In this document: positions 1 through 64,000 of the stretch, one piece after another
How the letters are laid out: each line of letters opens with the position of its first letter
Numbering within the stretch: position 1 is the first letter of the stretch
Source: Candidatus Shapirobacteria bacterium
GTDB lineage: Bacteria; Patescibacteriota; Microgenomatia; UBA12405
DNA length: 64,000 bases
Assembly: GCA_041658955.1 (NCBI GenBank)
Contig: JBAZZE010000003.1
Location: 3,842-67,841 of the forward strand
Reading direction: 5' to 3'
Translations under genes and position numbers: made by a program
The notes under the pieces: model-generated
What the model saw: only the letters and a program-made list of their open reading frames with translations
The model's database searches: none
Told to the model about the DNA's origin: nothing

Positions 1-1863
1 AGCGATTGGACTGGGAGAATAGTTGTAGAGGTTTTTGACGTCGGTGGCGGATAGGCCACGGTTATAAACACGAACTTCATCCAAACTTCCGCCAAAATAG
101 TAACTTTGGCCAGGGTACATGGTACCTAAATTTAGTGAAGTCCCAGCACCGCCAGTGCGTTCGGTTCCGTAGCATTGACTCATCTCCTGACTTATTCCAT
201 TGATGTAGATTTTACTTTTACCAGTGTAGAGTCCGTTGTACATAACCAGAGTGACATGAACCCATTTGTTGGCTAATCCGGTGGGGTTAATACCGTAAGC
301 ATCGCTGGCACCGGTGTTGAAACCCATACAAGTAGAAATGGGAAACCAAAGTTCATAATAATTACTACTCCCACCGCGAAGGTTGACGGGAATCTTGCCC
401 ACAGTACCGTTCCAATACATCCAAAAACTAACGGTATTGTAACCACCGACGGTGGTGGTGATATTTGGTAAGGTGACACCGATGTAATCATTGGTGTTGT
501 CAAAGCTAGCTCCGATGCCAAACTTACCATTACTCCAAGTAGGAGAAGAGTCGCCGTTGCCTAAAGTAGCAGTACGGTTGTTACCAGAACTGTCGGCAAG
601 TGATGAACCAACTCCTTCGTCGAATTTGTAGTAGGCGATGAGTCCATCAGAAATTCCCTTAGTACTATTACTACCGAAATTTACACCAGAATCTGAAGAT
701 GATTGGCCGGAAATACCAGTGGTGTAATCTTGCTTAATTTGATTAGCAGTACGGGCATATGAGAACACTTTTGTCTCATCAATTTTGGCGTCAGTATTCC
801 AGCCATACATGGTTCCAAAAATTAAGGAACTGCTATTGTTGACACTCCCGGTCACAGAAGAGATGTCGTATTCATTACTTTGTTTGACACCGTTGACATA
901 AAATTTGACTCGATTGTTGGTTTTATCAAAAACCACAGATAACATAGCCCATTTGTTTTTTAGATCGGTGGGTTTGTAACCATTATCAAATGTTATTGAG
1001 GCATTGGTAACTAAATTAGTACCATCGCTATAACAAATGTTGATACCGTTGGCATTGTATCCATGACCAATATCCCATCCTGGGTGACCGGCTGAGTAAC
1101 AAGTGCCAGATTTGTAAGCCATGAACCAAGTCTTAGGATAAGTGAAGTCGCGATAGTTGCCCCACATCTGGACCGTAAAATTGCCGGTATCAAAGTCCAA
1201 TAGGCTATTATCATAGACTGTAACATTGGGGATAGAGGTACCTGGCATACTGACGCATTTTCCAGAGAGACAGTCACTATCTGAAGTCCAAGTGGTATTG
1301 GATGATAAGTAGCCGATTAAACTACGGTCACTACCGGAGTTGTTGATACTAGTACCGACACCTTCATCAAATTTGTACCAAAGAACAGGACCGCCACCAA
1401 TTTCCTCGGTGACGGGGGAACCAATCGAATAACTTGAGGCTACATTGCTAAAGTCGCTGTTACTAAATTCGTTGTCCGCTGAGGAGTTACCATAGTAAGC
1501 ATAGATGGTTTGGGCGCCAGCAGGGAAAGAATCAAAATTGATATGAAATGATACATTGGTTGTGCCTGTGCCTGAGACTATGTAGTAGTCGAGAAGTTGA
1601 CCGGACGCAGTGGTAAAACGAAAGTCGCCATTGTCCGGTTGAGATTTGGCGGTAGTGCCGATGTTGATGGAGGTGCTAATGTAGACGTTGGTCTCATCAA
1701 CTGAGTGGGTGGAGATATTTATCTGTTGACGATACATCCAGGCGTCATTGAACCACTCTGCAAGAATGGTAGTTGGTTTTTGTTGAATTCGAAGGAGAGC
1801 GACAATGCCGATGAGAAGAATAACGACGATAGTAAAGAGTGTTTTGTAAGAGAGGCGGGTCAC
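1..1863 (-). CDS. Giant LamG-repeat surface protein, paralog 1 (C-terminal part runs off window; GTG start inferred at 1863)
   Basis: Reverse-strand translation of 1-120 gives ...GGSLDEVRVYNRGLSATDVKNLYNYSPSPIA, the LamG-type terminal motif shared with the two downstream paralogs. Region 1380-1863 is ~85% nt-identical to 5880-6370. Translation from GTG at 1861-1863 gives VTRLSYKTLFTIVVILLIGIVALLRIQQKPTT, matching the MEKFSYKTLFTIVVILLIGIV N-termini of the paralogs. The frame is consistent at both ends; the ORF is not in the track because it runs off the window and lacks ATG. Confidence 0.55.
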   Translation of the reverse strand, partial: MTRLSYKTLFTIVVILLIGIVALLRIQQKPTTILAEWFNDAWMYRQQINISTHSVDETNVYISTSINIGTTAKSQPDNGDFRFTTASGQLLDYYIVSGTGTTNVSFHINFDSFPAGAQTIYAYYGNSSADNEFSNSDFSNVASSYSIGSPVTEEIGGGPVLWYKFDEGVGTSINNSGSDRSLIGYLSSNTTWTSDSDCLSGKCVSMPGTSIPNVTVYDNSLLDFDTGNFTVQMWGNYRDFTYPKTWFMAYKSGTCYSAGHPGWDIGHGYNANGINICYSDGTNLVTNASITFDNGYKPTDLKNKWAMLSVVFDKTNNRVKFYVNGVKQSNEYDISSVTGSVNNSSSLIFGTMYGWNTDAKIDETKVFSYARTANQIKQDYTTGISGQSSSDSGVNFGSNSTKGISDGLIAYYKFDEGVGSSLADSSGNNRTATLGNGDSSPTWSNGKFGIGASFDNTNDYIGVTLPNITTTVGGYNTVSFWMYWNGTVGKIPVNLRGGSSNYYELWFPISTCMGFNTGASDAYGINPTGLANKWVHVTLVMYNGLYTGKSKIYINGISQEMSQCYGTERTGGAGTSLNLGTMYPGQSYYFGGSLDEVRVYNRGLSATDVKNLYNYSPSPIA

Positions 1864-1882
1864 TAGGATAATCTTACCAATT

Positions 1883-4800
1883 TTACCTAAAATTTACTCC
1901 ACTACCGTTGTAGACAGATTTTATTTGAGTTTCAGTTAGAGCGTAGTTGTAGACGCGAACATCATCGACTTGACCGTCAAGATAGCGGGGTGAGGCATTG
2001 TCTACCCGACCAATATAGAAATTGGCGTTATCAGTGTCGACTACTGAAACGATAGAAGAGGTTTGTTCGGTATTGAGTACTCCATTTTTGTAAAGTCGAA
2101 TATAGCTACCACCTTTGAAGACACCGCAGTAATGATCCCATTGGCCAGTAGTTACTAGACCAGTACTCCCTTCAACACGACCACTAGCGTCTGCTCCGGG
2201 GTCGACTGCGAAACTAACAGTATCACTACGCCCACTAAGGGCGGCACTATCATCGACCCAAAGAAGCCAACCGCCAAGGCTACCAAGATAGCGAGAGACG
2301 ATAGCACCATCGGTAGTAACTGAGGATGGGCGATATTTTAACCAGCTACAGACAGAGGCTTCAGTGGCTCCTTCGATGGTGGGAACTGTCATGCCAATGT
2401 TTATAGAGTCATCGGAGCCATCCAGACTGATAGAGGAATTCATCTTACCACTGGCACCATTGGTCCACGCCGCTGAAGTGCCAACAGAACAAGTGCCAGG
2501 AGTGGTTTGAGATCCTGAAGCACCAACGGTAAGAGTACCGTGATTGGCCAGACCACTCCAGTCAGCGATCTGGGTGCCCTGACATTCGTCCATTTTCCAC
2601 CAACCAGTTGGACCACCATGGTTGTAGTCGTAAGCTATTTGGGCTGGGGTACGGGCATAGTCATAGATTCGAACTTCATCAATAGCACCATTAAAATCAT
2701 CAACTAAGTAGCTGTTTCTGGCATTACCAATAGAGATGTCGTCGTTGTTGGCTATTGAACCAGTGGTTATATCATTACCGGTATTAACTAAAACTCCATC
2801 GACATAGAGATAAGCCTTGTCAGCAGAAAAATCTCTAACCCCGACGAGGTGATGCCACTGACCATTGTTTAATGGGGTTGGTCCGGTAACGTCAAAACCG
2901 GTAACACCATCTCTTAAAGTTATACCAGGTGTCCGTGTAGTCGCAGATAGGTAAAGTCTAAAAGGTGATGCACCACTATTTGTTCCATGTTTGGCCAACA
3001 AACTGTCAGTACTAGCACTAGTATCAGTAGTCTTGAACCAAGTTTCGACTGTATATGAGTTATTATTTCCAATGTCGGTAGTAGTTGTAGTTTCAGCAAA
3101 TCTGATGACACCGTCATTATTGTTAAAGTTAATACCAGAACCAAATTTTCCGAGAATCCAGGTATTAGTTCCTGTCCAGGTTGTACTATCGTTGTTATTG
3201 CCACTAGTATCTTTAGCGCTGGTACCAGCCTTTTCATCCAATTTCCAATTGGCTACTGGTGGACTACAGGGTGATGTGTCACCGGGGACACAGTAATCTA
3301 GACTAGTAGTGGTGGCACCGATAGTTTGATTTGATGAGCCAAAGGTGAAAGAGGAGTTTTGATTGAGGTCTGTTTTGATCTCGTCTTGACTTAGTTGATA
3401 GTTAAATAATTTGAAATCGTCAATCACACCTGAAAAATAGTTGGTGCTATTTTTACCAATGTTGATGGCACTACCAGTCACAGTGGTGCCGATACTGACA
3501 ACTACATGCTGCCAGGTATTATCGGTTAAAGTGCTGGTACTAATACCGTTTATGCTAATAGTGGGCGAGGTAAAACCAGAAGCAAAAAGAGTGTTCCCAG
3601 TGGCGCCAATAGCTACAGTCGGACTAAGGGAAAAGAAGTGGTTGTTGGTTATTCCACTGGGTTTTATCCAAAAGGATACGGACTGAATATTATTTACGGT
3701 GGTACCAACACTAAGATAATCGTTGGCAGAAAAACTGAGTCCTTTATTGTTTTTTCCATCGACCCACGAAGGGGATGAATTACCAGTGGCCAAAGTCCCG
3801 TTTACAGTGCCACCTATACCCCAATTACTGGTGGTTGAGCCGTTACTTTCATCAAACTTGTAATAGATAGCCGGTTTACCGTTGCGTGGTGAGGTATTGG
3901 AATCACCCTGCATGTCTTGAAGAACTTGTTCTTGGGTGCGGGCGTAATTGTAAAGTTTGACATCGTCGATTTTGCCGTCAAAGTCAAAGGAGGCACTGTT
4001 GTTGACGGTGCCAATATAAGTACTGTCAGGTGATGAGATACCAACGGAATAATATGCCGAAATATCTTGTGACTCAATTAGCTTTCCGTCCTGATAAATT
4101 TTGGCTGTACCATTTCGCGAAGCGATAGAACAAATGTAATACCAGTTACCAACTGTTAGGGGGTTGCTTTGAATTTTAACTGTGGTTGCTCCAAGATCCA
4201 ACATAAATTCCATCTGACTCAAGGCATCCCATCGGAGTTCGTAGCCTAAATTTGGAGAGGTATTGTCACGGTGTTCAAAAGCACCGGCAAACTCTGGACC
4301 GGTGGTTTCTGGGTTTAGCCATAGACAGACGGAAAAATCGTTTTTAACCATATCGTGCTCATCACTATCAGGAATGTTGACCCATTGATTACTGCTACTT
4401 TCAAAATCGAGGGCAGATCCAACCTTGCCAGTTATCCAAGTTGGTGAACCGTTAAAAGAAGAGCTGTTGTGACTTTTACCACTACTATCATAGGCGGTGG
4501 TTCCACTTTTTTCATCAAACTTCCAATAGCCAACTGGACCTGGAGCGTAGTTATAGAGATTTTTGACATCAGTAGAGGAAAGCGCGCGGTTATAGAGTTT
4601 GACCTCATCAATAGTTCCTTTGAAGTAATGTCCGGGGTCGGTGGCGTGATGGGTACCAATTCCCCAAGTGCTTGCCTCAGCAGTCCAGTTGCCAGTAGTA
4701 ACATTGCAAGTATTACTTAAAACACCATTAATATAGACTTTTTGAGTTTTGCCATCGGTTGTTCCAATGAGGTGATACCAGGTGTTGGCGGCAAGAGAAG

Positions 4801-6394
4801 TGCTGTAGGAGGTACTACAAACACTGCCTCCGGCAGACCTGAAAAAAGCGACAACTGTACCAGCATCGTTTTGGATATCGAATCCTTCTTCTTGATAATT
4901 TCTCATTATAATCGAGTACCACTCAGTACTTACTGCAGGAATCGAGGACATATTTATCCAAGCAGATATTGTTCCCTTATCTGCTCCTAGTGGAATTACT
5001 TGACCAGTAATGTAGTCGTTTCCACCGAAACTAGTTCCTATACCGAATTTTCCGCCTATCCAAGATGGGGCGGAGGTTCCACTACCAAAGGTTAGTGTCC
5101 GTGAATTCCCAGAACTATCTGCACTTGTTGAACCGACACCTTCTTCAAACTTCCAATAGCCAACTAGTCCATCAGATAAGCCTTTGGCACTATTACCACC
5201 AATATTGACTGAAGAGTTTGCTGAGGATTGGCCGGTATTAGAAGAGGTGAAGTCTTGTCTTATTTGAGTAACTGATCTGGCGTAGGAATATAGCTTTATT
5301 TCATCAATAATAGCGACAATGAAATCTTGGCTATCGGATTCAGAGCCAACCCTAAGACTTTGAGTGTTGACACCAATATCGTTGATATTTCCTAACGTCC
5401 CAGTTTGGGAAGCATTTGATTTGGCACCGTTAATATAAATATCAGTGTTGGAAGTGGAGTTATTGTCAAAAATAATTACGAAGTGTGTCCAAGTATTTGC
5501 GGTGATGGCTGATGTTTTTGTAAGTTGAAATTGATCGGTACCATCAGAAAAATAAACATCCAGTGTTCCGGTGGATGCTAGTCTAATATCGTAACCACTA
5601 GTGCCGGCAGTGGTGGAAGTTTTTTTGGCTAGAATAGTACCGGTGCTTGTCAGGGGACTCCTAATCCAGAGAGAAATAGTGAAGTTGGTGCCATCGGAAA
5701 ATTCTTGAATAGAGTTGTCGCCTAAATTTATATTGTCGTTACCATCAAAAGATAAACAATTACCAGAAATACATTGATCAGAAGTTAGCCAACTGGGTGA
5801 GGAGTTGCCTGTATTTAAGGATCCATTATTGTTTCCAGTTGAAGAATCAAAGGCAGTAGTGCCAGTACCCTCATCAAACTTATACCAAGCCACCGGACCA
5901 CCACCAATTTCTTCAGTAACAGGGGAGCCAATAGAATAACTTGAAGCAACTGTAGAAAAGTCACTATTACTAAATCCGTTGTCGGCAGAGGGGTTACCAT
6001 AGTAAGCATAGACAGTCTGGGCACCAGCGGGGAAACTATCAAAATTGATATGGAATGATATATTGGTTGTGCCTGCACCGGAGACTATGTAGTAGTCGAG
6101 CAGTTGGCCAGAGGAGGTAGTAAAACGAAAGTCGCCGTTGTCAGACTGAGACTTAGCTGTGGTACCGATATTGACTGAAGTACTAATGTAAACATTGGTC
6201 TCACCAACAGAATGTGTAGAAATATTTATAGCTTGACGATACATCCAGGCGTCATTGAACCATTCAGCTAAAACAGAGGTTGGTTTTTGTTGAATTCTTA
6301 TCAGGGCGACAATGCCAATCAGAAGAATAACAACAATAGTGATTAAAGTTTTGTAAGAAAATTTTTCCACTTTATCTAAAGGTTGCTGAACCAT
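1883..6394 (-). CDS. Giant LamG-repeat (Laminin_G_3/concanavalin-like) surface protein, paralog 2; N-terminal TM anchor
   Basis: 1503-aa ORF. It contains about 6-7 repeats of the W[YW]KFDE...D.SG..N.G.L...P.W..G..G.AL.F.G..D.V...(D[DE]V[KR][IL]YN[RY]AL...[EQ][IV]) LamG pattern. It has an N-terminal hydrophobic helix. An alternative GTG start at 6370 would give MEKFSYKTLITIVV, identical in style to paralog 3, and would sit 1 nt after the upstream stop. Confidence 0.7.
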   Translation of the reverse strand: MVQQPLDKVEKFSYKTLITIVVILLIGIVALIRIQQKPTSVLAEWFNDAWMYRQAINISTHSVGETNVYISTSVNIGTTAKSQSDNGDFRFTTSSGQLLDYYIVSGAGTTNISFHINFDSFPAGAQTVYAYYGNPSADNGFSNSDFSTVASSYSIGSPVTEEIGGGPVAWYKFDEGTGTTAFDSSTGNNNGSLNTGNSSPSWLTSDQCISGNCLSFDGNDNINLGDNSIQEFSDGTNFTISLWIRSPLTSTGTILAKKTSTTAGTSGYDIRLASTGTLDVYFSDGTDQFQLTKTSAITANTWTHFVIIFDNNSTSNTDIYINGAKSNASQTGTLGNINDIGVNTQSLRVGSESDSQDFIVAIIDEIKLYSYARSVTQIRQDFTSSNTGQSSANSSVNIGGNSAKGLSDGLVGYWKFEEGVGSTSADSSGNSRTLTFGSGTSAPSWIGGKFGIGTSFGGNDYITGQVIPLGADKGTISAWINMSSIPAVSTEWYSIIMRNYQEEGFDIQNDAGTVVAFFRSAGGSVCSTSYSTSLAANTWYHLIGTTDGKTQKVYINGVLSNTCNVTTGNWTAEASTWGIGTHHATDPGHYFKGTIDEVKLYNRALSSTDVKNLYNYAPGPVGYWKFDEKSGTTAYDSSGKSHNSSSFNGSPTWITGKVGSALDFESSSNQWVNIPDSDEHDMVKNDFSVCLWLNPETTGPEFAGAFEHRDNTSPNLGYELRWDALSQMEFMLDLGATTVKIQSNPLTVGNWYYICSIASRNGTAKIYQDGKLIESQDISAYYSVGISSPDSTYIGTVNNSASFDFDGKIDDVKLYNYARTQEQVLQDMQGDSNTSPRNGKPAIYYKFDESNGSTTSNWGIGGTVNGTLATGNSSPSWVDGKNNKGLSFSANDYLSVGTTVNNIQSVSFWIKPSGITNNHFFSLSPTVAIGATGNTLFASGFTSPTISINGISTSTLTDNTWQHVVVSIGTTVTGSAINIGKNSTNYFSGVIDDFKLFNYQLSQDEIKTDLNQNSSFTFGSSNQTIGATTTSLDYCVPGDTSPCSPPVANWKLDEKAGTSAKDTSGNNNDSTTWTGTNTWILGKFGSGINFNNNDGVIRFAETTTTTDIGNNNSYTVETWFKTTDTSASTDSLLAKHGTNSGASPFRLYLSATTRTPGITLRDGVTGFDVTGPTPLNNGQWHHLVGVRDFSADKAYLYVDGVLVNTGNDITTGSIANNDDISIGNARNSYLVDDFNGAIDEVRIYDYARTPAQIAYDYNHGGPTGWWKMDECQGTQIADWSGLANHGTLTVGASGSQTTPGTCSVGTSAAWTNGASGKMNSSISLDGSDDSINIGMTVPTIEGATEASVCSWLKYRPSSVTTDGAIVSRYLGSLGGWLLWVDDSAALSGRSDTVSFAVDPGADASGRVEGSTGLVTTGQWDHYCGVFKGGSYIRLYKNGVLNTEQTSSIVSVVDTDNANFYIGRVDNASPRYLDGQVDDVRVYNYALTETQIKSVYNGSGVNFR

Positions 6395-9300
6395 TATTTA
6401 TGATGCTTTTAATTTGGGTTTCGGTAAGGAGGTAGCCGTAATAGCGGAAGTCATCAATCTTCCCAGTGGCTTCTTCTGTACCATCACCATTGGAACCAAA
6501 GGCAAGATTATTATTAGTATTGGGAACTGTAAGGTTAGCAGTGCCACCCCAGGAACCAGTTAATAACTTACCATTGTGATAGAGGCGAATGGAGGAGTCG
6601 TCGCCACTAGTGTAAGCCACTGCGTAGTGGTTCCAGGTGCCAACATTGACGACATTTTGATTACCACTATAGCAGTGGACACTGGTATTGACTACACAAA
6701 ATTCTAAGGAACCATCGGAATAAATTTGAGTATACCAACCGTTACCACCGATATTTTTACCAGCATAAGTGTCGTAGGTGCCGGCACCGGGAAGACTGGT
6801 TGGATTAAACCAGTAAGCAATAGAAAAACTGTCGCTTGAACCGATATCGAGTGAGCCTTTGGATTCAGATTCGGTTACGGCAGCTAGGTCATCGTTGCCG
6901 TCAAAATTAAGAGAACCATTGATTTTGCCACTAGCACCGTTGGTCCAAGCAGCTGCAGTTCCACTGTTACAAGTACCAAGAGAAGTTTGAGTACCGGCAG
7001 CACCGATGGAAATGACTCCGGTATAACCTGTGCCCATAGAGTTGTGAATTATGGATCCTTGGCATTCGTCAAACTTGTACCAGACTAGTGGACCGCCTTG
7101 ATTGTAGTCAAGGCCAACTTGGGCAGGAGTACGGACATAATTGTAAATCCGGAGATCGTCAATATCGCCTTTCCAAGGATAGGTGACTCCGGTAGTATGA
7201 GCACCAATAGTGGCTCGAGTCGAGCTGAGGGCACCGGTATAGGCACCGAGGGCGGTATCAGTATCGGTGAGGAGGCCGTTACAATAATGAACCACCTTGC
7301 CGGCGGTTTGATCCCAAGACATAGCTATAAAAATATAACCAGTATCAGTCAGAGCGCAATCAAGACTGGTTTCGTTAGTGGCAGCGGCAGTATAGAGAGT
7401 ATTTAAACTTCCGTCAGAGGCTTTACGAATGGTGATCATATTATTTACATCGGCCCCGATGGTAAGAACTTGATGTTGAACTCCATCTCCCCAGACACCG
7501 TCGCCAACCCTAAACCAGGCAGTGACAGTACCTTGGTTGCCACTAAAAAGGCTAGCAAGATTGGCTGAATAGATATTTATATAATCGTTTGAGCCATCAA
7601 AATTTAGGGCCGAACCGTTTTTACCGGGAACCCAATCGTCACTGGTCATGCTTCCATTGGCAACACCGTTATTACCATTTCCAGAAGTGTCGGGGAGAGT
7701 AGAGGGAGTCCCAACATTGGTATCAAAATTCCATTCACCGATGGGAGCATTACAAAGAGCAGTATCGCCGGGAATACAGTATTTTAGACTGGTGGTAGTA
7801 GCACCAATGGTTTGAACAGTTTGGCCTGATTGAATGACTGAATTGCGATTATAGAGTTGTTTGATTTCATCAGAATTTAGGGCGTAATTGTAGACATTAA
7901 CTTCATCAATTTTTCCGATTGTATAGTTGCCACCAGCGGGCTGAGTACCAATACGAAGATTTTTGGCGTTAGCAGTCATCGTGGTATGGGTGGCTATTGT
8001 ATTAGTACGGTCAACGCCATCAACATAGACTCGGCAGGATGTTCCGGTTTTGGCGGCTACGAGGTGATGCCAAGTACTATCGGCAAGTACATATCCAGTG
8101 GCTGTATAGGTGTCATTAAAACCAGTAGTATTTGCAGTACGACAATAAACTTCGCCAGCATTTCCAATTAGAAGGGCATAACCACCATCACTACTAGCGT
8201 CAGTTTTGGAAATAATATATTCATTGGTACCGCCACTACGAGAGACCCAAGCACTTAGGGTAAAGTCATCGGTAAAATCGAGATAATTATTGTCCGATAT
8301 TTGGACATAATCACCACCATCAAAAGAGAGAGCTTGGTCGGAGCGACCGACAGTCCAGGCTGGGGAGGCGGTGCCAGCGCCGAAAGTACCAGTAAAATTA
8401 TTTCCAGATGAATCGTTGGCTAGAGTGCCGGAATTTTCTTCAAACTTGAGATTGATTATGGGGGTTAATGGTTTGCCATTACCCATGTCTTCCCTGATTT
8501 GGGATTTAGTACGGACATAATTATAAATTTTGACATCATCTAACTGAGCATTGACTGTATTTACAGCAGCTCGTGATCCGATACGTAAGTTTTGACCACT
8601 GCTGGTGATAATAACCATACCAGTAGCACCAGTATCAAGGTGACCGTTGACATACAGACTGGCAGCTCCATCACTGGTAATAGTGGCGCTAAGAAAAGAC
8701 CAAGTGTCGAGGCTAAGAGTATTGGGTGAAGTAAGCTGAAGATAGGTTGAGCCATTGCCGATGCGAAGGCGAGGCGTGCGACTGCTTTGCCAACCTAGTG
8801 AATAACCAGCGTTGTTGTTAGTCCGGTCAATGACATAGACATCTCCTGGTGGGGTATCAAGAGGTCTAACCCAAGCAGAAAGGGTTACATTGCCGGTTAA
8901 GTTGAAATCAGTACTAGTCGACTCCAAATAATCATTGGAGCCATCGAAAGTTCCACCTTTACCGATTTTTCCAACTGAGCCGCCAGTGGGACCGGTACTG
9001 GCAGGACAGGAGCGGAGGTGGTGATCATATCCAGAACTGTCCATCGCGGTATTGGTGGAACAATTATTATTCCAGGAAGCTTCTTCCATTTTCCAATGAC
9101 CGATAGGGCCAGGGGCATAGTTATAAAGAATTTGCATTTCTGAGGGTGATAGGGATCGATTATATAACCTAATATCATCGAGTAATCCCGAGAATTCACT
9201 ACCACTATTACCTCGTCTGCCGATTAGTAGAGAGGTTGTAAGAGCCGTGGGGGCTTGAGTAACATTTGAGTTAAAGTAGCCAGTTTTTACTCCATTAACA

Positions 9301-11627
9301 TAAAAAGTGGCTTTGTTTGTGGCTGAGTTATCAAAAACTACTGCAACGTGATACCAAGTATTGGCAAAGACACTGTTACTTGAAGAACAAACAGAGGCGG
9401 CTTGATTATTTGTTTCGTAACATACTCGACCACCGGCTTGAAGGTAAAAATTGTAAGCGTTGGTTGTGTCACCTGAACCATCTTTGCTTATGATATATTC
9501 CTCACCTGCAGATAGATCATTACTATTGACCCAGGCACTGATAGTGAAATTTGTAGTTACATCAAGGCTATTTGAGTCTACAGCAGTAGCGTAATCCGTT
9601 GTCCCATTGAGTGAAAGTCCAACTCCAAATTTGGAAAGAGTTGACCATTCTGGAGCAGATGAACCGGCGGCAAAGGTAACTGTGTTGGTACCACCCGATG
9701 AGTCGATGACGGTTGTCCCGGTATTTTCATCCATTTTCCACCAACCAACGAGACCATTGGAAAGGGTGTCATTGAGGTCACGACCGACTTTGACACCACT
9801 ATCGGCGTTATAACTGTTTTTTATTTGGGAGTCTGTTCGAGCATAATCGTAAAGTTTAACCTCGTCAATAACTCCCTTAAATGCGGCAGTATTTCCGTCT
9901 GAACCTATTTGGAGATCTGAATTACTAGCGTATAAAGTATCACCACCTGTAGGTAAATTTGAACCACCTGTTAGATTTGAACCATTGACATAAATCTTAA
10001 GACTGGCCCCGTTCCTAACACCAACAACGTGATACCAGGTGTTTTTGGCCATAGTAAAAGTTGTGGGTCGAGTGAAAGCGTTGTAACCGGACCCTGAAGC
10101 GTTCACCCAGGCAAATGTAAACCTATTTTCGCTGGAGGTATAATCAGCTTGGAGTTCATACGATTCCCAAGGACTACCACCGTGTTTTTTCATAATAATA
10201 ACTTCGCGGCCACCGGGGACTTCAGACGGCAAAGCGTGAAGATAGACCCAAGCCTCGACTGACATGTTGGCCGAGGGCCGGAGAATACTATTGTCACCAG
10301 ATTTAGTAAAACGATTTCCAAGACCATCAAATTGAAGAGCATTGTCATATTTCCCTATAGTCCAAGATGGCAAGGTGGTGGAAGTACCGCCGGTTTCAAT
10401 AACGCCATCAAATCGATTAGGGCTAGAGTCATAGGCAGAAGTACCAATATTTTCATTGAATTTCCAATAAGCGACTGGCTCAGTATTATTGTTTTCAGTG
10501 GGTATAGTGGCACTAAAAAATGTAGATGGTGAATTTTGGTTGTTGTGTTCGGTACTGACCCAAGTGGTTGACCGGACGGATTTTGAAACACGAACTTCAT
10601 CGATAAGACCATTGGCGTCTGTTGGCCAAGAAGTAGTGCCACCAAGCATAAAACTGGCTGACGATGAACCGGGATCGACGGTTCGACTAACTTCGGTGCC
10701 ACCAACTGCACCATTGATATACATATAGTCAGTGTCAGATGTAGAGTTGTGAACACCGGTGATGTTGTACCAGGTTCCAGTAGTGACAGAGCCAGCACCA
10801 CCGAAGGTGCCGTATTCACTACCGTTAATATAGCTGATGCCCATACTGGTAGTGTTGTCATAAAAATACCAACCGGTACCATTTTCTTTACCTAACCAAT
10901 CATGCCAGCCTAAGGAGGTAGCTTTGACCCAAAAACTGGCACTAAGATCAGTAACGGTTTGACCGTTTTTGCTGGGAAAGTTGCTACTTAAATTAGTATC
11001 AGTGCGAAAAAGATCTCCTGCTTGAGTAAAACTGGCAGCTGTACCAATTTTACCGGTAGCATTGCTCACTGTTCCGGAAATTGCCAAATGGTTGTTATTG
11101 CTAGTGGAATCATAGCGGGTAGTGCCAACCTCATTTAGATGCCAAACACCAACATAATTGCTGTCCCAAACATTATTTTTACCGAATTCGAAAGCAGCGT
11201 CATAGTCAGTGGCACCGGAATTTCCATAATAAATATAAATAGAGGTGTCGACGGTCGAGGAGAGGGTCCCAGAGTATTTGAAATATAATTCACCAGCATC
11301 AGTGGCAGAATCATAATAAACTACTTCACGAGGTAGCTCGGTAGTGCCATCACTTTTAGTGACTCGAATATCACGAGCATCAGTTTGATTGACATGGGCA
11401 TGAAAATCTGCCGGAAGACTGGCGAGACTTACTAGGATAGGAAAATCAGTTTGGTCGGCAGAAACCTTGGTGTGGTCTATGGTTAGCATTAACCGATTGG
11501 TCCAACCAGTGTGATACCAAGCGGCTTCAACTGTGGTTGGTTTAGTTTGGATGCGAATTAAAACGACAATTCCAATCAGCAAAATTACGACAATGGTAAA
11601 CAGGGTTTTATACGAGAACTTTTCCAC
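6372..11627 (-). CDS. Giant LamG-repeat surface protein, paralog 3 (GTG start); N-terminal TM anchor
   Basis: 1751-aa ORF starting at GTG (plus-strand CAC at 11625-11627). N-terminus MEKFSYKTLFTIVVILLIGIVVLIRIQTKPTT. Repeated WKFNE/WWKMDE/HWKMEE ... DEV[KR][LV]YNYA[RL]T...I LamG-like units. The C-terminal ...LTETQIKSIINNGSATFR is shared with paralog 2. Confidence 0.7.
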   Translation of the reverse strand: MEKFSYKTLFTIVVILLIGIVVLIRIQTKPTTVEAAWYHTGWTNRLMLTIDHTKVSADQTDFPILVSLASLPADFHAHVNQTDARDIRVTKSDGTTELPREVVYYDSATDAGELYFKYSGTLSSTVDTSIYIYYGNSGATDYDAAFEFGKNNVWDSNYVGVWHLNEVGTTRYDSTSNNNHLAISGTVSNATGKIGTAASFTQAGDLFRTDTNLSSNFPSKNGQTVTDLSASFWVKATSLGWHDWLGKENGTGWYFYDNTTSMGISYINGSEYGTFGGAGSVTTGTWYNITGVHNSTSDTDYMYINGAVGGTEVSRTVDPGSSSASFMLGGTTSWPTDANGLIDEVRVSKSVRSTTWVSTEHNNQNSPSTFFSATIPTENNNTEPVAYWKFNENIGTSAYDSSPNRFDGVIETGGTSTTLPSWTIGKYDNALQFDGLGNRFTKSGDNSILRPSANMSVEAWVYLHALPSEVPGGREVIIMKKHGGSPWESYELQADYTSSENRFTFAWVNASGSGYNAFTRPTTFTMAKNTWYHVVGVRNGASLKIYVNGSNLTGGSNLPTGGDTLYASNSDLQIGSDGNTAAFKGVIDEVKLYDYARTDSQIKNSYNADSGVKVGRDLNDTLSNGLVGWWKMDENTGTTVIDSSGGTNTVTFAAGSSAPEWSTLSKFGVGLSLNGTTDYATAVDSNSLDVTTNFTISAWVNSNDLSAGEEYIISKDGSGDTTNAYNFYLQAGGRVCYETNNQAASVCSSSNSVFANTWYHVAVVFDNSATNKATFYVNGVKTGYFNSNVTQAPTALTTSLLIGRRGNSGSEFSGLLDDIRLYNRSLSPSEMQILYNYAPGPIGHWKMEEASWNNNCSTNTAMDSSGYDHHLRSCPASTGPTGGSVGKIGKGGTFDGSNDYLESTSTDFNLTGNVTLSAWVRPLDTPPGDVYVIDRTNNNAGYSLGWQSSRTPRLRIGNGSTYLQLTSPNTLSLDTWSFLSATITSDGAASLYVNGHLDTGATGMVIITSSGQNLRIGSRAAVNTVNAQLDDVKIYNYVRTKSQIREDMGNGKPLTPIINLKFEENSGTLANDSSGNNFTGTFGAGTASPAWTVGRSDQALSFDGGDYVQISDNNYLDFTDDFTLSAWVSRSGGTNEYIISKTDASSDGGYALLIGNAGEVYCRTANTTGFNDTYTATGYVLADSTWHHLVAAKTGTSCRVYVDGVDRTNTIATHTTMTANAKNLRIGTQPAGGNYTIGKIDEVNVYNYALNSDEIKQLYNRNSVIQSGQTVQTIGATTTSLKYCIPGDTALCNAPIGEWNFDTNVGTPSTLPDTSGNGNNGVANGSMTSDDWVPGKNGSALNFDGSNDYINIYSANLASLFSGNQGTVTAWFRVGDGVWGDGVQHQVLTIGADVNNMITIRKASDGSLNTLYTAAATNETSLDCALTDTGYIFIAMSWDQTAGKVVHYCNGLLTDTDTALGAYTGALSSTRATIGAHTTGVTYPWKGDIDDLRIYNYVRTPAQVGLDYNQGGPLVWYKFDECQGSIIHNSMGTGYTGVISIGAAGTQTSLGTCNSGTAAAWTNGASGKINGSLNFDGNDDLAAVTESESKGSLDIGSSDSFSIAYWFNPTSLPGAGTYDTYAGKNIGGNGWYTQIYSDGSLEFCVVNTSVHCYSGNQNVVNVGTWNHYAVAYTSGDDSSIRLYHNGKLLTGSWGGTANLTVPNTNNNLAFGSNGDGTEEATGKIDDFRYYGYLLTETQIKSIINNGSATFR

Positions 11628-11640
11628 AACTAATTATAGT

Positions 11641-12048
11641 CTAGTAGAACACCACTTTGACGGTTTGGGGAAGGTTTTGTTGGTTGTTACTGGCAGTGAT
11701 AGTTGCTTTTAGGGCAGTGTTAGAAGACAGGTCAAAAACTGCTTTACCTGTATCATCAGTGGTAGTTTGAACTGAGGTAATAGAAACTTTAGGGGAGGAA
11801 GTAAGGCTAACTGTTTGGTTGGGGACACCTAGACCTCGACCATCAAGTAAAAAAACGGTAACCCGAATTTGTTCTTTACCATCAGCTTTGGCTTGGAGAG
11901 GAGAAGAAAAAAGATAGGAATTACCATATGCAACTGAGCTACTACTGCCAGCAGCCCGACCCAAGAAAATAGTGGTACGAAAAACAAGAGCAAGTGAAGC
12001 TAGGAGAGTGAGAAGTAAAAAAATAATAATGACAATCGGTCGGCGCAT
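11641..12048 (-). CDS. Small secreted/anchored Ig-like hypothetical protein
   Basis: 135-aa ORF with N-terminal signal/TM (MRRPIVIIIFLLLTLLASLALVF). The remainder is Ser/Thr-rich and beta-strand-like. It sits 13 nt upstream of the LamG paralog 3 start. Confidence 0.4.
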   Translation of the reverse strand: MRRPIVIIIFLLLTLLASLALVFRTTIFLGRAAGSSSSVAYGNSYLFSSPLQAKADGKEQIRVTVFLLDGRGLGVPNQTVSLTSSPKVSITSVQTTTDDTGKAVFDLSSNTALKATITASNNQQNLPQTVKVVFY

Positions 12049-12051
12049 ATA

Positions 12052-12870
12052 TTAGAGTATAGGGTATCTGGTAAGTGGATAGTAAAAAACCGCCGGTAAA
12101 TATCGAGGTTGAGCGGTAGGGTGAAGGTAAAGATAAAGAAGATAAGCAAAAAGTAAAACTGTGCTAAGAAATAAAGGAACAATAATTAAGATGTTAAATT
12201 GTTGAGGTAGGCTATAGGTAATGGTATTGGATTTGGGACTAGCTAGAGTAGCAAAATCAACGGTACTAAAAAGTCGATAATCACTACTGAGTGAGGTAGG
12301 AATATTAAGATTATAGTTACCGTTAATATCGGTTTTGGTAGAAAATACCGGTAATCCAAAAGCTTGGGCTGGAACTGGAAGAATAGGAGCCTTGGCGTTG
12401 GTTTGGTAGAGGAAGACATTGATAGTTGAAAAAGGAATGCTTTGTCCTGAGGCGGCAGTAGTACTGTTGGCTTTTATGGTTTCCGAATCGATAGTGATAG
12501 TGGGAGGGAGAATAATTGGTCCAATATTGGTGAGATAGTTGGTATCAGGTGGGGGTGGAACACAGACTGGGTTGGTGTGGCGGAGGTCATCATCGACTGC
12601 TAAGAGGCATAATTCTCCCGGATTTCTAGGAATAATGATGCGATCGAACTCGAAGTAGCCATTTTCCTTGGCATAAGTAACATCATAGACTTTGGAACTA
12701 CTCAATTCGACTCGAGCTAGGGGAGAGGTAAAGCCATAAATGGCAACTCGACTTTCTTCAATTGAACCAGAAACGGTGACTCCCTTTTGAGCTGAAGAAG
12801 CGGCAACACTTAGATGTGGGGAAAAGGTACCAACAATTAAAGTGAAGGCTGCAAAAAAATATTTAAGCAT
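12052..12870 (-). CDS. Surface protein with CnaB/carboxypeptidase-regulatory-like beta-sandwich motifs and C-terminal TM anchor
   Basis: 272 aa. Signal peptide (MLKYFFAAFTLIVGTFSPHLSVAASS). Motifs GYFEFDRI and TDINGNYNLNIP are typical of CnaB/CarboxypepD_reg folds. C-terminal hydrophobic segment LIIVPLFLSTVLLFAYLLYLYL. Confidence 0.4.
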   Translation of the reverse strand: MLKYFFAAFTLIVGTFSPHLSVAASSAQKGVTVSGSIEESRVAIYGFTSPLARVELSSSKVYDVTYAKENGYFEFDRIIIPRNPGELCLLAVDDDLRHTNPVCVPPPPDTNYLTNIGPIILPPTITIDSETIKANSTTAASGQSIPFSTINVFLYQTNAKAPILPVPAQAFGLPVFSTKTDINGNYNLNIPTSLSSDYRLFSTVDFATLASPKSNTITYSLPQQFNILIIVPLFLSTVLLFAYLLYLYLHPTAQPRYLPAVFYYPLTRYPIL

Positions 12871-12888
12871 TAATTAATTGTACACAGA

Positions 12889-13869
12889 TTAGCGATCTTT
12901 GTACTTTTTCTTCAAGGCTTCTAGCTCTTTCTCTAGTTCTTCGACTTGACCATCATCTTCATGTTTTGGTGCGGGCTGTTGACGTCTAACTAGGGTGTAG
13001 ATGACATAAGCAAGAATGAGAGCGGTGATGACTAGAGCAATTAGTCTCCATGGTATTACCCAGAAGAATAGAGTAGCAGAGATAGCTTGACCGGTAGTGC
13101 CATAACCAGCATTGAGAGTGGCAGTGTAACGTCCAAACAGCCATTTACGATTGAGAGTGTTTTCAAATCCACGAGCGGTGTTGGGGAAAATATTGGTAAG
13201 GTTAAGGGGGAGATCGGCAGTCTTACCACCGAGCCAGTTTTTGATAGCGATGCTTCCGGCGGGGGTGACATGAATATCGGAAAGATTAGCAACAATAGTT
13301 TTAAAATTAATTGGTCCAAATTCGGAAAAGCCTGGTGCAGAAAATTCAGTGACACGAGCGTCTTCTTTAATATCACCTGGTACAGTGATGTAGATCAAAG
13401 TACCGACATTAGTTTCGATAAAAGAACCGGTTTCAGTAAGTACGGATTCGTTTTTGGGACTGTGGAGAATCATAGAATAATGTCCACCGGAAAGTGCATC
13501 GTCAGGAGCAATTATGGTCATCATGATGGATCTGGTTTCACCGGGTTTTAGGCGAAAACTAGTGGGTGAGAGATGGATCCAGGAAGAAGCAGCCCAACGA
13601 TTACTGCTTTCGTCAAGATTTTCAAGTTGGAGTGGAGTACCTTCACTATCAGTAACGATAAAGTCTTTGCTGGTAGTGGTGATAACTCTTTCAGTCTTGG
13701 ATTCGTTACGGATTTTTAGTTCTTTAGTGACGGTTTCGCCGGGTTTGAGGGTAACTTCGAGTCGGGGAGGAATAGCACTAAGACCAGTAGCTGATTGAGC
13801 CTGAACATTAGTAGTGGTAAGTAATGAACTTCCGAAAAGAATTAGTAGGGGGAGGATTATTTTTTTCAT
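12889..13869 (-). CDS. DUF916/DUF3324-like (WxL-interacting-type) cell-surface protein with C-terminal TM anchor and charged tail
   Basis: 326 aa. Signal peptide. N-terminal segment LSAIPPRLEVTLKPGETVTKELKIRNESKTERVI, then WIHLSPTSFRLKPGETRSIMMTIIAPDDALSGGHYSMI; this resembles the DUF916/DUF3324 pattern of Firmicute Csc loci. C-terminal TM (WRLIALVITALILAYVIYTLV) followed by KHEDDGQVEELEKELEALKKKYKDR. The call is pattern-level only. Confidence 0.4.
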   Translation of the reverse strand: MKKIILPLLILFGSSLLTTTNVQAQSATGLSAIPPRLEVTLKPGETVTKELKIRNESKTERVITTTSKDFIVTDSEGTPLQLENLDESSNRWAASSWIHLSPTSFRLKPGETRSIMMTIIAPDDALSGGHYSMILHSPKNESVLTETGSFIETNVGTLIYITVPGDIKEDARVTEFSAPGFSEFGPINFKTIVANLSDIHVTPAGSIAIKNWLGGKTADLPLNLTNIFPNTARGFENTLNRKWLFGRYTATLNAGYGTTGQAISATLFFWVIPWRLIALVITALILAYVIYTLVRRQQPAPKHEDDGQVEELEKELEALKKKYKDR

Positions 13870-13870
13870 T

Positions 13871-15355
13871 TTAGAAGGTGGCAGTCGCTGTATAAACTAA
13901 TTTACTTTCATAATTACCAGCTCCTTGGGTGGTTGAAGCGGTAGCTCGGTAACAAACATAGGCTCGTTCAGTAGCAGAAGGAGTGGTGACATTTTTCATA
14001 ATTTCTTTAGCATTAGCAGTACCGTTTCCAAATGGTCGATAACCAGATTGATAGTTGAAGATGGTTGTACCAACATTTATGTTGTGCATGGTGTAACCCC
14101 AACCGGAAGCGGTATAGGTACTCCATAGAGCAGGAGTGGTAGTGGTACAACCGGCACCATTACAATCGGTATCAGGAAGGGTGTCTCCATCGGCAATATT
14201 TTGCATGGGACCATCTTCATAGACAGTGACCACATAACCATTATTAGCATTGGTGACACAAGAAAGTCGTTGGGCCAGATCGTTGGGTCCGGCTAGGACA
14301 AGAGAACCATAGGCCACGGCGGTAGCGGTAGTATTACCGGCATTTGTACCGAAGGCTGAAAGTCCACAGGGGGTAGCACCGACACCGACTCCGGTGGCAT
14401 CGATGATAAAGGTAAGAGTTGGGTCAATAGTAGCAGTCACCCGAACTGACTCGACAACTGCGATTTTACCTTGGGCAGTATCAGCGTCGATTACCAATGA
14501 ACCACTATCTAGGTGTCTGACATAGAAAGTGTAGACATCAGCATTTCCTTCAAAAGCGACCGTGTGGTTGGGAGAAGGATTGATAAGCTGGCTACCGGTG
14601 GCTAGGTCAGCTCCAATGGCCATAGAATAGCCAACACCGACTTGGTTGGTACCACCAACTCCGAGGTAACAAGAGATAATGTGATAAGAACTACCATTAA
14701 CAACTGTGGTTGTGCCAACACTATAAGCAGTGGTAACCCCAATTCCCCAGTTGGGACAGGTAACGTCAGTGACTTTTAGCCTTGTGCCCAGACCATTGGC
14801 GGTTGAAGATGGAGTAGTAGCACCAAGATCAAAACCATTTTGATCGGGAATACCATCGTTGTAAAGTTCACCAGTAGAGCTGGTAGCTTTGAGTAAGAAT
14901 TGCCAAAAACCGCCAGCAGCGTTTGATTGGGGAGTAAGACTAATAGTGTGAATAGCGGAACGAGTAGCAATAATGGCAGCGTTGATGAAAGCATTGCTTT
15001 GACCAATAGCGGTGTTTAACTCGATAGTTTGAGTATTACCAATGTCTTGAACGACATATTTAGTGAGAGGTCCGCTGATACCAACTCCAACTCCAGTGGT
15101 ACCAATGGCAATAGTATCGCCGACAAAAAGGTTGTTGGTAGTATTGCTAGGTAGTCCAGTGCTACCAACTTTAATGATGGAATCTCCAGTAGTAATAGGA
15201 GCGCTAATTCGGCCAAAATAAGATAGCTGAGAATTACTTAAAGTATCCTTGACAGAAGATGGTGGAAGAGAGCGGACTTTTTGTGGTTTAAAAATAGCAA
15301 ATGTACCAAAAGCTACCAACAAAATGGGTACTAAAATAACTAGTCGTCGTTTCAT
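13871..15355 (-). CDS. Secreted Thr/Gly-rich surface protein with WxL-like C-terminal motif
   Basis: 494 aa with an N-terminal signal/TM and Thr/Gly-rich beta-strand-like sequence. The C-terminus YRPF..(TVP)..STTQGAGNYESKLVYTATATF is homologous to the C-terminus of the 20477..21211 protein (YRPF...STTQAAGSYQSAIIFTAVPNY). This resembles the Y...L.W.L...P WxL motif with W replaced by F/Y. The stop is 1 nt from the start of the DUF916-like gene. Confidence 0.4.
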   Translation of the reverse strand: MKRRLVILVPILLVAFGTFAIFKPQKVRSLPPSSVKDTLSNSQLSYFGRISAPITTGDSIIKVGSTGLPSNTTNNLFVGDTIAIGTTGVGVGISGPLTKYVVQDIGNTQTIELNTAIGQSNAFINAAIIATRSAIHTISLTPQSNAAGGFWQFLLKATSSTGELYNDGIPDQNGFDLGATTPSSTANGLGTRLKVTDVTCPNWGIGVTTAYSVGTTTVVNGSSYHIISCYLGVGGTNQVGVGYSMAIGADLATGSQLINPSPNHTVAFEGNADVYTFYVRHLDSGSLVIDADTAQGKIAVVESVRVTATIDPTLTFIIDATGVGVGATPCGLSAFGTNAGNTTATAVAYGSLVLAGPNDLAQRLSCVTNANNGYVVTVYEDGPMQNIADGDTLPDTDCNGAGCTTTTPALWSTYTASGWGYTMHNINVGTTIFNYQSGYRPFGNGTANAKEIMKNVTTPSATERAYVCYRATASTTQGAGNYESKLVYTATATF

Positions 15356-15697
15356 TAATTATTGAACAAAATTTGCCTAATAATTAAAGATATGTCCTAT
15401 TTAGACTTGTGTCAATGGGTGGGTAGTCTTTATATAGTGAACTTTCCCACCCATTTTGTAAGTAATATAGTAGTAGTTAAGACAATTATTAGTTTTTTCG
15501 AAGCTATTTTATCTTTTCTCGATGTAAATCGAGAATAAAATCAAAATTGGTACAGTTTTTTTATTAAGAAAAATATGCTTTCGGTCCGGTGGACACTGGA
15601 CTTCATCAGCCCCGATAAACGGGATAGCATGACCACCTCCAGGGGATTCTCAAAAATCGAGAATTTACCCTAGGGGTGGAGAGCGTGTAGAGGAGGA

Positions 15698-16165
15698 TTA
15701 ATTGCCGGGGAGATAGTAGTAGAGATCGTCAACGATTTTGTCGAATTCGACATCTATTTCCATCGTGGACTGATCACTGTCGTAGTACTTCGGGTCGTAA
15801 TGCTCGACATCAACATCAGCAAGGATGTGCCATTCATTGTTGTCGCATACGTAACCGAGAGTAAACGAGTACCACCAGTCTTCCTGTTCCCAGTAGATGT
15901 CCCGGGAAGTGCTGTGGGCCAACTGTCCTTGTTCTTCCAGAGGAGTAACGAAGGTGCTGTAGGCATAAGTGTCCGCCGTCTTGGTTTCGAAGATGACGAA
16001 CAAATGATGCCCCAGCCAGTTGATGCCAAAAGCAGCGGCAAAAACGGCGGCAACCAGAATTACCTGGCGCAGAGACAAGCGGATCTCGGACAATTTCTTG
16101 GACATGGGGGGTCTCCTTATTGATGGTTGTATCTGAAAACTCGTGAGAGCTTTTACAGATTTCAA
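15698..16165 (-). CDS. Hypothetical membrane protein (likely start at internal Met, 16105)
   Basis: ORF in a visibly more GC-rich segment. Internal MSKKLSEIRLSLRQVILVAAVFAAAFGINWLGHHLF has a TM helix. The rest is a Trp/Tyr-rich acidic domain with no recognisable family. Confidence 0.35.
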   Translation of the reverse strand: MKSVKALTSFQIQPSIRRPPMSKKLSEIRLSLRQVILVAAVFAAAFGINWLGHHLFVIFETKTADTYAYSTFVTPLEEQGQLAHSTSRDIYWEQEDWWYSFTLGYVCDNNEWHILADVDVEHYDPKYYDSDQSTMEIDVEFDKIVDDLYYYLPGN

Positions 16166-16220
16166 CCATCAATATTTACACGCTAATTTTTAAAGAACTG
16201 ACGGATGGTTTATCGCAATG

Positions 16221-16244
16221 ATAAAAATCCGCCTTACAAAAGGC
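16221..16244 (-). terminator. Putative intrinsic terminator downstream of 16355..17356
   Basis: Minus-strand GCCTTttgtAAGGC followed by GGATTTTTAT. The adjacent perfect 16-nt palindrome CCCGAAAGCTTTCGGG (16254..16269) and the long imperfect inverted repeat CCGAACCCCTCC...GGAGGAGTTCGG (16288..16345) were also seen. Confidence 0.4.
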
Positions 16245-16354
16245 AGTTTTAACCCCGAAAGCTTTCGGGACTAAAAAACCTTTCCGAACCCCTCCCAAAC
16301 AAAACAAACAAATACATGTTTGCCGTGTTTGAGGAGGAGTTCGGTGAATAGGTT

Positions 16355-17356
16355 TTAGGAGTTGACTTCGGATACGGGCGCGGGAGAGATTGGTTGATCG
16401 ACAGGCTCAATCATCGTGGGACGAGTGAAGTTGCCGGGGATGAGGACAAAGCGCTGCAGGTTGATAGTCCCTGAAGCATAGGTGGTCTTGATAATGATTT
16501 CAGTATCCAGAGGAAGGTTGATTCCGGTGAATTCAGAAATATCATAGTCAGGATCAGCCCATTGAAACTCCCAGATCATTTGGTTTTGATCATCAAGATC
16601 AAAAATGCCATGAGTGGAAGTGCTTGGTCCAATATAACCCAAACCAGCCCAGCCAGTACCTTGATTGGTGCCGCGGATTTGAAAATCAATGATGCTCATA
16701 TCAGAATGACTGAGCTTTTTGCCAGTAAAAATCTCGACAGTAAAGCCGGATTCGTACCAGTTTTTGACTTGGTCAGTGGGATATTCAAACGAATAAACAC
16801 CAATGGAGGTGAGTTCTTCGTCGGAAGCCCAGCTTACTTCGCCATCAACTTTATGACAAAAACCACTGACTTCCAAATCGGGACGACTATCATCGCGCGC
16901 AGCCAAGTGACCATACTTGTTGAATACCCATACAGTGAGAGCTGATTGGGGAATGTCATCAAGTGTGGCATTGGCATTGACGGTGGTAATCGGATTGCCC
17001 CAGCGGTCATTGAGTGAGTCAACATCAATCCAGTTGATTGAGCTTTTATCGCCGAAAACGAACAGTTCCCAAACTTCGTGAATGTTTCCATTCTCGTAAG
17101 ATGAGGGGTGGCTGCTGTCTGCAGGGATTTGGGCTATCTCAACTTTGGCGTAGGCGAGGTCGCAGCCGCGGATTGATTGCCAATCATCAACAACAGGAGT
17201 GGGTATGCTGGTCGGTTCGACAGTGATGGGGGCAGGGGTGGCGGTTGGGTGGTAGGTGTTTTGGGCACCGGAGTAAAAGCCACTCAAGCCAACACTGGTC
17301 ATCAGTGCCAGAGCGATCAGGGTCATCAGAAGGCGACGAGCAAAATTTTGGGACAT
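16355..17356 (-). CDS. Secreted hypothetical protein (signal peptide)
   Basis: 333 aa with signal peptide (RRLLMTLIALALMTSVGLSGF) and a Pro/Thr linker. No recognised domain. Followed on the minus strand by a hairpin plus U-run (16221..16244). Confidence 0.45.
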   Translation of the reverse strand: MSQNFARRLLMTLIALALMTSVGLSGFYSGAQNTYHPTATPAPITVEPTSIPTPVVDDWQSIRGCDLAYAKVEIAQIPADSSHPSSYENGNIHEVWELFVFGDKSSINWIDVDSLNDRWGNPITTVNANATLDDIPQSALTVWVFNKYGHLAARDDSRPDLEVSGFCHKVDGEVSWASDEELTSIGVYSFEYPTDQVKNWYESGFTVEIFTGKKLSHSDMSIIDFQIRGTNQGTGWAGLGYIGPSTSTHGIFDLDDQNQMIWEFQWADPDYDISEFTGINLPLDTEIIIKTTYASGTINLQRFVLIPGNFTRPTMIEPVDQPISPAPVSEVNS

Positions 17357-17644
17357 GTTATCCTCCTCAGGATAGGGTTGGGGGTTGTGACAGTAAACCT
17401 AGCGGTTTGCTGGATTCAACCTCCAACCTTTTGTCTTTTCCTAAAACCTATTTGTTAATGTGCTCCTTCGACTCTTAGTTAGTCGCTCAGGATCTTCGAC
17501 CTAATTGAATGAGTAGCAAACGCAATGTTCGTATCTTCCAATTAAGTTAAGGTTATTATCTTATAATAGAGAGTTATATTCAGGACTTTTGAGAGACAAA
17601 AAACGGACAAAAGGGAGACATTTAGGTTTGTGTTATAGTGAGGT

Positions 17645-18583
17645 ATGGAGTTGCGAAAACAACAAGCTTATATCCAACTAAAAAAAGAATTAGACGAATG
17701 CCGGGGATTGGGAACTAATTTGTTGATAATTACCTTACCAGGTACTGGTATGGGGAGAATGATAAAAGAATATGGAGTTGATGTAGGTGAAAGTAAAGCA
17801 GTAGTGATAACCGATGAGACTTCCGAATTGGGATCCTATAACCTGATAAATTTTGATTGGGCTGATACAAATACACTTAACAAGGTCGAAAAAATTTTCA
17901 AAAAGGCCAAAACTGATCAGAAAATTGCAATCACTATAAATTATCCAACCTTGTTAAACGATGATAATTTACTAAAATCGTTCTTTATAAACCATACTTA
18001 TAGAAAATACTATTTTGGTTTAAGAAGCGAGGAAGATAGCAGTCGTTTGTGTCGAGAAATAAATAGTGAACTATCTAAAGAGGAAATATCCAATATCTAT
18101 AATCTTTCTGGTGGTTTGGCCCAGCTAATAAAATACCTAGTGGTAAATGGAACTGAAAAAAAAGATGGCGCCGAAATAATATTGGCTCCGGTGGTAAGGG
18201 CAGTGGTGGGTGTATCAGAAGAAGTTTTACAAAAATTGGGGATTTGGAATAAGGAGGGGTGGAGGGGTGAACTATTAAAGGCTTACAACAAAACAGTTAA
18301 AGGTATTGATATTCAAATTAATTTTGATTTGAGCTTTGAAGAGGATGGAAAATTGAATAAGCAGAAATTAACAAAATCAGAAAAACAATTATTGGAAAAA
18401 TTCATGGTAAATAATGGAAAGTTGACCAAAGAAGAAGTATCGGATATTAAGTGGGGAGAAGGAAAATATGATGAATTTTCTGATCAAGCCATAAATAAGC
18501 AATTGAGAAGGTTGTCGGAAAAACTGTCAATTTATACAATCCAAACAATTCCAAAAGTAGGATTTATTATTAAGAAAAAATGA
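17645..18583 (+). CDS. Transcriptional regulator with C-terminal OmpR/PhoB-type winged-helix DNA-binding domain and non-receiver N-terminal domain
   Basis: The C-terminus LTKSEKQLLEKFMVNNGKLTKEEVSDIKWGEGKYDEFSDQAINKQLRRLSEKL fits the Trans_reg_C pattern (LT..E..LL......G...s.eel...vWg.......r.vdvhI..LR.Kl). The N-terminal ~230 aa has no receiver-domain Asp pocket and contains a degenerate P-loop-like ITLPGTGMGRM. The stop overlaps the next gene start (ATGA). Confidence 0.5.
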   Translation: MELRKQQAYIQLKKELDECRGLGTNLLIITLPGTGMGRMIKEYGVDVGESKAVVITDETSELGSYNLINFDWADTNTLNKVEKIFKKAKTDQKIAITINYPTLLNDDNLLKSFFINHTYRKYYFGLRSEEDSSRLCREINSELSKEEISNIYNLSGGLAQLIKYLVVNGTEKKDGAEIILAPVVRAVVGVSEEVLQKLGIWNKEGWRGELLKAYNKTVKGIDIQINFDLSFEEDGKLNKQKLTKSEKQLLEKFMVNNGKLTKEEVSDIKWGEGKYDEFSDQAINKQLRRLSEKLSIYTIQTIPKVGFIIKKK

Positions 18584-19641
18584 GCGAAGTTCAGTACACA
18601 GAAAAAGGAATGCCGTTTTTAGTACCAGAAGTTAAACTGGAAGTGGGTGAGGCCTATTTTGTGGCAGTGGAAGGGATTGATGGTTATGAACCAAATTTTT
18701 GTATATTAGGACATCGTGATAAAGATGGTAGTCCGGTGTTTTTACCTTGTTTTGAGAAGGTGGTGGATGAGAATGGAAATCCAAATGAGCTGGCTCAATC
18801 AATGGGGATAAAAAGTTTTTCGGGAAAATGGTCGTTGCCAGAAGAATTGCGCTGGGAGATTTTTTCATCATTAGATGTGGTGCCACCGGTATTGGCGGTC
18901 GATAGAGTAATGAACGATCGGGGGTCTGATGATATTGGAAAATACCCACAATCTTTTGACAGAATGCCGACGCAAATGGTTGGGGTGGTAGCACCACCAC
19001 AAACCGGTAAGACAACAATTTTAACTTCAATGGCGATGGCCAGTGCGGGGGAAAGGCAAAAAGAAAGTAGTGTGAGGTTGGTGGATATGGATGATTTTTC
19101 ACCAGAGTCATTGACGGCTACAGTGGATTGGTTAATGGAACAAGGCTATGACAAGGGGACCAATTTAATAGAACTTCACGATGCGATTTTAGCGAGATTT
19201 ACTGAGTTACAAAAAACAGGAGCACCAAGACAAGTGAATCAAGAGAGAACATTAAAAAGTAGATTGAAATCGTTGAGGGAAAGGTATAGAAGTGAAGAAA
19301 TGACTCACTTAGAAAGAGATGGTGAATTACATAAGATGAGCTGGTTAGTAGATTTGCCGGGAACAAAAAGAGCTAGTGATCGACCAGCTGACGCATTTGA
19401 CTGGTTGAGATTAGCGATGCCATGTGTGGAAGTTTTTAAAGCAGGAGAAAATCTAAATACTTGGGAGCTACTGCTTAATTTTGCTTATATAAATAAACAA
19501 ATTGATCCAATAATGAGGGACTTTGAATATATGATTGCGGACATGGAAGTGTCTTTAGTAGGAATGACTAGAGCAGAGTTGGATCAGTTGGTTATGGGAA
19601 AAATGATAACCACTGAGCGAAAATTAGTTGACGCGGAATAA
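18580..19641 (+). CDS. P-loop NTPase of unknown family (Walker A and B present)
   Basis: Walker A VVAPPQTGKTTILTS (GxxxxGKT) and Walker B-like VRLVDMDDFS, with an N-terminal ~140-aa domain of unknown type. It is translationally coupled to the upstream regulator by a 4-nt overlap. Confidence 0.5.
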   Translation: MSEVQYTEKGMPFLVPEVKLEVGEAYFVAVEGIDGYEPNFCILGHRDKDGSPVFLPCFEKVVDENGNPNELAQSMGIKSFSGKWSLPEELRWEIFSSLDVVPPVLAVDRVMNDRGSDDIGKYPQSFDRMPTQMVGVVAPPQTGKTTILTSMAMASAGERQKESSVRLVDMDDFSPESLTATVDWLMEQGYDKGTNLIELHDAILARFTELQKTGAPRQVNQERTLKSRLKSLRERYRSEEMTHLERDGELHKMSWLVDLPGTKRASDRPADAFDWLRLAMPCVEVFKAGENLNTWELLLNFAYINKQIDPIMRDFEYMIADMEVSLVGMTRAELDQLVMGKMITTERKLVDAE

Positions 19642-19643
19642 GT

Positions 19644-20474
19644 CTACTTTTGGGTTTTTCGGATCAATGAGTAGATAAAACTACCGACAAAAATTCCAAA
19701 AATTATTAGGGAAAAAGGGAGGACATAAAAGTCGGCTGACTGATTGTTGATAGTGACGGTATAAACCCCAGGCCAAAATGGAGGATGGAGAACACAAGGA
19801 ACTGGATCGTTGTTGGAAAGACAAGCAATAGATCTATCTGAATGGGCCAGGACATTGTGAGGAAATAGTTCGGTTTCGGTGACAACTTGTCCACGGTGGG
19901 TGACAGTAATTTTACCGGTAGTTTTGGCAAAATAATCTGATTCATTACTGATAATTCCGTTAATGCTAACTCGGGGAAAGAAAATATCGGTGAAACGAGG
20001 TGTCAATTTGATACTAGTTGTTTTCAGGGTTGAGGGGGGATTTTCAGTATTAGAGGTGGAGATGAGCAAATGGGAGCCAAGACGACCGGTAGCTTGACCA
20101 CCAGTACTATCAGAATTAAGTTGACCACCCAAATCTTGATTGATAAAAAAAGTGAAATAATTATCACCTTGGGGAGTGGCGGAAGTTGATTTTATTTTAA
20201 GAACTAATTGGCGATTTTCAGAGGGGCGAAGGACAAATGATTGGTTAAGACGAAGATCAGAATTGGCCAGTGAAAATTCAAAATCAGGGGAAGTGGGGAC
20301 ACCCTCGTAACTGACGGCACCATCGGTACCTCGGGGTTGCCAGGGTAGAACTGAAGCAGAGACAACTAAAGGAGAACTACTATTGTTGATGACATTGTAG
20401 GCTTGAGTCAGAGTAATTCCAGGACGAGCGATTAGTTCGACTTGGGCTGGTTTGAGGGTGGTGTTGAATGGCAT
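19644..20474 (-). CDS. DUF916-like surface anchor protein paralog (C-terminal TM); no N-terminal signal peptide in ORF
   Basis: 276 aa. N-terminal TTLKPAQVELIARPGITLTQAYNVINNSSSPLVV resembles the LEVTLKPGETVTKELKIRNES segment of the 12889..13869 protein. C-terminal TM FYVLPFSLIIFGIFVGSFIYSLI + RKTQK. It starts 2 nt after the WxL-like gene stop. Confidence 0.4.
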   Translation of the reverse strand: MPFNTTLKPAQVELIARPGITLTQAYNVINNSSSPLVVSASVLPWQPRGTDGAVSYEGVPTSPDFEFSLANSDLRLNQSFVLRPSENRQLVLKIKSTSATPQGDNYFTFFINQDLGGQLNSDSTGGQATGRLGSHLLISTSNTENPPSTLKTTSIKLTPRFTDIFFPRVSINGIISNESDYFAKTTGKITVTHRGQVVTETELFPHNVLAHSDRSIACLSNNDPVPCVLHPPFWPGVYTVTINNQSADFYVLPFSLIIFGIFVGSFIYSLIRKTQK

Positions 20475-20476
20475 AT

Positions 20477-21211
20477 TTAGTAATTGGGTACAGCAGTAAA
20501 AATGATAGCGGATTGATAACTACCGGCAGCTTGAGTGGTGGAAATATTGGTTTTGTACGAAACCCGGGCGGAATGATTTTGAACAGGGACTGTTTCAGAC
20601 ATGGCCACTTTTCCGGTGGATGAGAAAGGTCGGTAAGCAGTAGAGCTACCAAAATAACCACTGGTACCAATATTGGTGGCAACTCCACTAGTATTAATAC
20701 CAATGACGTTATATCCAAAACCGTAAATTGACGCAGAAGTCCAAGTCTTGGCAGAGGTGGCAGTACAGTTTCCCAAGTCGCACCTAGTGTCAGGAATAGT
20801 GGTGCCAGAAGTTAGGGCAAGGGGGTGATTGTATTGGGTAAGGATTTGGTAGCCGTGACCAGAAGGTGTAGAGATGGTAATGATATTGGTAGCGGTAGAA
20901 GCGACGCCAGCAGTGAGAGTGCCTAGATTTATATCAAGGTTATCGATAACAAATGATAATTGATTAAAGGTTTCGTAAATATATTGAAAACCTGATTTGA
21001 CCTTATAACCGGCACTTTGGTAGGGTCCGGGAGCGTTTTGACCGACAGTGTCAGTCAATGAATAATTGGTTGAAACTTTTTTACCGGAGGTGATATTAAA
21101 ATTGCCCCAATCGATGATGTAGGAGGCAGAAGTAAAGTGCTGAGCTAGAGCTTTGGGGGAGACCAAAAACAAATAAACGATAACTAGAATGAGAAAACTA
21201 ATTTTCTTCAT
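20477..21211 (-). CDS. Secreted WxL-like surface protein paralog
   Basis: 244 aa. Signal peptide MKKISFLILVIVYLFLVSPKALA. Gly/Thr-rich beta-like body. C-terminus ...YRPFSSTGKVAMSETVPVQNHSARVSYKTNISTTQAAGSYQSAIIFTAVPNY is homologous to the 13871..15355 C-terminus. Confidence 0.45.
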   Translation of the reverse strand: MKKISFLILVIVYLFLVSPKALAQHFTSASYIIDWGNFNITSGKKVSTNYSLTDTVGQNAPGPYQSAGYKVKSGFQYIYETFNQLSFVIDNLDINLGTLTAGVASTATNIITISTPSGHGYQILTQYNHPLALTSGTTIPDTRCDLGNCTATSAKTWTSASIYGFGYNVIGINTSGVATNIGTSGYFGSSTAYRPFSSTGKVAMSETVPVQNHSARVSYKTNISTTQAAGSYQSAIIFTAVPNY

Positions 21212-21854
21212 CTTCGGAACTAATTTCGGTAGTTAATTTCTGGGACGAGTTGAGAAGAGAGTGAGCGCTATCTTTGATTTTTTTAATTTGAGTTTTTTGG
21301 GTATAGGTTAGGGGTGAACTTTGAAGCTGGGAAGCAAGGTCAATTATAGTAGTAATACCAGTTTTGAATTTTAGATTAATCCAGAGCAGGAAGTCGGTTT
21401 CATCACGGGCAATAGTATTTATAGACTTGGTAGCAGAGGCGGATTCCCGACTGACCAACCAAACTAGGGGAGTAATAAAAAGGAGAGAAGTGAGGGAAAG
21501 TAGAGAAGAAGGATTACTCAAGGTTTGACCAAGGAGTAGGACTAGGACTAATGAAAAAAGAAGCGAAAAAATAGGGGAAATAGTGAAGGAAGCTGAAAAA
21601 AGTAAAAAATAGATTAAAAAGTAAAATGGTGAGGTAAGCCCACCGGTAGTAAAGACAATAAGAGAAGCAACCAGAGAAATTAGAGGGACAGTAGAAAGAT
21701 TAAGGCGGTTAAATAGGATAAAAAGTATGACTGATAAGGCTATTAATTGGGGTGCGTAATGAGATAAGGAAGTTAGAGAAATAACAAAGGCAACTACCGG
21801 AGAGAGAAAGAGGAGAAATAAGGTAGGATTTCTTTGCATATACCAGTTTAGCAT
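21198..21854 (-). CDS. Polytopic membrane protein (5-6 TM) of unknown function, first gene of WxL-like trio
   Basis: 218 aa with multiple hydrophobic helices and a C-terminal soluble, acidic tail. It overlaps the downstream WxL-like gene by 14 nt. Confidence 0.45.
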   Translation of the reverse strand: MLNWYMQRNPTLFLLFLSPVVAFVISLTSLSHYAPQLIALSVILFILFNRLNLSTVPLISLVASLIVFTTGGLTSPFYFLIYFLLFSASFTISPIFSLLFSLVLVLLLGQTLSNPSSLLSLTSLLFITPLVWLVSRESASATKSINTIARDETDFLLWINLKFKTGITTIIDLASQLQSSPLTYTQKTQIKKIKDSAHSLLNSSQKLTTEISSEDEEN

Positions 21855-21873
21855 TTTAGAGTATATTGGTAAT

Positions 21874-22518
21874 GTGTACGAAAACTCACAAAAGTTTGGA
21901 GTTATGGACGGAATGTTGGCAGTTGGTTTGGCGTTGATTACAGTTGGTGTAGGACTGGGAATTAAGTCAAAAGTTGATAAAACTAAGGTGGAATTAATTA
22001 AGGGTAAAGAGGCAGAAACTGTTACACAAGGTTATAATAAAGTAACCTTTGATATATCAGGTGAGGTGCTAAAACCAGGGGTTTATCGGTTAAGTGGAGA
22101 TTCTAGGATTAGCGATGCGATGGTGGTTGCGGGAGGATTGTCAGCAAATGCGGATAGAGATTGGGTGGAGAAAAATATCAATCGAGCCAAAAGAATAAAT
22201 GATGGGGAGAAAATTTATATTCCTAAAAAATCTGCAAACTTTGATCTTCAAACTTCAAACCAAATATCAAACAACAAAACAAAAGAAATTATTAAAACAG
22301 AACAGGTATTGGGAAGCATGAGCGGTGGGGTGATAAATATAAATATTGCAGGTGTCGAGGAACTTGATAAATTAGAAGGAGTAGGGCCGTCAATCGCTGC
22401 TAAAATAATTGAATATCGCGTAAAAAATGGGGGTTTTCGAAATATTAATGAATTGAAATTAGTTTCAGGAATTGGGGATAAAATGTTCGAAAAATTTAAA
22501 GATAAAGTGGGAATATGA
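21874..22518 (+). CDS. comEA: Competence protein ComEA (TM + SLBB + helix-hairpin-helix DNA-binding)
   Basis: N-terminal TM. SLBB-like VTFDISGEVLKPGVYRLSGDSRISDAMVVAGGL...GEKIYIP. C-terminal HhH pair INIAGVEELDKLEGVGPSIAAKIIEYRVKNGGFRNINELKLVSGIGDKMFEKF. Confidence 0.8.
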   Translation: MYENSQKFGVMDGMLAVGLALITVGVGLGIKSKVDKTKVELIKGKEAETVTQGYNKVTFDISGEVLKPGVYRLSGDSRISDAMVVAGGLSANADRDWVEKNINRAKRINDGEKIYIPKKSANFDLQTSNQISNNKTKEIIKTEQVLGSMSGGVININIAGVEELDKLEGVGPSIAAKIIEYRVKNGGFRNINELKLVSGIGDKMFEKFKDKVGI

Positions 22519-23510
22519 AATGGAGGCGAGTGGTTTTCGTAATGTTTTTTACTTGGTTTTTGATATTTGGCAGTAAATCAAAAATGTTGGGGGTAATAAA
22601 TGATTGCCTTCCATATAAAGAAGCGGGACTATTATCTGGAATAATCTTGGGAGATAAGACAGATTTTCCAAAAGATTTTGAAACTCAATTAATTAATAGC
22701 GGACTAATTCATCTAGTGGTGGTGTCGGGTAGTAATGTGATGTTGTTGATAGGAGGTGTGATAGAGAATTTGGCGTCATGGGTGGGGCGGAAGTGGGCCA
22801 TAATTTTTGGATTGGTGTTGGGGTGGAAGTATGCAATAATGGTCGGTTGGGAGGTGCCGATAGTGCGGGCGACGTTACTGCTGTCGATCATGTATTTTGC
22901 GCAACTTGTGGGGAGAAAATATAATTTGGTTAGGGGACTTCTGCTGTCAGTTTTAATAATGATAGTTGGTGAACCAAGGGTAATAGCCAGTGTCAGTTTT
23001 TGGCTATCGATAATGGCGTTTTTGGGAGTAATTACTGCCAAAAAATTTATGCTAACAAATCCAATTATTTTTCCGGTGGCGAGGTCTGCTTTGGTGACTT
23101 GTGCCAGAGGTGGATTTCGCTTCACTTTAGATAAAGTTATTAGAGAAATTCTTCAATCATTTAGGGAAACTGTTTGGATAATGATTTGGATTACACCGAT
23201 CTTAGCGCAAATATTTGGAAAAATAAGCTTAATATCGCCACTAACCAATGTCTTGGTTTTGGGATTGGTAGGGGTAGTGAGCGTGGTGGGAGCGATGGGG
23301 ATTATATTGGGGATGTGGTGGTTAACTTTGGGAAAAATGGTATTGTGGCTAACAATTCCGACTTTAAGTTATTTACGAAAGGTGGCAGAGTGGGGTGGGG
23401 GAAGTAGTGGATTAGAGATTGAATTTAATTGGTGGATTTTAGCGGGATATTATTTGATTTTAGGTTATTGGTTAATTAAAAAAAAGAAACATAATATCGA
23501 TTTCTTGTAA
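22515..23510 (+). CDS. comEC: ComEC/Rec2 competence (DNA channel) domain - N-terminal half of a split ComEC
   Basis: Signature GLIHLVVVSGSNVMLL (compare GLSHLLAISGLHV of the ComEC Competence domain). Multiple TM helices. A 4-nt overlap with comEA. The ORF ends immediately before intergenic repeat elements. Confidence 0.7.
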   Translation: MKWRRVVFVMFFTWFLIFGSKSKMLGVINDCLPYKEAGLLSGIILGDKTDFPKDFETQLINSGLIHLVVVSGSNVMLLIGGVIENLASWVGRKWAIIFGLVLGWKYAIMVGWEVPIVRATLLLSIMYFAQLVGRKYNLVRGLLLSVLIMIVGEPRVIASVSFWLSIMAFLGVITAKKFMLTNPIIFPVARSALVTCARGGFRFTLDKVIREILQSFRETVWIMIWITPILAQIFGKISLISPLTNVLVLGLVGVVSVVGAMGIILGMWWLTLGKMVLWLTIPTLSYLRKVAEWGGGSSGLEIEFNWWILAGYYLILGYWLIKKKKHNIDFL

Positions 23511-23580
23511 CCATTTTTTATTGTCGAGAATGAATGTGCGACGCACGTTCAAACAGACAATAAAAAAGATTACTGCGAAC
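23502..23580. repeat. REP-like hairpin element, copy A
   Basis: TTCTTGTAACCATTTTTTATTGTCGAGAATGAATGTGCGACGCACGTTCAAACAGACAATAAAAAAGATTACTGCGAAC. Nested inverted repeats TTATTGTC/GACAATAA, TGAA/TTCA and GTGCG/CGCAC. Both ends are A/T runs. Confidence 0.7.
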
Positions 23581-23603
23581 TCGCTATTTGTAACAAATAT
23601 TTT

Positions 23604-23786
23604 CAAACTCAAACACATTTCCTCCGTGGACCGATAATCGGGCTAGCAAGGTTAACTGAAACCACCACATCATTTTTAAGTCGAACCGATAGTCTGCCGA
23701 CTTGAATGATCCCATGCGCACGTCCGGCAGCTATCTGCATTCTCGTCGGCTACCAACCGAAAACAAGCCGACTGCGAAAACTTCTT
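23604..23786 (+). ncRNA. Conserved structured intergenic element B, copy 1 (candidate ncRNA or cis-regulatory RNA)
   Basis: Shares two blocks with 47205..47336: AAACTCAAA(C/G)ACATTTCCTCCGTGGACCGATAATCGG, and CATCTGCATTCTC-[hairpin]-TGCGAAAAC(T/C)TC. The hairpin is GTCGGCT...AGCCGAC here and GAAGACC...GGTCTTC in copy 2, which are compensatory substitutions. Confidence 0.45.
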
Positions 23787-23820
23787 TTAAAAACGATATG
23801 GTGTTTTCAAATAAATACAA

Positions 23821-24606
23821 ATGAAATATAAGTGGTGGCTGATAACTAGCTTAGTAGTTTTATTGTTAATGGTGTGGCAATTCAACCGTGATACTGGGGT
23901 GAAGGTGGTGTTTTGTGATGTAGGACAAGGCGATGGGGCGTTGATAATAAGCGGTAGTTTTCAGATGTTGATTGATGTTGGTGGTGGTAATCAGAAAATG
24001 CTCCAGTGTTTATCGAGGCACTTGCCGTTTTGGGATAAAACTATAGAAACAGTGGTAATTAGCCACTGGGATGCGGATCATAGTGGCGGACTACCAGGTA
24101 TTTATCGTTATTATAAGATTGAAAAACTATATAGTAATCAACTGTCGTCGGGGGACGGTGAACAAAAATTTTACCCAACTAAAGTATCAGAAAATGATGT
24201 CATTAGATTTGATGGGATAGATTTTGAAATACTTAATAAAGTAGTTGAAGGTGGCGACCCAAATGAAAATTCACTAATCGGAGTACTTAGTTATAAGGAT
24301 AAAAAAATATTAATGATGGGAGACGCTACTAGCGAAGCTGAACAAAGATTGGTGTGGCAAGGAATCCTTCGACAAGCTCAGGATGGAAAAGGAATAGATA
24401 TTTTAAAAATAAGTCATCACGGATCGGATAGGGCGACTTCGCCAGAATTACTTGATGAGGTCAACCCAGAAATGGCGATAATTTCAGTGGGTAAAGATAA
24501 TAAATTTGGTCACCCAGCAAAAACGGTAATAAAAAGACTGGAAGAGAGGGGTATAAAAATCAATAGAACCGATAATATGGGAGATGTAACGGTTACATAT
24601 GAATGA
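23821..24606 (+). CDS. ComEC C-terminal metallo-beta-lactamase-fold domain encoded as separate ORF
   Basis: N-terminal TM. Motifs VVFCDVGQGDGALII, ISHWDADHSGG (HxHxDH-type), LMMGDATSEAEQ, ISHHGSDRATS and NKFGHPAKTVIKRL, typical of the ComEC Lactamase_B domain. Confidence 0.65.
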   Translation: MKYKWWLITSLVVLLLMVWQFNRDTGVKVVFCDVGQGDGALIISGSFQMLIDVGGGNQKMLQCLSRHLPFWDKTIETVVISHWDADHSGGLPGIYRYYKIEKLYSNQLSSGDGEQKFYPTKVSENDVIRFDGIDFEILNKVVEGGDPNENSLIGVLSYKDKKILMMGDATSEAEQRLVWQGILRQAQDGKGIDILKISHHGSDRATSPELLDEVNPEMAIISVGKDNKFGHPAKTVIKRLEERGIKINRTDNMGDVTVTYE

Positions 24607-24674
24607 AATTGGTTGTATATATAGAGAAAAAAGTGTAAATTTAATATAGAAAAGTTGTAATTAATAAATCAAAA

Positions 24675-27600
24675 GTGCTGCTTCTTAAAAGACCAGTTTT
24701 AATGGGGGTTGTATTAGGGGTCTTTTTAGGGAGCCTTGTAGGTTGGGGGTGGTGGAGAGTATCGACTAAGGTTGAAGCAACAGATCGGACAATCACCAGT
24801 CGAGCTGATTTTGATCAAGGTTTGTTTGATAATACTGAAAGTAAAAGTAAGGAAGGAGAACTGAGACTAAAAGCCGGTGGTACTTGGGGAGCAAGGGTAT
24901 GGCAGATGCCAAAGGTAGGGATGACCAACCAAACAGGAATTGTCTCCGATGGAACCCACTTGTATATGTTGGCTGGTCAGGATAGGTATTTTGCTAAATA
25001 CATTCCAAATGAAGATCGATGGCAACAATTGGCCAATGCGCCACATGCTGCCTCGGTGGGGACTGATTTGGTGGTTGAGGGTGATTATATTTATGCAATT
25101 TTTGGGTCTTACACTAAGAACTTCAGTCGATACACGATCTCGACTGATACTTGGGTGAATATGGATGATGCCCCAGATTTGCTATACGATGGAGCTAGTT
25201 TGGGAACGGATGGAACCTATATTTATCTACTACGAGGGTCGTATACATCAGATTATTGGCGGTATAATCCATCAAATAATACATGGCTTAGTCTAGCGGC
25301 TCCACCAGCGACGATTGGAAGGGGGGCTAGCCTTTCATATAAGAATGGTTATTTTTATACGCCTAGAGGTGATTCAAACTTATTTTACAAATATGAAGTT
25401 GCCACAAATTTGTGGACTACTTTGCCAAATATACCGGCACCAAGTATCTCATATGCAGCTCACAACTCGGATATATTTGGAAATGCTTTGTATTACAACT
25501 TGGACTATGGGACGACAGCTTTTTACAAATTTGATTTGGGAACTACGTCTTGGTCAACACTACCGGGCTTGCCATGGCCATCTTATTACGTGGGTTTGGT
25601 GGGGGTGGGTGACACGGCTACTGGTCATGTATATGTTTTTCGAGGAAATGGTTCAGTCGATTTTTGGAAATATAATCCACGGACAAATAGTTTTGAGGGT
25701 TCGGTGGACACACCGAATGCTCCTAGTACAGGAGCAGACTTGCTTTATGATGGAAATTATCTGTATTTAAACCGAGGGGCAAATTCGACGAATATGTATC
25801 GGTACCAAATTGGAGGAACCTGGAAAACAATGGCAGATGCGCCGGCTGCTATGGGTGATGACACTAAAGGAATACAGGCTGGAGGATCGTTTTATTATAT
25901 TCGAGGGTCGGGGACGACTGCATTTTTTAAATTTGATCCGGCGATTGGGGCTAACGGGACTTGGACATCGATGTTGGGTACACCGGCCACAGCCAACTAC
26001 GGGGCGTCAGTAGTTTATCCAGGTAGTGGTAATTATATGTACGCAACCAGAGGTGCTTTGACACGAACTTTTTGGAGATACACAATTGGGGCAGGGGAAA
26101 CGTGGAGTGACGCGGCGGCGGCTGACTTACCAGATAATGCTGAAGCTGGGTATGGAGCTAGACTGGCGAGTGATGGAACAGATATCTATTACATGCCAGG
26201 AAGTGGAATGAGCAAACTTTATAAATACACTATCGGAACAACAACTTGGTCAGAAATTTCTGACATTCCCTTTTCGCCTTACTATGGGTCAGATATAAGC
26301 TACTATAACGGCAAATTGTACTTTTTGGCGGGTTACTATAAACCAGACTTTTGGGAATATACCATCGCCACCTCATCATGGAGAAGATTGGCGCCAACTC
26401 AAGATTATGGAGCCACAGAGATTGGTCCTTGGGCTGGTGCATCAATTGAATCATTGGGTAATGGTACTTTTTATGTAATTTTAGGAAATGGGGTGACAAG
26501 ACTTTTGACCTATACCGTAGATGCAAACAATTACCCAGTAAGTGGTGGGTGGACTAGTAAAGCCTTAGATTTATCATATGTAGCTTCGTGGAGTGGTCTG
26601 TCAATACAATCTTCACTGCCAGGAGACTCGTCAATTAGCTGGACAAGTCGAAGTAGTAGCGATCAAATAACTTGGAGTGACTGGATTGCTGGAGTGGGGA
26701 GTAGCATTGGGAGTCCGGTGGGAAGGTATCTTCAAGTTGGAGTAACCTTGGTATCGACGAGTGATCGGACAAATACGCCAAAGTTACTAGATATTCAAGT
26801 AAGTTATATTGGTGATACTGGAGTACCGACTAATCCATCAACGGTGGTGGGGGTGTCACAACAAGTATCGGGAGTGGGTCTGACATCGGCAGAAAGTTAT
26901 GGTTACCAAGCACCATATTTTAGTTGGAGCGGTGCGACTGACACTCAGACTTCAATTGCCGGATACTATGTTTATTTTGGAACTGGATCAAGTGCTTCAC
27001 CGGTGACCGAGGGAAATTATCAAACTGCGAGCAACTATCTAGTGACTACACCAATGGATCAGACGACTTACTATTTGAGATTGGTGACAGTTGATTCTGC
27101 TGGTAATAATTCAGCGGCAACTACAGCTTTTGTTTACACCTACAATGGAATTGCACCACCGATTACGATAACAAAGACAACTACAGCAGACTTTGGAGTG
27201 GGAACTACCAGCGCCGTGGATGTAAGTGGTGACAAGATAAAACTACAAGGTAAAGCAGGTTTTTGGGAGCAAGAGAGAATAAGCAGCCTGCCTGCAGGGA
27301 TATATTTAGGTGGTGACATGGCTTACAAAAGTAGCACTAATAAAATCTATTTATTTAGAGGCTACAATTCGAATACTTTTTATATTTATGACTTGACTAC
27401 CAATACAGTATCGGTGGGTCCGACAGCGCCAGGGGCAGTGTATTATGGTGGAGGTATGGTGGAAGGACCGGGTAATTACTTATATGCTATGAAAGGCTTA
27501 GTAACCAATTCTTTCTGGAGATTTGATGTGGGGACAACTACCTGGTCAGATGTAGCAGCGGCTGATTTACCACAGACTATATCGTATGGAGGATCGCTGG

Positions 27601-30600
27601 AATATGATGGCAGCCGATTTATTTATGCCACGCGAGGGTCGGGTGATGATGCCTTAATGAGATATGACACAATTGGTGACATCTGGGAAATGATGGCCAA
27701 TGCTGATTTTAATGCTCCAATAAATCAACCCAATAACACCATAAACGATGGTTCAGATATGGCTTATGATGGAAACGATACGTTGTATGTAATGCAGGGT
27801 GGTGGAAGAGATGGTTTTGCTGGATATAGTATTTCCACCAATACCTGGTTAACTCTTACTGATTTACCGATGTTTTCCGGGGCAGGTTCACAAATTGAAT
27901 ATGATAGTACTACCAATGCTATTTATTATGTTGCTGGTAGTGGTCGAAATTTTGTCTACAAATACGACATTGCGTCTCAATTGTGGAGTGATCTAGCAGA
28001 GACTCCAATGGCTGTAGGTGGAGGAGCTTCACTTAAAAAAATTGGAGGAAACTTATATTTGACAGTAGGTAACGGTTCGTTAGCGGTTTATAAGTACAAC
28101 ATCAATAAAAATATGTGGCTAATTCCGACCGTTGGTTTATTCGGTGGCTGGTTTAGAGGTAGTGATAGTCGCACTTTTGGATATGGGGCGGACATTGTAA
28201 AAGGGGATGGAAATAATATGTATTTAGTTAGAGGAAACTTTGACAATCTATTTGTCCGTTACAATTCAGTGACAGGAGTAGCGACTAGAATGGCCGATGT
28301 TCCTGCAGGCATGACTTCAGGTACGAAATTGGTTTATGATAGTGTTCATAACCGGATTTATGCAACCGTGGGGTCATATTATCGAAAGTTTTTTGTCTAT
28401 GATGTGGCCAGTGATACTTGGTCGGAAGAAGTAAATGATCCGCCGCCACTTGATAGTGCTGAGGGAAGTTCGATGGTGTTCAATGCTACAGATAGATATA
28501 TTTATTGGCTTCGAGGTGCTGGAACCCAGAGTTTCTATCGGTTCAACACTGAAGGCGTGGGGACTAGTAAATGGAGCATTTTGCCAAATACGGGATTGTC
28601 GATGAGCTATGGAGCTGATATGGTTTTGAAAAATGATTATATTTATACATTACGCGGTTCAAACACCACTGGATTTTTGAGATACGGTCCGTTGTCGGTA
28701 GGGGCGACTTGGTCAAATACGGCAGTGGCTGATTTACCAACCGGAGCCAATATATATAATGATGGATTCTTAGTTGATCTGGGTGGCGACTACTTAATGG
28801 CTTGTCGAGGTGGTAATCAAAACACCTGTTACCGTTACTCAATTACTGGAGATAGCTGGTCAGTAGTGACTAGCGCCACATCGCCATATATTTACACTGG
28901 AGGAGCAGGGGCAGTTAACTCGAGTGGCGAAAAAATGTTGGTGATAGCTGGAAATGGACAATTAAATACTATGTCTAATGGGTTGTATAGCTATGTAATT
29001 GAAAGTGAAAATTCGTCTTATGAAGAAAGTGGTGAATATATATCACCAGTCCATGACTTAACAGCAGTTTACAAATTTGCAAACTTAAGCATAGATGTTA
29101 CTTTGCCTGATAATACAGGACTTTCTGTATATACAAAATCATCGGCAGATAACTCGACTTGGGGAGACTGGACGGTAGCTTCTGAACAAAAAATTGTGGG
29201 TACCAATAGGAGTTTTAAGATAAACTCAACAACAGCGAGGTATTTACAGATTAAGTTGGCAATGACTTCGAGTGATGGAGTTAGGTCGGGAACAATAAAT
29301 AGCTACACAGTAAATTATTATCAAGATACAACAGAGCCAACAAACCCGACACTATTATCTGGGTATACCAATAGTGGGATGGGGACAACTTTAGTAAGTG
29401 GTGTCTGGAATAATTCGACTGCGCCATATTTCGGATGGAGTGGGGCGAGCGATGGAGCAAATGGTTCGGGGGTAGAGGGATATTATGTTTATTTTGGAAC
29501 CGGAGAAACGGCAAACCCGGTAACTTTAGGGACTTACACCACAGGAACATCTTTTATAGGAACAACCATGGTTTCAGGAGAAACTTATTATTTCAGACTT
29601 AAAACAAAAGATAGTGCTGATAATGTCAGCACGGATGTAGGAACAACTTTGGTTTATAAACTTGATAACACCGCCCCAGAAAACCCGACGGCTGTTTTGG
29701 CTAATCCACCAGGGTATACGACAATCGATAACTTTACTTTCACATGGGGAGCGGGCACAGATAGCTCTTCAGGGATTGCGGCATATTGTTATAAAACCGG
29801 TGCTAGTAGTGGTCCTCTAGCGACAGAACAATGCATTACTGATGTAGGAGTAACTGGGATAACTGGGATCACCAAATATCAAACTGATGAAAATATTTTT
29901 TACTTAAGAGTTAAAGATACGGCTGGCAACTTCGCCAGTAGTTCATTGACAGCAATTTATAAGTTTTCAGGAACTGCTCCAAGCCGACCAATGAACTTAA
30001 GAATGACTTACCCGGATGTGGGGACTAGCAACACGGTTAATGATTTTGCTTTTGCTTGGGATCAACCAGAAAGTTTCTTGGGAGCGGCTGCCAACCTAGT
30101 TTATAAATACTCAATAAACGAAGAACCAACGCCAAGTAATGTGAGTACAGTGGGGACGAATGTCCGATACTTAAGTCGAAGCCAATATGCCTCGCGTAGC
30201 GGAGTAAATACTATTTATGTGGTGGTATCAGACGAAGCTGGAAATATGGCAGTCACCGATGGAAAGTACACCAACTATGCCAGTTTGGATTTTGAAGCAT
30301 CAACTTCAGCTCCAGGAATTGGTAGAAACTTAGATATCTCTGATGTGTCAATTAAAGAAACTAGTAGTTGGAGATTAGCATTGACTTGGGATGCGCCTGA
30401 GGCATCTGGATCAGGTATCGCTAATTACCGGGTATACAGAAGCACTACTGCTGGAGCCTCTTGTACTTCAAGTATGGACAATTTTGGTGGAACAAACGGC
30501 TTTATATCGACAACGACTACCACATCGTATATTGACACAGAACTATTGCAGTCAAAATATTATTATTGTGTCAAAGCTTGTAATTCAACAGACCAGTGTG

Positions 30601-31880
30601 GGGCGCCAAGCTCAACTGTAGCCTTGCTACCAGATGGTAAGTGGCGAGTACCACCAACATTAACTGCAGAACCGGCGGCAAGTGTAAAAACAAAGACGGC
30701 GACAATTACCTGGTCGACAAATCGTAAGGGTAATTCATTTGTAAAGTATGGTAAAAGTGCTGGAGATTATGGTGAAGAAGTTGGATCATCAGATCTTTTG
30801 AGTGCCCATGAAATTGCTCTTACTGGCTTGGACCCGGGAACTACTTATTATTACAAAGCGACATGGACAGATGAGGATGGAAATACTGGCGAATCAACGG
30901 AGTATAGTTTTAAAACTAACCCGGCACCAATTGTGTCAACCGTTAAGATTGTTGACGTTGGATTGTATTCTGTTTATGTAAAATTTGGATTGAACCATGC
31001 ATCAAAAGCAACTATTCAATACGGTAAAACTACAGCGTATGGTTCGGTGGCTGAGTTAACCACATCAACTGCAGAATCGACTTATTCTGAAAAACTAGAT
31101 AGTTTGGAAGAGGGTACAAAATATCACTTAAAAATCGTGGCAGAGGATGAAGAGGGTAACAAATTTACATCGGATGATTATGAATTTGCGACTCTGCCAA
31201 TGCCTAAGATTGAGGGAGTAAAAATCCAGCAAGTAAAAGGAATGGCGAGTGCCACGATTATGGCGTCCTGGAAAACAAATACTGGAGTATCGTCGATTGT
31301 GAGTTATTACCCAGAGGGGAGACCAGAAATGACCAGAGATCAGGTTACTTTGACGCTAGGGTTGAATCACCAGATGCTAATTAAGGACCTGTTGGATGCG
31401 ACTGATTATGTAATATTGGTACGAGGTAAAGATCAAGTTGGAAATGAAGCTAAAATGAGTACCAACAAATTTAAAACTTCAACTGATCTTCGACCACCCT
31501 TAATTACTGATATGCGGGTAGAAGGGGCAGTGAGTGGAGTTGGTGAAGCGACCAAAGCCCAGATAATTGTTTATTGGAATACTGATGAGCCATCGACTGG
31601 CCAAGTTGAGTTTGGTGAAGGAACTGGTTCTGATTATCCCAATAGAACTCAAGAAGATGGAAACTTCACCCTGAATCACGTAGTAACTATTACTGACTTG
31701 AAACCTTCTCAGGTATATCATTTAAGAATAGTATCTAAAGACAGAATTGGTAACCAAGTGGAGTCATTTGATAATGTGACGGTAACACCAAAGGCAACCA
31801 AATCAGCACTCGACCTGGTGGTTAACAGTTTGTCTAAGAGTTTCGGATTCTTTGGAAGTTTAGGAAAAATAGCCCAATGA
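24675..31880 (+). CDS. Giant (2401 aa) membrane-anchored surface protein: about 40 Kelch-like beta-propeller repeats followed by FN3-like domains
   Basis: N-terminal TM. Long array of ~48-aa repeats of the form Y.Y...G.....F..Y.......W..L...P (e.g. IYLLRGSYTSDYWRYNPSNNTWLSLAAPPA). At least four C-terminal FN3/PAP-N-like units (ATITWSTNRKGNSFVKYGKSAGDYGEE...TGLDPGTTYYYKA). The stop overlaps the ABC ATPase start (ATGA). Confidence 0.7.
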   Translation: MLLLKRPVLMGVVLGVFLGSLVGWGWWRVSTKVEATDRTITSRADFDQGLFDNTESKSKEGELRLKAGGTWGARVWQMPKVGMTNQTGIVSDGTHLYMLAGQDRYFAKYIPNEDRWQQLANAPHAASVGTDLVVEGDYIYAIFGSYTKNFSRYTISTDTWVNMDDAPDLLYDGASLGTDGTYIYLLRGSYTSDYWRYNPSNNTWLSLAAPPATIGRGASLSYKNGYFYTPRGDSNLFYKYEVATNLWTTLPNIPAPSISYAAHNSDIFGNALYYNLDYGTTAFYKFDLGTTSWSTLPGLPWPSYYVGLVGVGDTATGHVYVFRGNGSVDFWKYNPRTNSFEGSVDTPNAPSTGADLLYDGNYLYLNRGANSTNMYRYQIGGTWKTMADAPAAMGDDTKGIQAGGSFYYIRGSGTTAFFKFDPAIGANGTWTSMLGTPATANYGASVVYPGSGNYMYATRGALTRTFWRYTIGAGETWSDAAAADLPDNAEAGYGARLASDGTDIYYMPGSGMSKLYKYTIGTTTWSEISDIPFSPYYGSDISYYNGKLYFLAGYYKPDFWEYTIATSSWRRLAPTQDYGATEIGPWAGASIESLGNGTFYVILGNGVTRLLTYTVDANNYPVSGGWTSKALDLSYVASWSGLSIQSSLPGDSSISWTSRSSSDQITWSDWIAGVGSSIGSPVGRYLQVGVTLVSTSDRTNTPKLLDIQVSYIGDTGVPTNPSTVVGVSQQVSGVGLTSAESYGYQAPYFSWSGATDTQTSIAGYYVYFGTGSSASPVTEGNYQTASNYLVTTPMDQTTYYLRLVTVDSAGNNSAATTAFVYTYNGIAPPITITKTTTADFGVGTTSAVDVSGDKIKLQGKAGFWEQERISSLPAGIYLGGDMAYKSSTNKIYLFRGYNSNTFYIYDLTTNTVSVGPTAPGAVYYGGGMVEGPGNYLYAMKGLVTNSFWRFDVGTTTWSDVAAADLPQTISYGGSLEYDGSRFIYATRGSGDDALMRYDTIGDIWEMMANADFNAPINQPNNTINDGSDMAYDGNDTLYVMQGGGRDGFAGYSISTNTWLTLTDLPMFSGAGSQIEYDSTTNAIYYVAGSGRNFVYKYDIASQLWSDLAETPMAVGGGASLKKIGGNLYLTVGNGSLAVYKYNINKNMWLIPTVGLFGGWFRGSDSRTFGYGADIVKGDGNNMYLVRGNFDNLFVRYNSVTGVATRMADVPAGMTSGTKLVYDSVHNRIYATVGSYYRKFFVYDVASDTWSEEVNDPPPLDSAEGSSMVFNATDRYIYWLRGAGTQSFYRFNTEGVGTSKWSILPNTGLSMSYGADMVLKNDYIYTLRGSNTTGFLRYGPLSVGATWSNTAVADLPTGANIYNDGFLVDLGGDYLMACRGGNQNTCYRYSITGDSWSVVTSATSPYIYTGGAGAVNSSGEKMLVIAGNGQLNTMSNGLYSYVIESENSSYEESGEYISPVHDLTAVYKFANLSIDVTLPDNTGLSVYTKSSADNSTWGDWTVASEQKIVGTNRSFKINSTTARYLQIKLAMTSSDGVRSGTINSYTVNYYQDTTEPTNPTLLSGYTNSGMGTTLVSGVWNNSTAPYFGWSGASDGANGSGVEGYYVYFGTGETANPVTLGTYTTGTSFIGTTMVSGETYYFRLKTKDSADNVSTDVGTTLVYKLDNTAPENPTAVLANPPGYTTIDNFTFTWGAGTDSSSGIAAYCYKTGASSGPLATEQCITDVGVTGITGITKYQTDENIFYLRVKDTAGNFASSSLTAIYKFSGTAPSRPMNLRMTYPDVGTSNTVNDFAFAWDQPESFLGAAANLVYKYSINEEPTPSNVSTVGTNVRYLSRSQYASRSGVNTIYVVVSDEAGNMAVTDGKYTNYASLDFEASTSAPGIGRNLDISDVSIKETSSWRLALTWDAPEASGSGIANYRVYRSTTAGASCTSSMDNFGGTNGFISTTTTTSYIDTELLQSKYYYCVKACNSTDQCGAPSSTVALLPDGKWRVPPTLTAEPAASVKTKTATITWSTNRKGNSFVKYGKSAGDYGEEVGSSDLLSAHEIALTGLDPGTTYYYKATWTDEDGNTGESTEYSFKTNPAPIVSTVKIVDVGLYSVYVKFGLNHASKATIQYGKTTAYGSVAELTTSTAESTYSEKLDSLEEGTKYHLKIVAEDEEGNKFTSDDYEFATLPMPKIEGVKIQQVKGMASATIMASWKTNTGVSSIVSYYPEGRPEMTRDQVTLTLGLNHQMLIKDLLDATDYVILVRGKDQVGNEAKMSTNKFKTSTDLRPPLITDMRVEGAVSGVGEATKAQIIVYWNTDEPSTGQVEFGEGTGSDYPNRTQEDGNFTLNHVVTITDLKPSQVYHLRIVSKDRIGNQVESFDNVTVTPKATKSALDLVVNSLSKSFGFFGSLGKIAQ

Positions 31881-32719
31881 CGACAATAGCAAAACAAACT
31901 AGTAATAAAGGAAAGGATGTTTTTGAAAATCTAGTAGTGGCCCAAGGAATTCGGAAAAGTTTTGATGTGGGTAATCAAGTGGTGGAAGTGCTCAAGGGGA
32001 TAGATTTAAAAATAAACAAAGGTGATTTTGCGATTATTTTTGGACCATCGGGTTGTGGAAAGTCGACCTTATTGCACACACTACTTGGTTTGGAAAAACC
32101 TTCTGAAGGTAAGGTAATCATGGAAGGTAAAGATTATTATGGAATGGGTGATGATGAGATTGTGACTTTCCGAAAAAATAACATTGGGATAGTTTTTCAG
32201 CAGCCGATCTGGATTAAGTCGCTGAATGTAATGGAGAATGTCTGTGTGCCAAATAGGCTGCGAGGGTTAACTCAGGAGGAAGCTGAGGAAAAAGCGATGA
32301 TCTCACTTCGTAAAGTAAAGCTTGAAGGTTGGCATGAATATCATCCAAATTCTTTATCTTCGGGACAACAACAGAGGGTTAGTTTGGCACGGGCACTGAC
32401 TATCGATCCACTGATACTGGTAGCCGATGAGCCGACGGGAAACTTAGACACAGTTTCGGGAGACGAGCTGATGGAACTGCTACGGGCTTTGAATCAGGAT
32501 GAGGGAAGAACGGTAGTAATGGTAACTCACGACTTGGAGTATTTGCGCTATGCCACAAAACTTTTCCATATTATTGATGGACTGCTGGTTGAGGAAATAG
32601 ATGAAAAAGGAGCGAAGAAATTGGCTGGGAGTCTGCGGAATAAAAAGGGTAAGCGAGGCGAGGAAACGGTGAGGAACAGTGATTATTTAAAAACCAGTGG
32701 TAAAAAATATGTCAGTTAA
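31877..32719 (+). CDS. ABC transporter ATP-binding protein (MacB/LolD/FtsE-like)
   Basis: Walker A GPSGCGKST. Signature LSSGQQQRVSLARAL. Walker B LVADEPTGNLD. H-loop VMVTHD. Confidence 0.85.
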   Translation: MTTIAKQTSNKGKDVFENLVVAQGIRKSFDVGNQVVEVLKGIDLKINKGDFAIIFGPSGCGKSTLLHTLLGLEKPSEGKVIMEGKDYYGMGDDEIVTFRKNNIGIVFQQPIWIKSLNVMENVCVPNRLRGLTQEEAEEKAMISLRKVKLEGWHEYHPNSLSSGQQQRVSLARALTIDPLILVADEPTGNLDTVSGDELMELLRALNQDEGRTVVMVTHDLEYLRYATKLFHIIDGLLVEEIDEKGAKKLAGSLRNKKGKRGEETVRNSDYLKTSGKKYVS

Positions 32720-34796
32720 TATAGCGCTAATTACCAATAATATTCGTAGTATACCTAAAGCGGCTAAAGGTCTCTTGGCAACTATCTGGTCTAATGTAAT
32801 TTTTATTTTACTACTGTTCTTATATTTATTGAAAAAACTTTGTGACAAATTTGGAAAGATTCTGGGATTGAAGCAAATGTCTAATTTGAGTAGTTATATA
32901 ATGAGACGAATTGATCGGAGCGGTGGTGGTCAGGTGTCGAGATTATATATGGTGGAACTTGCCCTGAAGAATTTGAGAGCTAAAAAGGTCAGGGCGATGG
33001 TGACAATCGGAGGAGTAGCGGTAGGGGTAGGAGCAATCGTGTTTTTAGTATCTCTTGGATATGGACTAGAGCGGATGGTTATTTCAAAAGTAGCCCGGCT
33101 TGACGAACTGAAAATGTTAGATGTGGGTTTGGGTGAGGTCTCTAGTTTGAAAATGAATGACGAATTTGTAAAAAAAATTAGTGAAATTGGTGATGTGGAC
33201 GAAGTGATTCCGGTGGTAGGAATGGTGTCAAAAGTCAGGTTCAAAAACTCAGTGTCAGATATTATGGCATTTGGGGTGGACCAGAGATACATTAAAGCAG
33301 TTGGTGTAAAAATGTTAACTGGTGCTGAATTTAAAGATAAAGATATGGGCTACAAATTCGGTGAAGGAACAGTAGCGGGAGTAAGCCAGGAGATAATTAA
33401 AGCTAACGTTGGGGATAGGGTTGATAAAGGGATTTATAGACTCAACACCGTGGGAGGCGAAAAGTTAAGTGTTTATGAAAAATGTGATAGTTCCAGTGAA
33501 AATTTGGGTTATATGATGAGAGTTGAGGGTGGGGTGGTAGGAGAAAAAATTTGGGGTGAATCTTATCACTTGGGTGGAGATAGTAATACCTATGTAGAAG
33601 ATGAGGTAACTGGAAAGGAATTATCACCTTGGGTTCGTCTAAAAACTTCTCTATGGCAAGTGGATGACAGTGGGATTGCTATCCCAATTTTGGATGATAG
33701 TGGTTCCCAAAAATGGGTTATTGGTTGTGTTCGGGATAAAGGATTGAAAAAAGAGAGTGGAGAAGAGCTAGGTAGTTTTAAATCTTTAAATGAATATCTG
33801 ATGGGAGTCGGTGGTGGTTCAGTATTGGGAGAATCAACCAGTTCAGCAACACCGTCGGCATTAATCGCTTCAACCGCGTCTGAATCAGCAATCGCCAAGC
33901 TGTTTGATGTAGTGGTGGCCACTGACTCAGCTGGAGTAGAGTGGGTGGAATTAAAAAAGACTGGGGATAGTGCCAAGCCAAAAGAAGATTTGGCATATAA
34001 CGACTTGCCGTCGGGTGAAGCGTATGTCAGTTCGGGGTTGGTAAAAATGTTTGGGATGGATAAACAATCGATTTTGGGACAAAAATTTGGGGTGTCATAC
34101 ATCATTCCTGATGGACTAATCCCAGGATCTAGTGGGCGAACCCAATCACAAGAGACAGATTACACGGTTAAAGCGGTAGTTGATGATGACACGTCAAACT
34201 ATTATTATTTCCAGATTGGAGATGCCAAGAAGTTGGGGGTAAAAAATTATTCCCAAGTAAAGGTGTTAACTAAAGACCAAGGAAAGGTACTGGGGGTTCG
34301 GAAAACTATCGAAAGTAGTGGGTTTAGAACTATGAGTACATTGGATACGGTGGCTCAAATTGAGAATTTATTTGCAACACTACGACTTTTATTAGGATTT
34401 TTGGGAACTATCGCTCTAGCAGTGGCTTCGTTGGGAATGTTTAACACCATGACAGTGTCGTTATTGGAACGGACTAGAGAAGTAGGGGTAATGAAAGCAA
34501 TGGGAATGCAGATTGCTGAAGTAAGAGAACTTTTCTTGGCGGAATCGATGATCATGGGAGTAGGTGGAGGGGTGATGGGAATATTGCTAGGCTATTTAGG
34601 TGGTCGAATATTATCATTAATACTTAGTTCGGTATCGATGTTTAAGGGGCAGGGAGTAATTGATATTAGCTATATACCCTGGTTTTTTGTAACCTTTATT
34701 TTGACGATTAGCTTTGTAGTAGGAATAATCACCGGTTGGTATCCTTCAAAGAGAGCGACCAAGATTTCAGCCTTAAATGCGCTAAGGTACGAGTAA
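32697..34796 (+). CDS. ABC transporter permease, FtsX/MacB family with large extracytoplasmic domain (true start probably 32877-32950)
   Basis: N-terminal LALKNLRAKKVRAMVTIGGVAVGVGAIVFLVSLGY is a typical MacB start. C-terminal FtsX domain LLLGFLGTIALAVASLGMFNTMTVSLLERTREVGVMKAMGM... Confidence 0.75.
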   Translation: MVKNMSVNIALITNNIRSIPKAAKGLLATIWSNVIFILLLFLYLLKKLCDKFGKILGLKQMSNLSSYIMRRIDRSGGGQVSRLYMVELALKNLRAKKVRAMVTIGGVAVGVGAIVFLVSLGYGLERMVISKVARLDELKMLDVGLGEVSSLKMNDEFVKKISEIGDVDEVIPVVGMVSKVRFKNSVSDIMAFGVDQRYIKAVGVKMLTGAEFKDKDMGYKFGEGTVAGVSQEIIKANVGDRVDKGIYRLNTVGGEKLSVYEKCDSSSENLGYMMRVEGGVVGEKIWGESYHLGGDSNTYVEDEVTGKELSPWVRLKTSLWQVDDSGIAIPILDDSGSQKWVIGCVRDKGLKKESGEELGSFKSLNEYLMGVGGGSVLGESTSSATPSALIASTASESAIAKLFDVVVATDSAGVEWVELKKTGDSAKPKEDLAYNDLPSGEAYVSSGLVKMFGMDKQSILGQKFGVSYIIPDGLIPGSSGRTQSQETDYTVKAVVDDDTSNYYYFQIGDAKKLGVKNYSQVKVLTKDQGKVLGVRKTIESSGFRTMSTLDTVAQIENLFATLRLLLGFLGTIALAVASLGMFNTMTVSLLERTREVGVMKAMGMQIAEVRELFLAESMIMGVGGGVMGILLGYLGGRILSLILSSVSMFKGQGVIDISYIPWFFVTFILTISFVVGIITGWYPSKRATKISALNALRYE

Positions 34797-34809
34797 GTTA
34801 TAATATGGT

Positions 34810-35040
34810 ATGTTCTTCGATGAGGTTAGGGCAACCCAGTTTAGATTGGAGGCATACTTTAAGGGTGAATTAGTAGCATTGAGAGTACGGGGGAGTAGTG
34901 GATGGAAAAGTGTACCCTTAGAAAGACCGGTGTCTGATCAGGAAATGGTGTGGAAACAAGCGAGTTTACCAGAACCAAGAAAAGCTACAGCAAAACCCAG
35001 ACCCGAGCCGGAATATGTAGATTTTAAGGACGCGCCCTAA
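34810..35040 (+). CDS. Small hypothetical protein (doubtful)
   Basis: 76-aa ORF directly after the permease. No motif recognised. It is convergent with the downstream gene. Confidence 0.2.
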   Translation: MFFDEVRATQFRLEAYFKGELVALRVRGSSGWKSVPLERPVSDQEMVWKQASLPEPRKATAKPRPEPEYVDFKDAP

Positions 35041-35042
35041 GA

Positions 35043-36014
35043 TTATTTTACAGAGTTGTAGATTTGGCGGGATATATCGCTGATAGTCTTGGTTAGTACA
35101 TTGAAATTGTTACCTCGGGTCATGATACAGACTAAGTATGGTTTTGCGGGAAGATAAACTATGCCACAATCATGAAGTTGCTTAACACCAGTTTCATTGT
35201 AACTACGTTCGCCATATTTGTGAGCAATACTGACTGATGGATCAACACCAGCAGCGAGAGCGTCTTTATATTGACTTTGACTAAGAATATTGAGGGCTAT
35301 TTCAGAATACTTGGGATTAAGATATGAAGCATTGTAGAGAATCCGGAAAAATGATGCATATGATTTGACGGAAAGAATATCACCGTTGGGGTTGGTAAAT
35401 CCAAGACTGATGTCGACCCCTAGGTCAGCGAAGACTTTGACCAAAAATTGGTTATCAATATTGGCAAGTAACAAATCGTAAGCCTGGTTATCAGATTGAA
35501 CTATTAAATTGTTAATCATCTGACTAACAGTATATTTTTGATTTGGGACCATTGTAGTTTTTGGAGCGATATTTTGGGCATATTCTGATGCTGAAGGTGT
35601 AGCAATAAGTTCTTTTTCGAGAATTGAAGGGTCAGTTTCAGCCATTTTAAAATAGGCGATCATTAGGGGAACTTTTATCAAACTTGCTGGGGAAAAAAGC
35701 TCATTTTGGTTGATACCAAACCAAGGTCCATTGTTCATATCCCGGTAATAGACAGAGACGTGAGAAAGTTCTTTGGATTTTACTTTTTGATCGATATATT
35801 GGTTAAGTTTGTTGCGGAGCTGATCAAGGTTGGTATCAGTACTAACAGCATCGGTATCACATTCGAGTAAAGGGTTGATATATTTGTAACCAGCTGGGAG
35901 TCGGGATTCGGTGAATAGATTTAATTTATTAGGTGTTTTGGAGATTGATGCAGATAGAAAACCGGCAACGTAAATGACAATTCCTAAAAATAAGAATAAG
36001 GCCACTTTCTTCAT
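35043..36014 (-). CDS. Class A beta-lactamase-like serine hydrolase (secreted/anchored)
   Basis: Signal/TM. SxxK at FSPASLIKV. SDN at VQSDNQAYDLL. K[TS]G-like HKYGE region. Overall length is ~300 aa as in Beta-lactamase2. Confidence 0.55.
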   Translation of the reverse strand: MKKVALFLFLGIVIYVAGFLSASISKTPNKLNLFTESRLPAGYKYINPLLECDTDAVSTDTNLDQLRNKLNQYIDQKVKSKELSHVSVYYRDMNNGPWFGINQNELFSPASLIKVPLMIAYFKMAETDPSILEKELIATPSASEYAQNIAPKTTMVPNQKYTVSQMINNLIVQSDNQAYDLLLANIDNQFLVKVFADLGVDISLGFTNPNGDILSVKSYASFFRILYNASYLNPKYSEIALNILSQSQYKDALAAGVDPSVSIAHKYGERSYNETGVKQLHDCGIVYLPAKPYLVCIMTRGNNFNVLTKTISDISRQIYNSVK

Positions 36015-36053
36015 TATGCCTGTAAGTATAAACGATTGTGATAGAATAGGGAA

Positions 36054-36089
36054 ATGAAAATGTTATCTGTTTCCCTACTTCTTAGCTAA
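36054..36089 (+). CDS. Candidate Leu-rich leader peptide MKMLSVSLLLS (attenuator ORF upstream of leuS)
   Basis: ATG AAA ATG TTA TCT GTT TCC CTA CTT CTT AGC TAA. Four of eleven codons are Leu, with three consecutive Leu codons before the stop. AGGGA lies 3 nt upstream of the ATG. It is followed immediately by alternative GGGGG/CCCCC and GCCCCC/GGGGC+U7 hairpins. Confidence 0.4.
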   Translation: MKMLSVSLLLS

Positions 36090-36096
36090 TTTTTTT

Positions 36097-36135
36097 GGGG
36101 GAACTGTAATGGCCCCCATGAGGGGCTTTTTTTAT
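36097..36135 (+). promoter_or_regulatory. Antiterminator/terminator pair of the leuS leader (intrinsic terminator GCCCCCatgaGGGGC + TTTTTTT)
   Basis: Sequence: TTTTTTTGGGGGaactgtaatgGCCCCCatgaGGGGCTTTTTTT. GGGGG (36097-36101) can pair with CCCCC (36112-36116) as an antiterminator. The competing hairpin GCCCCC(36111-36116)/GGGGC(36121-36125) is followed by U7, which is the terminator. Confidence 0.5.
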
Positions 36136-36377
36136 ATATATGAGCATTCAAAAACTAGTTGAACTTAGATGTGAGAATTGTGGTGGGGTGGGGATTGCTG
36201 AAGCTGGTCAGATAGGGGCATTGCGGACTAGAGTAGCTGGAAGCCACTTGGGTCATCGATTGAGTGAAGTACCTTATGTAGCAGCGACTGATGATGCTCA
36301 ACTAGCAGCGACAACTATTGTCAGCCGTCGATCTGGTATATTTGTTTATAGTTCTAGTAATCCAAGTTAAATTGACT

Positions 36378-38822
36378 ATGGAAGAAATCAAAAAGTTTAA
36401 AACTATTGAAGATAAGTGGATAAAATGGTGGGAAGATCACAAAGATCTGTATCGGGCTGTCGATGATTCGTCAAAAGAAAAAAAATACGTCTTGGTAGAG
36501 TTTCCTTACCCAAGTGGTTCAGGACTACATGTGGGGCATGCTTTTTCCTTTACGGGAGGGGATGTCCAGGCTCGGTTTAAACGAATGCAAGGCTATAATG
36601 TTCTGTTTCCCATGGGATGGGATGCTTTTGGGTTACCAACTGAAAATTACGCGATTAAGATGAAGAGGAAGCCACAAGAGGTAACCAAAGAGAATACAGA
36701 TGTATTCAAGAGCCAGATGAAGCAATTGGCTTTTTCATTTGATTGGAGTCGAGAAGTAAACACAACTGATCCGACTTATTACAAATGGACTCAGTGGATA
36801 TTTGTTCAACTATTTAAGAAAAATCTTGCCTACAAACAGGAAATGCCAATAAACTGGTGTCCGTCATGTAAGATAGGCCTGGCTAACGAAGAAGTATTGA
36901 ATGGGAAATGTGAGCGCTGTGGTACCGAAGTGAGCCGGAGAAATATATCACAGTGGGTGGTTAAGATTACTGATTATGCCGATAGGTTGGCAATGGGCTT
37001 AAAAGACACTAATTTTATTGATAAGGTTAAAACAGCTCAGGTTAACTGGATTGGGAAAAGCGAAGGAGCCAAGATAAGGTTCGCAGTAAAGGACAGAAAG
37101 GAGACTTTGGAAGTGTTTACGACTCGACCGGACACGCTTTATGGAGCGACTTTTATGGTAATAAGTCCAGAACATAAGCTGGCTGTTGATCTAGCTGAAT
37201 CTAACAAAGATATCAAAGACTATCTAAATGAAACCAGAAAAAAGAGTGACATGGAGAGAACTGATCTTAATAAGGATAAAACAGGCGTATTTTCTGGTCT
37301 TTATGCGATTAATCCGGTGAATGATAAGGCAATACCGATTTGGATATCTGACTTTGTATTAGCTAGTTATGGAACAGGAGCGATTATGTCAGTGCCAGCT
37401 CATGATGAGCGTGATAATGCTTTTGCTAAGAAATTTGGCTTGGAAATTATACAAGTGATCAAACCCAATGAAGTATCAGAAGCAGATAAGCCAGAGACTG
37501 ATTGCTATGTTGGTCCTGGAACAATGATAAATTCAGGTGACTTGGATGGGATGGAGTGGTCGGAGGCAAAAGCAAAGATGATTGAAAGGTTGAAAAAGAT
37601 AGGTATTGGAGAAGCATCAAATAGTTATCATTTGAGGGACTGGATATTTAGCCGGCAACACTACTGGGGTGAGCCTATTCCGATGGTTGATTGCCCTAAG
37701 TGTGGTTGGGTGCCAGAAAAAGAGGAAAACTTACCAATCGTACTACCAGAGGTAGAAGCTTATGAACCGACGGATGATGGGTTGAGTCCACTATCTAGAA
37801 TCGAAAGTTTTGTGAATTGTAAGTGTCCTGAGTGTGGTGGAGATGCTAAAAGAGAAACGGATACCATGCCAAACTGGGCTGGATCAGATTGGTACTTTAT
37901 GAGATATATGGATCCAGATAATGCTACTAAATTGGTAGACTTTGATCTATTAAAAAAGTGGGGTCCAGTCGATATTTACATCGGTGGAGATGAACATAAC
38001 ACGCTTCATTTGCTATATTCACGATTTATTTATCAGTTTTTGTACGACTTAGGAATATTCCCTAAAGAGTTGCCAGAGCCATACTACAGAAGAGTATCTC
38101 ACGGAGTTATTTTGGGACCTGACAATCAGAGAATGAGTAAATCGAAAGGGAACGTGATTGTGCCAGAAACGGTGGCTGATATGTATGGTGTAGATGTGGT
38201 TCGAATGTATCTAATGTTCATGGGACCGTTTGAGGGGACGATGGCTTGGAACGAAAAGACACTGATGGGAGTCAAGAGGTTTTTAGATAGGTTTGAAAAG
38301 TACGTTATTAAGCAGAGCCAGAGTAATTCTGATAGCAGTAGTGTTGTTAAAGTGATAATAAATAAGTTAGTTGATGGAGTAACTAAGGACTTGGAGAACT
38401 TTGGTTACAATACAGCCATAGCGAAGTGTATGGGGGCTTTGAACGAATTAGAGAAGTCGGAATCAATTTCTGCTGATGATTTATCCAAGTTAGTTAGAGT
38501 AGTGGCTCCACTGGCACCTTATATGGCCGAGGAACTATGGTCCAACATAAATAGAGATACTGGAGAGTATAGCTCAGTTCATGCATCGAGCTGGCCAGTC
38601 GTAGAAGAGCAATACTTAGTAAGCGATGAGGTCACTGTGGTAGTGGCTATCAATGGCAAATTAAGAGATCAACTGGTAGTTGATAGAGAAAAGGCTAATG
38701 ATGAAAAAGCGATGTTGGAGCTAGCAAGGGGATCAGAGAAAATCAAAGCATGGCTTGTAGGCAAACAAATAGTTAAGGAGATCTTTGTACCAGGCCGAAT
38801 GGTGAACATTGTTGTTGCTTAG
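36378..38822 (+). CDS. leuS: Leucyl-tRNA synthetase
   Basis: HIGH motif (GLHVGHAF). KMSKS (RMSKSKGN). CP1 editing and Zn-binding CxxC motifs. The start was chosen at MEEIKKFKTIEDKW (the track ORF starts 60 nt earlier in the leader). Confidence 0.9.
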   Translation: MEEIKKFKTIEDKWIKWWEDHKDLYRAVDDSSKEKKYVLVEFPYPSGSGLHVGHAFSFTGGDVQARFKRMQGYNVLFPMGWDAFGLPTENYAIKMKRKPQEVTKENTDVFKSQMKQLAFSFDWSREVNTTDPTYYKWTQWIFVQLFKKNLAYKQEMPINWCPSCKIGLANEEVLNGKCERCGTEVSRRNISQWVVKITDYADRLAMGLKDTNFIDKVKTAQVNWIGKSEGAKIRFAVKDRKETLEVFTTRPDTLYGATFMVISPEHKLAVDLAESNKDIKDYLNETRKKSDMERTDLNKDKTGVFSGLYAINPVNDKAIPIWISDFVLASYGTGAIMSVPAHDERDNAFAKKFGLEIIQVIKPNEVSEADKPETDCYVGPGTMINSGDLDGMEWSEAKAKMIERLKKIGIGEASNSYHLRDWIFSRQHYWGEPIPMVDCPKCGWVPEKEENLPIVLPEVEAYEPTDDGLSPLSRIESFVNCKCPECGGDAKRETDTMPNWAGSDWYFMRYMDPDNATKLVDFDLLKKWGPVDIYIGGDEHNTLHLLYSRFIYQFLYDLGIFPKELPEPYYRRVSHGVILGPDNQRMSKSKGNVIVPETVADMYGVDVVRMYLMFMGPFEGTMAWNEKTLMGVKRFLDRFEKYVIKQSQSNSDSSSVVKVIINKLVDGVTKDLENFGYNTAIAKCMGALNELEKSESISADDLSKLVRVVAPLAPYMAEELWSNINRDTGEYSSVHASSWPVVEEQYLVSDEVTVVVAINGKLRDQLVVDREKANDEKAMLELARGSEKIKAWLVGKQIVKEIFVPGRMVNIVVA

Positions 38823-39584
38823 ATCACTAGGCATAGTCTGTCATAACTTAGAAGCTGTCATAACGTGAATTTAGCAATCTACGCTTTTTTCTGCTACGAC
38901 TTTAAAAGTAGCAAATAAATGGAAACTTCCAAGTATCAATTGATGTAAGACAAAAGCGTTGTAAAGTATTTTAGGGTGAATGGCTTACAAGCTAAACAAT
39001 GAGTAAGAGATGATGATGGTTTAGCTTCAGATGGTAAATGGAATATTTAGATATAGTCGATATGGAGAGGTGGCTGCGGACAAAAAACTCAAGCAAAAAT
39101 GGTTAGCGTGTAAACAGTTTTACCAAAAAACTACTTACTTGAGGAGAATAATGTACCTAAATTCGGAGATTGTGATGGAGATAAGATTTATTAGATATAT
39201 TTAAGCAAGTTTAATATTTTGACTAAATGCGGTGATAATATGAAAGGAAATTTTGATAATAATCAAAAAAATATCTGCGGTTATATTCGGAGAAGTAGCG
39301 GAGAAAGAAGTTGTGTAAAGCTAAAAAGTGCGGAATATGAGAGTGAAAAATTTAAAAAACTATTATTTTTATTTAAAATCGACTAATGATCGTTGTTTCA
39401 TGAAATGAAGGAATATATTTCAAAAATTTAGATCCTAAAGTTTTTTTGTTAAAAAGTTTTTTATAAAAATGAAAATTCTGATGTTAAACTTTTTTTGGGG
39501 GATGATGATATTCCGATTGATAAAATCATCACGTTGCGAAGCTCTAGTGCGATTAGTGCGAAAATAACGTTTTATTTTATACTT

Positions 39585-39656
39585 GTATCCCCAGGCAGAA
39601 TCGAACTGCCATTTAAGGTTTAGGAAACCTCCGTTCTATCCATTGAACTATAGGGA
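39585..39656 (-). tRNA. tRNA-Arg (anticodon CCT)
   Basis: The reverse complement folds as a cloverleaf. Acceptor GTCCCTA/TGGGGAT. D-arm GTTC-AATGGATA-GAAC. Anticodon stem GAGGT/ACCTT with loop TTCCTAA (anticodon CCT). T-arm GGCAG-TTCGATT-CTGCC. Discriminator A. No encoded CCA. Confidence 0.8.
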
Positions 39657-39694
39657 CAGGCAAACTCAACCATATGAAAATATGGTGGAATTTG

Positions 39695-39768
39695 TCGGGG
39701 ATACTGGATTCGAACCAGCAACCTCACGATCCCGAACCGTGCGCGCTAGCCAATTGCGCCAATCCCCG
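39695..39768 (-). tRNA. tRNA-Pro (anticodon CGG)
   Basis: Reverse complement. Acceptor CGGGGAT/ATCCCCG. D-arm GCGC-AATTGGCTA-GCGC. Anticodon stem CACGG/TCGTG with loop TTCGGGA (anticodon CGG, G37). T-arm GCTGG-TTCGAAT-CCAGT. Discriminator A. Confidence 0.8.
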
Positions 39769-40188
39769 TTTTTTGACAAGCTCAAGTTTTGGGCCTATCT
39801 ATTAGAGAATAAGGTAGTCCATATTCTCTTGTTTCATATTATACCGTGGTGGGAGTTTTTTAGGTCCGTTTATTGTTACAGGATAGAATGATAATGTTCT
39901 ATTTATATATATAAAGTTTATATTTGATGGTTATGTATATACAAACATAAGAATTGTGTGTTGGTTATTTAGCAAAAAACTATACTGAGTGCTAAGTCTT
40001 TTTTTGTTAATAATACTTGGTGAGATGAGCAAATATGTGTATATATATAAACTATAGTATTGAAGACCATTGAACCTTTGAGTTTGCTAGGCACGAAATG
40101 GTTTTTCTATATTAGGGGACTAAGTTTGTTCTTTTGCCGTACAATTGCTGTACTTGACTAAATAAAAAAAAGTATCTAGACTGATGTT

Positions 40189-40605
40189 ATGAATGACACA
40201 GCAAGAAATACCCGTACTCTGATCGTCAGTTTTGTTTTTGCAATTATGGCTTTGATTCCTCTTCGTTTTGTAGAAGTTGGACAAATGATTCAAGACCAAC
40301 CCATGGTTTTAGGAGAGCAAGTCCAAAATTCTCCTGAAGTTGTTTTACCAGAAAGTGGTGTTAGCGAAGAAGCGGTTTTAGAGGCTCCTTATAATGAAAT
40401 AGAATATGGTCAACAAAGTCAGCCGGCTGAGGAAGTTCTAGGAGAAGAGACCCAAGTAAGCGAAAGTGAATGCATTCCTGCAGACGAAGCTAGATCGGTT
40501 TTAGCTGAATATGAGACAAAGTTAAGTGAAGGTGGCTCGAATGGTGAAGAAACTGATCAAATGGTCAGTGAGATGATCAGCATCGAATCGATGATGTGTA
40601 AATAA
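40189..40605 (+). CDS. Small membrane-anchored acidic hypothetical protein
   Basis: 138 aa. N-terminal TM (LIVSFVFAIMALIPL). Glu/Gln-rich tail. Confidence 0.35.
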   Translation: MNDTARNTRTLIVSFVFAIMALIPLRFVEVGQMIQDQPMVLGEQVQNSPEVVLPESGVSEEAVLEAPYNEIEYGQQSQPAEEVLGEETQVSESECIPADEARSVLAEYETKLSEGGSNGEETDQMVSEMISIESMMCK

Positions 40606-40935
40606 CTATTTTATCCTTTCAATTAGCATGACAGCATCTGTTTTGGCCCTTCTTTTGTCTTCGAACAGGATTCTTCCGATATCGACACGATACACAAGGC
40701 AGGTAACTTGATGCTTTCTTTCCATATACCGGACTAGTCCGGTGGCTTCACCTCTGCTTTTGACAACACCGATACCACCCCAGCCACTCCACGGGCCTTT
40801 GCCTTCGACTATTTGTTCAGGTGGTAAACGAACCCAAGTGTTCTCTTCGTATTCAAGAATGTTTGGATTCTGGCGCAGTCCCAGGGATTTTAAATCTGAA
40901 GTGACTACTTTGAAGAATTCCTTTTGGGCCATCAA
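40606..40935 (-). CDS. Hypothetical protein
   Basis: 109-aa ORF with a 4-nt overlap with the upstream PEGA gene. No recognisable motif. Confidence 0.3.
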   Translation of the reverse strand: MMAQKEFFKVVTSDLKSLGLRQNPNILEYEENTWVRLPPEQIVEGKGPWSGWGGIGVVKSRGEATGLVRYMERKHQVTCLVYRVDIGRILFEDKRRAKTDAVMLIERIK

Positions 40936-42155
40936 CGAATTGTGACGGCGTAAAGATTTTCAGTTGATCCAGTGAATGGGGCGGTCAGAGTGATAATCTT
41001 GTTGCCATCAAACCAAGGTAGGGTTACTTCAGGTCGGAAGTTGCCAGCGTAGATGGTTACTTGGTTGGTAGCGTCATAATCAGCTGCCTTAAGCTCTTGA
41101 TTAGTTAGATAAACAACATTACTAGAAGAAGGCAGCCAATAGGGATTCTGAACCTCAGTAGGCGAACCTAGACGGTAATTTGTGTCTTCTTTTAGGTCAT
41201 AAATATAATAATCACCGATGGCTAGACTGCGAGTTTGAGTTTGAGTACTTTGAGCTGGAGGAGCGGTGGCTAGTATTTGAGGTATGGTGGCAGACTGGGT
41301 GGCTTGATAGAGGACCTTGTCTTCAAGAGTAGTAAAAGCAATCTTTTGTCCGGAGACCGTGGAGATAAAAGGCTTAAGTTCTTCAGGTAGACGATCAAGT
41401 TTACTGAGAATTATTTCTTTATCCTGGGTGGCCCATGTTTGGCGGATAAGTGGTAAACGAGGGGTGACATCAACTAAAGTTTTGGAATCAATAGTAGTGG
41501 CTAAGTTAAGTAAATATTTGACACCACTTTTAAAAGTAGCAATAACTTCCATAGAATTGGGAGAAAACTCATATGAAGCTTTGGACCAATCAACAGAAAG
41601 TGTGTTGGTGGCGATTTGGCGGGGGGTGTTCTTGGTTAGATAAAGTGGATTGGCACTTAACTCAATTAGATATAGTCCATTGTTGGCGGTAGCTGAGGAA
41701 GAAGCAACAGCATAAATGACCCGACTTTTATCAGGACTAACTTCAGGGTTGATGACTCCAGTGTGAGTAATTGGTTTGAGGTCAGGAGTTGAGCGGAAAA
41801 GTTGGGAATCGGTTTGATAGACAATTTCTGCCTTAATCTTGATGGTTTTTTGCCAATTAAAGTAACCATCTTTAATGATTTTTACGACATAATCACCAGG
41901 AGTTAGGTTTATAGTATCGTCAGTAGCTGTAATTAGAGAATTGTTGATATAGACGCTAGCACCTTTGGGACGGGAGGTGGCGGAGAGTAATCCGGTGGGG
42001 TTGAGGGTTAAACCACCAGGTTGAAGTGAAGGTCGGTAGCCACGGGCGAGGAGAGTCACTCCCCAGGTACTTAATACCACAAAGAAGAATACAGATAAGA
42101 CGATACTTAGGCTTTTCTTCTCGCTTTGGGACAGCATGATAGTATTATAAACCAA
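40932..42155 (-). CDS. PEGA-domain membrane-anchored protein with beta-propeller-like C-terminal region
   Basis: N-terminal TM. PEGA-like GASVYINNSLITATDDTINLTPGDYVVKIIKDGYFNWQKTIKIKAEIV. Divergent from mreB. Confidence 0.5.
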   Translation of the reverse strand: MVYNTIMLSQSEKKSLSIVLSVFFFVVLSTWGVTLLARGYRPSLQPGGLTLNPTGLLSATSRPKGASVYINNSLITATDDTINLTPGDYVVKIIKDGYFNWQKTIKIKAEIVYQTDSQLFRSTPDLKPITHTGVINPEVSPDKSRVIYAVASSSATANNGLYLIELSANPLYLTKNTPRQIATNTLSVDWSKASYEFSPNSMEVIATFKSGVKYLLNLATTIDSKTLVDVTPRLPLIRQTWATQDKEIILSKLDRLPEELKPFISTVSGQKIAFTTLEDKVLYQATQSATIPQILATAPPAQSTQTQTRSLAIGDYYIYDLKEDTNYRLGSPTEVQNPYWLPSSSNVVYLTNQELKAADYDATNQVTIYAGNFRPEVTLPWFDGNKIITLTAPFTGSTENLYAVTIR

Positions 42156-42230
42156 GAATAGGGATTATAGAGGAGGTGGGTAGGGTTTTGGCTGTACGAG
42201 TCTGTTAACAAATATTGGTAGAATGTAGTA

Positions 42231-43232
42231 ATGAAACTGTTTAAGAAATTAGGAATTGATTTGGGCACGGCTAATTCGGTGGTCTGGGAAGAAGGGGTGG
42301 GAGTGGTTTTGAATGAACCAACCGTGGTGGCAGTAGGAGTTGATGATCGAAAAATTCTGGCGGTTGGAGCTGAAGCTAAGAAAATGTTGGGGAAAACACC
42401 GGAATATATTGAAGTTATCCGACCAATGGAAGATGGAGTAATTGCTGACTATGAAGTAACTGAAGCAATGATGAGGTATTTTTTGAAGCAAGTAATGGGT
42501 CGGGGATGGATCATGGGTCCAGAGGTAATGGTTTGTGTCCCGGCAGGAGTAACTCAAGTCGAACAAAGAGCAGTCATGGACGCAACTATTTCAGCTGGAG
42601 CAAGAAAAGCCTATCTTATCGATGAACCATTGGCTGCGGCGATTGGGGCCAAGATTCCGGTATCGGAACCTTATGGCAATATGATTGTGGATATTGGTGG
42701 TGGTGCGGCGGAAGCGGCTGTAATTGCCTTGGGTGGAGTGGTAACTCACAAGACAGTTCGGGTAGGTGGAGCAAAAATTGATGGAGTTATCGCCGAATTT
42801 TTGAGAAGAAAGCATAATTTGATAGTTGGAGAGCAAACATCAGAGACTATAAAGATAAAAATCGGAAGTGCGATTAAGTTAAAGCGGCCTGAGACGATGG
42901 AGGTCAGTGGCCGGGATTCGGTGTCGGGACTACCACGGATGGTAGTTATTGACTCCGATCAAATTCATGAGGCGATATCGCCAATGCTTAGTAGCATCAT
43001 CATGGTGATCCGAGACACTTTGGAAATTACGCCACCAGAGTTGGTGGCCGATATCGCTGACCGGGGGATAGTGCTTTCCGGAGGTACATCACTTCTACGA
43101 AACTTTAATGTCTTAGTGACTCGAGAAATTGGGGTGTCAGCACACGTCGCTCCGGAACCGCAATTTTGTGTAATTAAAGGAACTGGGATTGCCCTGGAAA
43201 ATCTAGACGTTTACTGGCGGGCGATACGTTGA
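42231..43232 (+). CDS. mreB: Rod shape-determining protein MreB (actin-like ATPase)
   Basis: N-terminus LGIDLGTANSVVW. Phosphate-2 region VMVCVPAGVTQVEQRAVMDA. Adenosine region DIGGGAAEAAV. C-terminal VLSGGTSLLRNF. Confidence 0.9.
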   Translation: MKLFKKLGIDLGTANSVVWEEGVGVVLNEPTVVAVGVDDRKILAVGAEAKKMLGKTPEYIEVIRPMEDGVIADYEVTEAMMRYFLKQVMGRGWIMGPEVMVCVPAGVTQVEQRAVMDATISAGARKAYLIDEPLAAAIGAKIPVSEPYGNMIVDIGGGAAEAAVIALGGVVTHKTVRVGGAKIDGVIAEFLRRKHNLIVGEQTSETIKIKIGSAIKLKRPETMEVSGRDSVSGLPRMVVIDSDQIHEAISPMLSSIIMVIRDTLEITPPELVADIADRGIVLSGGTSLLRNFNVLVTREIGVSAHVAPEPQFCVIKGTGIALENLDVYWRAIR

Positions 43233-43626
43233 TCTAGTAGGATAATAAGTCTTGTAATAGTTTTTATTTCAAATAATTTAGTTATCAGTTTTTTAGCTTT
43301 TATATCATTATAACTGCAGTTTTGTTTTTTGATTAATAAATCGACTAACTCTTAATCTTTACCCTAGATTATGGATTATTTTGTGAGTAAATGTTTTATT
43401 CATAATGACTATATTTAGCCTAAGGTTAATAACAGAATTATTGGCTTATAGAAAATTGGGTAAACTGAGGTGATATAGTTAACAAGCTATGCTTGTAGTA
43501 TATTGATTATATAGGGTAAGGTGATAGCAAGTGATATAGTTTTTTGACAAGAAAAGTCGAGAAAAAAAAGAAGAGGAGTGTTAAAATGAAATTAGATAAT
43601 GTTTGATATAGTTCATAAACAAAAAA

Positions 43627-44475
43627 ATGGCGATGAAGCGTAAAAAAATGGATAGATCTACATACAAAAGTGGCCTATCTAATTGGGATATCTTTGGTAC
43701 TCCGATGTTTGGCAGAGATAGGTTTGCTCTGCTAAAACTAGTGGGTAGTCTACCGGAGAATGCTCAGGCATGGATTGCGACGGTAAATCCAGAATTTGTG
43801 ATGAAAGCCCAAGAGGATATGGATTTTATGAGAATACTCCAAAATAGGACGACTTACAATGTGGCTGATGGGGTGGGATTGTTGTGGGCAAAAGAGGTTT
43901 TGAAGGTAAAAAGTAGTCAAGTTTTAACCAGAATTGGGAAGAGATTAGTTAAGGGTTTTCTGGTTGGAATGGAAGTGATTGGGGGGAGAAAAATGGATGG
44001 ACTTATCTCGGGTGCTGACCTAATTGATAGTCTATGTAAGGAAGCGGCAGAGAATAATAAGTCAGTATTTTTCTTAGGTGGTTGGGGGGACCGGGGAGCT
44101 AGAAGTGCAGCATTGTTTAAAAAGAAATATCCCACGCTAAAAGTGTCTGGTAGTTATGCTGGTAATCGAGTGGGTGAGGATGAAAAGACCTTGAAGGTGC
44201 TATCTGAATACAAAATTGACTATTTATTCGTGGCTTATGCCATGAAGACACAAGAAGAATGGATTAATCGCAACTTGGACAAGCTTAAAATAAGATTGGT
44301 AATGGGGGTGGGGCGAAGTTTTGACTATTATTCAGGAGATTTGCGCCGAGCACCCACATGGGTACGTAAAATGGGTTTTGAATGGCTATATTCTCTTATT
44401 ATGGAACCTAAAAGGTGGAAGCGACAATTGGCTTTGCCGAGGTTTATTGGTAAGGTTTTGGTGTCTGATAGGTAG
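43627..44475 (+). CDS. WecB/TagA/CpsF-family glycosyltransferase (N-acetylmannosaminyltransferase-like)
   Basis: Motifs ATVNPEFVMKA, DGVGLLWA, FFLGG, and GVGRSFDYYSGDLRRAPTWVRKMGFEWLYSLIMEPKRW, which is the characteristic C-terminal signature of the family. Confidence 0.75.
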   Translation: MAMKRKKMDRSTYKSGLSNWDIFGTPMFGRDRFALLKLVGSLPENAQAWIATVNPEFVMKAQEDMDFMRILQNRTTYNVADGVGLLWAKEVLKVKSSQVLTRIGKRLVKGFLVGMEVIGGRKMDGLISGADLIDSLCKEAAENNKSVFFLGGWGDRGARSAALFKKKYPTLKVSGSYAGNRVGEDEKTLKVLSEYKIDYLFVAYAMKTQEEWINRNLDKLKIRLVMGVGRSFDYYSGDLRRAPTWVRKMGFEWLYSLIMEPKRWKRQLALPRFIGKVLVSDR

Positions 44476-44493
44476 GGGTGGTAATATGAGTGT

Positions 44494-45003
44494 ATGAGTC
44501 AAGATGTAAAAGATCCTATTCAATATGTTGAGTCAGGTTCTCTGACTCCGGATAAATATTTGACACCAAGGGCGACTGAGGTAATGGTAAGACTGCCAGG
44601 TGAAAAAATAACATCTGAACTATTTCCCCAATTATTGGCAGAACTTGATGGATTTAAGGATGATCAAGAAATGATTAGGAATGCGTGTGGGCATGCTGAA
44701 CACTTTTTTGCACCAGACGTTGACTTTGGTAACACCACTTGTGAGTCGGTGAGCTATGATCCAGGAGGTTTAATTGGATTAAAATTTGACAATCCTCGAT
44801 TGCAGGCAATAGTGATCCAACCGGATGATGATGGAGATGGAAAGTGCCGTCTTCAAGTTGTAGCCGATGGTATGAGGCATGAATATAAGATGCAAGGTGG
44901 GACCTTGGTGAGTGGGTTTAATGAGAAAATTGCCGAAGAATCCAGAACTTATCAAATGTTGGCGCACTTAGGTGTCGATGTGGCCAAGATGAATGATAAA
45001 TAA
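44494..45003 (+). CDS. Hypothetical protein
   Basis: 169-aa ORF in an operon-like position between the glycosyltransferase and the J-domain gene. No motif recognised. Confidence 0.35.
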
Positions 45004-45005
45004 CA

Positions 45006-46097
45006 ATGACGTACAAGGACTATTATGAGATTTTAGGTGTTGGTAGAAAAGCATCGGATGATGATATTAAGGCTGCATATAGAAAATTAGTCAAAATAAC
45101 ACATACTGATATTTACCCTGAAAAAGAAGAGGAATTTAAAGAACTCAATGAAGCATATGGGGTATTGAGTGATGTTGATAAACGAGCAAGATACGATCGA
45201 TTTGGAAAAGAAGGCTTGAAGCAGGGTTTTGTACCTCCGGCTGATGGTTTTGGTGATTTTTGGAGTGAGTTTGGGGTTGGTGGTGGTATGTTTGGCGATA
45301 TTTTGCGGAGTATGTTTAGCGGTGATAAGGCTGAGCAAGCAAGAGCTAGACAGAGGGCAGAAGAAATGTTGAAGGATTTACAGGCTCAACAGGAGCGGAC
45401 AAGAACCGAGGGTGCGACTCGAACTACGGTAAATCGTCCATCAAATGACCATCCAAAATCAACAAGGTCAGCTCAACCAAATATAAAATTTGGGTTAGGA
45501 GACATTAAAATTCCTGAAGAAGAGTTTAGTCTTATGGCTGGACTAACTAAGATCGAAGGTATGAGAGGGCCGGTAACCTTAGAACATGATGAATATCGAA
45601 TTTTGAAGGACAAGATGGGCAATACTCGGGTTGAGGTAAAGATGTCTCGGTTTATAAAAGATGGTAGAACTGAAGTTCGGGTGGGTAAACCAGGTACCTT
45701 TGAGACTTTTAATAAAACACGGAAAGATTGGGTTGATGCTAGTTGGATAGATCAGGGAAATGTGATGGGAGCCGATATGCCCAAAAATTATCGAAGTTTA
45801 ATTGGATTAGTTAATCAAGTGGCTTTAACAATTTCCCATCAGGATGAACTGACCGATGTAACGATAACTAGCTTAAACATTGCTGCCCGGGTGAGTTTCC
45901 CGGATGATCGGAAGAGAGAGGTGGAGGGTGATCGTCTTCGCCAGGAATTGGTGATTGAATCGGGAAAATGGTTGTTTACTGGGGTTGATGATGAAGTTAA
46001 GCCGAAAAATATGCCAGTAGAGGGTGGTATGGCTTCCAAGCCTAAGTCGGCACCAATAAATCTAAATGAAGGTTTGAAGATGCGTAGGAAAACTTAG
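45006..46097 (+). CDS. J-domain protein with degenerate HPD motif (HTD), non-DnaJ C-terminal region
   Basis: N-terminal [63 protein letters not shown] is a J-domain with HPD replaced by HTD. There is no CxxCxGxG zinc finger. Confidence 0.6.
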
Positions 46098-47155
46098 TTG
46101 AACTTACCAAGAAATTTTATTTCTGGGATGAGTTCAAAGCCAAACTTTTCACGGACCATATCTTGAACATATTTGACTAAATTGTAGAAATCAGCCGCTG
46201 TGGCAGTACCGGTGTTGATAAAAAAGTTGCTATGTTCGTTAGAAATCTTGGCACCGCCGATACTAAAACCTTTTAAAGACAGTTCATGGTCGATAATCCA
46301 ACCGGTGGATTTTTGTTCACCCCAGATTTTTTGACAAATTTCCAGGGAAGGATTGGCAAAAGCACTACCGGGGGAAGCCATAGATTGAACTTTGGATTTT
46401 TGAGCGATCCAGGCCTTATAGACTTCCATGGCTTTATTGGTGTCGCCTCGGAAGAGCTTAAGGGTGACGGAAAGAACGATAAGATGGGGATTTTTTTGGA
46501 ACATACTGGTTTCGTATTTCCAGTTGAGCTTATCTTTTTTTAATAGTTCGGTTTTTCCGGTTTTAAGGTTAAATACCTTGATAGTGTCGGTGTAATCGGA
46601 AAAATGGTAGCTACCACCATGAATATTTTGATAGACAGCACCACCCACTGTACCGGGAATATAACCAAACCATTGAAGTCCGGTAAGACCGGCAGAAATG
46701 AGTTGGGTAATGGCAAATGGCAGGGGGGTGCCGGCTTGAATAGTAACTTCTTGGTAGGGTAGGTGAGACTCATCATAATCAAGACGGGTAAAGTCCAAAT
46801 ATTTTTGAGGTTCGTTTTCATTTCTTTGGGCATAAGTGACCTTGAAGTTTGAATCTGGTTCGTGAATCCGAGGGTGAATGTCGATTTTATTGGCTTTGTT
46901 GACAATGGTTAATCCGGGAAGGCCGGCGTCAGAGATGACGACATTGGAACCAGAACCCAGGATGGTGAAGGGTAATTCGGGGTGATTATGGAGAAATTTG
47001 AGAAGATCGAAGAGTTCACTTTGTTTGGTGGCGATGGCGAAAAGTTCAGCATTACCACCGAGATGAAGGGTGTTGTAGTTAGACAAAGAATGATTTTCAG
47101 CGACGAACATGCCAGTGTGGACTTGTTGGAGTTCTTCAAATAGGGGGTGAGACAT
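46094..47155 (-). CDS. murB: UDP-N-acetylenolpyruvoylglucosamine reductase
   Basis: FAD-binding N-terminus [11 protein letters not shown]...[21 protein letters not shown]-terminal [19 protein letters not shown]...GSAFANP, typical of MurB. Confidence 0.85.
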
Positions 47156-47204
47156 AGCTTTATTATACTAAATTAAATCTAGACGATTCTTATTTTTGTG
47201 TTGC

Positions 47205-47336
47205 TTCAAACTCAAAGACATTTCCTCCGTGGACCGATAATCGGCTATCCTCCTTAATCCCAAGCGCGTGTACCGCCGTCATCTGCATTCTCGAAGACCT
47301 CCATACAAAAGAAACAGGTCTTCTGCGAAACCTCCA
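47205..47336 (+). ncRNA. Conserved structured intergenic element B, copy 2
   Basis: See copy 1. This copy lacks the ~80-nt insert present in copy 1. It contains the palindrome CCGATAATCGG. Confidence 0.45.
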
Positions 47337-47775
47337 CTTTGGAAACGTCTTTGAGTTTTATTTGATCAAAATTAACTTTTAATGAATTTTAATAAACACC
47401 TTAAATTACGATATTAATATATATTAAATCTTGGAGTAAAATAATATAGGTAAAGATGTGGATAGGTGTGGATAAGTATATACAGCCTGTAATATTAATA
47501 GGATAATGTTCGATAGCGAAGGGGAGGAACTGTTTCGTCAGTTGGGGGTATATAGTGTGGAGTTTCAGGACAGTTTATTTTGCAGCGATTACATTCACTT
47601 CGAGTGACGATGACAGCGTCTTCGAATTCGGTGAGGTGATGAATCTTAAGTAAATCTCGTTCAATTTTAGCGCTAGAGCAGAAGACTATTTGTTCAGATA
47701 TAATTTTGACCCTTGTCAGAATATCAAAACGGGAAATTCATGCAACTGGCAAAAATTCTAGAAAACTTGTAACCG

Positions 47776-47846
47776 TTTTTCTCACTCGAAGTCAAGTGTG
47801 CGACGCACGTTGAACCTCGCTCGAAAAAAGTTACTGCGTTTTCTTT
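47776..47846. repeat. REP-like element, divergent/partial copy B'
   Basis: CTCACTCGAAGTCAAGTGTGCGACGCACGTTGAACCTCGCTCGAAAAAAGTTACTGCG keeps the inner TCAA-GTGCGACGCAC-TTGA core and the AAAAAAG(A)TTAC tail. The outer arm is degenerate. Confidence 0.5.
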
Positions 47847-47900
47847 TAGAATTTTTGACAAATTTCAGCTTCAATCCTATCTACTTGATAAAATAGTTAA

Positions 47901-48743
47901 ATGAAACGGGGGATAAGACTGGCAATTATTTTAGGTCTACTAGTGGGAATGGTAATTGTATTGGTAGCTTGGAGAATAAATGCCGATCCTAAGGTGGCAC
48001 CGATTGTCCGAGTTATCGAGCCAACTCCGACAGTAGTGGTAGAAAAACCGCTGAAATTTGTGGTGATGTCGGATATTCATATGAACTGGACTGATTGGCG
48101 GAAGTTTTTGGCCAAAGTGAAACCAAGTGGTCAGATGGTGTTGGTGACTGGAGATATGACATCGCTTGGGAAGAAAAATGAATTACTGGCAGCCAAAAAA
48201 GTATTAGATGAGTCGGGAGTGAAATATGCGGTCATTCCGGGAAACCATGACATGTGGGAATCAGATCGGATTAAGACTAGCCTTTTTAACGAAGTCTTTG
48301 GAAAGGAATACCGAAGTGTTCGGCTTGAAGGTAGAAAATTTATCATGATTAATAATGGTCGAGCGACAGGATTAGGAACAGTTCAACGGGCATGGTTAGA
48401 GAATGAAGTAAAAGAATGTACGGTAGTAAAGTGTATTGCTCTGATGCATATGCCCTTAAATCATGGAATATCAGCCCATATCATGGGAGAGAAAAACAAA
48501 AAAGTAACTGAGGAGGTAGGGGAATTAATGAAACTTTTGAAAGCGAATAATGTAATGGACATTATAGCTGGACATCTGCATTATTCCGGGTCATATGAAT
48601 TGGATGGTCTACGAACTTATCTTTCTGGTGCAGTGACTCGGGAGCGCAACACTCAAACTCCACGGTACACCCAATACACAATGACTGGCGATCAACTTCA
48701 GGGATTGGTGGTAGTTGGAGAAGAAAATGAAATAGGTGATTAG
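47901..48743 (+). CDS. Calcineurin-like metallophosphoesterase (membrane-anchored)
   Basis: N-terminal TM. Motifs VVMSDIHMN, VLVTGDMTSLG, VIPGNHDMWE and IAGHLHYSG are the MPE signature. Confidence 0.7.
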   Translation: MKRGIRLAIILGLLVGMVIVLVAWRINADPKVAPIVRVIEPTPTVVVEKPLKFVVMSDIHMNWTDWRKFLAKVKPSGQMVLVTGDMTSLGKKNELLAAKKVLDESGVKYAVIPGNHDMWESDRIKTSLFNEVFGKEYRSVRLEGRKFIMINNGRATGLGTVQRAWLENEVKECTVVKCIALMHMPLNHGISAHIMGEKNKKVTEEVGELMKLLKANNVMDIIAGHLHYSGSYELDGLRTYLSGAVTRERNTQTPRYTQYTMTGDQLQGLVVVGEENEIGD

Positions 48744-48766
48744 TTTCTTTGTAGTTATAATTAGTC

Positions 48767-49240
48767 ATGATATTGGGTATTGATCCAGGGTTAGAAAACA
48801 CCGGTTGGGGAATTATAGAGGAGAATAAAAATGGTGGATATAAGTTGGTTGACTGTGGGGTAATAGTGACAAGTAATAAAAAAAGTTATCCGGAAAGACT
48901 CAAAGAAATCTACGACAGTCTTTTGGAAATAGTAAAGAAAAATAAAATAACCGAGATGGCGATGGAGAGTTTGTTTTTTGCCAAAAATAGTTCGTCGGCG
49001 ATCAGGGTGGCGGAAGCCATTGGGGTGATAAAACTTTGTGGAATAAATAACGGACTAGACCTGGTGGAATACACCCCATTACAAGTAAAAATGGCGTTGG
49101 TGGGATTTGGAAGGGCTGAAAAAGAACAAGTGGAAATTATGGTGCGGACTGAGCTATCCCTAGAAGAGGAGATTAGCCCTTCGCATGCGGCAGATGCGGT
49201 GGCAGTAGCCCTGACACAAGCGTTTACAATGAAAGTATAG
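48767..49240 (+). CDS. ruvC: Holliday junction resolvase RuvC
   Basis: MILGIDPGLENTGWGII (catalytic Asp). ...AMESLFFAKN (Glu). C-terminal HAADAVAVAL. Confidence 0.85.
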   Translation: MILGIDPGLENTGWGIIEENKNGGYKLVDCGVIVTSNKKSYPERLKEIYDSLLEIVKKNKITEMAMESLFFAKNSSSAIRVAEAIGVIKLCGINNGLDLVEYTPLQVKMALVGFGRAEKEQVEIMVRTELSLEEEISPSHAADAVAVALTQAFTMKV

Positions 49241-49317
49241 TGTAATTTATATTACATTATTTCTAAACAAACTCTCATATTATTTTAAGTTGAAGTAAAA
49301 GCTACTTAATACTTGAA

Positions 49318-49397
49318 TTCTCGTAACCATTTTTTATTGCCGAGAATCAATCTGGTTGTCCAGGTTGAAACAGTCAATAAAAAAGATTACTTCGAAT
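49318..49397. repeat. REP-like hairpin element, copy C (between ruvC and ruvA)
   Basis: TTCTCGTAACCATTTTTTATTGCCGAGAATCAATCTGGTTGTCCAGGTTGAAACAGTCAATAAAAAAGATTACTTCGAA. The architecture is the same as copy A, with the inner palindrome replaced by CTGG/CCAG. Confidence 0.7.
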
Positions 49398-49503
49398 TCA
49401 GTATTAATCCACCAAACGAATTAACTAACTGTTAAACAGTTCTTTCAAAATAAGATATATGTTTCGTCTTTCCTTCGGGGGTGGGTAAATGTTATGATGA
49501 GCT

Positions 49504-50067
49504 ATGATCAGTAGCCTCCGAGGCAAGGTGAGTCGAATTAGTCAAAATCAGGTAGAGATTGATGTGGGTGGAGTAGGATATTCAGTCTTCATGGGAAGAC
49601 ATAATTTTATTGAAGACCAAGAAGTAAAAGTGTTTACTTTTATGGCAGTTTCAGAAAATGATATGAGTCTTTATGGATTCGAGAAGTTCGAAGATCTTGA
49701 TCTTTTTAAAATGATGATTACTGTATCTGGAGTTGGTCCAAAGTCAGCGGCTCATATTTTGGCGAGCACGACTGGAACCGAGATAGTTAAAGCAATCGGG
49801 GATGCTGATGTTGAATTTTTCAAAAAACTAAAAGGGATTGGTTTAAAAACGGCTCAAAGAATTATCGTTGATCTTAAATCAAAAATTGGGGGGTTGGGAG
49901 TACTTGATTTGAAAGATAGTTTGCCACTGTTGGAAGATGATGTAGTGCTGAGCTTACAACAGCTTGGGTTTGAAAAGAAAGAAATTGAAAAAGTAGTCAA
50001 GAGAATTCCGGCGGAGTTAGAAGAGTTGGAAGAGAGGATTAGTTGGTGCTTAACAAATATCAAATAA
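49504..50067 (+). CDS. ruvA: Holliday junction DNA helicase RuvA
   Basis: MISSLRGKV...[11 protein letters not shown]-fold. HhH motifs [16 protein letters not shown] and [15 protein letters not shown]-terminal domain III. Confidence 0.85.
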
Positions 50068-51026
50068 TGACTGACAAAAACCTGGATCCAAAACTAAAGC
50101 CGGAAGATAAAGAAATTGAACTATCGATTCGACCAAAGGGACTTTCAGAATTTATTGGTCAACAAAAATTAAAAGATCAGCTCGACATATTTATTCGGGC
50201 GGCCAAGTCACGAGGGGAACCTCTTGACCATATTTTGTTTTACGGACCTCCGGGTCTTGGTAAGACTACTCTGGCCATGCTTTTATCAGGGGAGATGGGA
50301 TCGAATATTAAAATTACTTCTGGTCCAGCATTGACGAGAGCGGGTGACCTAGCATCCATTCTGACAAGCCTTAAGAAAGGCGATTTTTTATTCATCGATG
50401 AAATTCATCGACTCAACAAAATTGTTGAGGAGACGCTTTATAGTGCGATGGAAGACTATGCTCTCGATATTGTCTTGGGTAAAGGTCCATCGGCAAGGTC
50501 GGTTCGATTGAAATTACAAAAATTTACAATTGTCGGAGCGACGACTCGGATAGGTCTGATTAGTAGTCCAATGAGAGACCGGTTTGGAATGGTTCAGCAA
50601 ATTGATTTTTATGAAGAACAAAATTTAAAAGATATTGTGGAGCGGACAGCCAAAGTACTGGGTGTAGAAATCGAAACCCTGGCTGCCCGAGAAATTGCCA
50701 AGAGGTCGAGAGGTACTCCGAGAATTGCTAATCGACTTTTAAAGAGAGTTAGGGATTATGCTCAAGTGGCAGGTGATGGAAAAATAAATTGGAAAGAATC
50801 AAAGGAAGCACTTCTAAAATTGGGGGTAGATGAGTTAGGTTTATCTGATGCAGATAGGAGGTATTTGGATGTGGTCAAAAACCAGTATGGTGGAGGACCG
50901 GTGGGGGTGGAAAATATTGCGGCGGCATTGACTGAAGATGTAGAAACCATTACCGATGTCTATGAACCGTTTTTGATGAAGAAGGGGTTGGTGAAGAGAA
51001 CTCCTCGAGGAAGGGTGACGAGTTAA
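50043..51026 (+). CDS. ruvB: Holliday junction DNA helicase RuvB
   Basis: AAA+ Walker [12 protein letters not shown]. Walker [11 protein letters not shown]. Sensor/arginine finger and winged-helix C-terminus. A 25-nt overlap with ruvA. Confidence 0.9.
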
Positions 51027-51045
51027 CTTATTACAATAAAACCTA

Positions 51046-51127
51046 TCAAGTTCTCGTAACCATTTTTTATTGCCAAGAATCAAGTGTGCGACGCACGTTG
51101 AAACAGGCAAAAAAAAAGATTACTTCG
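51046..51127. repeat. REP-like hairpin element, copy D (after ruvB)
   Basis: TTCTCGTAACCATTTTTTATTGCCAAGAATCAAGTGTGCGACGCACGTTGAAACAGGCAATAAAAAAAAGATTACTTCGAA. Arms TTATTGCC/GGCAATAA, TCAA/TTGA and GTGCG/CGCAC. Confidence 0.7.
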
Positions 51128-51202
51128 AACTTGAAGCTTTATATAAATTGCGAAAACTACCCTCCGGAAATGTATTTGACATTGAATTTGTTATTTTCGG
51201 AA

Positions 51203-51823
51203 CTATAGTGACGGTGTTTTAATTAGTTCCATTTGGTTGAAGTCTGCAATCGGAACGACAGTGGTTTTGTCGGGAATTATGTGAACATCTTTGTTGACCC
51301 AAAGGAATACACCATTAAAATTGAAAGGTTCGGTGTAGTCATGGCCTACAAAAGCGAATAGAGTTGTTTCTTCGTCCGGTGCAAAACACCTGAACGAATC
51401 GTTGACTCCAACCGCCCGACCATGGTCAGCTAGGACTACGTTACTATTTGGTGCTGATGTACCAATGGGGTAGTCTACTTCATGAGTTTTGGCAAATGCC
51501 GAGGTGTGAATTTCGGGGCCATCTCCGATCGTATAGCTAAAGATAGTGGCAACACCTCTGCCTGTATCTACATGACTTATTGTTCCAGCACCAAACTCTT
51601 TTTCACCAATCACTTTCTGCAATCGAGTAATATCGAATTGATGTTTTTCTAACCAATGATCACCGGGCCAACCGCTATAAGTAGGTTCTTTACTAACTCC
51701 AAGTCGACGCTTGATACCTTCTACTGAAAACGCTTTTGGAACTGGTTTTACAGTTACTTTATCGAATGATGCCATGATTGGATTATACCGCAGTGTTTCT
51801 ATGGAACAAAAAAAGTCGAACAT
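51203..51823 (-). CDS. Hypothetical protein (beta-rich, possibly cupin-like); probable start at MASFDK
   Basis: 206-aa ORF with no confident motif. It sits between REP-like copy D and the excisionase-like gene. Confidence 0.3.
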   Translation of the reverse strand: MFDFFCSIETLRYNPIMASFDKVTVKPVPKAFSVEGIKRRLGVSKEPTYSGWPGDHWLEKHQFDITRLQKVIGEKEFGAGTISHVDTGRGVATIFSYTIGDGPEIHTSAFAKTHEVDYPIGTSAPNSNVVLADHGRAVGVNDSFRCFAPDEETTLFAFVGHDYTEPFNFNGVFLWVNKDVHIIPDKTTVVPIADFNQMELIKTPSL

Positions 51824-51873
51824 AGCAATACAAGTTTGTAATAAGGTATAGTTTGATAGAGCAATAAAACAGA

Positions 51874-53181
51874 TTATCTACGGGTGATGAGAGTGTTACC
51901 AAGGACTTCGGCGGTGTTACCACTGCTGATTAATAACAAAGAAATATTCAAATGAGGGATAACTAGTTTGCCTCCACGAGAATAAGTGTGACAAACCATC
52001 TTAAGAGGTATGTTTGCTGGAAGAGTGGCGACTGGCCTATCTTCGTTGGTGGAGCGGAGCTGGTCGGTTAACAACTTGTGTAGAACAGCTATTTTAGGGT
52101 TGGCACTAGGGTCAGATTTACTCAACCTGACTTTAGTCTGTTCGTATTTGTTTTTTAATTTAATCAATTTAGCGGTAGCTTCATCATCTAGACCACCTTT
52201 TTCCAGCCAAGAGTTTACTTGCATGAGAGTCGGCTTAAATACTTGAGCCCGGTTGAAGAGTTCTAAGGCTATTTCCTGGGAGATCCCTAATTCTCTTAAT
52301 TGAGAGACCGCTAAGGCAATAATTTGAGGGTGAGCTGATTCACGGGAACACCAAAGTTGTTGATGGCTTTGAAGCAGTATCTGATAACCCTGATTCAGGG
52401 TGCCAACTAGTTGATAACCAATTTCCAAGTAATCATTAAGACGGGTACTATTGGCGATACTAATAGAGACGCCAACTCCATAAGGGTTGTTTGGTTCATG
52501 CACTGAAGAGACATCAATCTTTCCAACTGACTTAATATTCTCGGAAATTTGGGCTGAGATAGGTTCAAAAAGATCGGCAAATAATAGACTAACTGGGGAA
52601 TAGAATTTTAGAATTTGGGCAGGGGATGGTTCAACCCGATCGTTTGATGAGGGGACCGGGGGATAGGCAATGTGAAGATGGTTAAAAGGATCGGATGGAG
52701 GACCGGCACTTTGACCTAATTGATTATCTTTTGGGGTGTAGCCAAATAGTTGGAAAATAACTGGGTGAATTTTAGTGTTGTTGTAAAGGTGCCAATAAAC
52801 AGCACTAACACCTGATGCCAGTGAACGGACAGTTTTTTTATTTAGACCTTTTGGGGTAATTTCTGCAGTTAGATTTTGACTCCAGACATTGTAATGGGCG
52901 GGAGTGTCTCCACGGTGAACGAAATCTAATTCATGATCGGCACTAACTACTCGACCATTAGTATGTGGTGAGTAAACTGGACAGACAATGATACTTTCAT
53001 CGTTTGGATTGAGAGCGTGGACATTTTCTTGTTGTAGTCCGGTCCAAAAAGCATGTCTACCTTCAGCTGTATCCATGTTATTAACAAGATCTTTTCTCTG
53101 ACCTTGAGGTGGTACAACAATTTGGCTGAGAATTATTTTGTCTGGTAAATGACTGATGGCTTCGGAAACTGTTTTTACCAT
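51874..53181 (-). CDS. Hypothetical protein, 435 aa
   Basis: Long ORF with no signal peptide. It contains NHLHIAY (an incomplete HIT/GalT-like His motif). Not assignable to a family. Confidence 0.35.
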   Translation of the reverse strand: MVKTVSEAISHLPDKIILSQIVVPPQGQRKDLVNNMDTAEGRHAFWTGLQQENVHALNPNDESIIVCPVYSPHTNGRVVSADHELDFVHRGDTPAHYNVWSQNLTAEITPKGLNKKTVRSLASGVSAVYWHLYNNTKIHPVIFQLFGYTPKDNQLGQSAGPPSDPFNHLHIAYPPVPSSNDRVEPSPAQILKFYSPVSLLFADLFEPISAQISENIKSVGKIDVSSVHEPNNPYGVGVSISIANSTRLNDYLEIGYQLVGTLNQGYQILLQSHQQLWCSRESAHPQIIALAVSQLRELGISQEIALELFNRAQVFKPTLMQVNSWLEKGGLDDEATAKLIKLKNKYEQTKVRLSKSDPSANPKIAVLHKLLTDQLRSTNEDRPVATLPANIPLKMVCHTYSRGGKLVIPHLNISLLLISSGNTAEVLGNTLITRR

Positions 53182-53293
53182 AAGTAGGGGTATTATACTG
53201 TAGAACCAAAAAAGGAGCCAGCGATTAGACTGACCCCTTAGAAGGTAAGGTTAGAATTGCCAGAGCCAACTTGCGTTGGCCAAGGCAATAAAT

Positions 53294-53551
53294 TTATTCC
53301 GTTTGAATCCCCAACAGCCAGAGTACGGCTTCTTTGCGGTAACGGCGATCACCGCGGGCGTTGATGCGGATGGCGGGCAATTTGCCACGCTTACCCCAAC
53401 GCTTGATGGTCAACTTTGATACACGGAGTAGGTCGGCAACTTCAGCGACGGTTAGAAGGTCGGGGAGGTTATCGATACTAACTCCATTAATTTTTTTTGG
53501 AGCAGGATTTTGTTTCACAAGTTTGTCTTGTGATGGGGTTTGATCTTCCAT
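53294..53551 (-). CDS. Excisionase/AlpA-family helix-turn-helix DNA-binding protein
   Basis: LTVAEVADLLRVSKLTIKRWGKRGKLPAIRINARGDRRYRKEAVLWL fits the HTH_17/Xis pattern (LT..E.A..L.VS..TI.R....G.lPa.ri.....rfr..dv..wl). Confidence 0.55.
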   Translation of the reverse strand: MEDQTPSQDKLVKQNPAPKKINGVSIDNLPDLLTVAEVADLLRVSKLTIKRWGKRGKLPAIRINARGDRRYRKEAVLWLLGIQTE

Positions 53552-53726
53552 TGGGTGGCTCCTCTTGTATCAATGTAATGGTTAACTGTATTCATTAAAA
53601 CATATTGCATACTAGTAGGTCAATAATGAAAAAAATAAATTTGGGGATTATTTTATTAATGAATGGTAAATGGGGGTAAAAGGAAATTTTTTCCAAACAG
53701 AAGGAGGCTTAGTGTAGAATTATTTT

Positions 53727-54722
53727 ATGAGTGAATACAAAATAGCTTTCTTCGGTGTCAAAAGTTGGGAAAGAAAAATTATTGAAGAACAGATAATAAA
53801 TCTAGATGCGACTGGGGTGGGAATTTTTGCGGATGAACTACATGAGAATATTGAGATGGCTAAGAAGTATGACATTGTCTCAGTGTTTGTCTATTCAAAA
53901 CTAACAAAAGAAGTATTGGATAAACTACCCAACTTGAAAATGATTGCAACCCGATCGACAGGGGTCGATCACATTGACTGTAGTGAATGTGATAAAAGAA
54001 AAATTGTGGTGAAGAATGTACCGACTTATGGATCAAATACCGTCGCTGAATACACTATCGCTTTACTGTTAGCGGTTGCCAAAAGAATTGTGCCAGCTCA
54101 TCAGTCAGTGGAAGATGCTGAGTTTAGTCCTGAAGGCCTGACCGGGCTTGATGTCTTTGGTAAGACTTTGGGGGTAATTGGAGCGGGTCGGATTGGTCAA
54201 AATGTGATTAAGATCGCCAGAGGTTTGGGGATGAAAATTATTGCAGTGGAACGGACTCGGGATGAGAAGTTGGCCAAGAAACTGCATTTTAAATATGTGA
54301 CCTTAGAAGAATGTTTGGCGCAATCAGATTTTCTAACTCTACACGTACCAGCGATTCCTGAGACAAGGCATATGATTAACCTGAAGAACATTAAGTTGAT
54401 GAAAAAGGGTTCGGTGTTGATCAACACCTCTCGAGGTAAAGTAGTGAAGACTGAAGCGATTGTGTGGGCCTTGGCTAACAAGATTCTGTGGGGAGCCGGT
54501 CTTGATGTGACCGAGGATGAAGACTTGCTGGAAAGTGTAGCGATGGTGTCGAGCACTAAACCAACCAAAGATGATTTACAGGAAGTTTTGACTTTCCATT
54601 TATTACGCGATCGGGATGATGTGGTGTTTACTCCTCATAATGCTTTCAATACTCAAGAGGCGATTGGGCGAATTGTGGCGACGACAGTGGAAAACATTAG
54701 GGCTTTTGCTAAAGGTGAATAA
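53727..54722 (+). CDS. D-isomer-specific 2-hydroxyacid dehydrogenase (D-lactate dehydrogenase-like)
   Basis: NAD-binding LGVIGAGRIGQNV. Catalytic region LHVP...NTSRG...D. C-terminal FTPHNAF. Confidence 0.8.
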   Translation: MSEYKIAFFGVKSWERKIIEEQIINLDATGVGIFADELHENIEMAKKYDIVSVFVYSKLTKEVLDKLPNLKMIATRSTGVDHIDCSECDKRKIVVKNVPTYGSNTVAEYTIALLLAVAKRIVPAHQSVEDAEFSPEGLTGLDVFGKTLGVIGAGRIGQNVIKIARGLGMKIIAVERTRDEKLAKKLHFKYVTLEECLAQSDFLTLHVPAIPETRHMINLKNIKLMKKGSVLINTSRGKVVKTEAIVWALANKILWGAGLDVTEDEDLLESVAMVSSTKPTKDDLQEVLTFHLLRDRDDVVFTPHNAFNTQEAIGRIVATTVENIRAFAKGE

Positions 54723-54743
54723 ATTTGTATAATGTAGGAACCT

Positions 54744-55832
54744 ATGAAGTTTGTAATCATGGCCGGTGGTACCGGCAGCAAGCTCTGGCCAATTAGCCGA
54801 GCCAAAGACCCCAAGCAGTTTATAAAAATAGTAGGAGAAAAAACACTCTTCCAACTGACAGTAGAATCGCTTCTAAAGCGATACACTGTCCAAGATATTT
54901 TTGTATCGACGACCGAAGATTTGGTTCATTTTGTCGAAGATCAAACACCAAACATTCCCAAAGAAAATTATATTATCGAGCCGATGGCGAGAGATACTGG
55001 TCCGGCGTCGTGTTTTGCGATGGCAAAAGTGGCGGCTAAGTATCCCGATGAGGTGGTTTATTTTTATGTCCAGGCAGTGTGTACCCGAGAACCAGCTGAG
55101 AAATTTTTGGACATGATTGAGGAAATGGAGAAGTTGGTAAACAAAGAAGGAAAGTTAGTTACTGGCACAATTTTGCCAAAATACATTGAGACAGGAAGTG
55201 ATTTGATGAAGTTGGGTGATAAACAAGAATTGGGCAAGGGAATGAATGCTTATCAAATAAAAGAATTCATAAATGTAGTTAAGGAACGGATGACCATGGA
55301 GCAAGTGGGGGAGATTGCCAGAAATAATACGGTAGGAACTCATACTAATCATTTGACTTGGAAGCCAAAATTATTTTTTGAGGCAGTAAAAAAATATCGA
55401 CCAGATTGGTTGGCGGTAGTTGAGGAGCTCAAGGCGGTTTTTGGAAAAGAAAATGAAAAAGAATTGGTGGCAGAAATTTATGCTAAGTTTGAAAAAGGTC
55501 GAGTTGAACTGATGACAACAGAATTAATTAAAGATGGGTTAATGATGGCAGTCGAATTGCCTTTTGATTGGGCGCATATCACCACTTGGGATGATGTTTA
55601 TCGCTACCGACGAAGTCGGGGATTGCCAGAGATTGAGGGTAAGGTAATGGAACTAGAGAGTAATGAAAACTTGGTGTTATCAAACGGTAAAAAATTAATA
55701 GTGTTGGCCGGTATGAATGAAATGGTGGTGGTGGAAACAGATGATGCCATCTATATATCACCACGATCAAAATCAAATAAGGTCAAAGATGTGACCGACA
55801 AGTTGGCAGAGACAAATCCGGAACTACTCTAA
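54744..55832 (+). CDS. Sugar-phosphate nucleotidyltransferase (mannose-1-phosphate guanylyltransferase-like)
   Basis: N-terminal MAGGTGSKLWPISRAKDPKQF, the GMP-family signature. Confidence 0.7.
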   Translation: MKFVIMAGGTGSKLWPISRAKDPKQFIKIVGEKTLFQLTVESLLKRYTVQDIFVSTTEDLVHFVEDQTPNIPKENYIIEPMARDTGPASCFAMAKVAAKYPDEVVYFYVQAVCTREPAEKFLDMIEEMEKLVNKEGKLVTGTILPKYIETGSDLMKLGDKQELGKGMNAYQIKEFINVVKERMTMEQVGEIARNNTVGTHTNHLTWKPKLFFEAVKKYRPDWLAVVEELKAVFGKENEKELVAEIYAKFEKGRVELMTTELIKDGLMMAVELPFDWAHITTWDDVYRYRRSRGLPEIEGKVMELESNENLVLSNGKKLIVLAGMNEMVVVETDDAIYISPRSKSNKVKDVTDKLAETNPELL

Positions 55833-56138
55833 CTATCTTGAGGGACTAAAATCGACATCAAGAACTGGGTCACCGGCACGATTTTTGAAGGTAAGAGAGA
55901 TTTTTTCATCAACATGAAGTGAGTGGCCACCAAAGTCACAAACCAATTTTCCATCAGCATCAAAGACTTGGACATCGGCTGGGATATTTATGAGAGAGGC
56001 TCGGCCAGTATCAGAGAGCTTAAAACCGGTGAGTGAGGCGTCTTGCCCTGGTTCATTCAGCTGGGGGAGCAGTCCATTTCGGACAGTCCCTAATGTGGTT
56101 GCTTGTTCGCCGCTACGTAGAGATAATGTTGATGCCAT
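55833..56138 (-). CDS. Hypothetical small protein (doubtful)
   Basis: 101-aa ORF antisense to no other gene. No motif recognised. Confidence 0.2.
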   Translation of the reverse strand: MASTLSLRSGEQATTLGTVRNGLLPQLNEPGQDASLTGFKLSDTGRASLINIPADVQVFDADGKLVCDFGGHSLHVDEKISLTFKNRAGDPVLDVDFSPSR

Positions 56139-56299
56139 GGGATATTATAACATATTTATATCCTATAGTAAAATTTAGGTAGGAAATTGTGGCTAGTCTA
56201 GCTTCAGGGAAAAGTTTATAGGGGCGGGAACAAAGTTATTATAAACATAAAAAATAAGAAATCCATTGATTTGGTTTTACTTCTGCCTAGAATGGGAGG

Positions 56300-57886
56300 A
56301 TGAAGTATATTTTTGTAGTTGGTGGAGTAGTTTCAGGTTTGGGAAAAGGAATCGTGGCATCTTCCATAGGAATGCTATTAAAGTCATGTGGCTACAAAGT
56401 GAACATGATTAAAATAGACCCATATTTGAACGTCGATGCTGGAACGATGCGACCTCAGGAGCATGGAGAAACTTTTGTAACTGATGATGGTGGAGAAATT
56501 GATCAAGATCTGGGAAACTATGAACGGTTTTTGAACCAAAGTTTTTCTAAAGACAATAATATTACTTCTGGGAAAATCTATAAAACCATTATTGATAATG
56601 AACGGGCGTTTAAGTATGAGGGAAGAGATGTGGAGATGATCCCTGATGTCCCCAACGAAGTTAAAAGGCGATTTTATGAATTGGAAAAGGGTTATGATTT
56701 TGTGGTGGTGGAAGTCGGCGGGAGTACTGGAGATATTGAAAATCTGCCTTTTTTGTACGCAGCGAGAGAAGTTGGTCGAGAGCGAAAGGCGATGTATGTG
56801 ATGGTGTCGTATGTGCCGTTTTTGAAAAATATTGGAGAACTAAAAACTAAACCAACTCAGCAAGCAATATCTGAACTGCGGTCGACAGGAATTACTCCGG
56901 ATATTTTGATTACTAGAAGTGAAATTGGATTGGATGCTCCGAGAAGAGAGACCTTGGCACGAAGATGTTTTCTGGAAGATGACGCTATTTTTGATGATGC
57001 GGATTGTGACTCAATTTATAGAGTACCAATGGTTCTGGAAAAACAGGGAATCCTTAAAAAGATTTTTAAAGTATTTAAGATTAGAGGTAAAAGTGCTGAG
57101 CTAAAAGAATGGAAAAAAATATTGAAGAAAAAAACCAAGACGGTCAAGATTGCTCTAGTAGGAAAATATGTCAATCACGGTGGAGGAAAACACGCTGATG
57201 TTTATGTGTCGGTGATGGAAGCCTTAAAACACGGAGCCATAGCGAATGGGGTTGATCTACAAGTCGATTCGATAGATGCGAATGACCTTGATGTAAAAGA
57301 ACTGAAAAAATATAAAGGGATTGTGGTGCCTCAAGGATGGGGAAGTCGGGGAGCGGAGGGGATTATTCGAGCGGTCACAGTAGCCAGAGAAAATAAAATA
57401 CCTTACTTGGGGTTATGTTATGGAATGCAGATGGCGGTGATTGAATTTTCTCGAAATGTATTGGGTCTAAAAGATGCCAACTCTGAGGAAGTAGATAGTA
57501 AGACCAAAAATCCGGTAGTACATGTAATGCCGGATCAGAAAAAATATTTGGAAGCGCATCAGTACGGAGGCACCATTCGACTTGGGAGTTGGAAATGTAA
57601 ATTAGTAGAAGGGACAAAACTTCAAAAAATCTATGGTGTGGGTGAAGTTGGGGAACGACACCGACATCGCTATGAGGTAAATAATGACTATCGGGAGAAG
57701 TTAGAAAAAGCGGGGATGAAGATTAGTGGAACGAGTCCAGATGGTCACTTGGTAGAAGCAATAGAATTACTCAATCATCCATTTTTCGTGGCAACGCAGT
57801 TTCATCCGGAATATAAGTCCCGACCGCTGGATCCACATCCAATCTTTGCGGAGTTTGTAAAACAAGTAAAAGCTAGAAGAGGGTGA
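56300..57886 (+). CDS. pyrG: CTP synthase
   Basis: N-terminus MKYIFVVGGVVSGLGKGI. Synthetase domain. C-terminal GATase with GLCYGMQ (Cys nucleophile) and the HRHRYE..N motif. Confidence 0.9.
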   Translation: MKYIFVVGGVVSGLGKGIVASSIGMLLKSCGYKVNMIKIDPYLNVDAGTMRPQEHGETFVTDDGGEIDQDLGNYERFLNQSFSKDNNITSGKIYKTIIDNERAFKYEGRDVEMIPDVPNEVKRRFYELEKGYDFVVVEVGGSTGDIENLPFLYAAREVGRERKAMYVMVSYVPFLKNIGELKTKPTQQAISELRSTGITPDILITRSEIGLDAPRRETLARRCFLEDDAIFDDADCDSIYRVPMVLEKQGILKKIFKVFKIRGKSAELKEWKKILKKKTKTVKIALVGKYVNHGGGKHADVYVSVMEALKHGAIANGVDLQVDSIDANDLDVKELKKYKGIVVPQGWGSRGAEGIIRAVTVARENKIPYLGLCYGMQMAVIEFSRNVLGLKDANSEEVDSKTKNPVVHVMPDQKKYLEAHQYGGTIRLGSWKCKLVEGTKLQKIYGVGEVGERHRHRYEVNNDYREKLEKAGMKISGTSPDGHLVEAIELLNHPFFVATQFHPEYKSRPLDPHPIFAEFVKQVKARRG

Positions 57887-57894
57887 TGCAATTC

Positions 57895-58782
57895 TTAGCT
57901 GCTAAGGTAATCTAATTTGGAGAAATCTTTATAAAGTGACTTAAATTTAGGATCTTTATCGTGTATGTTGGTTATTACTAGATAACGTGACCAACTCATT
58001 GGCAAATCTTCTTTGAAAACAACATAAGCAGAAATATGTAGAATTATTGCTATTATTTTATTATTTTTAACTTTTTCCCAAAGATTTTTGTTTGAGTCTA
58101 CAAATTTTCTAAGTTCATCTGATAAAAATTCATTTACAGTGTTTTCATTTGGTGTTTTTATATTTTTCGAACCATTTGTAAATGCTCTCGTAATTGAAAT
58201 AGCGATGATACCTCGCGATTTTTTGTGAATATAAAGCGTTTTAACTAACTGATTTTTAGCATCATTAATAGCGCGATCCAATCCATTGTTTGAAAATATT
58301 CTTTTACACTCTATGCAGTAGGATTTTCCGTTGGCTTGCACGACTATATCTGGATTGGGGTCATAAAGTTTGCAGTAAAAACCTCGACTTTCCATGTCTG
58401 CGAGTAGGCTTAGTTCAAATAAAGCGTTTCTTGGTTGATTATTTTTATTATTTTCTTCAGTTGGAAGTAGTGGACCTGATAATAATATTTCAAACTTACT
58501 TTTCAAAATTCTACCGTCTTGTCTATTGGGGTTAATATTTTTCAGAATATTGTCCAATTCCATAATTTCGTTAAGTGAGTAGTAAACTTCATTCTTTTCG
58601 CTGTTTTCCAATAAGTATCGTTTTTTTAACTCGGGACTATTCGCTAGTTTGATCAGATTTTCAAGGTGTCCATACGCAAGGTGAACTCTATCAGCTCGGT
58701 TAATTTGAATGCCGAGCTGTAATAAAAGTTTGTCAAGTATATCTCGTCCGACTAATAGTTCTTCGTAACTTTTTATTATCAT
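57895..58782 (-). CDS. AT-rich hypothetical protein with PD-(D/E)xK nuclease-like signature
   Basis: 295-aa ORF in a markedly AT-rich segment. YDPNPDIVVQANGKSYCIECKRI gives D...(E-C-K), i.e. a PD-x(n)-(D/E)xK arrangement. Convergent with pyrG (8-nt gap). Confidence 0.4.
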   Translation of the reverse strand: MIIKSYEELLVGRDILDKLLLQLGIQINRADRVHLAYGHLENLIKLANSPELKKRYLLENSEKNEVYYSLNEIMELDNILKNINPNRQDGRILKSKFEILLSGPLLPTEENNKNNQPRNALFELSLLADMESRGFYCKLYDPNPDIVVQANGKSYCIECKRIFSNNGLDRAINDAKNQLVKTLYIHKKSRGIIAISITRAFTNGSKNIKTPNENTVNEFLSDELRKFVDSNKNLWEKVKNNKIIAIILHISAYVVFKEDLPMSWSRYLVITNIHDKDPKFKSLYKDFSKLDYLSS

Positions 58783-58802
58783 AAAAATAGTGAATTATAC
58801 AA

Positions 58803-58830
58803 AAATCCCCCGCCGGAGCGGGGGATTGAA
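58803..58830 (-). terminator. Intrinsic terminator after rplL
   Basis: Minus strand: TCCCCCGCtccgGCGGGGGA followed by TTTTTGT, about 20 nt after the rplL stop. Confidence 0.6.
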
Positions 58831-58849
58831 GTTTTAAGATTAGATAATC

Positions 58850-59233
58850 TTATTTGAGTTCGACAGTTGCGCCTGCAGCTTCGAGTTTAGTCTTAGCATC
58901 AGCAGCAGCGTCTTTCTTCATGGTACCCATGTCTGCGGGAGCAGCATCGACCATGTCTTTAGCTTCTTTGAGTCCGAGTTCTGGTTTGAATTCGCGGACT
59001 ACTTTGATAACAGCGATTTTGTTAGTACCAGCATTGGTGATAACAACATCGAATTCGGTCTTCTCTTCAGCAGCAGGAGCGGCTGCACCAGCAGCGGCAC
59101 CAGCAGCAGGAGCTGCGGCCATAGCGACGGCTTTAACGTCGAATTTTTCTTCTAAAGCTTTGACCAGTTCGGATAATTCCATTACTGAAAGTTCAGCAAT
59201 TTGGTCGAGAATTTTGGTTAATTTTGCGTCCAT
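58850..59233 (-). CDS. rplL: 50S ribosomal protein L7/L12
   Basis: N-terminal dimerisation domain. Ala-rich hinge [21 protein letters not shown]-terminal domain with [11 protein letters not shown]...[13 protein letters not shown]. Confidence 0.9.
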
Positions 59234-59263
59234 TTTTTTTATTAATTAATAAATGATTAATAA

Positions 59264-59779
59264 CTATTTTTTATCAGCTATAGCCTTGAGGGTCATAACT
59301 AATTGAGTTTGGTTGTAGCGCATAGCATAGACCATTCTCTCGAGAGGATTTCGAAGTCCACCAACGAGCTGAGCTAGTAAAGTGGATTTTGAAGGAAGGG
59401 AGATGAACTTTTTAAGATCATCGACAGAAAGAAGTTTGCCTTGGTAGATACCATATTTGAAGAAAGTTTTTTCAGAACTCTTGTTGACAGCATCAATCTC
59501 TTTTAGGGGAGCGATCTCATCATCATTGCTATAGGCAATAGCGGTTGGTCCGACTAATTCTTCAGGAAGGGCAATACCCATTTTAAGAAGAGCACGGAAA
59601 ATAAGGGAGTTTTTGGTGACTTCGAGGGCTCCACCATTCTCACGGACCTTGTCGCGAAGAGCGACGACACCGGCAGCGTTTAAACCTTGGTATTGGACGA
59701 GAGCGGCTGATTTGGCGCTATTAAGCTTAACGACGACTTCGTCGACCTTGGCGATTTTGTTGGTTTTGGCTTTTGACAT
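59264..59779 (-). CDS. rplJ: 50S ribosomal protein L10
   Basis: MSKAKTNKIAKVDEVVVKLNSAKSAALVQYQGLNAAGVVALRDKVRENGGALEVTKNSL is the typical L10 N-terminal domain. Immediately upstream of rplL. Confidence 0.85.
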   Translation of the reverse strand: MSKAKTNKIAKVDEVVVKLNSAKSAALVQYQGLNAAGVVALRDKVRENGGALEVTKNSLIFRALLKMGIALPEELVGPTAIAYSNDDEIAPLKEIDAVNKSSEKTFFKYGIYQGKLLSVDDLKKFISLPSKSTLLAQLVGGLRNPLERMVYAMRYNQTQLVMTLKAIADKK

Positions 59780-59789
59780 ATTTTGAATA

Positions 59790-59825
59790 AAAAAAAGCTC
59801 ACCGATGAGGTGAGGCTAGATAAAA
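59790..59825 (-). promoter_or_regulatory. Hairpin + U-run immediately upstream of rplJ start (candidate L10 leader attenuator)
   Basis: Minus strand: CCTCACCtcatcGGTGAGC followed by TTTTTTTT, then ATTCAAAATATG (rplJ start). The position matches a leader attenuator better than the end of the upstream gene. Confidence 0.35.
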
Positions 59826-59935
59826 GTATCTAAATTTGGCCTCGGCGGGAATTACTATTCAGATAGACTGAACAAACCTGCTGTCTTCGGTAGAACAAGG
59901 GATATTGTAACAGAAAAAAAACAAAAGAATAGGGG

Positions 59936-60229
59936 TTACTGACTTTTTGGGCGTGATATGTCGGCTAACTCACTAGCCAACTCGTCAAATGAGATTGATC
60001 TTCTTTTGACTACACTACCGGCTACCCGTCCGCCATCAGCAGTAAATAATGCTCCAACTCCGGTACTTTCGTCGATTAGTGTGTACGAGCCGTTTTCATG
60101 AGTGAGTCTAGAGACAATTCCAGCAACTTGGCCGTCGACCATAGTTACTTGATAATCTAATTTTCCGGTGTCATAAGGACCGTTGTTAACATTACCGCCG
60201 GGTAGAATTAAGACGTTTTTTCCTGCCAT
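59936..60229 (-). CDS. Hypothetical small protein upstream of rplJ
   Basis: 97-aa Gly/Val-rich ORF. It is neither rplK nor rplA. Confidence 0.3.
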   Translation of the reverse strand: MAGKNVLILPGGNVNNGPYDTGKLDYQVTMVDGQVAGIVSRLTHENGSYTLIDESTGVGALFTADGGRVAGSVVKRRSISFDELASELADISRPKSQ

Positions 60230-60399
60230 GGGGTATTATAATTCTAAGAGTGGTTTAAGTCAAGTTATCTCAATAGTTAGGTATATTTTATATATTAGTA
60301 AGAAGATCGTTTGGCTAATTCTAAACGTAAACTGGCGATTCTGAATGAGTTGTAGTGATTTCTAAATAAGTGATTGGGTATTAGGTAGTAAAATAAGGA

Positions 60400-61425
60400 G
60401 TGAGTAAATGGGTAGCTTTGATACTAATAATAATTGGGCTGTTGGTGGGTGGGTACTTTTTCTATAATAGCCGGACAAAAATAATTGATCCAAAAGGAAT
60501 TGGCGGTGTTAGTCAAAATCTTTTTTTAGAAAAATATGACTTTGATAGCCTCCGAAAACGGGTTCCAGTAGCCTCAGAAATTCAGATACTAGGTCCGATA
60601 AAAGAAATAGAAGACCGGCGAGCAAATCTAGATATCAAAGAAAAATATACCTTTACTACCCGAGAGATTAGCTTTGAAAGTGAGGGAAAGAAAATATCAG
60701 GGATGATCAACTATATGCCAGAGCGGAGTAGCTTGAGTCCAGTGATAATAATGGTACGAGGGTACGCTGAAAAGATAGGATATTATCCTGGTTCGGGTAG
60801 CTGGCGGATGGCCGATGAGCTAGCCAAACAGGGTTATGTGACCATTAGCTTGGATTTTTTGGGTTATGCCAATAGTGAGGGTGAATCAACAGATATGTTG
60901 GAAGCTAGATTTCATAAAGTAGTTGAGGTACTGGATCTACTAGAGTCGGTTAAGAGAATTCCTTGGGTTGATAAAAACCGAATTGGATTTTGGGCGCATA
61001 GTAATGGTGGTCAAATTGTGATGTCAGTATTGGAAGTGACTGGGGAGAGGTACCCCACAGTCATGTGGGCGCCAATGACCCAGTCGTTTCCCGATAGTGT
61101 TCTGTCAACCATTGATGAGGGAAGTCCAGTAAAGGATGCAATTGATGAGTTTCAAAAACATTATGATGCACGGAGATACGCATTTGATAGTTATTACCAA
61201 TGGATAAATTCCCCGGTAATTATAATGCAGGGAACTAAGGATGAATGGGTGGAGGTTAGCTGGCAAGAGGGGGTGGTGAATAAACTTAAAAACCTTGGAA
61301 AAGAAGCGGAATTAGTGATCTACCCTGGGGCCGATCATAACCTCAAAAACACAGCCGAAAAAGCTTGGGAAAGTGCCGTTGGAAAAAGTATCGACTTTTA
61401 TGCGGAAAATATGAAAAACAGGTGA
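60400..61425 (+). CDS. Alpha/beta-hydrolase (dienelactone hydrolase/S9 peptidase-like), membrane-anchored
   Basis: N-terminal TM. Nucleophile elbow GFWAHSNGGQIV (GxSxG). Downstream acid and His residues (...GADHNL). Confidence 0.6.
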   Translation: MSKWVALILIIIGLLVGGYFFYNSRTKIIDPKGIGGVSQNLFLEKYDFDSLRKRVPVASEIQILGPIKEIEDRRANLDIKEKYTFTTREISFESEGKKISGMINYMPERSSLSPVIIMVRGYAEKIGYYPGSGSWRMADELAKQGYVTISLDFLGYANSEGESTDMLEARFHKVVEVLDLLESVKRIPWVDKNRIGFWAHSNGGQIVMSVLEVTGERYPTVMWAPMTQSFPDSVLSTIDEGSPVKDAIDEFQKHYDARRYAFDSYYQWINSPVIIMQGTKDEWVEVSWQEGVVNKLKNLGKEAELVIYPGADHNLKNTAEKAWESAVGKSIDFYAENMKNR

Positions 61426-61454
61426 TATAATTACGGGTTATTTTCGAAGTAACC

Positions 61455-62264
61455 ATGACAAATTTAAAGTTATTAGTAATCGGTCATTTGGCGCGGGATG
61501 TGGTCAAGACAAAAACGGGGACGGGTGAGTTTTGGGGAGGAGCTGGATATCACGTGGCAATGGCTGCAGCAATGTTTTTACCGGCGGGAGAGGTTGTTTT
61601 AAAAAGTAGCGCCGGAAAAGATTTTAATAAAAAAATACTGATTGAAAAAGGAATAAATTCTAACTATTTGAAAATTAATGAAAGTGAAAATTGTGATAAG
61701 CATTTTTTAGATGAGTCGACTGAAAAGCGAGAATATTTTTCAGAAGGGATATTGAGTGAAGAAATTGATCTAATGGATTTGGAACCAATTATTGAAGAAA
61801 TCGGATGGATTCATTTGGCGTCTTCACCACCAAAACAACAACTAAAGTGGTTGTCTCAAATAAAGAGTTTCGGAAGAGGGGATATTTTAATTTCAGCAGA
61901 TACTTTTGATACTTTTGCTGCGGAAACTCCAGATAAGGTCCATCAAGTTTTTGAACAATGTACTTTGGGTTTTCTGAACCAAGGGGAGTGGTCAAATTTA
62001 AATGCTCAGGACATGAAGATGAAGTTAATTCGTAAGTTGGGTGAAATGGGCGCTGAGATTTTTGAAAATGGTGAAAAAATCCTAGGCGTAGAGTGTGAAA
62101 GAGAGGTGAAAGTAGCTGATACTACCGGGGCAGGAGAAGTGGTGGCGGGGGTTTATTTGGCTAAGAAAATATTGGGTGTACCAGACGACGAAGCTTTGCG
62201 TGAAGCAATAAAAATGGCGACAAAATCAGTTGAGAATTTTGGGACAGATCATTTGAGAACTTAG
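61455..62264 (+). CDS. PfkB-family carbohydrate/nucleoside kinase
   Basis: N-terminal VIGHLARDVV. C-terminal anion-hole motif DTTGAGEVVAG (DTxGAGD). Confidence 0.6.
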   Translation: MTNLKLLVIGHLARDVVKTKTGTGEFWGGAGYHVAMAAAMFLPAGEVVLKSSAGKDFNKKILIEKGINSNYLKINESENCDKHFLDESTEKREYFSEGILSEEIDLMDLEPIIEEIGWIHLASSPPKQQLKWLSQIKSFGRGDILISADTFDTFAAETPDKVHQVFEQCTLGFLNQGEWSNLNAQDMKMKLIRKLGEMGAEIFENGEKILGVECEREVKVADTTGAGEVVAGVYLAKKILGVPDDEALREAIKMATKSVENFGTDHLRT

Positions 62265-63235
62265 TGATCGGCTTCGACTATCTGTTTATAGTAGACACAA
62301 ACTGGGACGTAGCGATTGTTAGCGGGGAAGACTAATCCAGTTTGGACAGCAGGACAGGAAAGGTGTTGGTATTTTTTAGCATACGCTCGAGCATTGGTCA
62401 TGTCAGTATCAACTCGGTCCTCATAGACCCGACCGAGGGATAGTTCTTTTGATTTAGTGGTAAAACAACAACCATAGAAATAACCATCTGGATATAATTC
62501 GACTTTAACAGGATCGGCAATAAAACATTTGTAATCGTAGTTCTTTTTAATTTCTTCAAATTCTTTTTTGGTGACAAAAAGCAGGGGATAACGAAGCCCC
62601 ATATTTTTGGTTTTAGAATTGGCTGTAATAATTTTCTTGGCGTCAATCCATTGTTTTGGATTAATGAGAAAATCCTGATTGAAATTGGCAGTACCGGTAT
62701 TATTGATGAAATTAAAGCTCATTCGCTTGACCCCAAGATCATCAAGAAGCTTAATGGCGGCAGCAATTTCGGTGATATTGTATTTATGGACGGTGTAAAC
62801 CACTTCAACTCGAAATCCAGATGGGACACAGTATTTGATACTTTTAATGACCTGATCGTAAACACCCTTACCGCGAAGATCGTCGTTAGTTTTGGCTGTA
62901 GCTCCATCAAGACTGAAGGTGACTTTATCGACCAACTTGGGGTCAAACTTGGTGAAGATGTGGCTGTTGGTACCATTGGTACTAACTCCGACAGTATAAC
63001 CAAGTGATTTAGCTTCTCTTATAGTAGGTAAAAAGTAAGGGGATAGGCAAGACTCACCACCGGTAACTTCGACATGGCGGAAGTCTTTGTCGATAAAATG
63101 AGCTAAAGCAGTTTTAATCTGCTTCCAATTTAGAAACTCATCATTTTGAGGTGAACCTTCGATAAAGCAATGCTTACAACGAAGATTACACTTGTTGGTG
63201 AGATAAATGGCAATTCTTTTTGCGTCAATTTGCAC
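62261..63235 (-). CDS. Radical SAM protein with C-terminal Cys-rich auxiliary region
   Basis: CxxxCxxC at NKCNLRCKHCF. GGE motif VEVTGGESCL. Additional C-terminal cysteines (GCCF, SCP, PVCV) suggest an auxiliary-cluster domain. Confidence 0.65.
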   Translation of the reverse strand: MQIDAKRIAIYLTNKCNLRCKHCFIEGSPQNDEFLNWKQIKTALAHFIDKDFRHVEVTGGESCLSPYFLPTIREAKSLGYTVGVSTNGTNSHIFTKFDPKLVDKVTFSLDGATAKTNDDLRGKGVYDQVIKSIKYCVPSGFRVEVVYTVHKYNITEIAAAIKLLDDLGVKRMSFNFINNTGTANFNQDFLINPKQWIDAKKIITANSKTKNMGLRYPLLFVTKKEFEEIKKNYDYKCFIADPVKVELYPDGYFYGCCFTTKSKELSLGRVYEDRVDTDMTNARAYAKKYQHLSCPAVQTGLVFPANNRYVPVCVYYKQIVEADH

Positions 63236-63264
63236 GAGTTAAATTCAATGGTATAATTGGGGTT

Positions 63265-63837
63265 ATGAAGATATATTTTACCGCATCTCTGCGTGGAAAG
63301 AAAGAGTTTGGGAAAAATTACATTTCAATTGTGAATAGTCTTACCAAACAAGGGAATAAAGTCTTTTCAGATCATATTATTAAGTTCGAACCGGAAAGTT
63401 TGGGAGTGCAAAGTAAAGAAGAAGCCAAAAAAAATTACGACCGAATTTTATCCTCGATTAAAAAATCTGATGTATTTGTGGCTGAAGTTTCAACTCAAAG
63501 TTTATCGGTAGGTCACGAGGTAACTGAAGCTATGGCTCTCAACAAACCCATGATTATTCTCTACTCTGGTGATAATCGACCAGGGCTTCTGTTTGGATCG
63601 GTTTACGATAAGATGCAAATCATTCAATACACAGTTGATAGCAAACTAGATGAAGTACTTTCTAAGGCTGTTGATGATGCTATGAGACATGCTGATGTCC
63701 GTTTCAACTTTTTTGTGAGTCCTAAGATTTTGGCATACCTTGACTGGGTAGCTCAAAAAAGAATGATTCCCCGCTCAGTATATTTACGAAATCTCATTGA
63801 AAAAGAAATGAGAAAAAATAAGGAATTTAACGGATAG
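63265..63837 (+). CDS. Nucleoside 2-deoxyribosyltransferase-like domain protein with RHH-like C-terminal tail
   Basis: The start was chosen at MKIYFTASLRG. SDVFVAEVSTQSLSVGHEVTEAMALNKPMIILY matches the Nuc_deoxyrib_tr pattern (DvvvA.l......G...E.G.A.a.gKPvi). The C-terminal SPKILAYLDWVAQKRMIPRSVYLRNLIEKEM looks ribbon-helix-helix-like. Confidence 0.4.
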   Translation: MKIYFTASLRGKKEFGKNYISIVNSLTKQGNKVFSDHIIKFEPESLGVQSKEEAKKNYDRILSSIKKSDVFVAEVSTQSLSVGHEVTEAMALNKPMIILYSGDNRPGLLFGSVYDKMQIIQYTVDSKLDEVLSKAVDDAMRHADVRFNFFVSPKILAYLDWVAQKRMIPRSVYLRNLIEKEMRKNKEFNG

Positions 63838-63839
63838 TA

Positions 63840-64000
63840 ATGGAGATTGTCTTTGACTTTGATGGAACTATTGCCGATACCTTTGATGCTGCTGTAAAAA
63901 TTCTCAACCGACTAGCGCCGGAGTATGGCTATGAGCCAGTTACTGAAGAAATGCAAAAAGAATTCAAGCGGTTAGGTACCAAAAAAGCCATGAAAGCATT
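63840..64000 (+). CDS. HAD-superfamily hydrolase (N-terminal fragment, continues beyond window)
   Basis: Motif I VFDFDGTIADT (DxDGT). Confidence 0.6.
   Translation, partial: MEIVFDFDGTIADTFDAAVKILNRLAPEYGYEPVTEEMQKEFKRLGTKKAMKA

Follow-up and report, generated by a model that had tools for sequence, protein, structure and literature searches.

It is very probable that ComEC of Shapirobacteria is an ancestral two-gene system, and that the palindromic repeats now lying between its two genes are later arrivals, not the cause of the split. In the window (the whole stretch of 64,000 nucleotides analysed here), the Competence domain and the metallo-beta-lactamase (MBL) domain are borne by separate open reading frames (ORFs) located downstream of comEA (Table 1). 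The original prediction placed the end of the Competence ORF at 23510 and the start of the MBL ORF, with its own transmembrane (TM) helix, at 23821, and both the coordinates and the domain assignments were confirmed. The PF03772 match of the channel ORF spans profile positions 1-267 of 270 (Pfam). The 4-nt overlap (ATGA) between comEA and the Competence ORF fits the translational coupling that had been proposed for this pair.

Table 1. Features of the ComEC locus and of the repeat families in the window.
Feature	Coordinates	Strand	Description
comEA	21874..22518	+	SLBB + helix-hairpin-helix DNA-binding protein; Pfam HHH_3 9.5e-21, SLBB 2.3e-8
Putative ComEC channel subunit	22515..23510	+	Competence only (PF03772 1.4e-42); no OB fold, no MBL domain
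Element A	23496..23587	+	92-nt palindromic hairpin repeat; CM R2 96.4 bits; MFE -28.2 kcal/mol
B2-type 5' fragment	23602..23650	+	closing-stem 5' arm + first hairpin; 40 nt match 47205-47244 with 98% identity
Element M	23659..23810	+	complete, 152 nt, three-stem; CM R1 154.6 bits; MFE -43.5 kcal/mol
Putative ComEC nuclease subunit	23821..24606	+	one N-terminal TM helix + metallo-beta-lactamase domain, PF00753 6e-12
B2, second full B/M copy	47207..47362	+	divergent region between murB (-) and metallophosphoesterase gene (+); CM R1 170.8 bits
Element A copy	47758..47848	+	upstream of metallophosphoesterase gene; CM R2 92.4 bits
M-type 5' arm fragment	49266-49294		precedes A copy 49312..49404; score 41 vs shuffle maximum 25
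Element A copy	49312..49404	+	between ruvC and ruvA (Pfam RuvC/RuvA); CM R2 86 bits
Element A copy	51045..51137	+	after ruvB; CM R2 96.2 bits

A TATATT hexamer resembling a -10 box ends 6 nt upstream of the comEA start codon, and the transcription unit probably begins with comEA. The spacer that follows the channel ORF (23511-23820, 310 nt) has stop codons in all three frames, the Competence and MBL ORFs sit in different reading frames, and the 5' arm of element A takes in the last ~5 codons and the stop codon of the channel ORF. Scans of 21700-24800 for sigma-70 promoters and intrinsic terminators gave no match in the spacer, and no Rho-independent terminator, that is, a G+C-rich stem followed by a U tract, was found in 23400-23900. 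Because the promoter-like -10 box that precedes about half of the genes here is absent before the MBL gene, the latter is probably still part of the comEA transcript, which would run through the repeats, and its translation probably starts at its own AUG, within an A/U-rich leader.

The relationship of the two ORFs to full-length ComEC is evident from structural alignments. The channel ORF aligns to residues 204-488 of ComEC (PDB 30bt_A) and the MBL ORF to residues 516-784 (E 3e-21), with the N-terminal TM helix of the latter corresponding to the last TM helix of the full-length protein (516-538). In fact, among solved structures the best matches of the MBL ORF (E 3e-21 to 5e-9) all come from the C-terminal domain of ComEC. 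Judging from these alignments, the fission falls cleanly at a domain boundary, separating the channel from the last TM helix. An N-terminal OB fold (DUF4131) was sought with Pfam without a hit, and the channel ORF aligns only from residue 204 of the 801-aa ComEC. The MBL metal site (HxDxDH / D / HHGS / GHP) is intact, and residues H82, D84, D86, H87, D168, H199, H200 and H231 of the MBL ORF do not vary among 20 homologues. Purifying selection acts on both ORFs, with dN/dS values of 0.18-0.29 for the channel ORF and 0.15-0.19 for the MBL ORF. These ratios (0.15-0.29 overall) and the invariant metal ligands indicate that both genes are functional, and contradict the earlier suggestion of a possibly non-functional ComEC. 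The alternative offered with it, a two-subunit ComEC, is the reading retained here, the assembly of the two proteins being suggested by synteny and homology.

When compared with the canonical single-chain ComEC/Rec2 (Bacillus subtilis; PDB 30bt, 9vc6), the Shapirobacteria system shares the Competence channel domain, the C-terminal TM helix and MBL nuclease domain with its metal ligands intact, and the comEA neighbourhood. It differs in consisting of two polypeptides, with the cut placed precisely between channel and last TM helix, and in missing the N-terminal ~200 residues that include the OB fold (DUF4131). Many ComEC homologues also lack DUF4131, and multiple gains and losses of DUF4131 and Lactamase_B have occurred across bacteria (Pimentel & Zhang 2018, PMC6299819). 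Competence-only variants, in which the channel is not fused to DUF4131 and Lactamase_B, as here, are likewise known (PMC6299819, PMC12455585). The Helicobacter pylori ComEC, for example, is devoid of the MBL domain (PMC12455585), whereas here the nuclease is kept class-wide as an adjacent, membrane-anchored and co-oriented gene. Transformation that depends on ComEC has been demonstrated in Saccharibacteria (PMC10633639), not in the class of this genome, for which a role in DNA uptake is a prediction from the comEA neighbourhood and from homology.

That the split is ancestral is indicated by the relatives. The best 120 listed homologues of the channel ORF are all Competence-only proteins of ~240-440 aa, and the best 120 listed homologues of the MBL ORF are all MBL-only proteins of ~220-305 aa; moreover, among the 150 50%-identity clusters nearest to the channel ORF, 148 have a representative of at most 494 aa, too short to accommodate an MBL domain. 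From species genomes 75 loci were fetched, and all the Microgenomates-type loci in which both genes could be read (about 60) carry two adjacent ORFs, with every MBL ORF having its own start codon and TM helix. This form was found in Shapirobacteria, Woesebacteria, Levyibacteriota and other Microgenomates loci, and fused comEC genes in six loci only, all from the Chloroflexota outgroups Dehalococcoidia and Chloroflexia. The gap from the channel gene to the MBL gene ranges from -37 to +582 nt, -4 being the commonest value, and many relatives present no spacer at all, their stop and start regions overlapping by 1 to 37 nt. The comparison of single and split comEC thus showed a clade-wide split that also exists without these repeats, as in L005 (gap -1), L007 (gap -11), L083 (abutting ORFs) and the Woesebacteria loci. 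The proposal that a repeat insertion had split the gene is refuted by relatives such as L005, L007 and L083, which show just what the original prediction had named as its refutation, and that of an ancestral split is supported by the same arrangement, often with overlapping genes, across Microgenomates. Removal of 23502-23800, which had been suggested as a test, did not yield a continuous frame, nor did excision of each mapped element from the spacer. The clade is not wholly uniform in fusion state, since L083 resembles a secondary fusion that was then interrupted by the duplication of 7 nt, ACTAATT. No explicit description of a split ComEC in Patescibacteria was found in the searchable literature.

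The spacer itself consists almost entirely of repeat elements, namely A, a B2-type 5' fragment and a complete M. The original prediction of two repeats was right in this respect, but its "element B" is not a single unit, corresponding to the 5' fragment plus the complete 152-nt M, and has a second copy at 47207-47362. As RNA, the spacer folds far better than shuffled sequence (z = -5.5). In total, the window carries 4 A copies and 2 B/M copies in its 64 kb, all intergenic. Element A has the architecture X7-CTY-Y5-NN-ATTTTTY-[apical hairpin]-RAAAAAT-NN-Y5'-TKCG-X7', with a T run before the hairpin and an A run after it, and CTY (5') and TKCG (3') as its unpaired conserved motifs; its core motif occurs 3 times versus 0.04 expected by chance. 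In the family, 96.6% of cells are paired and double changes affect 16 of 24 pairs, values reached by 0 of 500 shuffles and somewhat inflated because the pairs were counted on an alignment fitted to the model. The apical helix contains a conserved U.G wobble that favours folding of the + strand, and all 13 copies found lie on the sense strand. Several A copies extend over the 3' end of the preceding gene, including its stop codon, and one family member resides in frame inside leuS (9803-9899 in L014, 9783-9879 in L015), where it adds 32 aa relative to the LeuRS of the window. An assignment of A to integron attC sites was rejected on inspection, as the R''/R' consensus (RYYYAAC / GTTRRRY) is unmatched and the equivalent stem varies between species.

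The three stems of element M are a long closing one, a GATAG/CTATC one and a variable hairpin, after which comes CTGCGAAA; the element ends 10 nt before the MBL start codon. Compensatory changes were found in 21 of the 37 pairs of this family (RNAalifold, 4 copies), the paired changes being all strict Watson-Crick double changes with no G.U intermediates. A target-site duplication around "B" (a shared ACTGCGA) was considered and rejected, since CTGCG is conserved inside the elements of both families. M is confined to near relatives of the window, as CM R1 recovered no copy beyond the four seeds in 734 kb of related loci. A metagenome-wide exact-pattern scan for the M core matched only L079, a contig of the same organism, and scans of viral contigs for the M and A cores gave zero matches.

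A comparison of closely related genomes reveals the pace at which these elements change. In the closest relative (L001/L080/L081, 92% aa), the gap has 129 nt and contains only an A copy and no M. This copy is 60% identical to the A of the window, and the latter shares 77-83% identity with the paralogues in its own genome; between the two genomes, differences in the flanking genes amount to only 4-7% of non-synonymous and 14-34% of synonymous sites. Other junctions hold only M (L084), only a B2-type copy (L082), only A (L003) or none of them (L083), and members of the A, M or B2-type families were found at this position in the window and in L001, L003, L006, L014, L021, L024, L027, L082 and L084. 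In addition, a Y1_Tnp ORF (RAYT-like, IS200-like) occupies the junction in L008 and L085, and a DUF559 (endonuclease) ORF in L013, L016 and L025. The junction is a recurrent landing site for selfish DNA, because repeats, a RAYT-type transposase gene and a DUF559 endonuclease gene share it. These comparisons show that the repeats turn over quickly at this site, and indicate that they came after the split.

Among known repeat systems, A and M resemble REP/REPIN sequences in being short, palindromic, multi-copy and mostly intergenic hairpins with an orientation bias, and RAYT-like Y1_Tnp genes do occur in related genomes, twice at the comEC junction. REP/REPIN elements have a GTAG-type 5' tetranucleotide at the hairpin foot, in place of which A has CTY/TKCG, and the outer stems of A and M vary with compensation. 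A tblastn search of the window for Y1_Tnp detected none, no transposase able to move A or M was found in it, and no A copies flank the RAYT-like genes of L008, L020 and L085; for these reasons, a link of A and M to IS200/IS605 or RAYT is kept only as a hypothesis. MITEs have conserved terminal inverted repeats, whereas the ends of A and M are complementary but differ in sequence between copies, and no direct target-site duplications were seen flanking the copies. A simple transposon model with conserved terminal inverted repeats does not fit, since the outer stems differ between copies yet stay complementary. Such covariation may leave room for selection on structure, that is, for a function. 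Rickettsia palindromic elements are reportedly repeats of ~100-150 nt that reside in frame in essential genes as well as between genes. The A copy in leuS (L014/L015) shares this in-frame residence in coding genes; the resemblance is one of behaviour, with the host phylum unrelated and all A and M copies of the window intergenic. Pneumococcal BOX and Neisseria Correia elements are modular intergenic repeats that form stable hairpins and are co-transcribed with their neighbours. A comparable modularity is seen in the juxtaposition of A, the B2 fragment and M, and in the M fragment beside A at 49.27 kb; the sequences of A and M are nevertheless different from those elements and their terminal sequences are not conserved. 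Rfam searches of the whole window at the gathering threshold returned nothing but two tRNAs, and nothing credible was obtained on 23450-23880 at E <= 10; accordingly, no described family matched the three-stem M with its conserved CTGCGAAA. Literature searches found no explicit description of palindromic repeats in the Candidate Phyla Radiation (CPR).

Several other explanations of the locus can be weighed against an ancestral split with later repeats. Repeats commonly cause misassembly of metagenome-assembled genomes, and the 310-nt spacer might be an assembly or chimera artefact; this is barely conceivable, because L079 (Ga0172379_10200350), an independently assembled JGI metagenome contig, carries the same spacer, MBL gene and flanks, with no differences seen when it was compared with the window by eye, and because NCBI, JGI and ENA sources list the identical MBL protein on 2 contigs. 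That a continuous comEC was broken here by insertion of A and B, leaving a pseudogene or a gene accidentally in two pieces, is suggested by a spacer made almost wholly of repeats and by a channel stop codon placed within A. It is highly improbable given a split shared by essentially all relatives, including those with overlapping genes and no repeats, the different frames of the ORFs that no excision makes continuous, the MBL start codon and TM helix conserved in all relatives, and the purifying selection on both ORFs. The MBL ORF could also be an independent hydrolase (e.g., an Apyc1-like anti-defence or a housekeeping enzyme) that merely adjoins a Competence-only ComEC. Weak precomputed Pfam matches to PF23023 (Anti-Pycsar Apyc1) do exist in the family, the NCBI name is only "MBL fold metallo-hydrolase", and a Competence-only ComEC without a nuclease partner is known from Helicobacter pylori (PMC12455585). 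This is nonetheless very unlikely, as the best structure matches are all ComEC C-terminal domains, in alignments that include the preceding TM helix, the position directly after the Competence gene is conserved class-wide, often with a 4-nt overlap, and the outgroup has both parts as one protein.

More weight, although it is still considered unlikely, is given to the idea that A and M are functional cis-acting RNAs (for processing, stability or insulation) that set the channel:nuclease ratio and are retained by selection, which would be compatible with a mobile origin. The very strong compensatory base-pair changes, the sense orientation of all copies relative to neighbouring genes, the wobble of the A apical helix favouring the + strand fold, the stable spacer fold (z = -5.5) and the presence of some family member at the junction in many Shapirobacteria all speak for it. 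Against it, the element type varies among close relatives (A, M, B2-type or none), the A copies of the window and of the 92% relative are by sequence no orthologues, and relatives with overlapping genes need no element. Moreover, one A copy lies in frame inside leuS, the M pair changes are strict Watson-Crick without G.U, as expected for palindromes at the DNA level, and neither terminator or promoter consensus nor Rfam match was found.

In the favoured model of an ancestral two-gene ComEC, the first gene would provide the membrane channel and the second an MBL nuclease anchored by its own N-terminal TM helix, with the fission and the missing N-terminal OB fold being common to the class comprising Shapirobacteria, Woesebacteria and other Microgenomates. 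The two proteins would assemble in the membrane and replace single-chain ComEC in the import of single-stranded DNA and degradation of the other strand. In Shapirobacteria the gene junction would then have loosened, with selfish DNA landing there repeatedly; in this genome, A (92 nt), the B2-type fragment and M (152 nt) would have stretched the gap to 310 nt. A and M are seen in this model as lineage-specific, sense-oriented, multi-copy palindromic repeats of the REP or Rickettsia-palindromic-element type, presumed to be mobile.

A bolder and more tentative proposal, possible rather than probable, is that A and M are new strand-specific, structure-defined mobile elements of the CPR, found beside a class-wide split ComEC without OB fold. 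Their stems covary while only short loop motifs (CTY/TKCG, CTGCGAAA) are fixed. Their targets may be the 3' ends of genes and the junctions of operons, and they may provide stop codons and persist in frame within essential genes; a Y1/HUH enzyme might move them as single-stranded DNA, or they might act as RNA. If this proposal is true, the nuclease would work as a separate membrane-anchored subunit without the OB fold.

Neither the ComEC point nor the repeat point overturns current understanding. Regarding the repeats, streamlined ultra-small genomes would still hold fast-turnover palindromic repeats with strikingly covarying structure, and an operon junction, once without translational coupling, would become a landing pad for repeats and for transposase and endonuclease genes. 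For annotation, an "MBL fold metallo-hydrolase" beside a short ComEC in CPR genomes would be the missing ComEC domain and not a pseudogene remnant. As for ComEC, its nuclease activity in vitro is reported to be higher with the OB fold on the same chain (PMC12455585). A whole bacterial class appears to keep the channel and the nuclease as separate, selected genes without the OB fold, and the split may be viewed as a natural experiment on the current question of how the ComEC domains cooperate.

In the window, the end of comEA is joined by an ATGA overlap to the start of the ComEC channel gene (ORF1), and the metallo-beta-lactamase (MBL) nuclease domain is encoded by a separate gene (ORF2) beyond a spacer of 310 nt, the ORF map agreeing with the coordinates of the original prediction. 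No frame of the spacer is free of stop codons, and ORF1 is read in a different frame from ORF2. When an independently assembled metagenome contig (L079) was read against the window, its spacer and flanks looked the same and no difference was noticed, which makes a misassembly of the spacer look unlikely. In a search against solved structures, ORF1 aligned with residues 204-488 of the 801-aa full-length ComEC 30bt_A and ORF2 with residues 516-784, including the transmembrane (TM) helix ahead of the nuclease domain (E 3e-21). The pair amounts to a ComEC with a clean division that separates the channel from the last TM helix; the N-terminal ~200 residues of ComEC, OB fold included, are absent from both. 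The 2401-aa gene directly 3' of the MBL gene is followed by MacB-type ABC transporter genes, with the same synteny in the relatives' loci L084 and L003.

Features of the comEC region and of the repeat families, with other genes of the window
Feature	Position	Strand	Evidence or remark
Pair of very large neighbouring ORFs (1503 aa; 1751 aa)	1883-11627	-	many internal repeats spaced ~650 nt
comEA	21874-22518	+	ORF map
ORF1, 331 aa, Competence domain only	22515-23510	+	PF03772, E 1.4e-42
Element A, 92-nt imperfect palindrome	23496-23587	+	self-comparison, covariance model
B2-type element, 5' fragment	about 23602-23650	+	98% identical to start of full copy
Element M, complete, 152 nt	23659-23810	+	covariance model; ends 10 nt before MBL start codon
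ORF2, 261 aa, MBL domain only	23821-24606	+	PF00753, E 6e-12
2401-aa protein	24675-31880	+	faint Kelch/FN3-type repeat matches
Class A beta-lactamase-family protein	35043-36014	-	PF13354, E 3.5e-37
B2-type element, full copy	47207-47362	+	self-comparison, covariance model
Element A, further copy	47758-47848	+	covariance model
29-nt piece beside a whole A	49266-49294		matches L084-type M 5' arm; score 41 vs shuffle maximum 25
Element A, further copy	49312-49404	+	covariance model
Element A, further copy	51045-51137	+	covariance model
Weak inverted match to B 5' arm, beside a whole A	51166-51193		78% over 32 nt, E 0.2

The original prediction had proposed that repeats inserted into comEC split the gene, possibly leaving it non-functional, with an ancestral split as the alternative. 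Among the matches listed, the best 120 homologues of ORF1 are Competence-only (about 240-440 aa) and the best 120 of ORF2 are MBL-only (about 220-305 aa), the named sources being Candidatus Shapirobacteria, Microgenomates group or Patescibacteria. An exhaustive comparison of ORF1 with 1.84 billion cluster representatives gave 148 of the 150 best matches at no more than 494 aa, and only two of full-length size (759 and 802 aa). Channel and MBL parts were mapped in 75 loci fetched from species-representative genomes, and every Shapirobacteria, Woesebacteria, Levyibacteriota or Microgenomates locus with both genes readable has them as two adjacent genes, a commonality that supports the ancestral alternative. 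In each two-gene locus a separate start codon opens the MBL gene and a TM helix comes next, the channel-MBL gap ranging from -37 to +582 nt with a mode of -4 (ATGA-type overlap). Fused comEC was found in 6 fetched loci only, all from Dehalococcoidia/Chloroflexia.

Disruption by the repeats is refuted by relatives sharing the split without them (L005, gap -1 nt; L007, gap -11 nt; L083, ORF1 67% identical at the aa level, ORFs abutting). Removal of 23502-23800, suggested as a way to restore a continuous frame, meets a stop 7 codons further on, and excision of the mapped spacer elements one by one did not restore one either. Loss of function is contradicted by purifying selection, which acts on both ORFs (ORF1 dN/dS 0.29 and ORF2 dN/dS 0.15 in comparison with a 92%-identical relative, and 0.15-0.19 with more distant ones), and by the nuclease metal ligands (H82, D84, D86, H87, D168, H199, H200 and H231), which do not vary among 20 stand-alone homologues sharing 46-88% identity. 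The notion of a gene broken by repeats is therefore wrong, and the locus is one ordinary instance of the two-gene ComEC found throughout the clade.

In L083 (~5006-5045) the abutting frames lack an ATG at the conserved MBL start and are separated by a 7-nt tandem duplication (ACTAATT x2), without one copy of which a single continuous ComEC ORF results; this is either a secondary fusion frameshifted later or an assembly error. Many TPA metagenome-assembled genomes (L007, L008, L012-L018 and others) titled "uncultured Gammaproteobacteria bacterium" have clearly Shapirobacteria-type comEA/comEC loci, and L067 bears the title "uncultured Thiobacillus sp."; such titles look like mislabelled taxonomy in public records.

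Self-comparison and covariance models resolved the spacer into its three pieces. The REP-like hairpin originally described was confirmed as a copy of element A, whereas the single "element B" proved to be a B2-type fragment plus a whole M. The spacer RNA folds much better than shuffled sequence (z = -5.5), and a consensus scan of the spacer found no promoter or terminator. GC skew (+ strand) is strongly positive over 21.5-25.5 kb and negative only over the spacer (23500-23900), a switch consistent with inserted DNA of other composition.

Junction content differs from that of the window in every close relative compared: A only in L001/L080/L081 (ORF1 92% aa identity, gap 129 nt) and L003/L004 (66%, 133 nt), M only in L084 (70%, 157 nt) and one B2-type copy in L082 (68%, 190 nt). 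The window's junction copy of A shares only 60% identity with the same-site A of the 92% relative, the flanking genes differing there at 4-7% of non-synonymous sites and 14-34% of synonymous ones, and is 77-83% identical to its paralogues in the window. Its greater likeness to its paralogues than to the same-site copy is consistent with copies being replaced or converted from an active population of repeats, and not with a fixed regulatory site that was inherited vertically. The repeats thus came in later than the split, and their turnover is rapid. Further signs of mobility are an A-family copy in frame within leuS (L014 9803-9899; L015 9783-9879; 32 aa added by comparison with LeuRS of the window), upstream ORF stop codons inside element 5' arms (window, L006, L027, L084) and element fragments beside whole elements. 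Near its A-family insert, leuS of L014 carries a second, different palindromic insert (~9650-9715; ATTGCGAG...CTCGCAAT; +18 aa). Internal repeats occur in the window's 1503- and 1751-aa ORFs, including a 300-nt pair with 81% identity (families D1-D4); a Big_1 Ig-like domain protein follows this ORF pair.

Other DNA has also entered the comEC-N/MBL junction. In L008 (6843-7436) an IS200-like Y1_Tnp ORF of RAYT type, which contains an ARIADT x3 repeat, is placed between the two ComEC genes with an overlap on either side; in L085 a Competence::Y1_Tnp fusion ORF (692-2008), with a Y1_Tnp remnant at the channel ORF end, overlaps the following MBL gene by 4 nt; and in L013, L016 and L025 the gap is filled by a DUF559 endonuclease ORF that has G+C-rich hairpins on both sides. 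The comEA/comEC-N junction is likewise widened by A copies in L012, L014, L018 and L024. No link of A or M to a transposase emerged: no Y1_Tnp was found within the 64-kb window, nor any A copies flanking the RAYT-like genes of relatives. The comEC-N/MBL junction is a hot spot for selfish DNA, colonised in the window by mobile palindromic repeats specific to the lineage.

The A-family model, built from 6 copies and run on Shapirobacteria loci, retrieved more copies, all on the sense strand, in Shapirobacteria with only 42-46% ComEC identity. Its architecture is X7-CTY-Y5-NN-ATTTTTY-[apical hairpin]-RAAAAAT-NN-Y5'-TKCG-X7'. Over 13 copies, pairing holds in 96.6% of cells and double changes occur in 16 of the 24 pairs, figures to be read with the caveat that the alignment had been fitted to the model; 0 of 500 shuffles reached the observed values, and slid controls dropped to 38-55% pairing. 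In the apical helix a U.G wobble is conserved and favours + strand folding. For the M/B family the search gave four copies, two in the window and one each in L084 and L082, the latter two at the same comEC junction. Aligned with one another, they show a long stem that closes the element, a GATAG/CTATC stem, and a variable hairpin after which comes CTGCGAAA; compensatory double changes occur in 21 of 37 predicted pairs and one-sided changes in none. Rfam searches of the whole window and the spacer matched neither family. In behaviour the A/M repeats are like REP/REPIN, Rickettsia palindromic elements and BOX-type modular repeats, but match the sequence-based definition of none of them.

A Competence-only ComEC ancestor, with DUF4131 and Lactamase_B gained and lost repeatedly, was reconstructed by Pimentel & Zhang 2018 (PMC6299819); H. 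pylori ComEC is without the nuclease domain (PMC12455585), and ComEC-dependent natural transformation was shown in one CPR lineage, Saccharibacteria (PMC10633639). No paper found in the searchable literature explicitly describes a ComEC nuclease subunit that is encoded on its own, adjacent and membrane-anchored, throughout a class, or palindromic repeats in CPR genomes. The class-wide natural ComEC fission and the two undescribed, strongly covarying repeat families preferring operon junctions are considered mildly novel.

At 20 of 40 window genes (examples of surveyed starts: 46094-47155 -, 48767 +, 51874-53181 -, 21874 +) a hexamer resembling TATAAT ends 5-11 nt ahead of the start codon (peak 5-6 nt), and Shine-Dalgarno motifs are almost absent, which suggests that leaderless transcription starts are widespread in this Shapirobacteria genome. 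Since comEA has the hexamer and none was found at comEC-N, the MBL gene, the 2401-aa gene or the next two ABC-transporter genes, a single transcription unit would begin at comEA and read through the A and M hairpins. The MBL subunit would be translated from its own AUG, in an A/U-rich stretch (UUUUCAAAUAAAUACAAAUG) just 3' of the M closing stem. Judging from their homology, from their adjacency and coupling across the class, and from the outgroup, where they are fused, the channel and MBL proteins would assemble into one uptake machine.

Follow-up and report, generated by a model that had tools for sequence, protein, structure and literature searches.

The spacers of this Candidatus Shapirobacteria contig raised the question of what the hairpins recurring between its genes are and what maintains them. 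The window, that is, the whole 64 kb stretch of DNA analysed here, was assigned to Ca. Shapirobacteria (CPR / Microgenomates), and an earlier note had described four copies of an intergenic hairpin in it. A covariance model (R1), built from nine copies and run on the window with filters off, recovered exactly those four where the note had placed them, all on the + strand (E 5e-25 to 9e-16). The next-best match in the 64 kb had an E of 3.8, aside from the reverse strands of the same four palindromes, and the 21-nt 3' motif of the hairpins gave three matches in the window against 0.00 expected. The copies, with their R1 scores, were as follows:

23489 to 23592, + strand: hairpin copy A, subtype 1 (106 bits, E 5e-22)
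47751 to 47853, + strand: hairpin copy B, diverged, subtype 2 like that of related locus L015 (79 bits, E 9e-16)
49305 to 49409, + strand: hairpin copy C, subtype 1, with the apex variant TCTGG/CCAGG (105 bits, E 8e-22)
51038 to 51142, + strand: hairpin copy D, subtype 1 (119 bits, E 5e-25)

The unit was ~105 nt long rather than the ~80 nt first proposed, because a locus-specific closing stem of 8-16 bp encloses the conserved core. From the outside in, each hairpin consisted of this closing stem, a conserved purine-rich internal loop (TTCTCG...CTKCGAA), a long AU-rich stem and a conserved apex, TGTGCGACGCACGTTGA. The stems reached ~45 bp and were interrupted by internal loops, and on the + strand a bulged A accompanied a conserved C x A mismatch. 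The core was conserved and the closing stems varied by locus (GAATTC, AAGTTC/GAACTT, GAAAAC/GTTTTC, CCCCTC/GAGTTGGG and others), that of copy B being GAAAAC/GTTTTC plus AAATTCTA/TAGAATTT; a loose left end, TAATTAAA, was common to just four copies. The T6 and A6 runs, previously taken for flanking tails, were paired partners inside the stem. The proposed switch, in which TTCTCG would pair with CGAGAA, was not conserved, as this pairing was perfect in three of nine close copies, carried a C x A mismatch in five and was absent from the other subtypes.

Each copy folded as a long hairpin. RNA fold z-scores were -3 to -6 for copies A, C and D on both strands, and -0.3 (+ strand) and -2.5 (- strand) for the degenerate copy B. 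Folding energies on the + and - strands were -31.7 and -34.2 kcal/mol for copy A and -33.5 and -41.7 kcal/mol for copy C; as DNA, the hairpins folded at -19 to -22 kcal/mol on both strands. Covariation was assessed on 13-16 copies, including those from related metagenome contigs. Paired cells made up 91.7% of the hairpin alignment, compared with 36-45% in slid controls, and 15 of 34 pairs had changed on both sides, a number reached by none of 500 shuffles. An independent MAFFT alignment of 16 copies gave changes on both sides at 12 of 23 pairs, so that the claim of pairing kept by compensatory changes was borne out on two alignments. For example, GTAAC/GATTAC became GCAAC/GATTGC in L028. The middle stem was TCAA/TTGA in copies C and D and TGAA/TTCA in copy A, and the inner stem GTGCG/CGCAC in A and D and CTGG/CCAG in C, both as the earlier note had read them, with an intermediate inner stem (TCTGC/GCAGG) present in L007. 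For the outer stem, the reading of GTC/GAC in A and GCC/GGC in D was correct, whereas that of copy C was GCC/GTC with one C x U mismatch instead of GCC/GGC. This covariation showed that the single-stranded fold matters for the hairpins. The same signature would also arise if the arms of a DNA palindrome corrected one another by templating, so it does not prove a fold in RNA; what is kept would be the fold of one single strand.

A second, new element was found in the same spacers. This 155-nt three-way-junction element, X, is a three-armed version of the hairpin, with an extra arm on the hairpin scaffold. Two full copies and several partial ones lay in the window:

23658 to 23813, - strand: X1 (covariance model R2, 161 bits, E 1e-35)
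47206 to 47365, - strand: X2, the second full X (model R2, 143 bits, E 3e-31)
23602 to 23641, + strand: 40-nt partial duplicate of the X 5' part (repeat search, blastn; 98% identical to 47205-47244)
49267 to 49289, + strand: remnant of the X closing stem, 5' strand, left of hairpin C (18/18 identical to the P1 strand in the L007 X)
49440 to 49461, + strand: putative remnant of the X closing stem, 3' strand, right of hairpin C (weak; 11 nt shared exactly with the P1 3' strand, E 0.034, extended by eye)
51149 to 51185, + strand: remnant of the X 3' part (TGCGAAAAC...GGAAATGTATTTGACATTGAA), adjoining hairpin D on its right (84% identical to L005 X positions 117-153 across 37 nt)

X1 terminated 8 nt short of the start of the Lactamase_B ORF (23821), and X2 occupied the divergent murB / metallophosphoesterase spacer. 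The motif TTCTCG-hairpin-CTKCGAA was common to hairpins and X, and both used the same intergenic slots. Remnants of the X closing stem lay beside hairpins C, D, A and L007a (blastn) and beside that of L015 (by reading the spacer alignment), and L028 held an X without its second arm that carried CTTCGAA as the hairpins do. In seven X sequences, 30 of 48 pairs had changed on both sides, which again 0 of 500 shuffles reached. Covariation backing one fold was thus found in X as in the hairpins, and correction between the arms of a DNA palindrome would leave the same pattern. The unpaired junction nucleotides of X were also conserved. Such conservation at unpaired junction and apex positions, especially in X, would sooner be expected of a functional RNA or a site bound by a protein than of junk DNA, and it sits uneasily with a mobile repeat.

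X, and perhaps the hairpins, could instead be small structured RNA genes read off the minus strand, running antisense to the majority of genes. The X consensus folded at -35.6 kcal/mol on the minus strand versus -20.6 kcal/mol on the + strand, and the minus strand held 16 G-U pairs versus 2 A-C cells over 10 different pairs, although the X model was built on that strand and the G-U count is somewhat biased by it. The minus strand of X was also G-rich (+0.11 to +0.26), with genomic skew of the opposite sign, and the minus-strand fold of the hairpins was the more stable by 2-12 kcal/mol in 12 of 13 copies. That hairpin advantage, however, stemmed from a few inherited features rather than independent events, and wobble in the modelled hairpin pairs gave no preference for the minus strand: the + strand had 20 G-U, 11 of them contributed by a single conserved pair, versus 6 A-C. 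Beyond the closing stem, neither flank of the X unit showed sequence conservation, so the unit brings no promoter or terminator of its own; it occurred in unrelated genomic contexts, and its presence varied between near-identical strains. We consider minus-strand RNA genes very unlikely.

The distribution of the family was narrow. In addition to the four copies in the window, which supported the view of a multi-copy intergenic hairpin family, the hairpins were found at ~12 further loci in related contigs. A search of 185,579 species genomes returned one true match to the family and the JGI metagenomes a handful; the family is restricted to a narrow clade of uncultivated Shapirobacteria. Plasmid collections, phage collections and viral contigs gave no match to the elements. 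Rfam 15 at its gathering threshold found two tRNAs in the whole window and no match at the elements, and at E <= 10 regions 23400-23900 and 47100-51250 gave sub-threshold chance matches only.

Within this clade, the elements turned over rapidly. Flanking proteins were 96-100% identical between strains, yet the same slot held a hairpin, another hairpin subtype, X or nothing. The slot between comEC-N and Lactamase_B held a hairpin and X in the window, a subtype-2 hairpin in L015, a subtype-3 hairpin in L017 and X in L016. After ruvB stood hairpin D in the window, a different hairpin in L028 (RuvB 99% identical), X in L007 and nothing in L009-L014, relatives with RuvB 90-97% identical in which no hairpin was found. 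Where Jag was 100% identical, the slot after jag held subtype 1 (L005), subtype 3 (L022) or X (L023), and at 97% identity (L024) it was empty. The ruvC-ruvA slot of hairpin C held the X lacking its second arm in L028, again with RuvB 99% identical, and the murB / metallophosphoesterase slot held X2 in the window, X in L009 and an X fragment with a hairpin in L007. Contig breaks were frequent at these repeats (L005, L009, L022). Because the elements were swapped, gained and lost far faster than the flanking genes change, and near-identical hairpin cores occurred at unrelated loci, they showed the behaviour of mobile or recombining selfish DNA. Our leading explanation, which we judge about as probable as all others together, is therefore a lineage-restricted superfamily of non-coding foldback repeats, mobile or recombining in the manner of selfish DNA (REP/BIME, ERIC, Correia or MITE-like), and not an anciently conserved regulator.

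Relative to the empty L024 site, the element at L005a sat inside the last yidC codons with ATAAA on both sides and supplied a new TAA stop, which makes ATAAA a candidate target duplication of 5 bp, though a short and A/T-rich one. At L005b a further candidate, TTTTTTG, was ambiguous because the adjoining sequence may be an X remnant, and sites other than these two had no clean empty allele. Like DDE-derived MITEs, the elements were short, non-coding, multi-copy and able to fold back, with insertion polymorphism and this candidate duplication. Unlike in MITEs, the termini were not conserved between copies, covariation ran through the interior and neither the window nor the fetched related loci yielded a parent IS with the same ends; DDE transposition would also not be expected to give so strict an orientation bias. 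A MITE bounded by terminal inverted repeats was rejected, the locus-specific closing stems and conserved core being the opposite of that arrangement. The possibility raised earlier, that the copies are fragments of a known IS or MITE, held in part: they behaved as mobile or recombining units with one candidate 5-bp duplication, whereas no known IS or MITE matched and the termini varied. That a single target duplication was reasonably clean, and that the termini were variable, weighs against a mobile repeat.

Other foldback repeats offered parallels. ERIC/IRU of enterobacteria and Correia/CREE of Neisseria are imperfect palindromes of ~100-150 bp, intergenic and usually transcribed; ERIC copies point either way, and Correia elements are bounded by conserved terminal repeats with TA duplications. 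The elements resembled both in being multi-copy, strain-variable and non-coding, with long RNA hairpins able to affect mRNA ends. They differed in their variable termini, conserved core and apex, three-armed variant and uniform orientation, and are not known to share sequence similarity with either. "REP-like" was a fair analogy, as REP/BIME are also intergenic palindromes past gene ends that form strain-variable mosaics at fixed slots, are thought to act as single-stranded hairpins and are known to stabilise upstream mRNA. However, REPs span 20-40 nt, have a conserved head of the GTAG type and usually occur as inverted pairs, whereas the elements here were ~105-155 nt and single. Membership of REP/RAYT was rejected, given a unit of 105-155 nt and no RAYT or Y1_Tnp near any copy. 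Integron attC sites were rejected as well: the GTAACC/GATTAC ends misfit RYYYAAC/GTTRRRY by eye, the genes between the L005 copies were the core genes rnpA, yidC and jag, and no integrase was found in the window or beside any copy.

All elements scored (~15 hairpin and 7-8 X loci) lay on the same strand relative to the G-rich genomic strand, including those at loci of opposite skew (L002, L004) and in divergent spacers. Skew remained positive over genes on the minus strand, dnaA and dnaN among them, so the skew was not a coding-strand effect only. Replication and transcription are inseparable as the cause of the orientation rule, because the skew and almost all neighbouring genes run in the same direction. 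Stems covarying at all levels, together with uniform orientation, pointed to a strand-specific process, which could be the handling of single-stranded DNA at the replication fork, gene conversion at the centre of the palindrome or selection through transcription.

One such process would be the movement of single-stranded DNA by an HUH (Y1) enzyme whose gene lies elsewhere in the genome, with REP/RAYT-like or IS200/IS605-derived elements whose fork-coupled insertion fixes orientation. Insertion of IS200/IS605 elements is known to favour the lagging-strand template. Besides the orientation rule and the persistence of positive skew over dnaA and dnaN, this would accord with the folding of both strands as DNA and with the C x A mismatch and bulged A of the + strand, features seen in hairpins read by strand-specific enzymes. 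We nevertheless think it clearly unlikely. No Y1_Tnp lay beside any copy, the one lead (P0183) being a faint Pfam match with no element adjoining; the left ends had no conserved tetra- or pentanucleotide target (flanks AAA, TTG, GGT, CCT); one site had a direct duplication of 5 bp, not a product of HUH transposition; and X wobble favoured the minus strand, which would not serve as template for the lagging strand were the G-rich strand the leading one. No transposase, integrase or RAYT gene turned up in the window or in the neighbourhood of any copy, a result that also counts against a mobile repeat.

The elements occupied limited intergenic slots and usually started at or within ~15 nt of a stop codon; 11 of 13 hairpins started 0-65 nt past the stop of a co-oriented gene. 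The TAA stop (23508-23510) of the upstream Competence-domain ORF fell within the GTAACC of copy A, copy C lay in the ruvC-ruvA spacer, and copy D lay in a convergent-gene spacer 12 nt past the ruvB stop. Contexts were co-directional, convergent and divergent, with divergent promoter spacers occupied by B, L007a, X2 and the X of L002 and L009. Many downstream genes had a -10-like hexamer, read from the sequence, 6-7 nt before the start codon, so that each would need its own upstream transcript end.

These features would suit dedicated cis-acting RNA signals, with hairpin and X as interchangeable gene-end modules on the sense (+) transcript, kept by selection and copied between slots incidentally; factor-dependent or tail-less terminators, RNase III processing sites and 3' exonuclease barriers are candidates. 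The replacement of subtypes and X by one another at one slot is what functionally equivalent modules would show, and the covarying structure and the T4-T7 run just past the closing stem in some copies point the same way. We regard this explanation as unlikely, however, since the same slots held no element in close relatives (L010, L012, L014, L024), elements stood in divergent promoter spacers where no transcript ends, and the sense-strand fold of X was much weaker than the antisense. C, L002 and L005a had no T-run, and a consensus scan placed canonical GC-rich terminators elsewhere in the window (58827-58804, 53239-53212) and none at the elements. Function alone does not explain uniform orientation either, because a near-perfect palindrome would terminate either way round.

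Likeness to a Rho-independent terminator was limited to a hairpin directly past stop codons and a T-run after some copies; such terminators are short GC-rich stems with a U-tract, whereas these stems were ~45 bp and AU-rich, many without a tail and some in divergent spacers. An intrinsic terminator was rejected on the long AU-rich stems, the T and A runs paired within the helix and the T-run after the closing stem in some copies only, and the "bidirectional terminator-like hairpin" of the earlier note was likewise not canonical. A mobile foldback repeat may still serve as a gene-end hairpin. Its most likely effect on the cell would be to give the upstream transcript a long RNA hairpin at its 3' end, which would insulate neighbouring genes from one another or form a barrier between them; many of these genes seemingly have their own promoter right at the start codon.

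The comEC gene had been described as split by an element. Among the ComEC homologues in the matches listed, 120 of 120 were Competence-domain-only ORFs of ~240-440 aa, mostly ~300 aa; comEC is split throughout the clade, and the element therefore did not split it.

The four hairpin copies that an earlier note had proposed for the window were all present, and, with two copies of a 155-nt relative termed X, they gave a density of about one element per 10 kb:

23489-23592, plus strand: hairpin A, subtype 1
23658-23813: X1, adjoining hairpin A
47206-47365: X2, the second copy of X
47751-47853, plus strand: hairpin B, subtype 2
49305-49409, plus strand: hairpin C, subtype 1
51038-51142, plus strand: hairpin D, subtype 1

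A hairpin covariance model built from nine copies and run across the whole window with filters off matched only these four hairpins (E 5e-25 to 9e-16), all four on the plus strand. On the reverse strand, the same four palindromes scored weakly, and the best other match had E = 3.8. A 17-mer from the 5' arm had exactly three exact occurrences in the window, and a 21-mer from the 3' arm had three matches allowing at most one mismatch, against 0.00 expected.

The repeat unit was found to be approximately 105 nt rather than the ~80 nt claimed, owing to an extra closing stem. This stem of 8-16 bp encloses the conserved motifs TTCTYG and CTKCGAA and differs in sequence from one locus or subfamily to the next, as in the following hairpins from the window and from related loci and metagenome contigs (L002-L028) compared with it:

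GAATTC/GAATTC: hairpins C and L002
CAAGTTC/GAACTTG: hairpins D, L004 and L007
GAAAAC/GTTTTC: hairpin B
CCCCTC/GAGTTGGG: hairpin L005a

Inward of the closing stem, a small internal loop rich in purines came first, followed by GTAAC/GATTAC (in which a C x A opposition is conserved), the T6-A6 pairing, another internal loop, and finally the apex TCAA-GTGTGCGACGCAC-GTTGA. At least four sequence subtypes were distinguished. As T6 pairs with A6, the T and A runs lie within the helix, and are therefore not the flanking terminator tails that had been suggested; the element does not qualify as a canonical terminator. A proposed switch between TTCTCG and CGAGAA fared no better, being perfect in three of nine close copies, interrupted by a C x A mismatch in five, and absent in other subtypes. 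Extended copies folded as RNA at -22 to -36 kcal/mol on the plus strand and -29 to -42 kcal/mol on the minus strand, while DNA folds reached -19 to -22 kcal/mol on both strands. The effect on the cell would likely be that of an RNA hairpin at a gene end, and a dedicated terminator or processing signal is a rival reading that the sequence by itself would accommodate.

Pairing was maintained through sequence change. The compensatory changes described for the middle and inner stems were correct; in the outer stem, GTC/GAC in hairpin A and GCC/GGC in hairpin D were as described, but hairpin C carried GCC/GTC with one mismatch instead of GCC/GGC. In an alignment of 13 distinct hairpin copies fitted to the covariance model, standard pairs occupied 91.7% of cells, compared with 81.6% after shuffling and 36-45% when partners were slid; both sides had changed in 15 of 34 pairs, and none of 500 shuffles reached any of five measures. 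An independent MAFFT/RNAalifold alignment of 16 copies yielded both-side changes in 12 of 23 pairs. The earlier claim that pairing was kept is thus upheld by the covariation measures. They are no proof of an RNA, because templated correction from arm to arm in a DNA palindrome would yield the same pattern. Taken as a whole, the earlier interpretation was partly supported, and the observation behind it was confirmed.

Element X also occurred in L002, L005, L007, L009, L016, L023/L026, L024 and L028. It folds as a three-way junction, in which a long closing stem, variable in sequence, is joined by two arms, P2 and P3, the latter bordered by TTCTCG ... CTGCGAA, the same flanks as in the hairpins. 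Among seven X sequences, 30 of 48 pairs had changed on both sides, which occurred in 0 of 500 shuffles. The consensus fold reached -35.6 kcal/mol on the minus strand versus -20.6 kcal/mol on the plus strand, and wobble on the minus strand amounted to 16 G-U cells versus 2 A-C cells. That strand is G-rich, opposite to the surrounding genome. These features are consistent with a rival reading of the elements as minus-strand small RNA genes. For the hairpins, wobble counts singled out no strand, and reading a functional strand from them was dropped. By our own reading, a small minus-strand ORF of X starting from GGAGGAAATG was discarded; it would span 17, 50 or 6 codons in three copies, with 2-nt spacing to a ribosome-binding-like motif. 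A tmRNA- or tRNA-like origin, considered because of GGTTCGA in X, was also rejected, as ARAGORN yielded only two ordinary tRNAs.

The X copy in L028 lacked P2 and carried CTTCGAA. Hairpin C was flanked on both sides by remnants of the X closing-stem strands, hairpin D was followed by an X 3' remnant, and after hairpin A came an X fragment of 40 nt, with the full X beyond it. The L028-type X and the remnants beside hairpins are intermediates linking the two forms.

All hairpins and X elements scored (about 15 hairpin and 7-8 X loci) lay on the same strand relative to the G-rich genomic strand, including loci with negative skew as fetched (L002 and L004) and copies in divergent spacers. GC skew was very strong, at 0.2-0.45 on the plus strand, across the window (1-64000) and L024 (1-20471); it remained positive across minus-strand genes, dnaA and dnaN of L024 among them, with no sign change at the dnaA/rpmH spacer. 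Since genes mostly run in the direction of the skew, either replication or transcription could underlie the orientation. The uniform orientation, together with a three-armed variant bearing antisense-strand wobble pairs, suggests a strand-specific mechanism. Two adjacent DnaA-box-like 9-mers, TGTGGATAG and TGTGGATAA, were observed at 47457-47475 upstream of the metallophosphoesterase gene; L007 and L010 share both of them, and L012 shares one. This pair is probably not oriC, as there is no skew switch at that position.

The family is restricted to one lineage. The window RuvB was 100% identical to a protein from a Candidatus Shapirobacteria MAG, and a single pattern scan across 185,579 species-representative genomes recovered just one true copy (L002, from a Shapirobacteria MAG) beside one chance match. 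A pattern scan of JGI metagenomes recovered true copies at five loci, which came from a single sample series, along with two chance matches. Contigs fetched around RuvB, ComEC, Jag and homologues added copies in L007, L015, L017, L021-L024, L027 and L028; relatives with RuvB 90-97% identical (L009-L014) had no hairpin copies. The elements had no match among viral contigs or in phage and plasmid collections, and a phage or plasmid origin was rejected; they had none in Rfam at gathering or permissive thresholds, and membership of a known RNA family was likewise rejected.

Within this lineage, elements were rapidly exchanged at fixed intergenic slots, which held a hairpin, X or nothing depending on the strain:

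comEC-N / Lactamase_B: hairpin and X in the window; subtype-2 hairpin in L015; subtype-3 hairpin in L017; X in L016
After ruvB: hairpin D in the window; a different hairpin in L028 (RuvB 99%); X in L007; nothing in L009-L014
murB / metallophosphoesterase: X and hairpin B in the window; X fragment and hairpin in L007; X in L009; nothing in L010 and L012
After jag (Jag 100% identical): subtype 1 in L005; subtype 3 in L022; X in L023; nothing in L024 (97%)

Elements also adjoined differences in gene content. At a position where the window carries another ORF, L007 had a hairpin together with an HD-domain gene, and in L007, L009 and L010 the ruvC/ruvA slot was occupied by a cassette of 1.4 kb. Relative to L024, hairpin L005a lies within the last four yidC codons, with ATAAA on each side and a new TAA stop supplied by the element. 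A second candidate duplication, at L005b, was ambiguous because the flanking TTGGATAATT belongs to the X closing stem in L023. L022 was rejected as an empty site for L005a, as that contig merely begins after the repeat. Contigs often started or ended inside or right beside repeats (as at the starts of L005, L009 and L022), and L027, a short rpmH-hairpin-jag contig, was left out, being most likely a chimera created at the repeat during assembly.

HUH-mobilised single-stranded DNA is a further rival, one with which the uniform orientation would agree. No transposase-like protein was encoded beside any copy, and a RAYT link through P0183 (Pfam Y1_Tnp and Competence) was dismissed as a faint match with no element adjoining. 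An integron-like array in L005 was likewise rejected, its genes being rnpA, yidC and jag.

We infer that these elements, with a conserved core and variable closing stems, belong with the REP/BIME, ERIC or Correia type of foldback repeat, as selfish or recombining DNA. A single-stranded fold would be needed for their spread or tolerance, and palindrome centres may be replaced, either because an older element receives an insertion or because it undergoes gene conversion. Such replacement fits better than classic terminal-repeat transposition, because closing stems are locus-specific and cores near-identical. What is new is a bacterial repeat of known type in a phylum for which our literature search found no described intergenic repeat family (CPR/Patescibacteria). 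Three features are unusual: the existence of a three-armed relative, variable ends around a conserved core, and an orientation strictly locked to one strand. They leave some small probability that the elements are more novel than this. It is improbable, yet conceivable, that X and the hairpins form an undescribed strand-locked structured element whose active part is the conserved three-way-junction core; read from the strand opposite to almost every gene, that core would serve as a ribozyme, a guide or a recognition RNA (or ssDNA) directing its own copying into gene-end palindrome centres. This would jointly explain the locus-specific closing stems, near-identical cores and uniform orientation.

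CPR/Patescibacteria genomes are small and thought to be repeat-poor. The family shows that even a genome of roughly 1 Mb keeps a dense, fast-turnover set of structured repeats, which break and can mis-join metagenome assemblies, mark strain-level variation and border variable gene cassettes.

Several observations concerned the neighbouring genes. Contrary to the earlier suggestion, the element did not split comEC; ORFs with the Competence domain alone are usual throughout the clade, and every relative examined had the spacer. Among the ComEC homologues listed, 120 of 120 carried the Competence domain only (roughly 240-440 aa, mostly ~300 aa), and at 22515-24606 in the window ComEC comprised separate Competence-domain and metallo-beta-lactamase ORFs. 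A Trans_reg_C cassette lay between ruvC and ruvA in relatives and was missing from the window (49241-49503 compared with L007, L009, L010 and L028). Downstream of ruvB (51143-53181), content varied widely among BrnT/CopG toxin-antitoxin genes, AAA_14/DUF4143 ATPases, and uncharacterised ORFs (206 and 435 aa). L007 and L010 lacked about 240-330 bp of the murB/metallophosphoesterase spacer (~47510-47750 in the window), a segment that ends in hairpin B and contains no ORF of at least 80 aa. In L010, which has no element there, the spacer is filled by a tandem simple repeat of AATTAAAA type (L010 5045-5090).

Many genes lacked a Shine-Dalgarno motif and had a -10-like hexamer (TATAAT, TAGAAT or TAAAAT) whose end lay 5-7 nt ahead of the start codon, for example at:

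47155-47170, minus strand, window: murB
47885-47903, window
1625-1646, L005
3740-3758, L005

This arrangement suggests that such genes are single-gene transcription units and may be leaderless. Should the elements prove to signal transcript ends, they would be relevant to the way in which these organisms keep closely packed, possibly leaderless genes apart. Very large ORFs of 1503, 1751 and 2401 aa were located at 1883-11627 (minus strand) and 24675-31880 (plus strand), and the two large minus-strand ORFs contained internal repeats approximately 620-730 nt apart.

Follow-up and report, generated by a model that had tools for sequence, protein, structure and literature searches.

A probable new family of small structured RNAs in Shapirobacteria and other Microgenomates-type CPR bacteria

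Results

Two copies of a structured RNA unit

We found that two intergenic loci in a 64,000-nucleotide stretch of DNA from Candidatus Shapirobacteria (the whole stretch is referred to here as the window) probably carry genes for small structured RNAs of about 150-190 nt, which belong to a family that had not been catalogued before. An earlier note had described the two loci as copies of a candidate structured RNA that share two sequence blocks and a hairpin kept through compensatory change, and this core idea was strongly supported. Pairwise alignment of both copies showed both blocks. The first contains the 26-mer CATTTCCTCCGTGGACCGATAATCGG, found exactly twice (23616-23641 and 47219-47244; none expected by chance), and the second contains ATCTGCATTCTCG, exact at 23733 and 47281. 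The hairpins were as described, GTCGGCT/AGCCGAC in copy 1 (23746-23772) and GAAGACC/GGTCTTC in copy 2 (47294-47323), and a REP-like repeat, element A, lies near both copies (23499-23581 and 47766-47838).

The unit was found to be larger than this hairpin. A terminal helix (P1) pairs the 5' and 3' ends of the RNA and closes a tight three-way junction, which bears the P2 arm (the hairpin just mentioned) and the P3 arm. The features in the window are as follows.

23658-23808, minus strand: copy 1 (comEC-MBL locus), type 1 paralogue, complete unit that includes a P1 of its own (23787-23808 with 23658-23679)
23745-23772, minus strand: copy 1 P2 hairpin, GUCGGCU/AGCCGAC
23688-23735, minus strand: copy 1 P3 arm, GAUAGCUGCCG...CGGCAGACUAUC
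23602-23647, minus strand: 3' fragment of a second, type-2 element (P3 3' strand and P1 3' strand)
47208-47358, minus strand: copy 2 (murB locus), type 2 paralogue, whole RNA unit of ~151 nt, 5' to 3' from 47358 to 47208
47341-47358, minus strand: copy 2 P1 5' strand, AAACUCAAAGACGUUUCC, pairing with 47208-47225 over 18 bp
47323-47332, minus strand: copy 2 conserved 5' junction strand, GGUUUCGCAG (alignment A8)
47293-47323, minus strand: copy 2 P2 hairpin, stem 47316-47323 with 47293-47300, the compensatory hairpin of the earlier note
47281-47293, minus strand: copy 2 invariant block, CGAGAAUGCAGAU, exact in both window copies and (nearly) invariant in the columns of A8
47236-47283, minus strand: copy 2 P3 arm, whose base, GAUGA/UUAUC, has one bulged A and continues into an extension and loop that vary
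47208-47225, minus strand: copy 2 P1 3' strand, GGAAAUGUCUUUGAGUUU, part of the first shared block

The core of copy 2 (47227-47338) matched the covariance model R1 with 108.8 bits, and that of copy 1 (23679-23787) gave a covariance-model hit of 102.9 bits. P1 of copy 2 has one G-U among its 18 bp, and this G-U is a pair on the minus strand only. Within the block CGAGAAUGCAGAU lie the internal loop and the junction, together with the 3' strand of helix P2a and the first part of P3. The strand GGUUUCGCAG includes the GCA loop, the 5' strand of P2a (UUC) and pair 7-65.

An insertion of ~80 nt had been proposed for copy 1, but this was an artefact of alignment. Copy 1 has its own closing helix (23787-23803 with 23663-23679) and its own homologue of the first block, ACTATCGGTTCGAC, with a 44-nt spacing after GCAG that equals the spacing in copy 2. 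The sequence that had been assigned to copy 1 as its first block (23602-23641) belongs to the separate type-2 fragment, which is 97.5% identical to 47205-47244. The fragment is what is left of a [type 1][type 2] pair in tandem. The same tandem was found in L017, and the comEC-MBL spacer of L062 contains an intact type-2 member.

Members of the family and searches against known RNAs

We derived a gapped pattern from three copies and scanned JGI metagenomes and GTDB genomes. The true homologues recovered in this way were L010/L017, L012/L014/L015/L021/L028 (Candidatus Amesbacteria), L018 and L026. Of the 22 loci that these pattern scans returned, 14 were chance matches in coding DNA of Flavobacteriales, Dehalococcoidia and GC-rich contigs, and were discarded. 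The covariance model added L059 (103 bits) and L062 (99.9 bits), both beyond the reach of the gapped pattern. L002 carries an orthologue of copy 2 upstream of murB, and the orthologue of copy 1 is L059:1249-1361. In total, 10 distinct members were identified, the two in the window and eight from relatives (other Shapirobacteria, one Amesbacteria MAG and two unclassified contigs), so that the range of the family so far consists of Microgenomates-type CPR bacteria only. Since there are only 10 distinct sequences and 7 of them come from related Shapirobacteria, the number of independent substitution events is modest.

Exact 22-mer and 21-mer queries from the first block had no match in GTDB genomes and viral contigs, because such patterns are too strict; the L002 copy differs inside this block. 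A two-block pattern gave 27 loci in viral contigs, all of them weak or coding false positives by the covariance model, and a degenerate three-block scan of viral contigs gave none. Phage and plasmid collections searched with blastn contained no match to the element.

The earlier note had recognised no motif of RNase P, SRP or 6S, and none of the 4227 models of Rfam 15 overlapped the element at E<=10 in positions 47100-47950 of the window, L017, L018 or L015. This comparison takes in RNase P, SRP, 6S, tmRNA, known ribozymes, riboswitches, YrlA and phi29 pRNA. In the window, the only matches above the Rfam gathering threshold were two tRNAs. Literature searches by keyword and by the literal core sequence returned nothing relevant, and no description of a lineage-specific structured RNA from CPR, Patescibacteria or Microgenomates. 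The element resembles the orphan structured RNA motifs of Rfam ('Gene; sRNA') in its compact multi-stem fold backed by covariation, its invariant junction nucleotides and its narrow phylogenetic range, but it matches none of the Rfam 15 models and comes from CPR/Microgenomates. With Y RNA/YrlA and 6S RNA it shares 5' and 3' ends held in a long helix that closes a structured module, as well as paralogous copies; it differs from them in having no Rfam match to YrlA, Y RNA or 6S, in lacking a central bubble and a tRNA-like module, and in the absence of an rsr-type neighbour among the genes checked.

Two further candidates were tried and rejected. E. coli 4.5S RNA contains GCAGAUGACG, which is also present in copy 2; an SRP-like RNA was ruled out by the absence of this motif in other members and of any Rfam SRP match. 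In the type 2 arms, GGAGGAAAUG precedes M(C/S)LSL, which raised the possibility of a small ORF or a type I toxin, but members other than type 2 do not conserve this arrangement and the frames are not the same.

A shared fold maintained by compensatory changes

P1 is 17-25 bp long and near-perfect, and it always pairs although its sequence is completely different between lineages. On one arm of the junction, pair 7-65 is followed by the 3-bp helix P2a (UUC/GAA), an invariant GCA/GA internal loop and the variable P2 hairpin. The other arm, P3, consists of GAUAR...YUAUC and a variable extension. About 24 columns are invariant from Shapirobacteria to Amesbacteria, nearly all of them at the junction and in the one internal loop. 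A K-turn at the GCA/GA loop was ruled out by a register conflict with the covarying P2 pairs.

In the 10-member alignment, which was fitted to the covariance model and is thus biased toward the structure of that model, pairing holds in 98.7% of cells and both sides change in 17 of the 23 pairs. Slid controls of this alignment gave 26-47% pairing, and none of 500 shuffles reached the observed value. An alignment made with MAFFT only gave 95.6% pairing cells and changes on both sides in 12 of the 23 pairs. By helix, changes on both sides were found in seven of eight P2 pairs and six of nine P3 pairs among the 10 members. P2a and pair 7-65 also covary, with P2a changing from UUC/GAA to AAC/GUU in L059 and pair 7-65 from G-C to A-U in L062. 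The hairpin could in principle have proved simply hypervariable, with frequent non-pairing variants, as the earlier note had considered; it was paired in all eight further homologues, with six stem sequences and no broken inner pairs.

RNAalifold, run on a MAFFT alignment containing the flanks, missed P1 because the P1 arms do not align, and this helix was instead assessed per sequence. P1 duplex energies were -20.6 to -35.5 kcal/mol compared with shuffled means of -5.7 to -17.3 (-28.6 compared with -8.7 in copy 1). The outer positions of P1 covary among orthologues (CACCA/UGGUG, UUCA/UGAA, CUCA/UGAG). Unconstrained folding of single sequences gave the same architecture in all 10 members.

The RNA reads on the minus strand

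Both copies share one orientation, as had been noted, but G-U wobbles and predicted folding energies place the RNA on the minus strand of the window rather than on the plus strand. The core helices contain four G-U cells and no A-C cell when read on the minus strand, and each G-U becomes an A-C mismatch on the plus strand. The unconstrained minimum free energy was -58.3 kcal/mol on the minus strand and -46.9 on the other strand for copy 2, and -59.2 and -48.1 for copy 1. Across the family, the whole-unit energy was lower in the window-minus orientation in 8 out of 10 members, with a mean difference of 9.6 kcal/mol.

Transcription signals were also compared. Promoter-like -10 boxes upstream of P1 were no better than those on the opposite strand, and this two-strand comparison did not discriminate between the strands. 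A terminator scan detected no terminator-like site at either window copy, where a G+C-rich hairpin with a direct U-tract was absent, and no consistent terminator across members; U-rich 3' flanks occur in only 2-3 of the 10. At three loci, the genes on both sides lie antisense to the RNA. The RNA of copy 1 begins only ~13 nt from the ATG of the MBL gene, so that its own promoter would have little space.

Turnover of the element and comparison with intergenic repeats

Presence of the element varies between close relatives. At the murB locus, the window and L002 have it, L004 has a version with an internal deletion and L005-L007 have none. At the comEC-MBL locus, it occurs in the window and in L059 and L062, and is missing from L057, L058, L060 and L061. 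L017 contains a degenerate third copy. We did not find a clean empty site, and the state in L004 is an internal deletion rather than an excision.

Such a pattern could come from a non-autonomous selfish repeat similar to MITEs, REPINs, ERIC or Correia elements. An enzyme encoded at another place in the genome would then recognise its inverted-repeat ends and its internal fold, in the form of single-stranded DNA or of RNA, and the structure would be conserved for propagation rather than for a role in the cell. We consider this unlikely. Like ERIC, Correia/CREE, REPIN and BOX, the element is an intergenic unit of ~150 nt with inverted-repeat ends and presence/absence polymorphism. It also shares with them nested or tandem copies, decayed copies (here truncated or internally deleted) and co-location with another repeat family, as its spacer is a hot spot that is also occupied by element A. 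Its orientation is independent of neighbouring genes, and the type-2 arms AAASTCAAASAYGTTTCY are common to three loci (murB, L017 and the comEC-MBL fragment).

The ends and the interior of the element, however, are conserved in a manner that is the reverse of what is seen for ends recognised by a transposase. The arms are completely different among type 1, type 2, L012, L018 and L026 and are shared only within each subtype, in contrast to the sequence-conserved terminal inverted repeats of a MITE, whereas the internal junction is invariant across orders. The covariation of outer P1 positions among orthologues also argues against a selfish repeat, and the strand asymmetry of G-U pairing points to selection on one RNA strand. 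Copy number is low, with two copies in 64 kb and none detected by the covariance model on 8 of the 12 contigs obtained through MurB or MBL homologues (about 110 kb in all). No target-site duplication was evident at the ends of nine members, where AT-rich flanks could hide short ones; no transposase, reverse transcriptase or integrase was found among the neighbours checked, and the phage, plasmid and viral collections contained no relatives.

Possible catalytic or ligand-binding function

The concentration of about 24 invariant nucleotides at a multi-stem junction, with stems that all vary with compensation, is reminiscent of small ribozymes. The junction and the GCA/GA loop might be the active site of a new class of natural ribozyme, or a new trans-acting aptamer that binds a ligand, specific to ultra-small CPR bacteria and with P1 as a processing and stabilising stalk; we regard this proposal as doubtful. 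A stricter version, in which the RNA would belong to a novel class of small RNAs that cleave themselves or are catalytic in another way, with the invariant junction and loop forming the active site and the variable stems acting only as scaffolds, seems to us quite improbable and is purely an analogy. Known small ribozymes (hammerhead, twister, hatchet and pistol) have a patchy, multi-copy distribution without gene association, and the element is distributed likewise, in mixed orientation and without a fixed gene partner. It also resembles them in its three stems, its conserved junction nucleotides and its freely covarying stems. However, its core sequence is different and matched no Rfam ribozyme model even at E<=10. 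The hammerhead core CUGANGA...GAAA is absent, the junction strands being GCUUUCGCA, GAGAAUGCA and GG. P1, at 17-25 bp, is far longer than the usual closing stems of ribozymes, and no cleavage site could be identified in the sequence.

The element and its neighbouring genes

The neighbours of the element differ by locus (murB, MBL/ComEC, BrnT/holin and GT2/UDP-glucose dehydrogenase), and its orientation relative to them is mixed. Copy 2 adjoins the murB promoter on the other strand. The conserved sequence TAGTATAAT lies 5-6 nt before the murB ATG, which places the RNA upstream of the murB promoter, and the murB -10 box is downstream of the 3' end of the RNA. Because the neighbours are unrelated, the orientation is mixed and this -10 box follows the RNA, the element, judged from its genomic context, is not a riboswitch or other cis-regulatory 5' leader of the neighbouring genes.

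Both copies had been placed just upstream of plus-strand genes, which holds for copy 1, ~13 nt before the MBL start codon, and not for copy 2, 543 nt from the ATG of the metallophosphoesterase gene. A plus-strand cis-regulator of these two genes (a leader, attenuator or terminator), or its variant, a cis-antisense regulator, is very improbable. In its favour, the L059 and L062 members occupy the same spacer as copy 1, and the element of L026 and L012 sits between two co-directional genes, directly ahead of the second, where a minus-strand RNA would be antisense to the 5' end of that gene. Against it, 8 of 10 members fold less stably on the plus strand, on which the wobbles turn into A-C mismatches. 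The genes that lie downstream also show no relationship between loci, the element is missing altogether from relatives whose MBL genes are 75-88% identical, and no consistent terminator-like U-tract follows the fold on either strand.

Two DnaA boxes and an AT-rich tract are present at 47.4 kb. A replication origin at this position was rejected, as the GC skew keeps its sign throughout the window.

Discussion

On the whole we think it probable, if far from certain, that the element represents an independent family of small RNA genes that turns over through duplication and decay, with the junction as its putative functional site. The RNA would be produced on its own rather than in the leader of an adjacent gene. 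P1, which is long and dsRNA-like, may define and protect the ends of the RNA, and it is a helix of the kind trimmed by RNase III. The invariant junction and loop could form the working surface, for binding of a protein or a small ligand, or for catalysis. The genes would multiply through local duplication and decay fast, leaving paralogues of two types, some of them in tandem, as well as copies that are truncated or have lost internal parts. Such local duplication and rapid decay would lead to patchy presence even among close relatives.

Given the tiny genomes of CPR bacteria, an RNA of ~150 nt whose junction is invariant between Shapirobacteria and Amesbacteria suggests strong functional constraint or horizontal spread. 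The seed alignment, structure and covariance model produced here can be used for RNA family databases and for the annotation of CPR genomes. With its two paralogue types, tandem pairs, decayed copies and hot-spot spacers, the family provides a worked example of an RNA gene family evolving by birth and death, and the 'intergenic repeats' of CPR genomes may hide RNA genes.

Two copies of the element and their surroundings

Pairwise alignment shows both blocks that the earlier note had described as shared by two stretches. The 26-mer of block 1, CATTTCCTCCGTGGACCGATAATCGG, has two exact occurrences in the window where chance predicts none, and ATCTGCATTCTCG matches exactly at both sites. The two halves of the second block flank the hairpins GTCGGCT/AGCCGAC and GAAGACC/GGTCTTC, and a separate REP-like repeat, element A, is found near both copies of element B, as proposed. 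Homologues of its MurB and MBL proteins place the source organism in Candidatus Shapirobacteria (Microgenomates, CPR). Copy 1 is located in a 311-bp spacer. Copy 2, which had been placed just upstream of the metallophosphoesterase gene, is 543 nt away from it.

Features of the window around element B (strand in parentheses).
22515-23510 (+), ComEC 'Competence' ORF, upstream border of the copy 1 spacer
23499-23581, element A
23658-23808 (-), element B copy 1, type 1
23821-24606 (+), MBL-fold ORF separate from ComEC, downstream border of the spacer
46094-47155 (-), murB, one neighbour of copy 2
47155-47170 (-), TAGTATAAT site of murB
47208-47358 (-), element B copy 2, type 2
47457-47465 and 47467-47475 (+), adjacent DnaA-box matches
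47766-47838, partial element A
47901-48743 (+), metallophosphoesterase gene, other neighbour of copy 2
49297-49405 and 51044-51131, element A

The 'Competence' and MBL-fold ORFs (22515-24606) are also separate in all six relatives fetched via MBL homologues (L057-L062), so the comEC split is ancestral and not the result of element insertion.

Relatives in metagenomes and genomes

A MurB locus 86% identical to that of the window (L002) carries an orthologous copy, in which the hairpin has undergone a compensatory change from GAAGACC/GGTCTTC to GAAGATC/GATCTTC. Another 86% relative (L004) retains the outer arms only, with the interior deleted. At L004 3329-3377 the 5' arm of the terminal helix, P1, through ...GUUUCGCA is joined directly to the final 14 nt of its 3' arm, which points to an internal deletion of ~110 nt rather than a clean excision. 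Element B was absent from the murB locus of more distant relatives (L005-L007).

We then searched JGI metagenomes and GTDB genomes, once each, with the pattern TTCGCAG N15-45 CGAGAATGCAG N38-50 ATCGGT (window minus-strand sense), derived from the three copies then available. Of the 22 loci returned, 8 held true homologues, and the remaining 14 were chance matches in coding DNA. The homologues are in L009 (the same sequence as copy 1), in L010 and L017 (the latter with two copies and a decayed third), in Candidatus Amesbacteria (L012, L014, L015, L021 and L028), and in L018 and L026. A covariance model, R1, built on eight sequences found two members beyond the reach of the pattern, L059 at 103 bits and L062 at 99.9 bits, each in the comEC-MBL spacer of a relative. 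R1 gave no hit in L003-L007, L057, L058, L060 or L061.

A common three-way-junction fold

The ten distinct members follow one plan. Their ends pair into the long P1 helix; its duplex energy ranges from -20.6 to -35.5 kcal/mol, compared with -5.7 to -17.3 for the means of shuffled sequences. The P1 sequence is unrelated from lineage to lineage, and even orthologues show covariation in the outer pairs. Three further P1 pairs beside the junction (P1b) occur as GGA/UCC, GAA/UUC, CUA/UAG and CAA/UUG. At the tight junction, the P2 arm begins with pair 7-65, which is G-C but A-U in L062, followed by the 3-bp helix P2a (UUC/GAA, AAC/GUU in L059), an invariant GCA/GA internal loop, and the P2 hairpin of 7-8 bp. 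This hairpin, the one described in the earlier note, is variable, with six different stem sequences and no broken inner pairs, which bears out the earlier proposal of compensatory change. Between the P2 arm and P3 there is a single A. P3 consists of GAUAR...YUAUC with a bulged A and a variable extension; GG leads back to P1. In all, 24 columns are invariant.

Pairing and covariation in the alignments.
A4, MAFFT, eight members: 95.6% of cells paired; 12 of 23 pairs changed on both sides
A8, ten members (fitted to the model; 7 of 10 sequences from related Shapirobacteria): 98.7% of cells paired; 17 of 23 pairs changed on both sides
A8 with pairs 7-65 and 8-64 (the latter tentative): 97.6% of cells paired; 18 of 25 pairs changed on both sides

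In the A8 controls, slid alignments were 26-47% paired and none of 500 shuffles attained the observed value.

In 8 of 10 members, unconstrained folding of the whole unit favoured the window-minus orientation (mean difference 9.6 kcal/mol); for the six members from the closest relatives of the window the difference was 6.6-23 kcal/mol. In this orientation all four wobble cells of the core helices are G-U and none is A-C, and P1 of copy 2, L002, L017b and L062 contains G-U pairs that the plus strand would render mismatches. Both copies had been placed on the plus strand; these energies and wobbles indicate that the RNA, if made, is a minus-strand product. The window has a strong, uniform positive GC skew (roughly +0.2 to +0.35 beyond 10 kb), so the plus strand is probably leading throughout; the RNA-sense strand of both copies is the minus strand.

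Paralogue types and turnover

Copy 1 has its own block 1 homologue, ACUAUCGGUUCGAC, 44 nt after GCAG, spaced as in copy 2. It is also closed by a helix of its own, in which 23787-23803 pairs with 23663-23679 and GAAA/UUUC lengthens the stem. The block 1 assigned to it earlier (23602-23641) is a true sequence match that does not belong to copy 1: it is all that remains, at the 3' side, of another element of the copy 2 type that has lost its 5' part. Type 2 comprises copy 2, L002, L017a, L062, the L004 remnant and this fragment, and type 1 comprises copy 1, L017b (identical to L010), L059 and the decayed L017c. A type 1-type 2 tandem is found in L017 and again at the window comEC-MBL locus. Of the comEC-MBL spacers in relatives, that of L062 holds type 2 only, that of L059 type 1 only, and those of L057, L058, L060 and L061 neither.

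L017 carries three copies in about 900 nt on the same strand. The degenerate one (1714-1796, minus), which has type 1 arms but has lost P2 and the J2/3 block, lies directly upstream of the intact type 2 copy. The comEC-MBL spacer, which element A occupies as well, is a hot spot with a birth-and-death pattern of element B copies. A selfish structured repeat is the strongest competing explanation, although we consider it improbable. A classical MITE was rejected, given subtype-specific arms versus an invariant interior and low copy number (two in the 64-kb window); no target duplications are visible either, though the AT-rich flanks could hide short ones.

Element A (~85 nt) consists of a T-run, an outer stem (TTATTGYC/GRCAATAA or TTCTTTGC/GCAAGAA), an inner hairpin and an A-run. 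Both the outer stem and the inner hairpin show compensatory changes, the latter being GTGCG-A-CGCAC in one copy and CTGG-TTGT-CCAG in another. Element A also occurs at L017 70-140, L057 ~3845-3925 and in the L060 comEC-MBL spacer; it can accompany element B or stand alone, and of the two it is the more consistently present in that spacer. Several direct-repeat families at window 1300-10000 (D1-D5, D11, D13; 27-300 nt, spaced 600-4500 nt) resemble domain repeats within large paralogous genes, not intergenic elements.

Genomic context and known families

TAGTATAAT is conserved 5-6 nt before the murB ATG in the window and three relatives (L002 655-673, L003 26-43, L004 3412-3427), which puts element B at this locus upstream of the murB promoter and outside a 5' UTR. 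No Shine-Dalgarno sequence was found at these four sites, and together with the closeness of TAGTATAAT to the ATG this implies a leaderless or nearly leaderless murB mRNA. The adjacent DnaA-box matches, TGTGGATAG and TGTGGATAA (= TTATCCACA on the minus strand), adjoin an AT-rich tract and are kept in L002 (~345-365) and L004 (~3222-3240) despite diverged flanks. The region may be a DnaA-regulated promoter region; a skew-defined origin was rejected, as GC skew is positive across the whole window.

Neighbours of element B are murB, MBL/ComEC, BrnT-BrnA with a holin-family gene (Amesbacteria) and GT2/UDP-glucose dehydrogenase (L026). At three loci the element runs antisense to the genes on either side; at others it is co-directional with the downstream gene. 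With neighbours unrelated and relative orientation mixed, a leader of the neighbouring gene was rejected, and the earlier suggestion of a cis-regulatory RNA for plus-strand genes is not supported; regulation of adjacent genes, in cis or by antisense, is very unlikely. Terminator scans found none at either copy.

The Rfam search called for earlier gave no family match to element B in Rfam 15 at gathering thresholds, and nothing overlapping it at E<=10 in four stretches with five distinct members. IMG/VR, INPHARED phages and PLSDB plasmids held no true match. Our literature search found nothing relevant on the core or family and no lineage-specific structured RNA for its CPR lineage.

Interpretation

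Covariation supports a three-way-junction fold of element B that is specific to the minus strand and has an invariant junction and loop; the family duplicates and decays. We are confident that element B is a real family of structured RNAs whose sense strand is the minus strand. With somewhat better than even confidence, we propose that it acts as an independent small RNA, in which the long P1 would set and protect the ends, probably by RNase III-type trimming as is typical of RNase III substrates, and the junction and GCA/GA loop would form a working surface for a protein, ligand or catalysis. A new self-cleaving ribozyme, which overlaps this small-RNA reading, is a long shot. Element B is new to Rfam 15, but its kind is familiar, that of an orphan structured bacterial RNA, and its junction is conserved strongly enough for a role in catalysis or ligand binding to merit testing.
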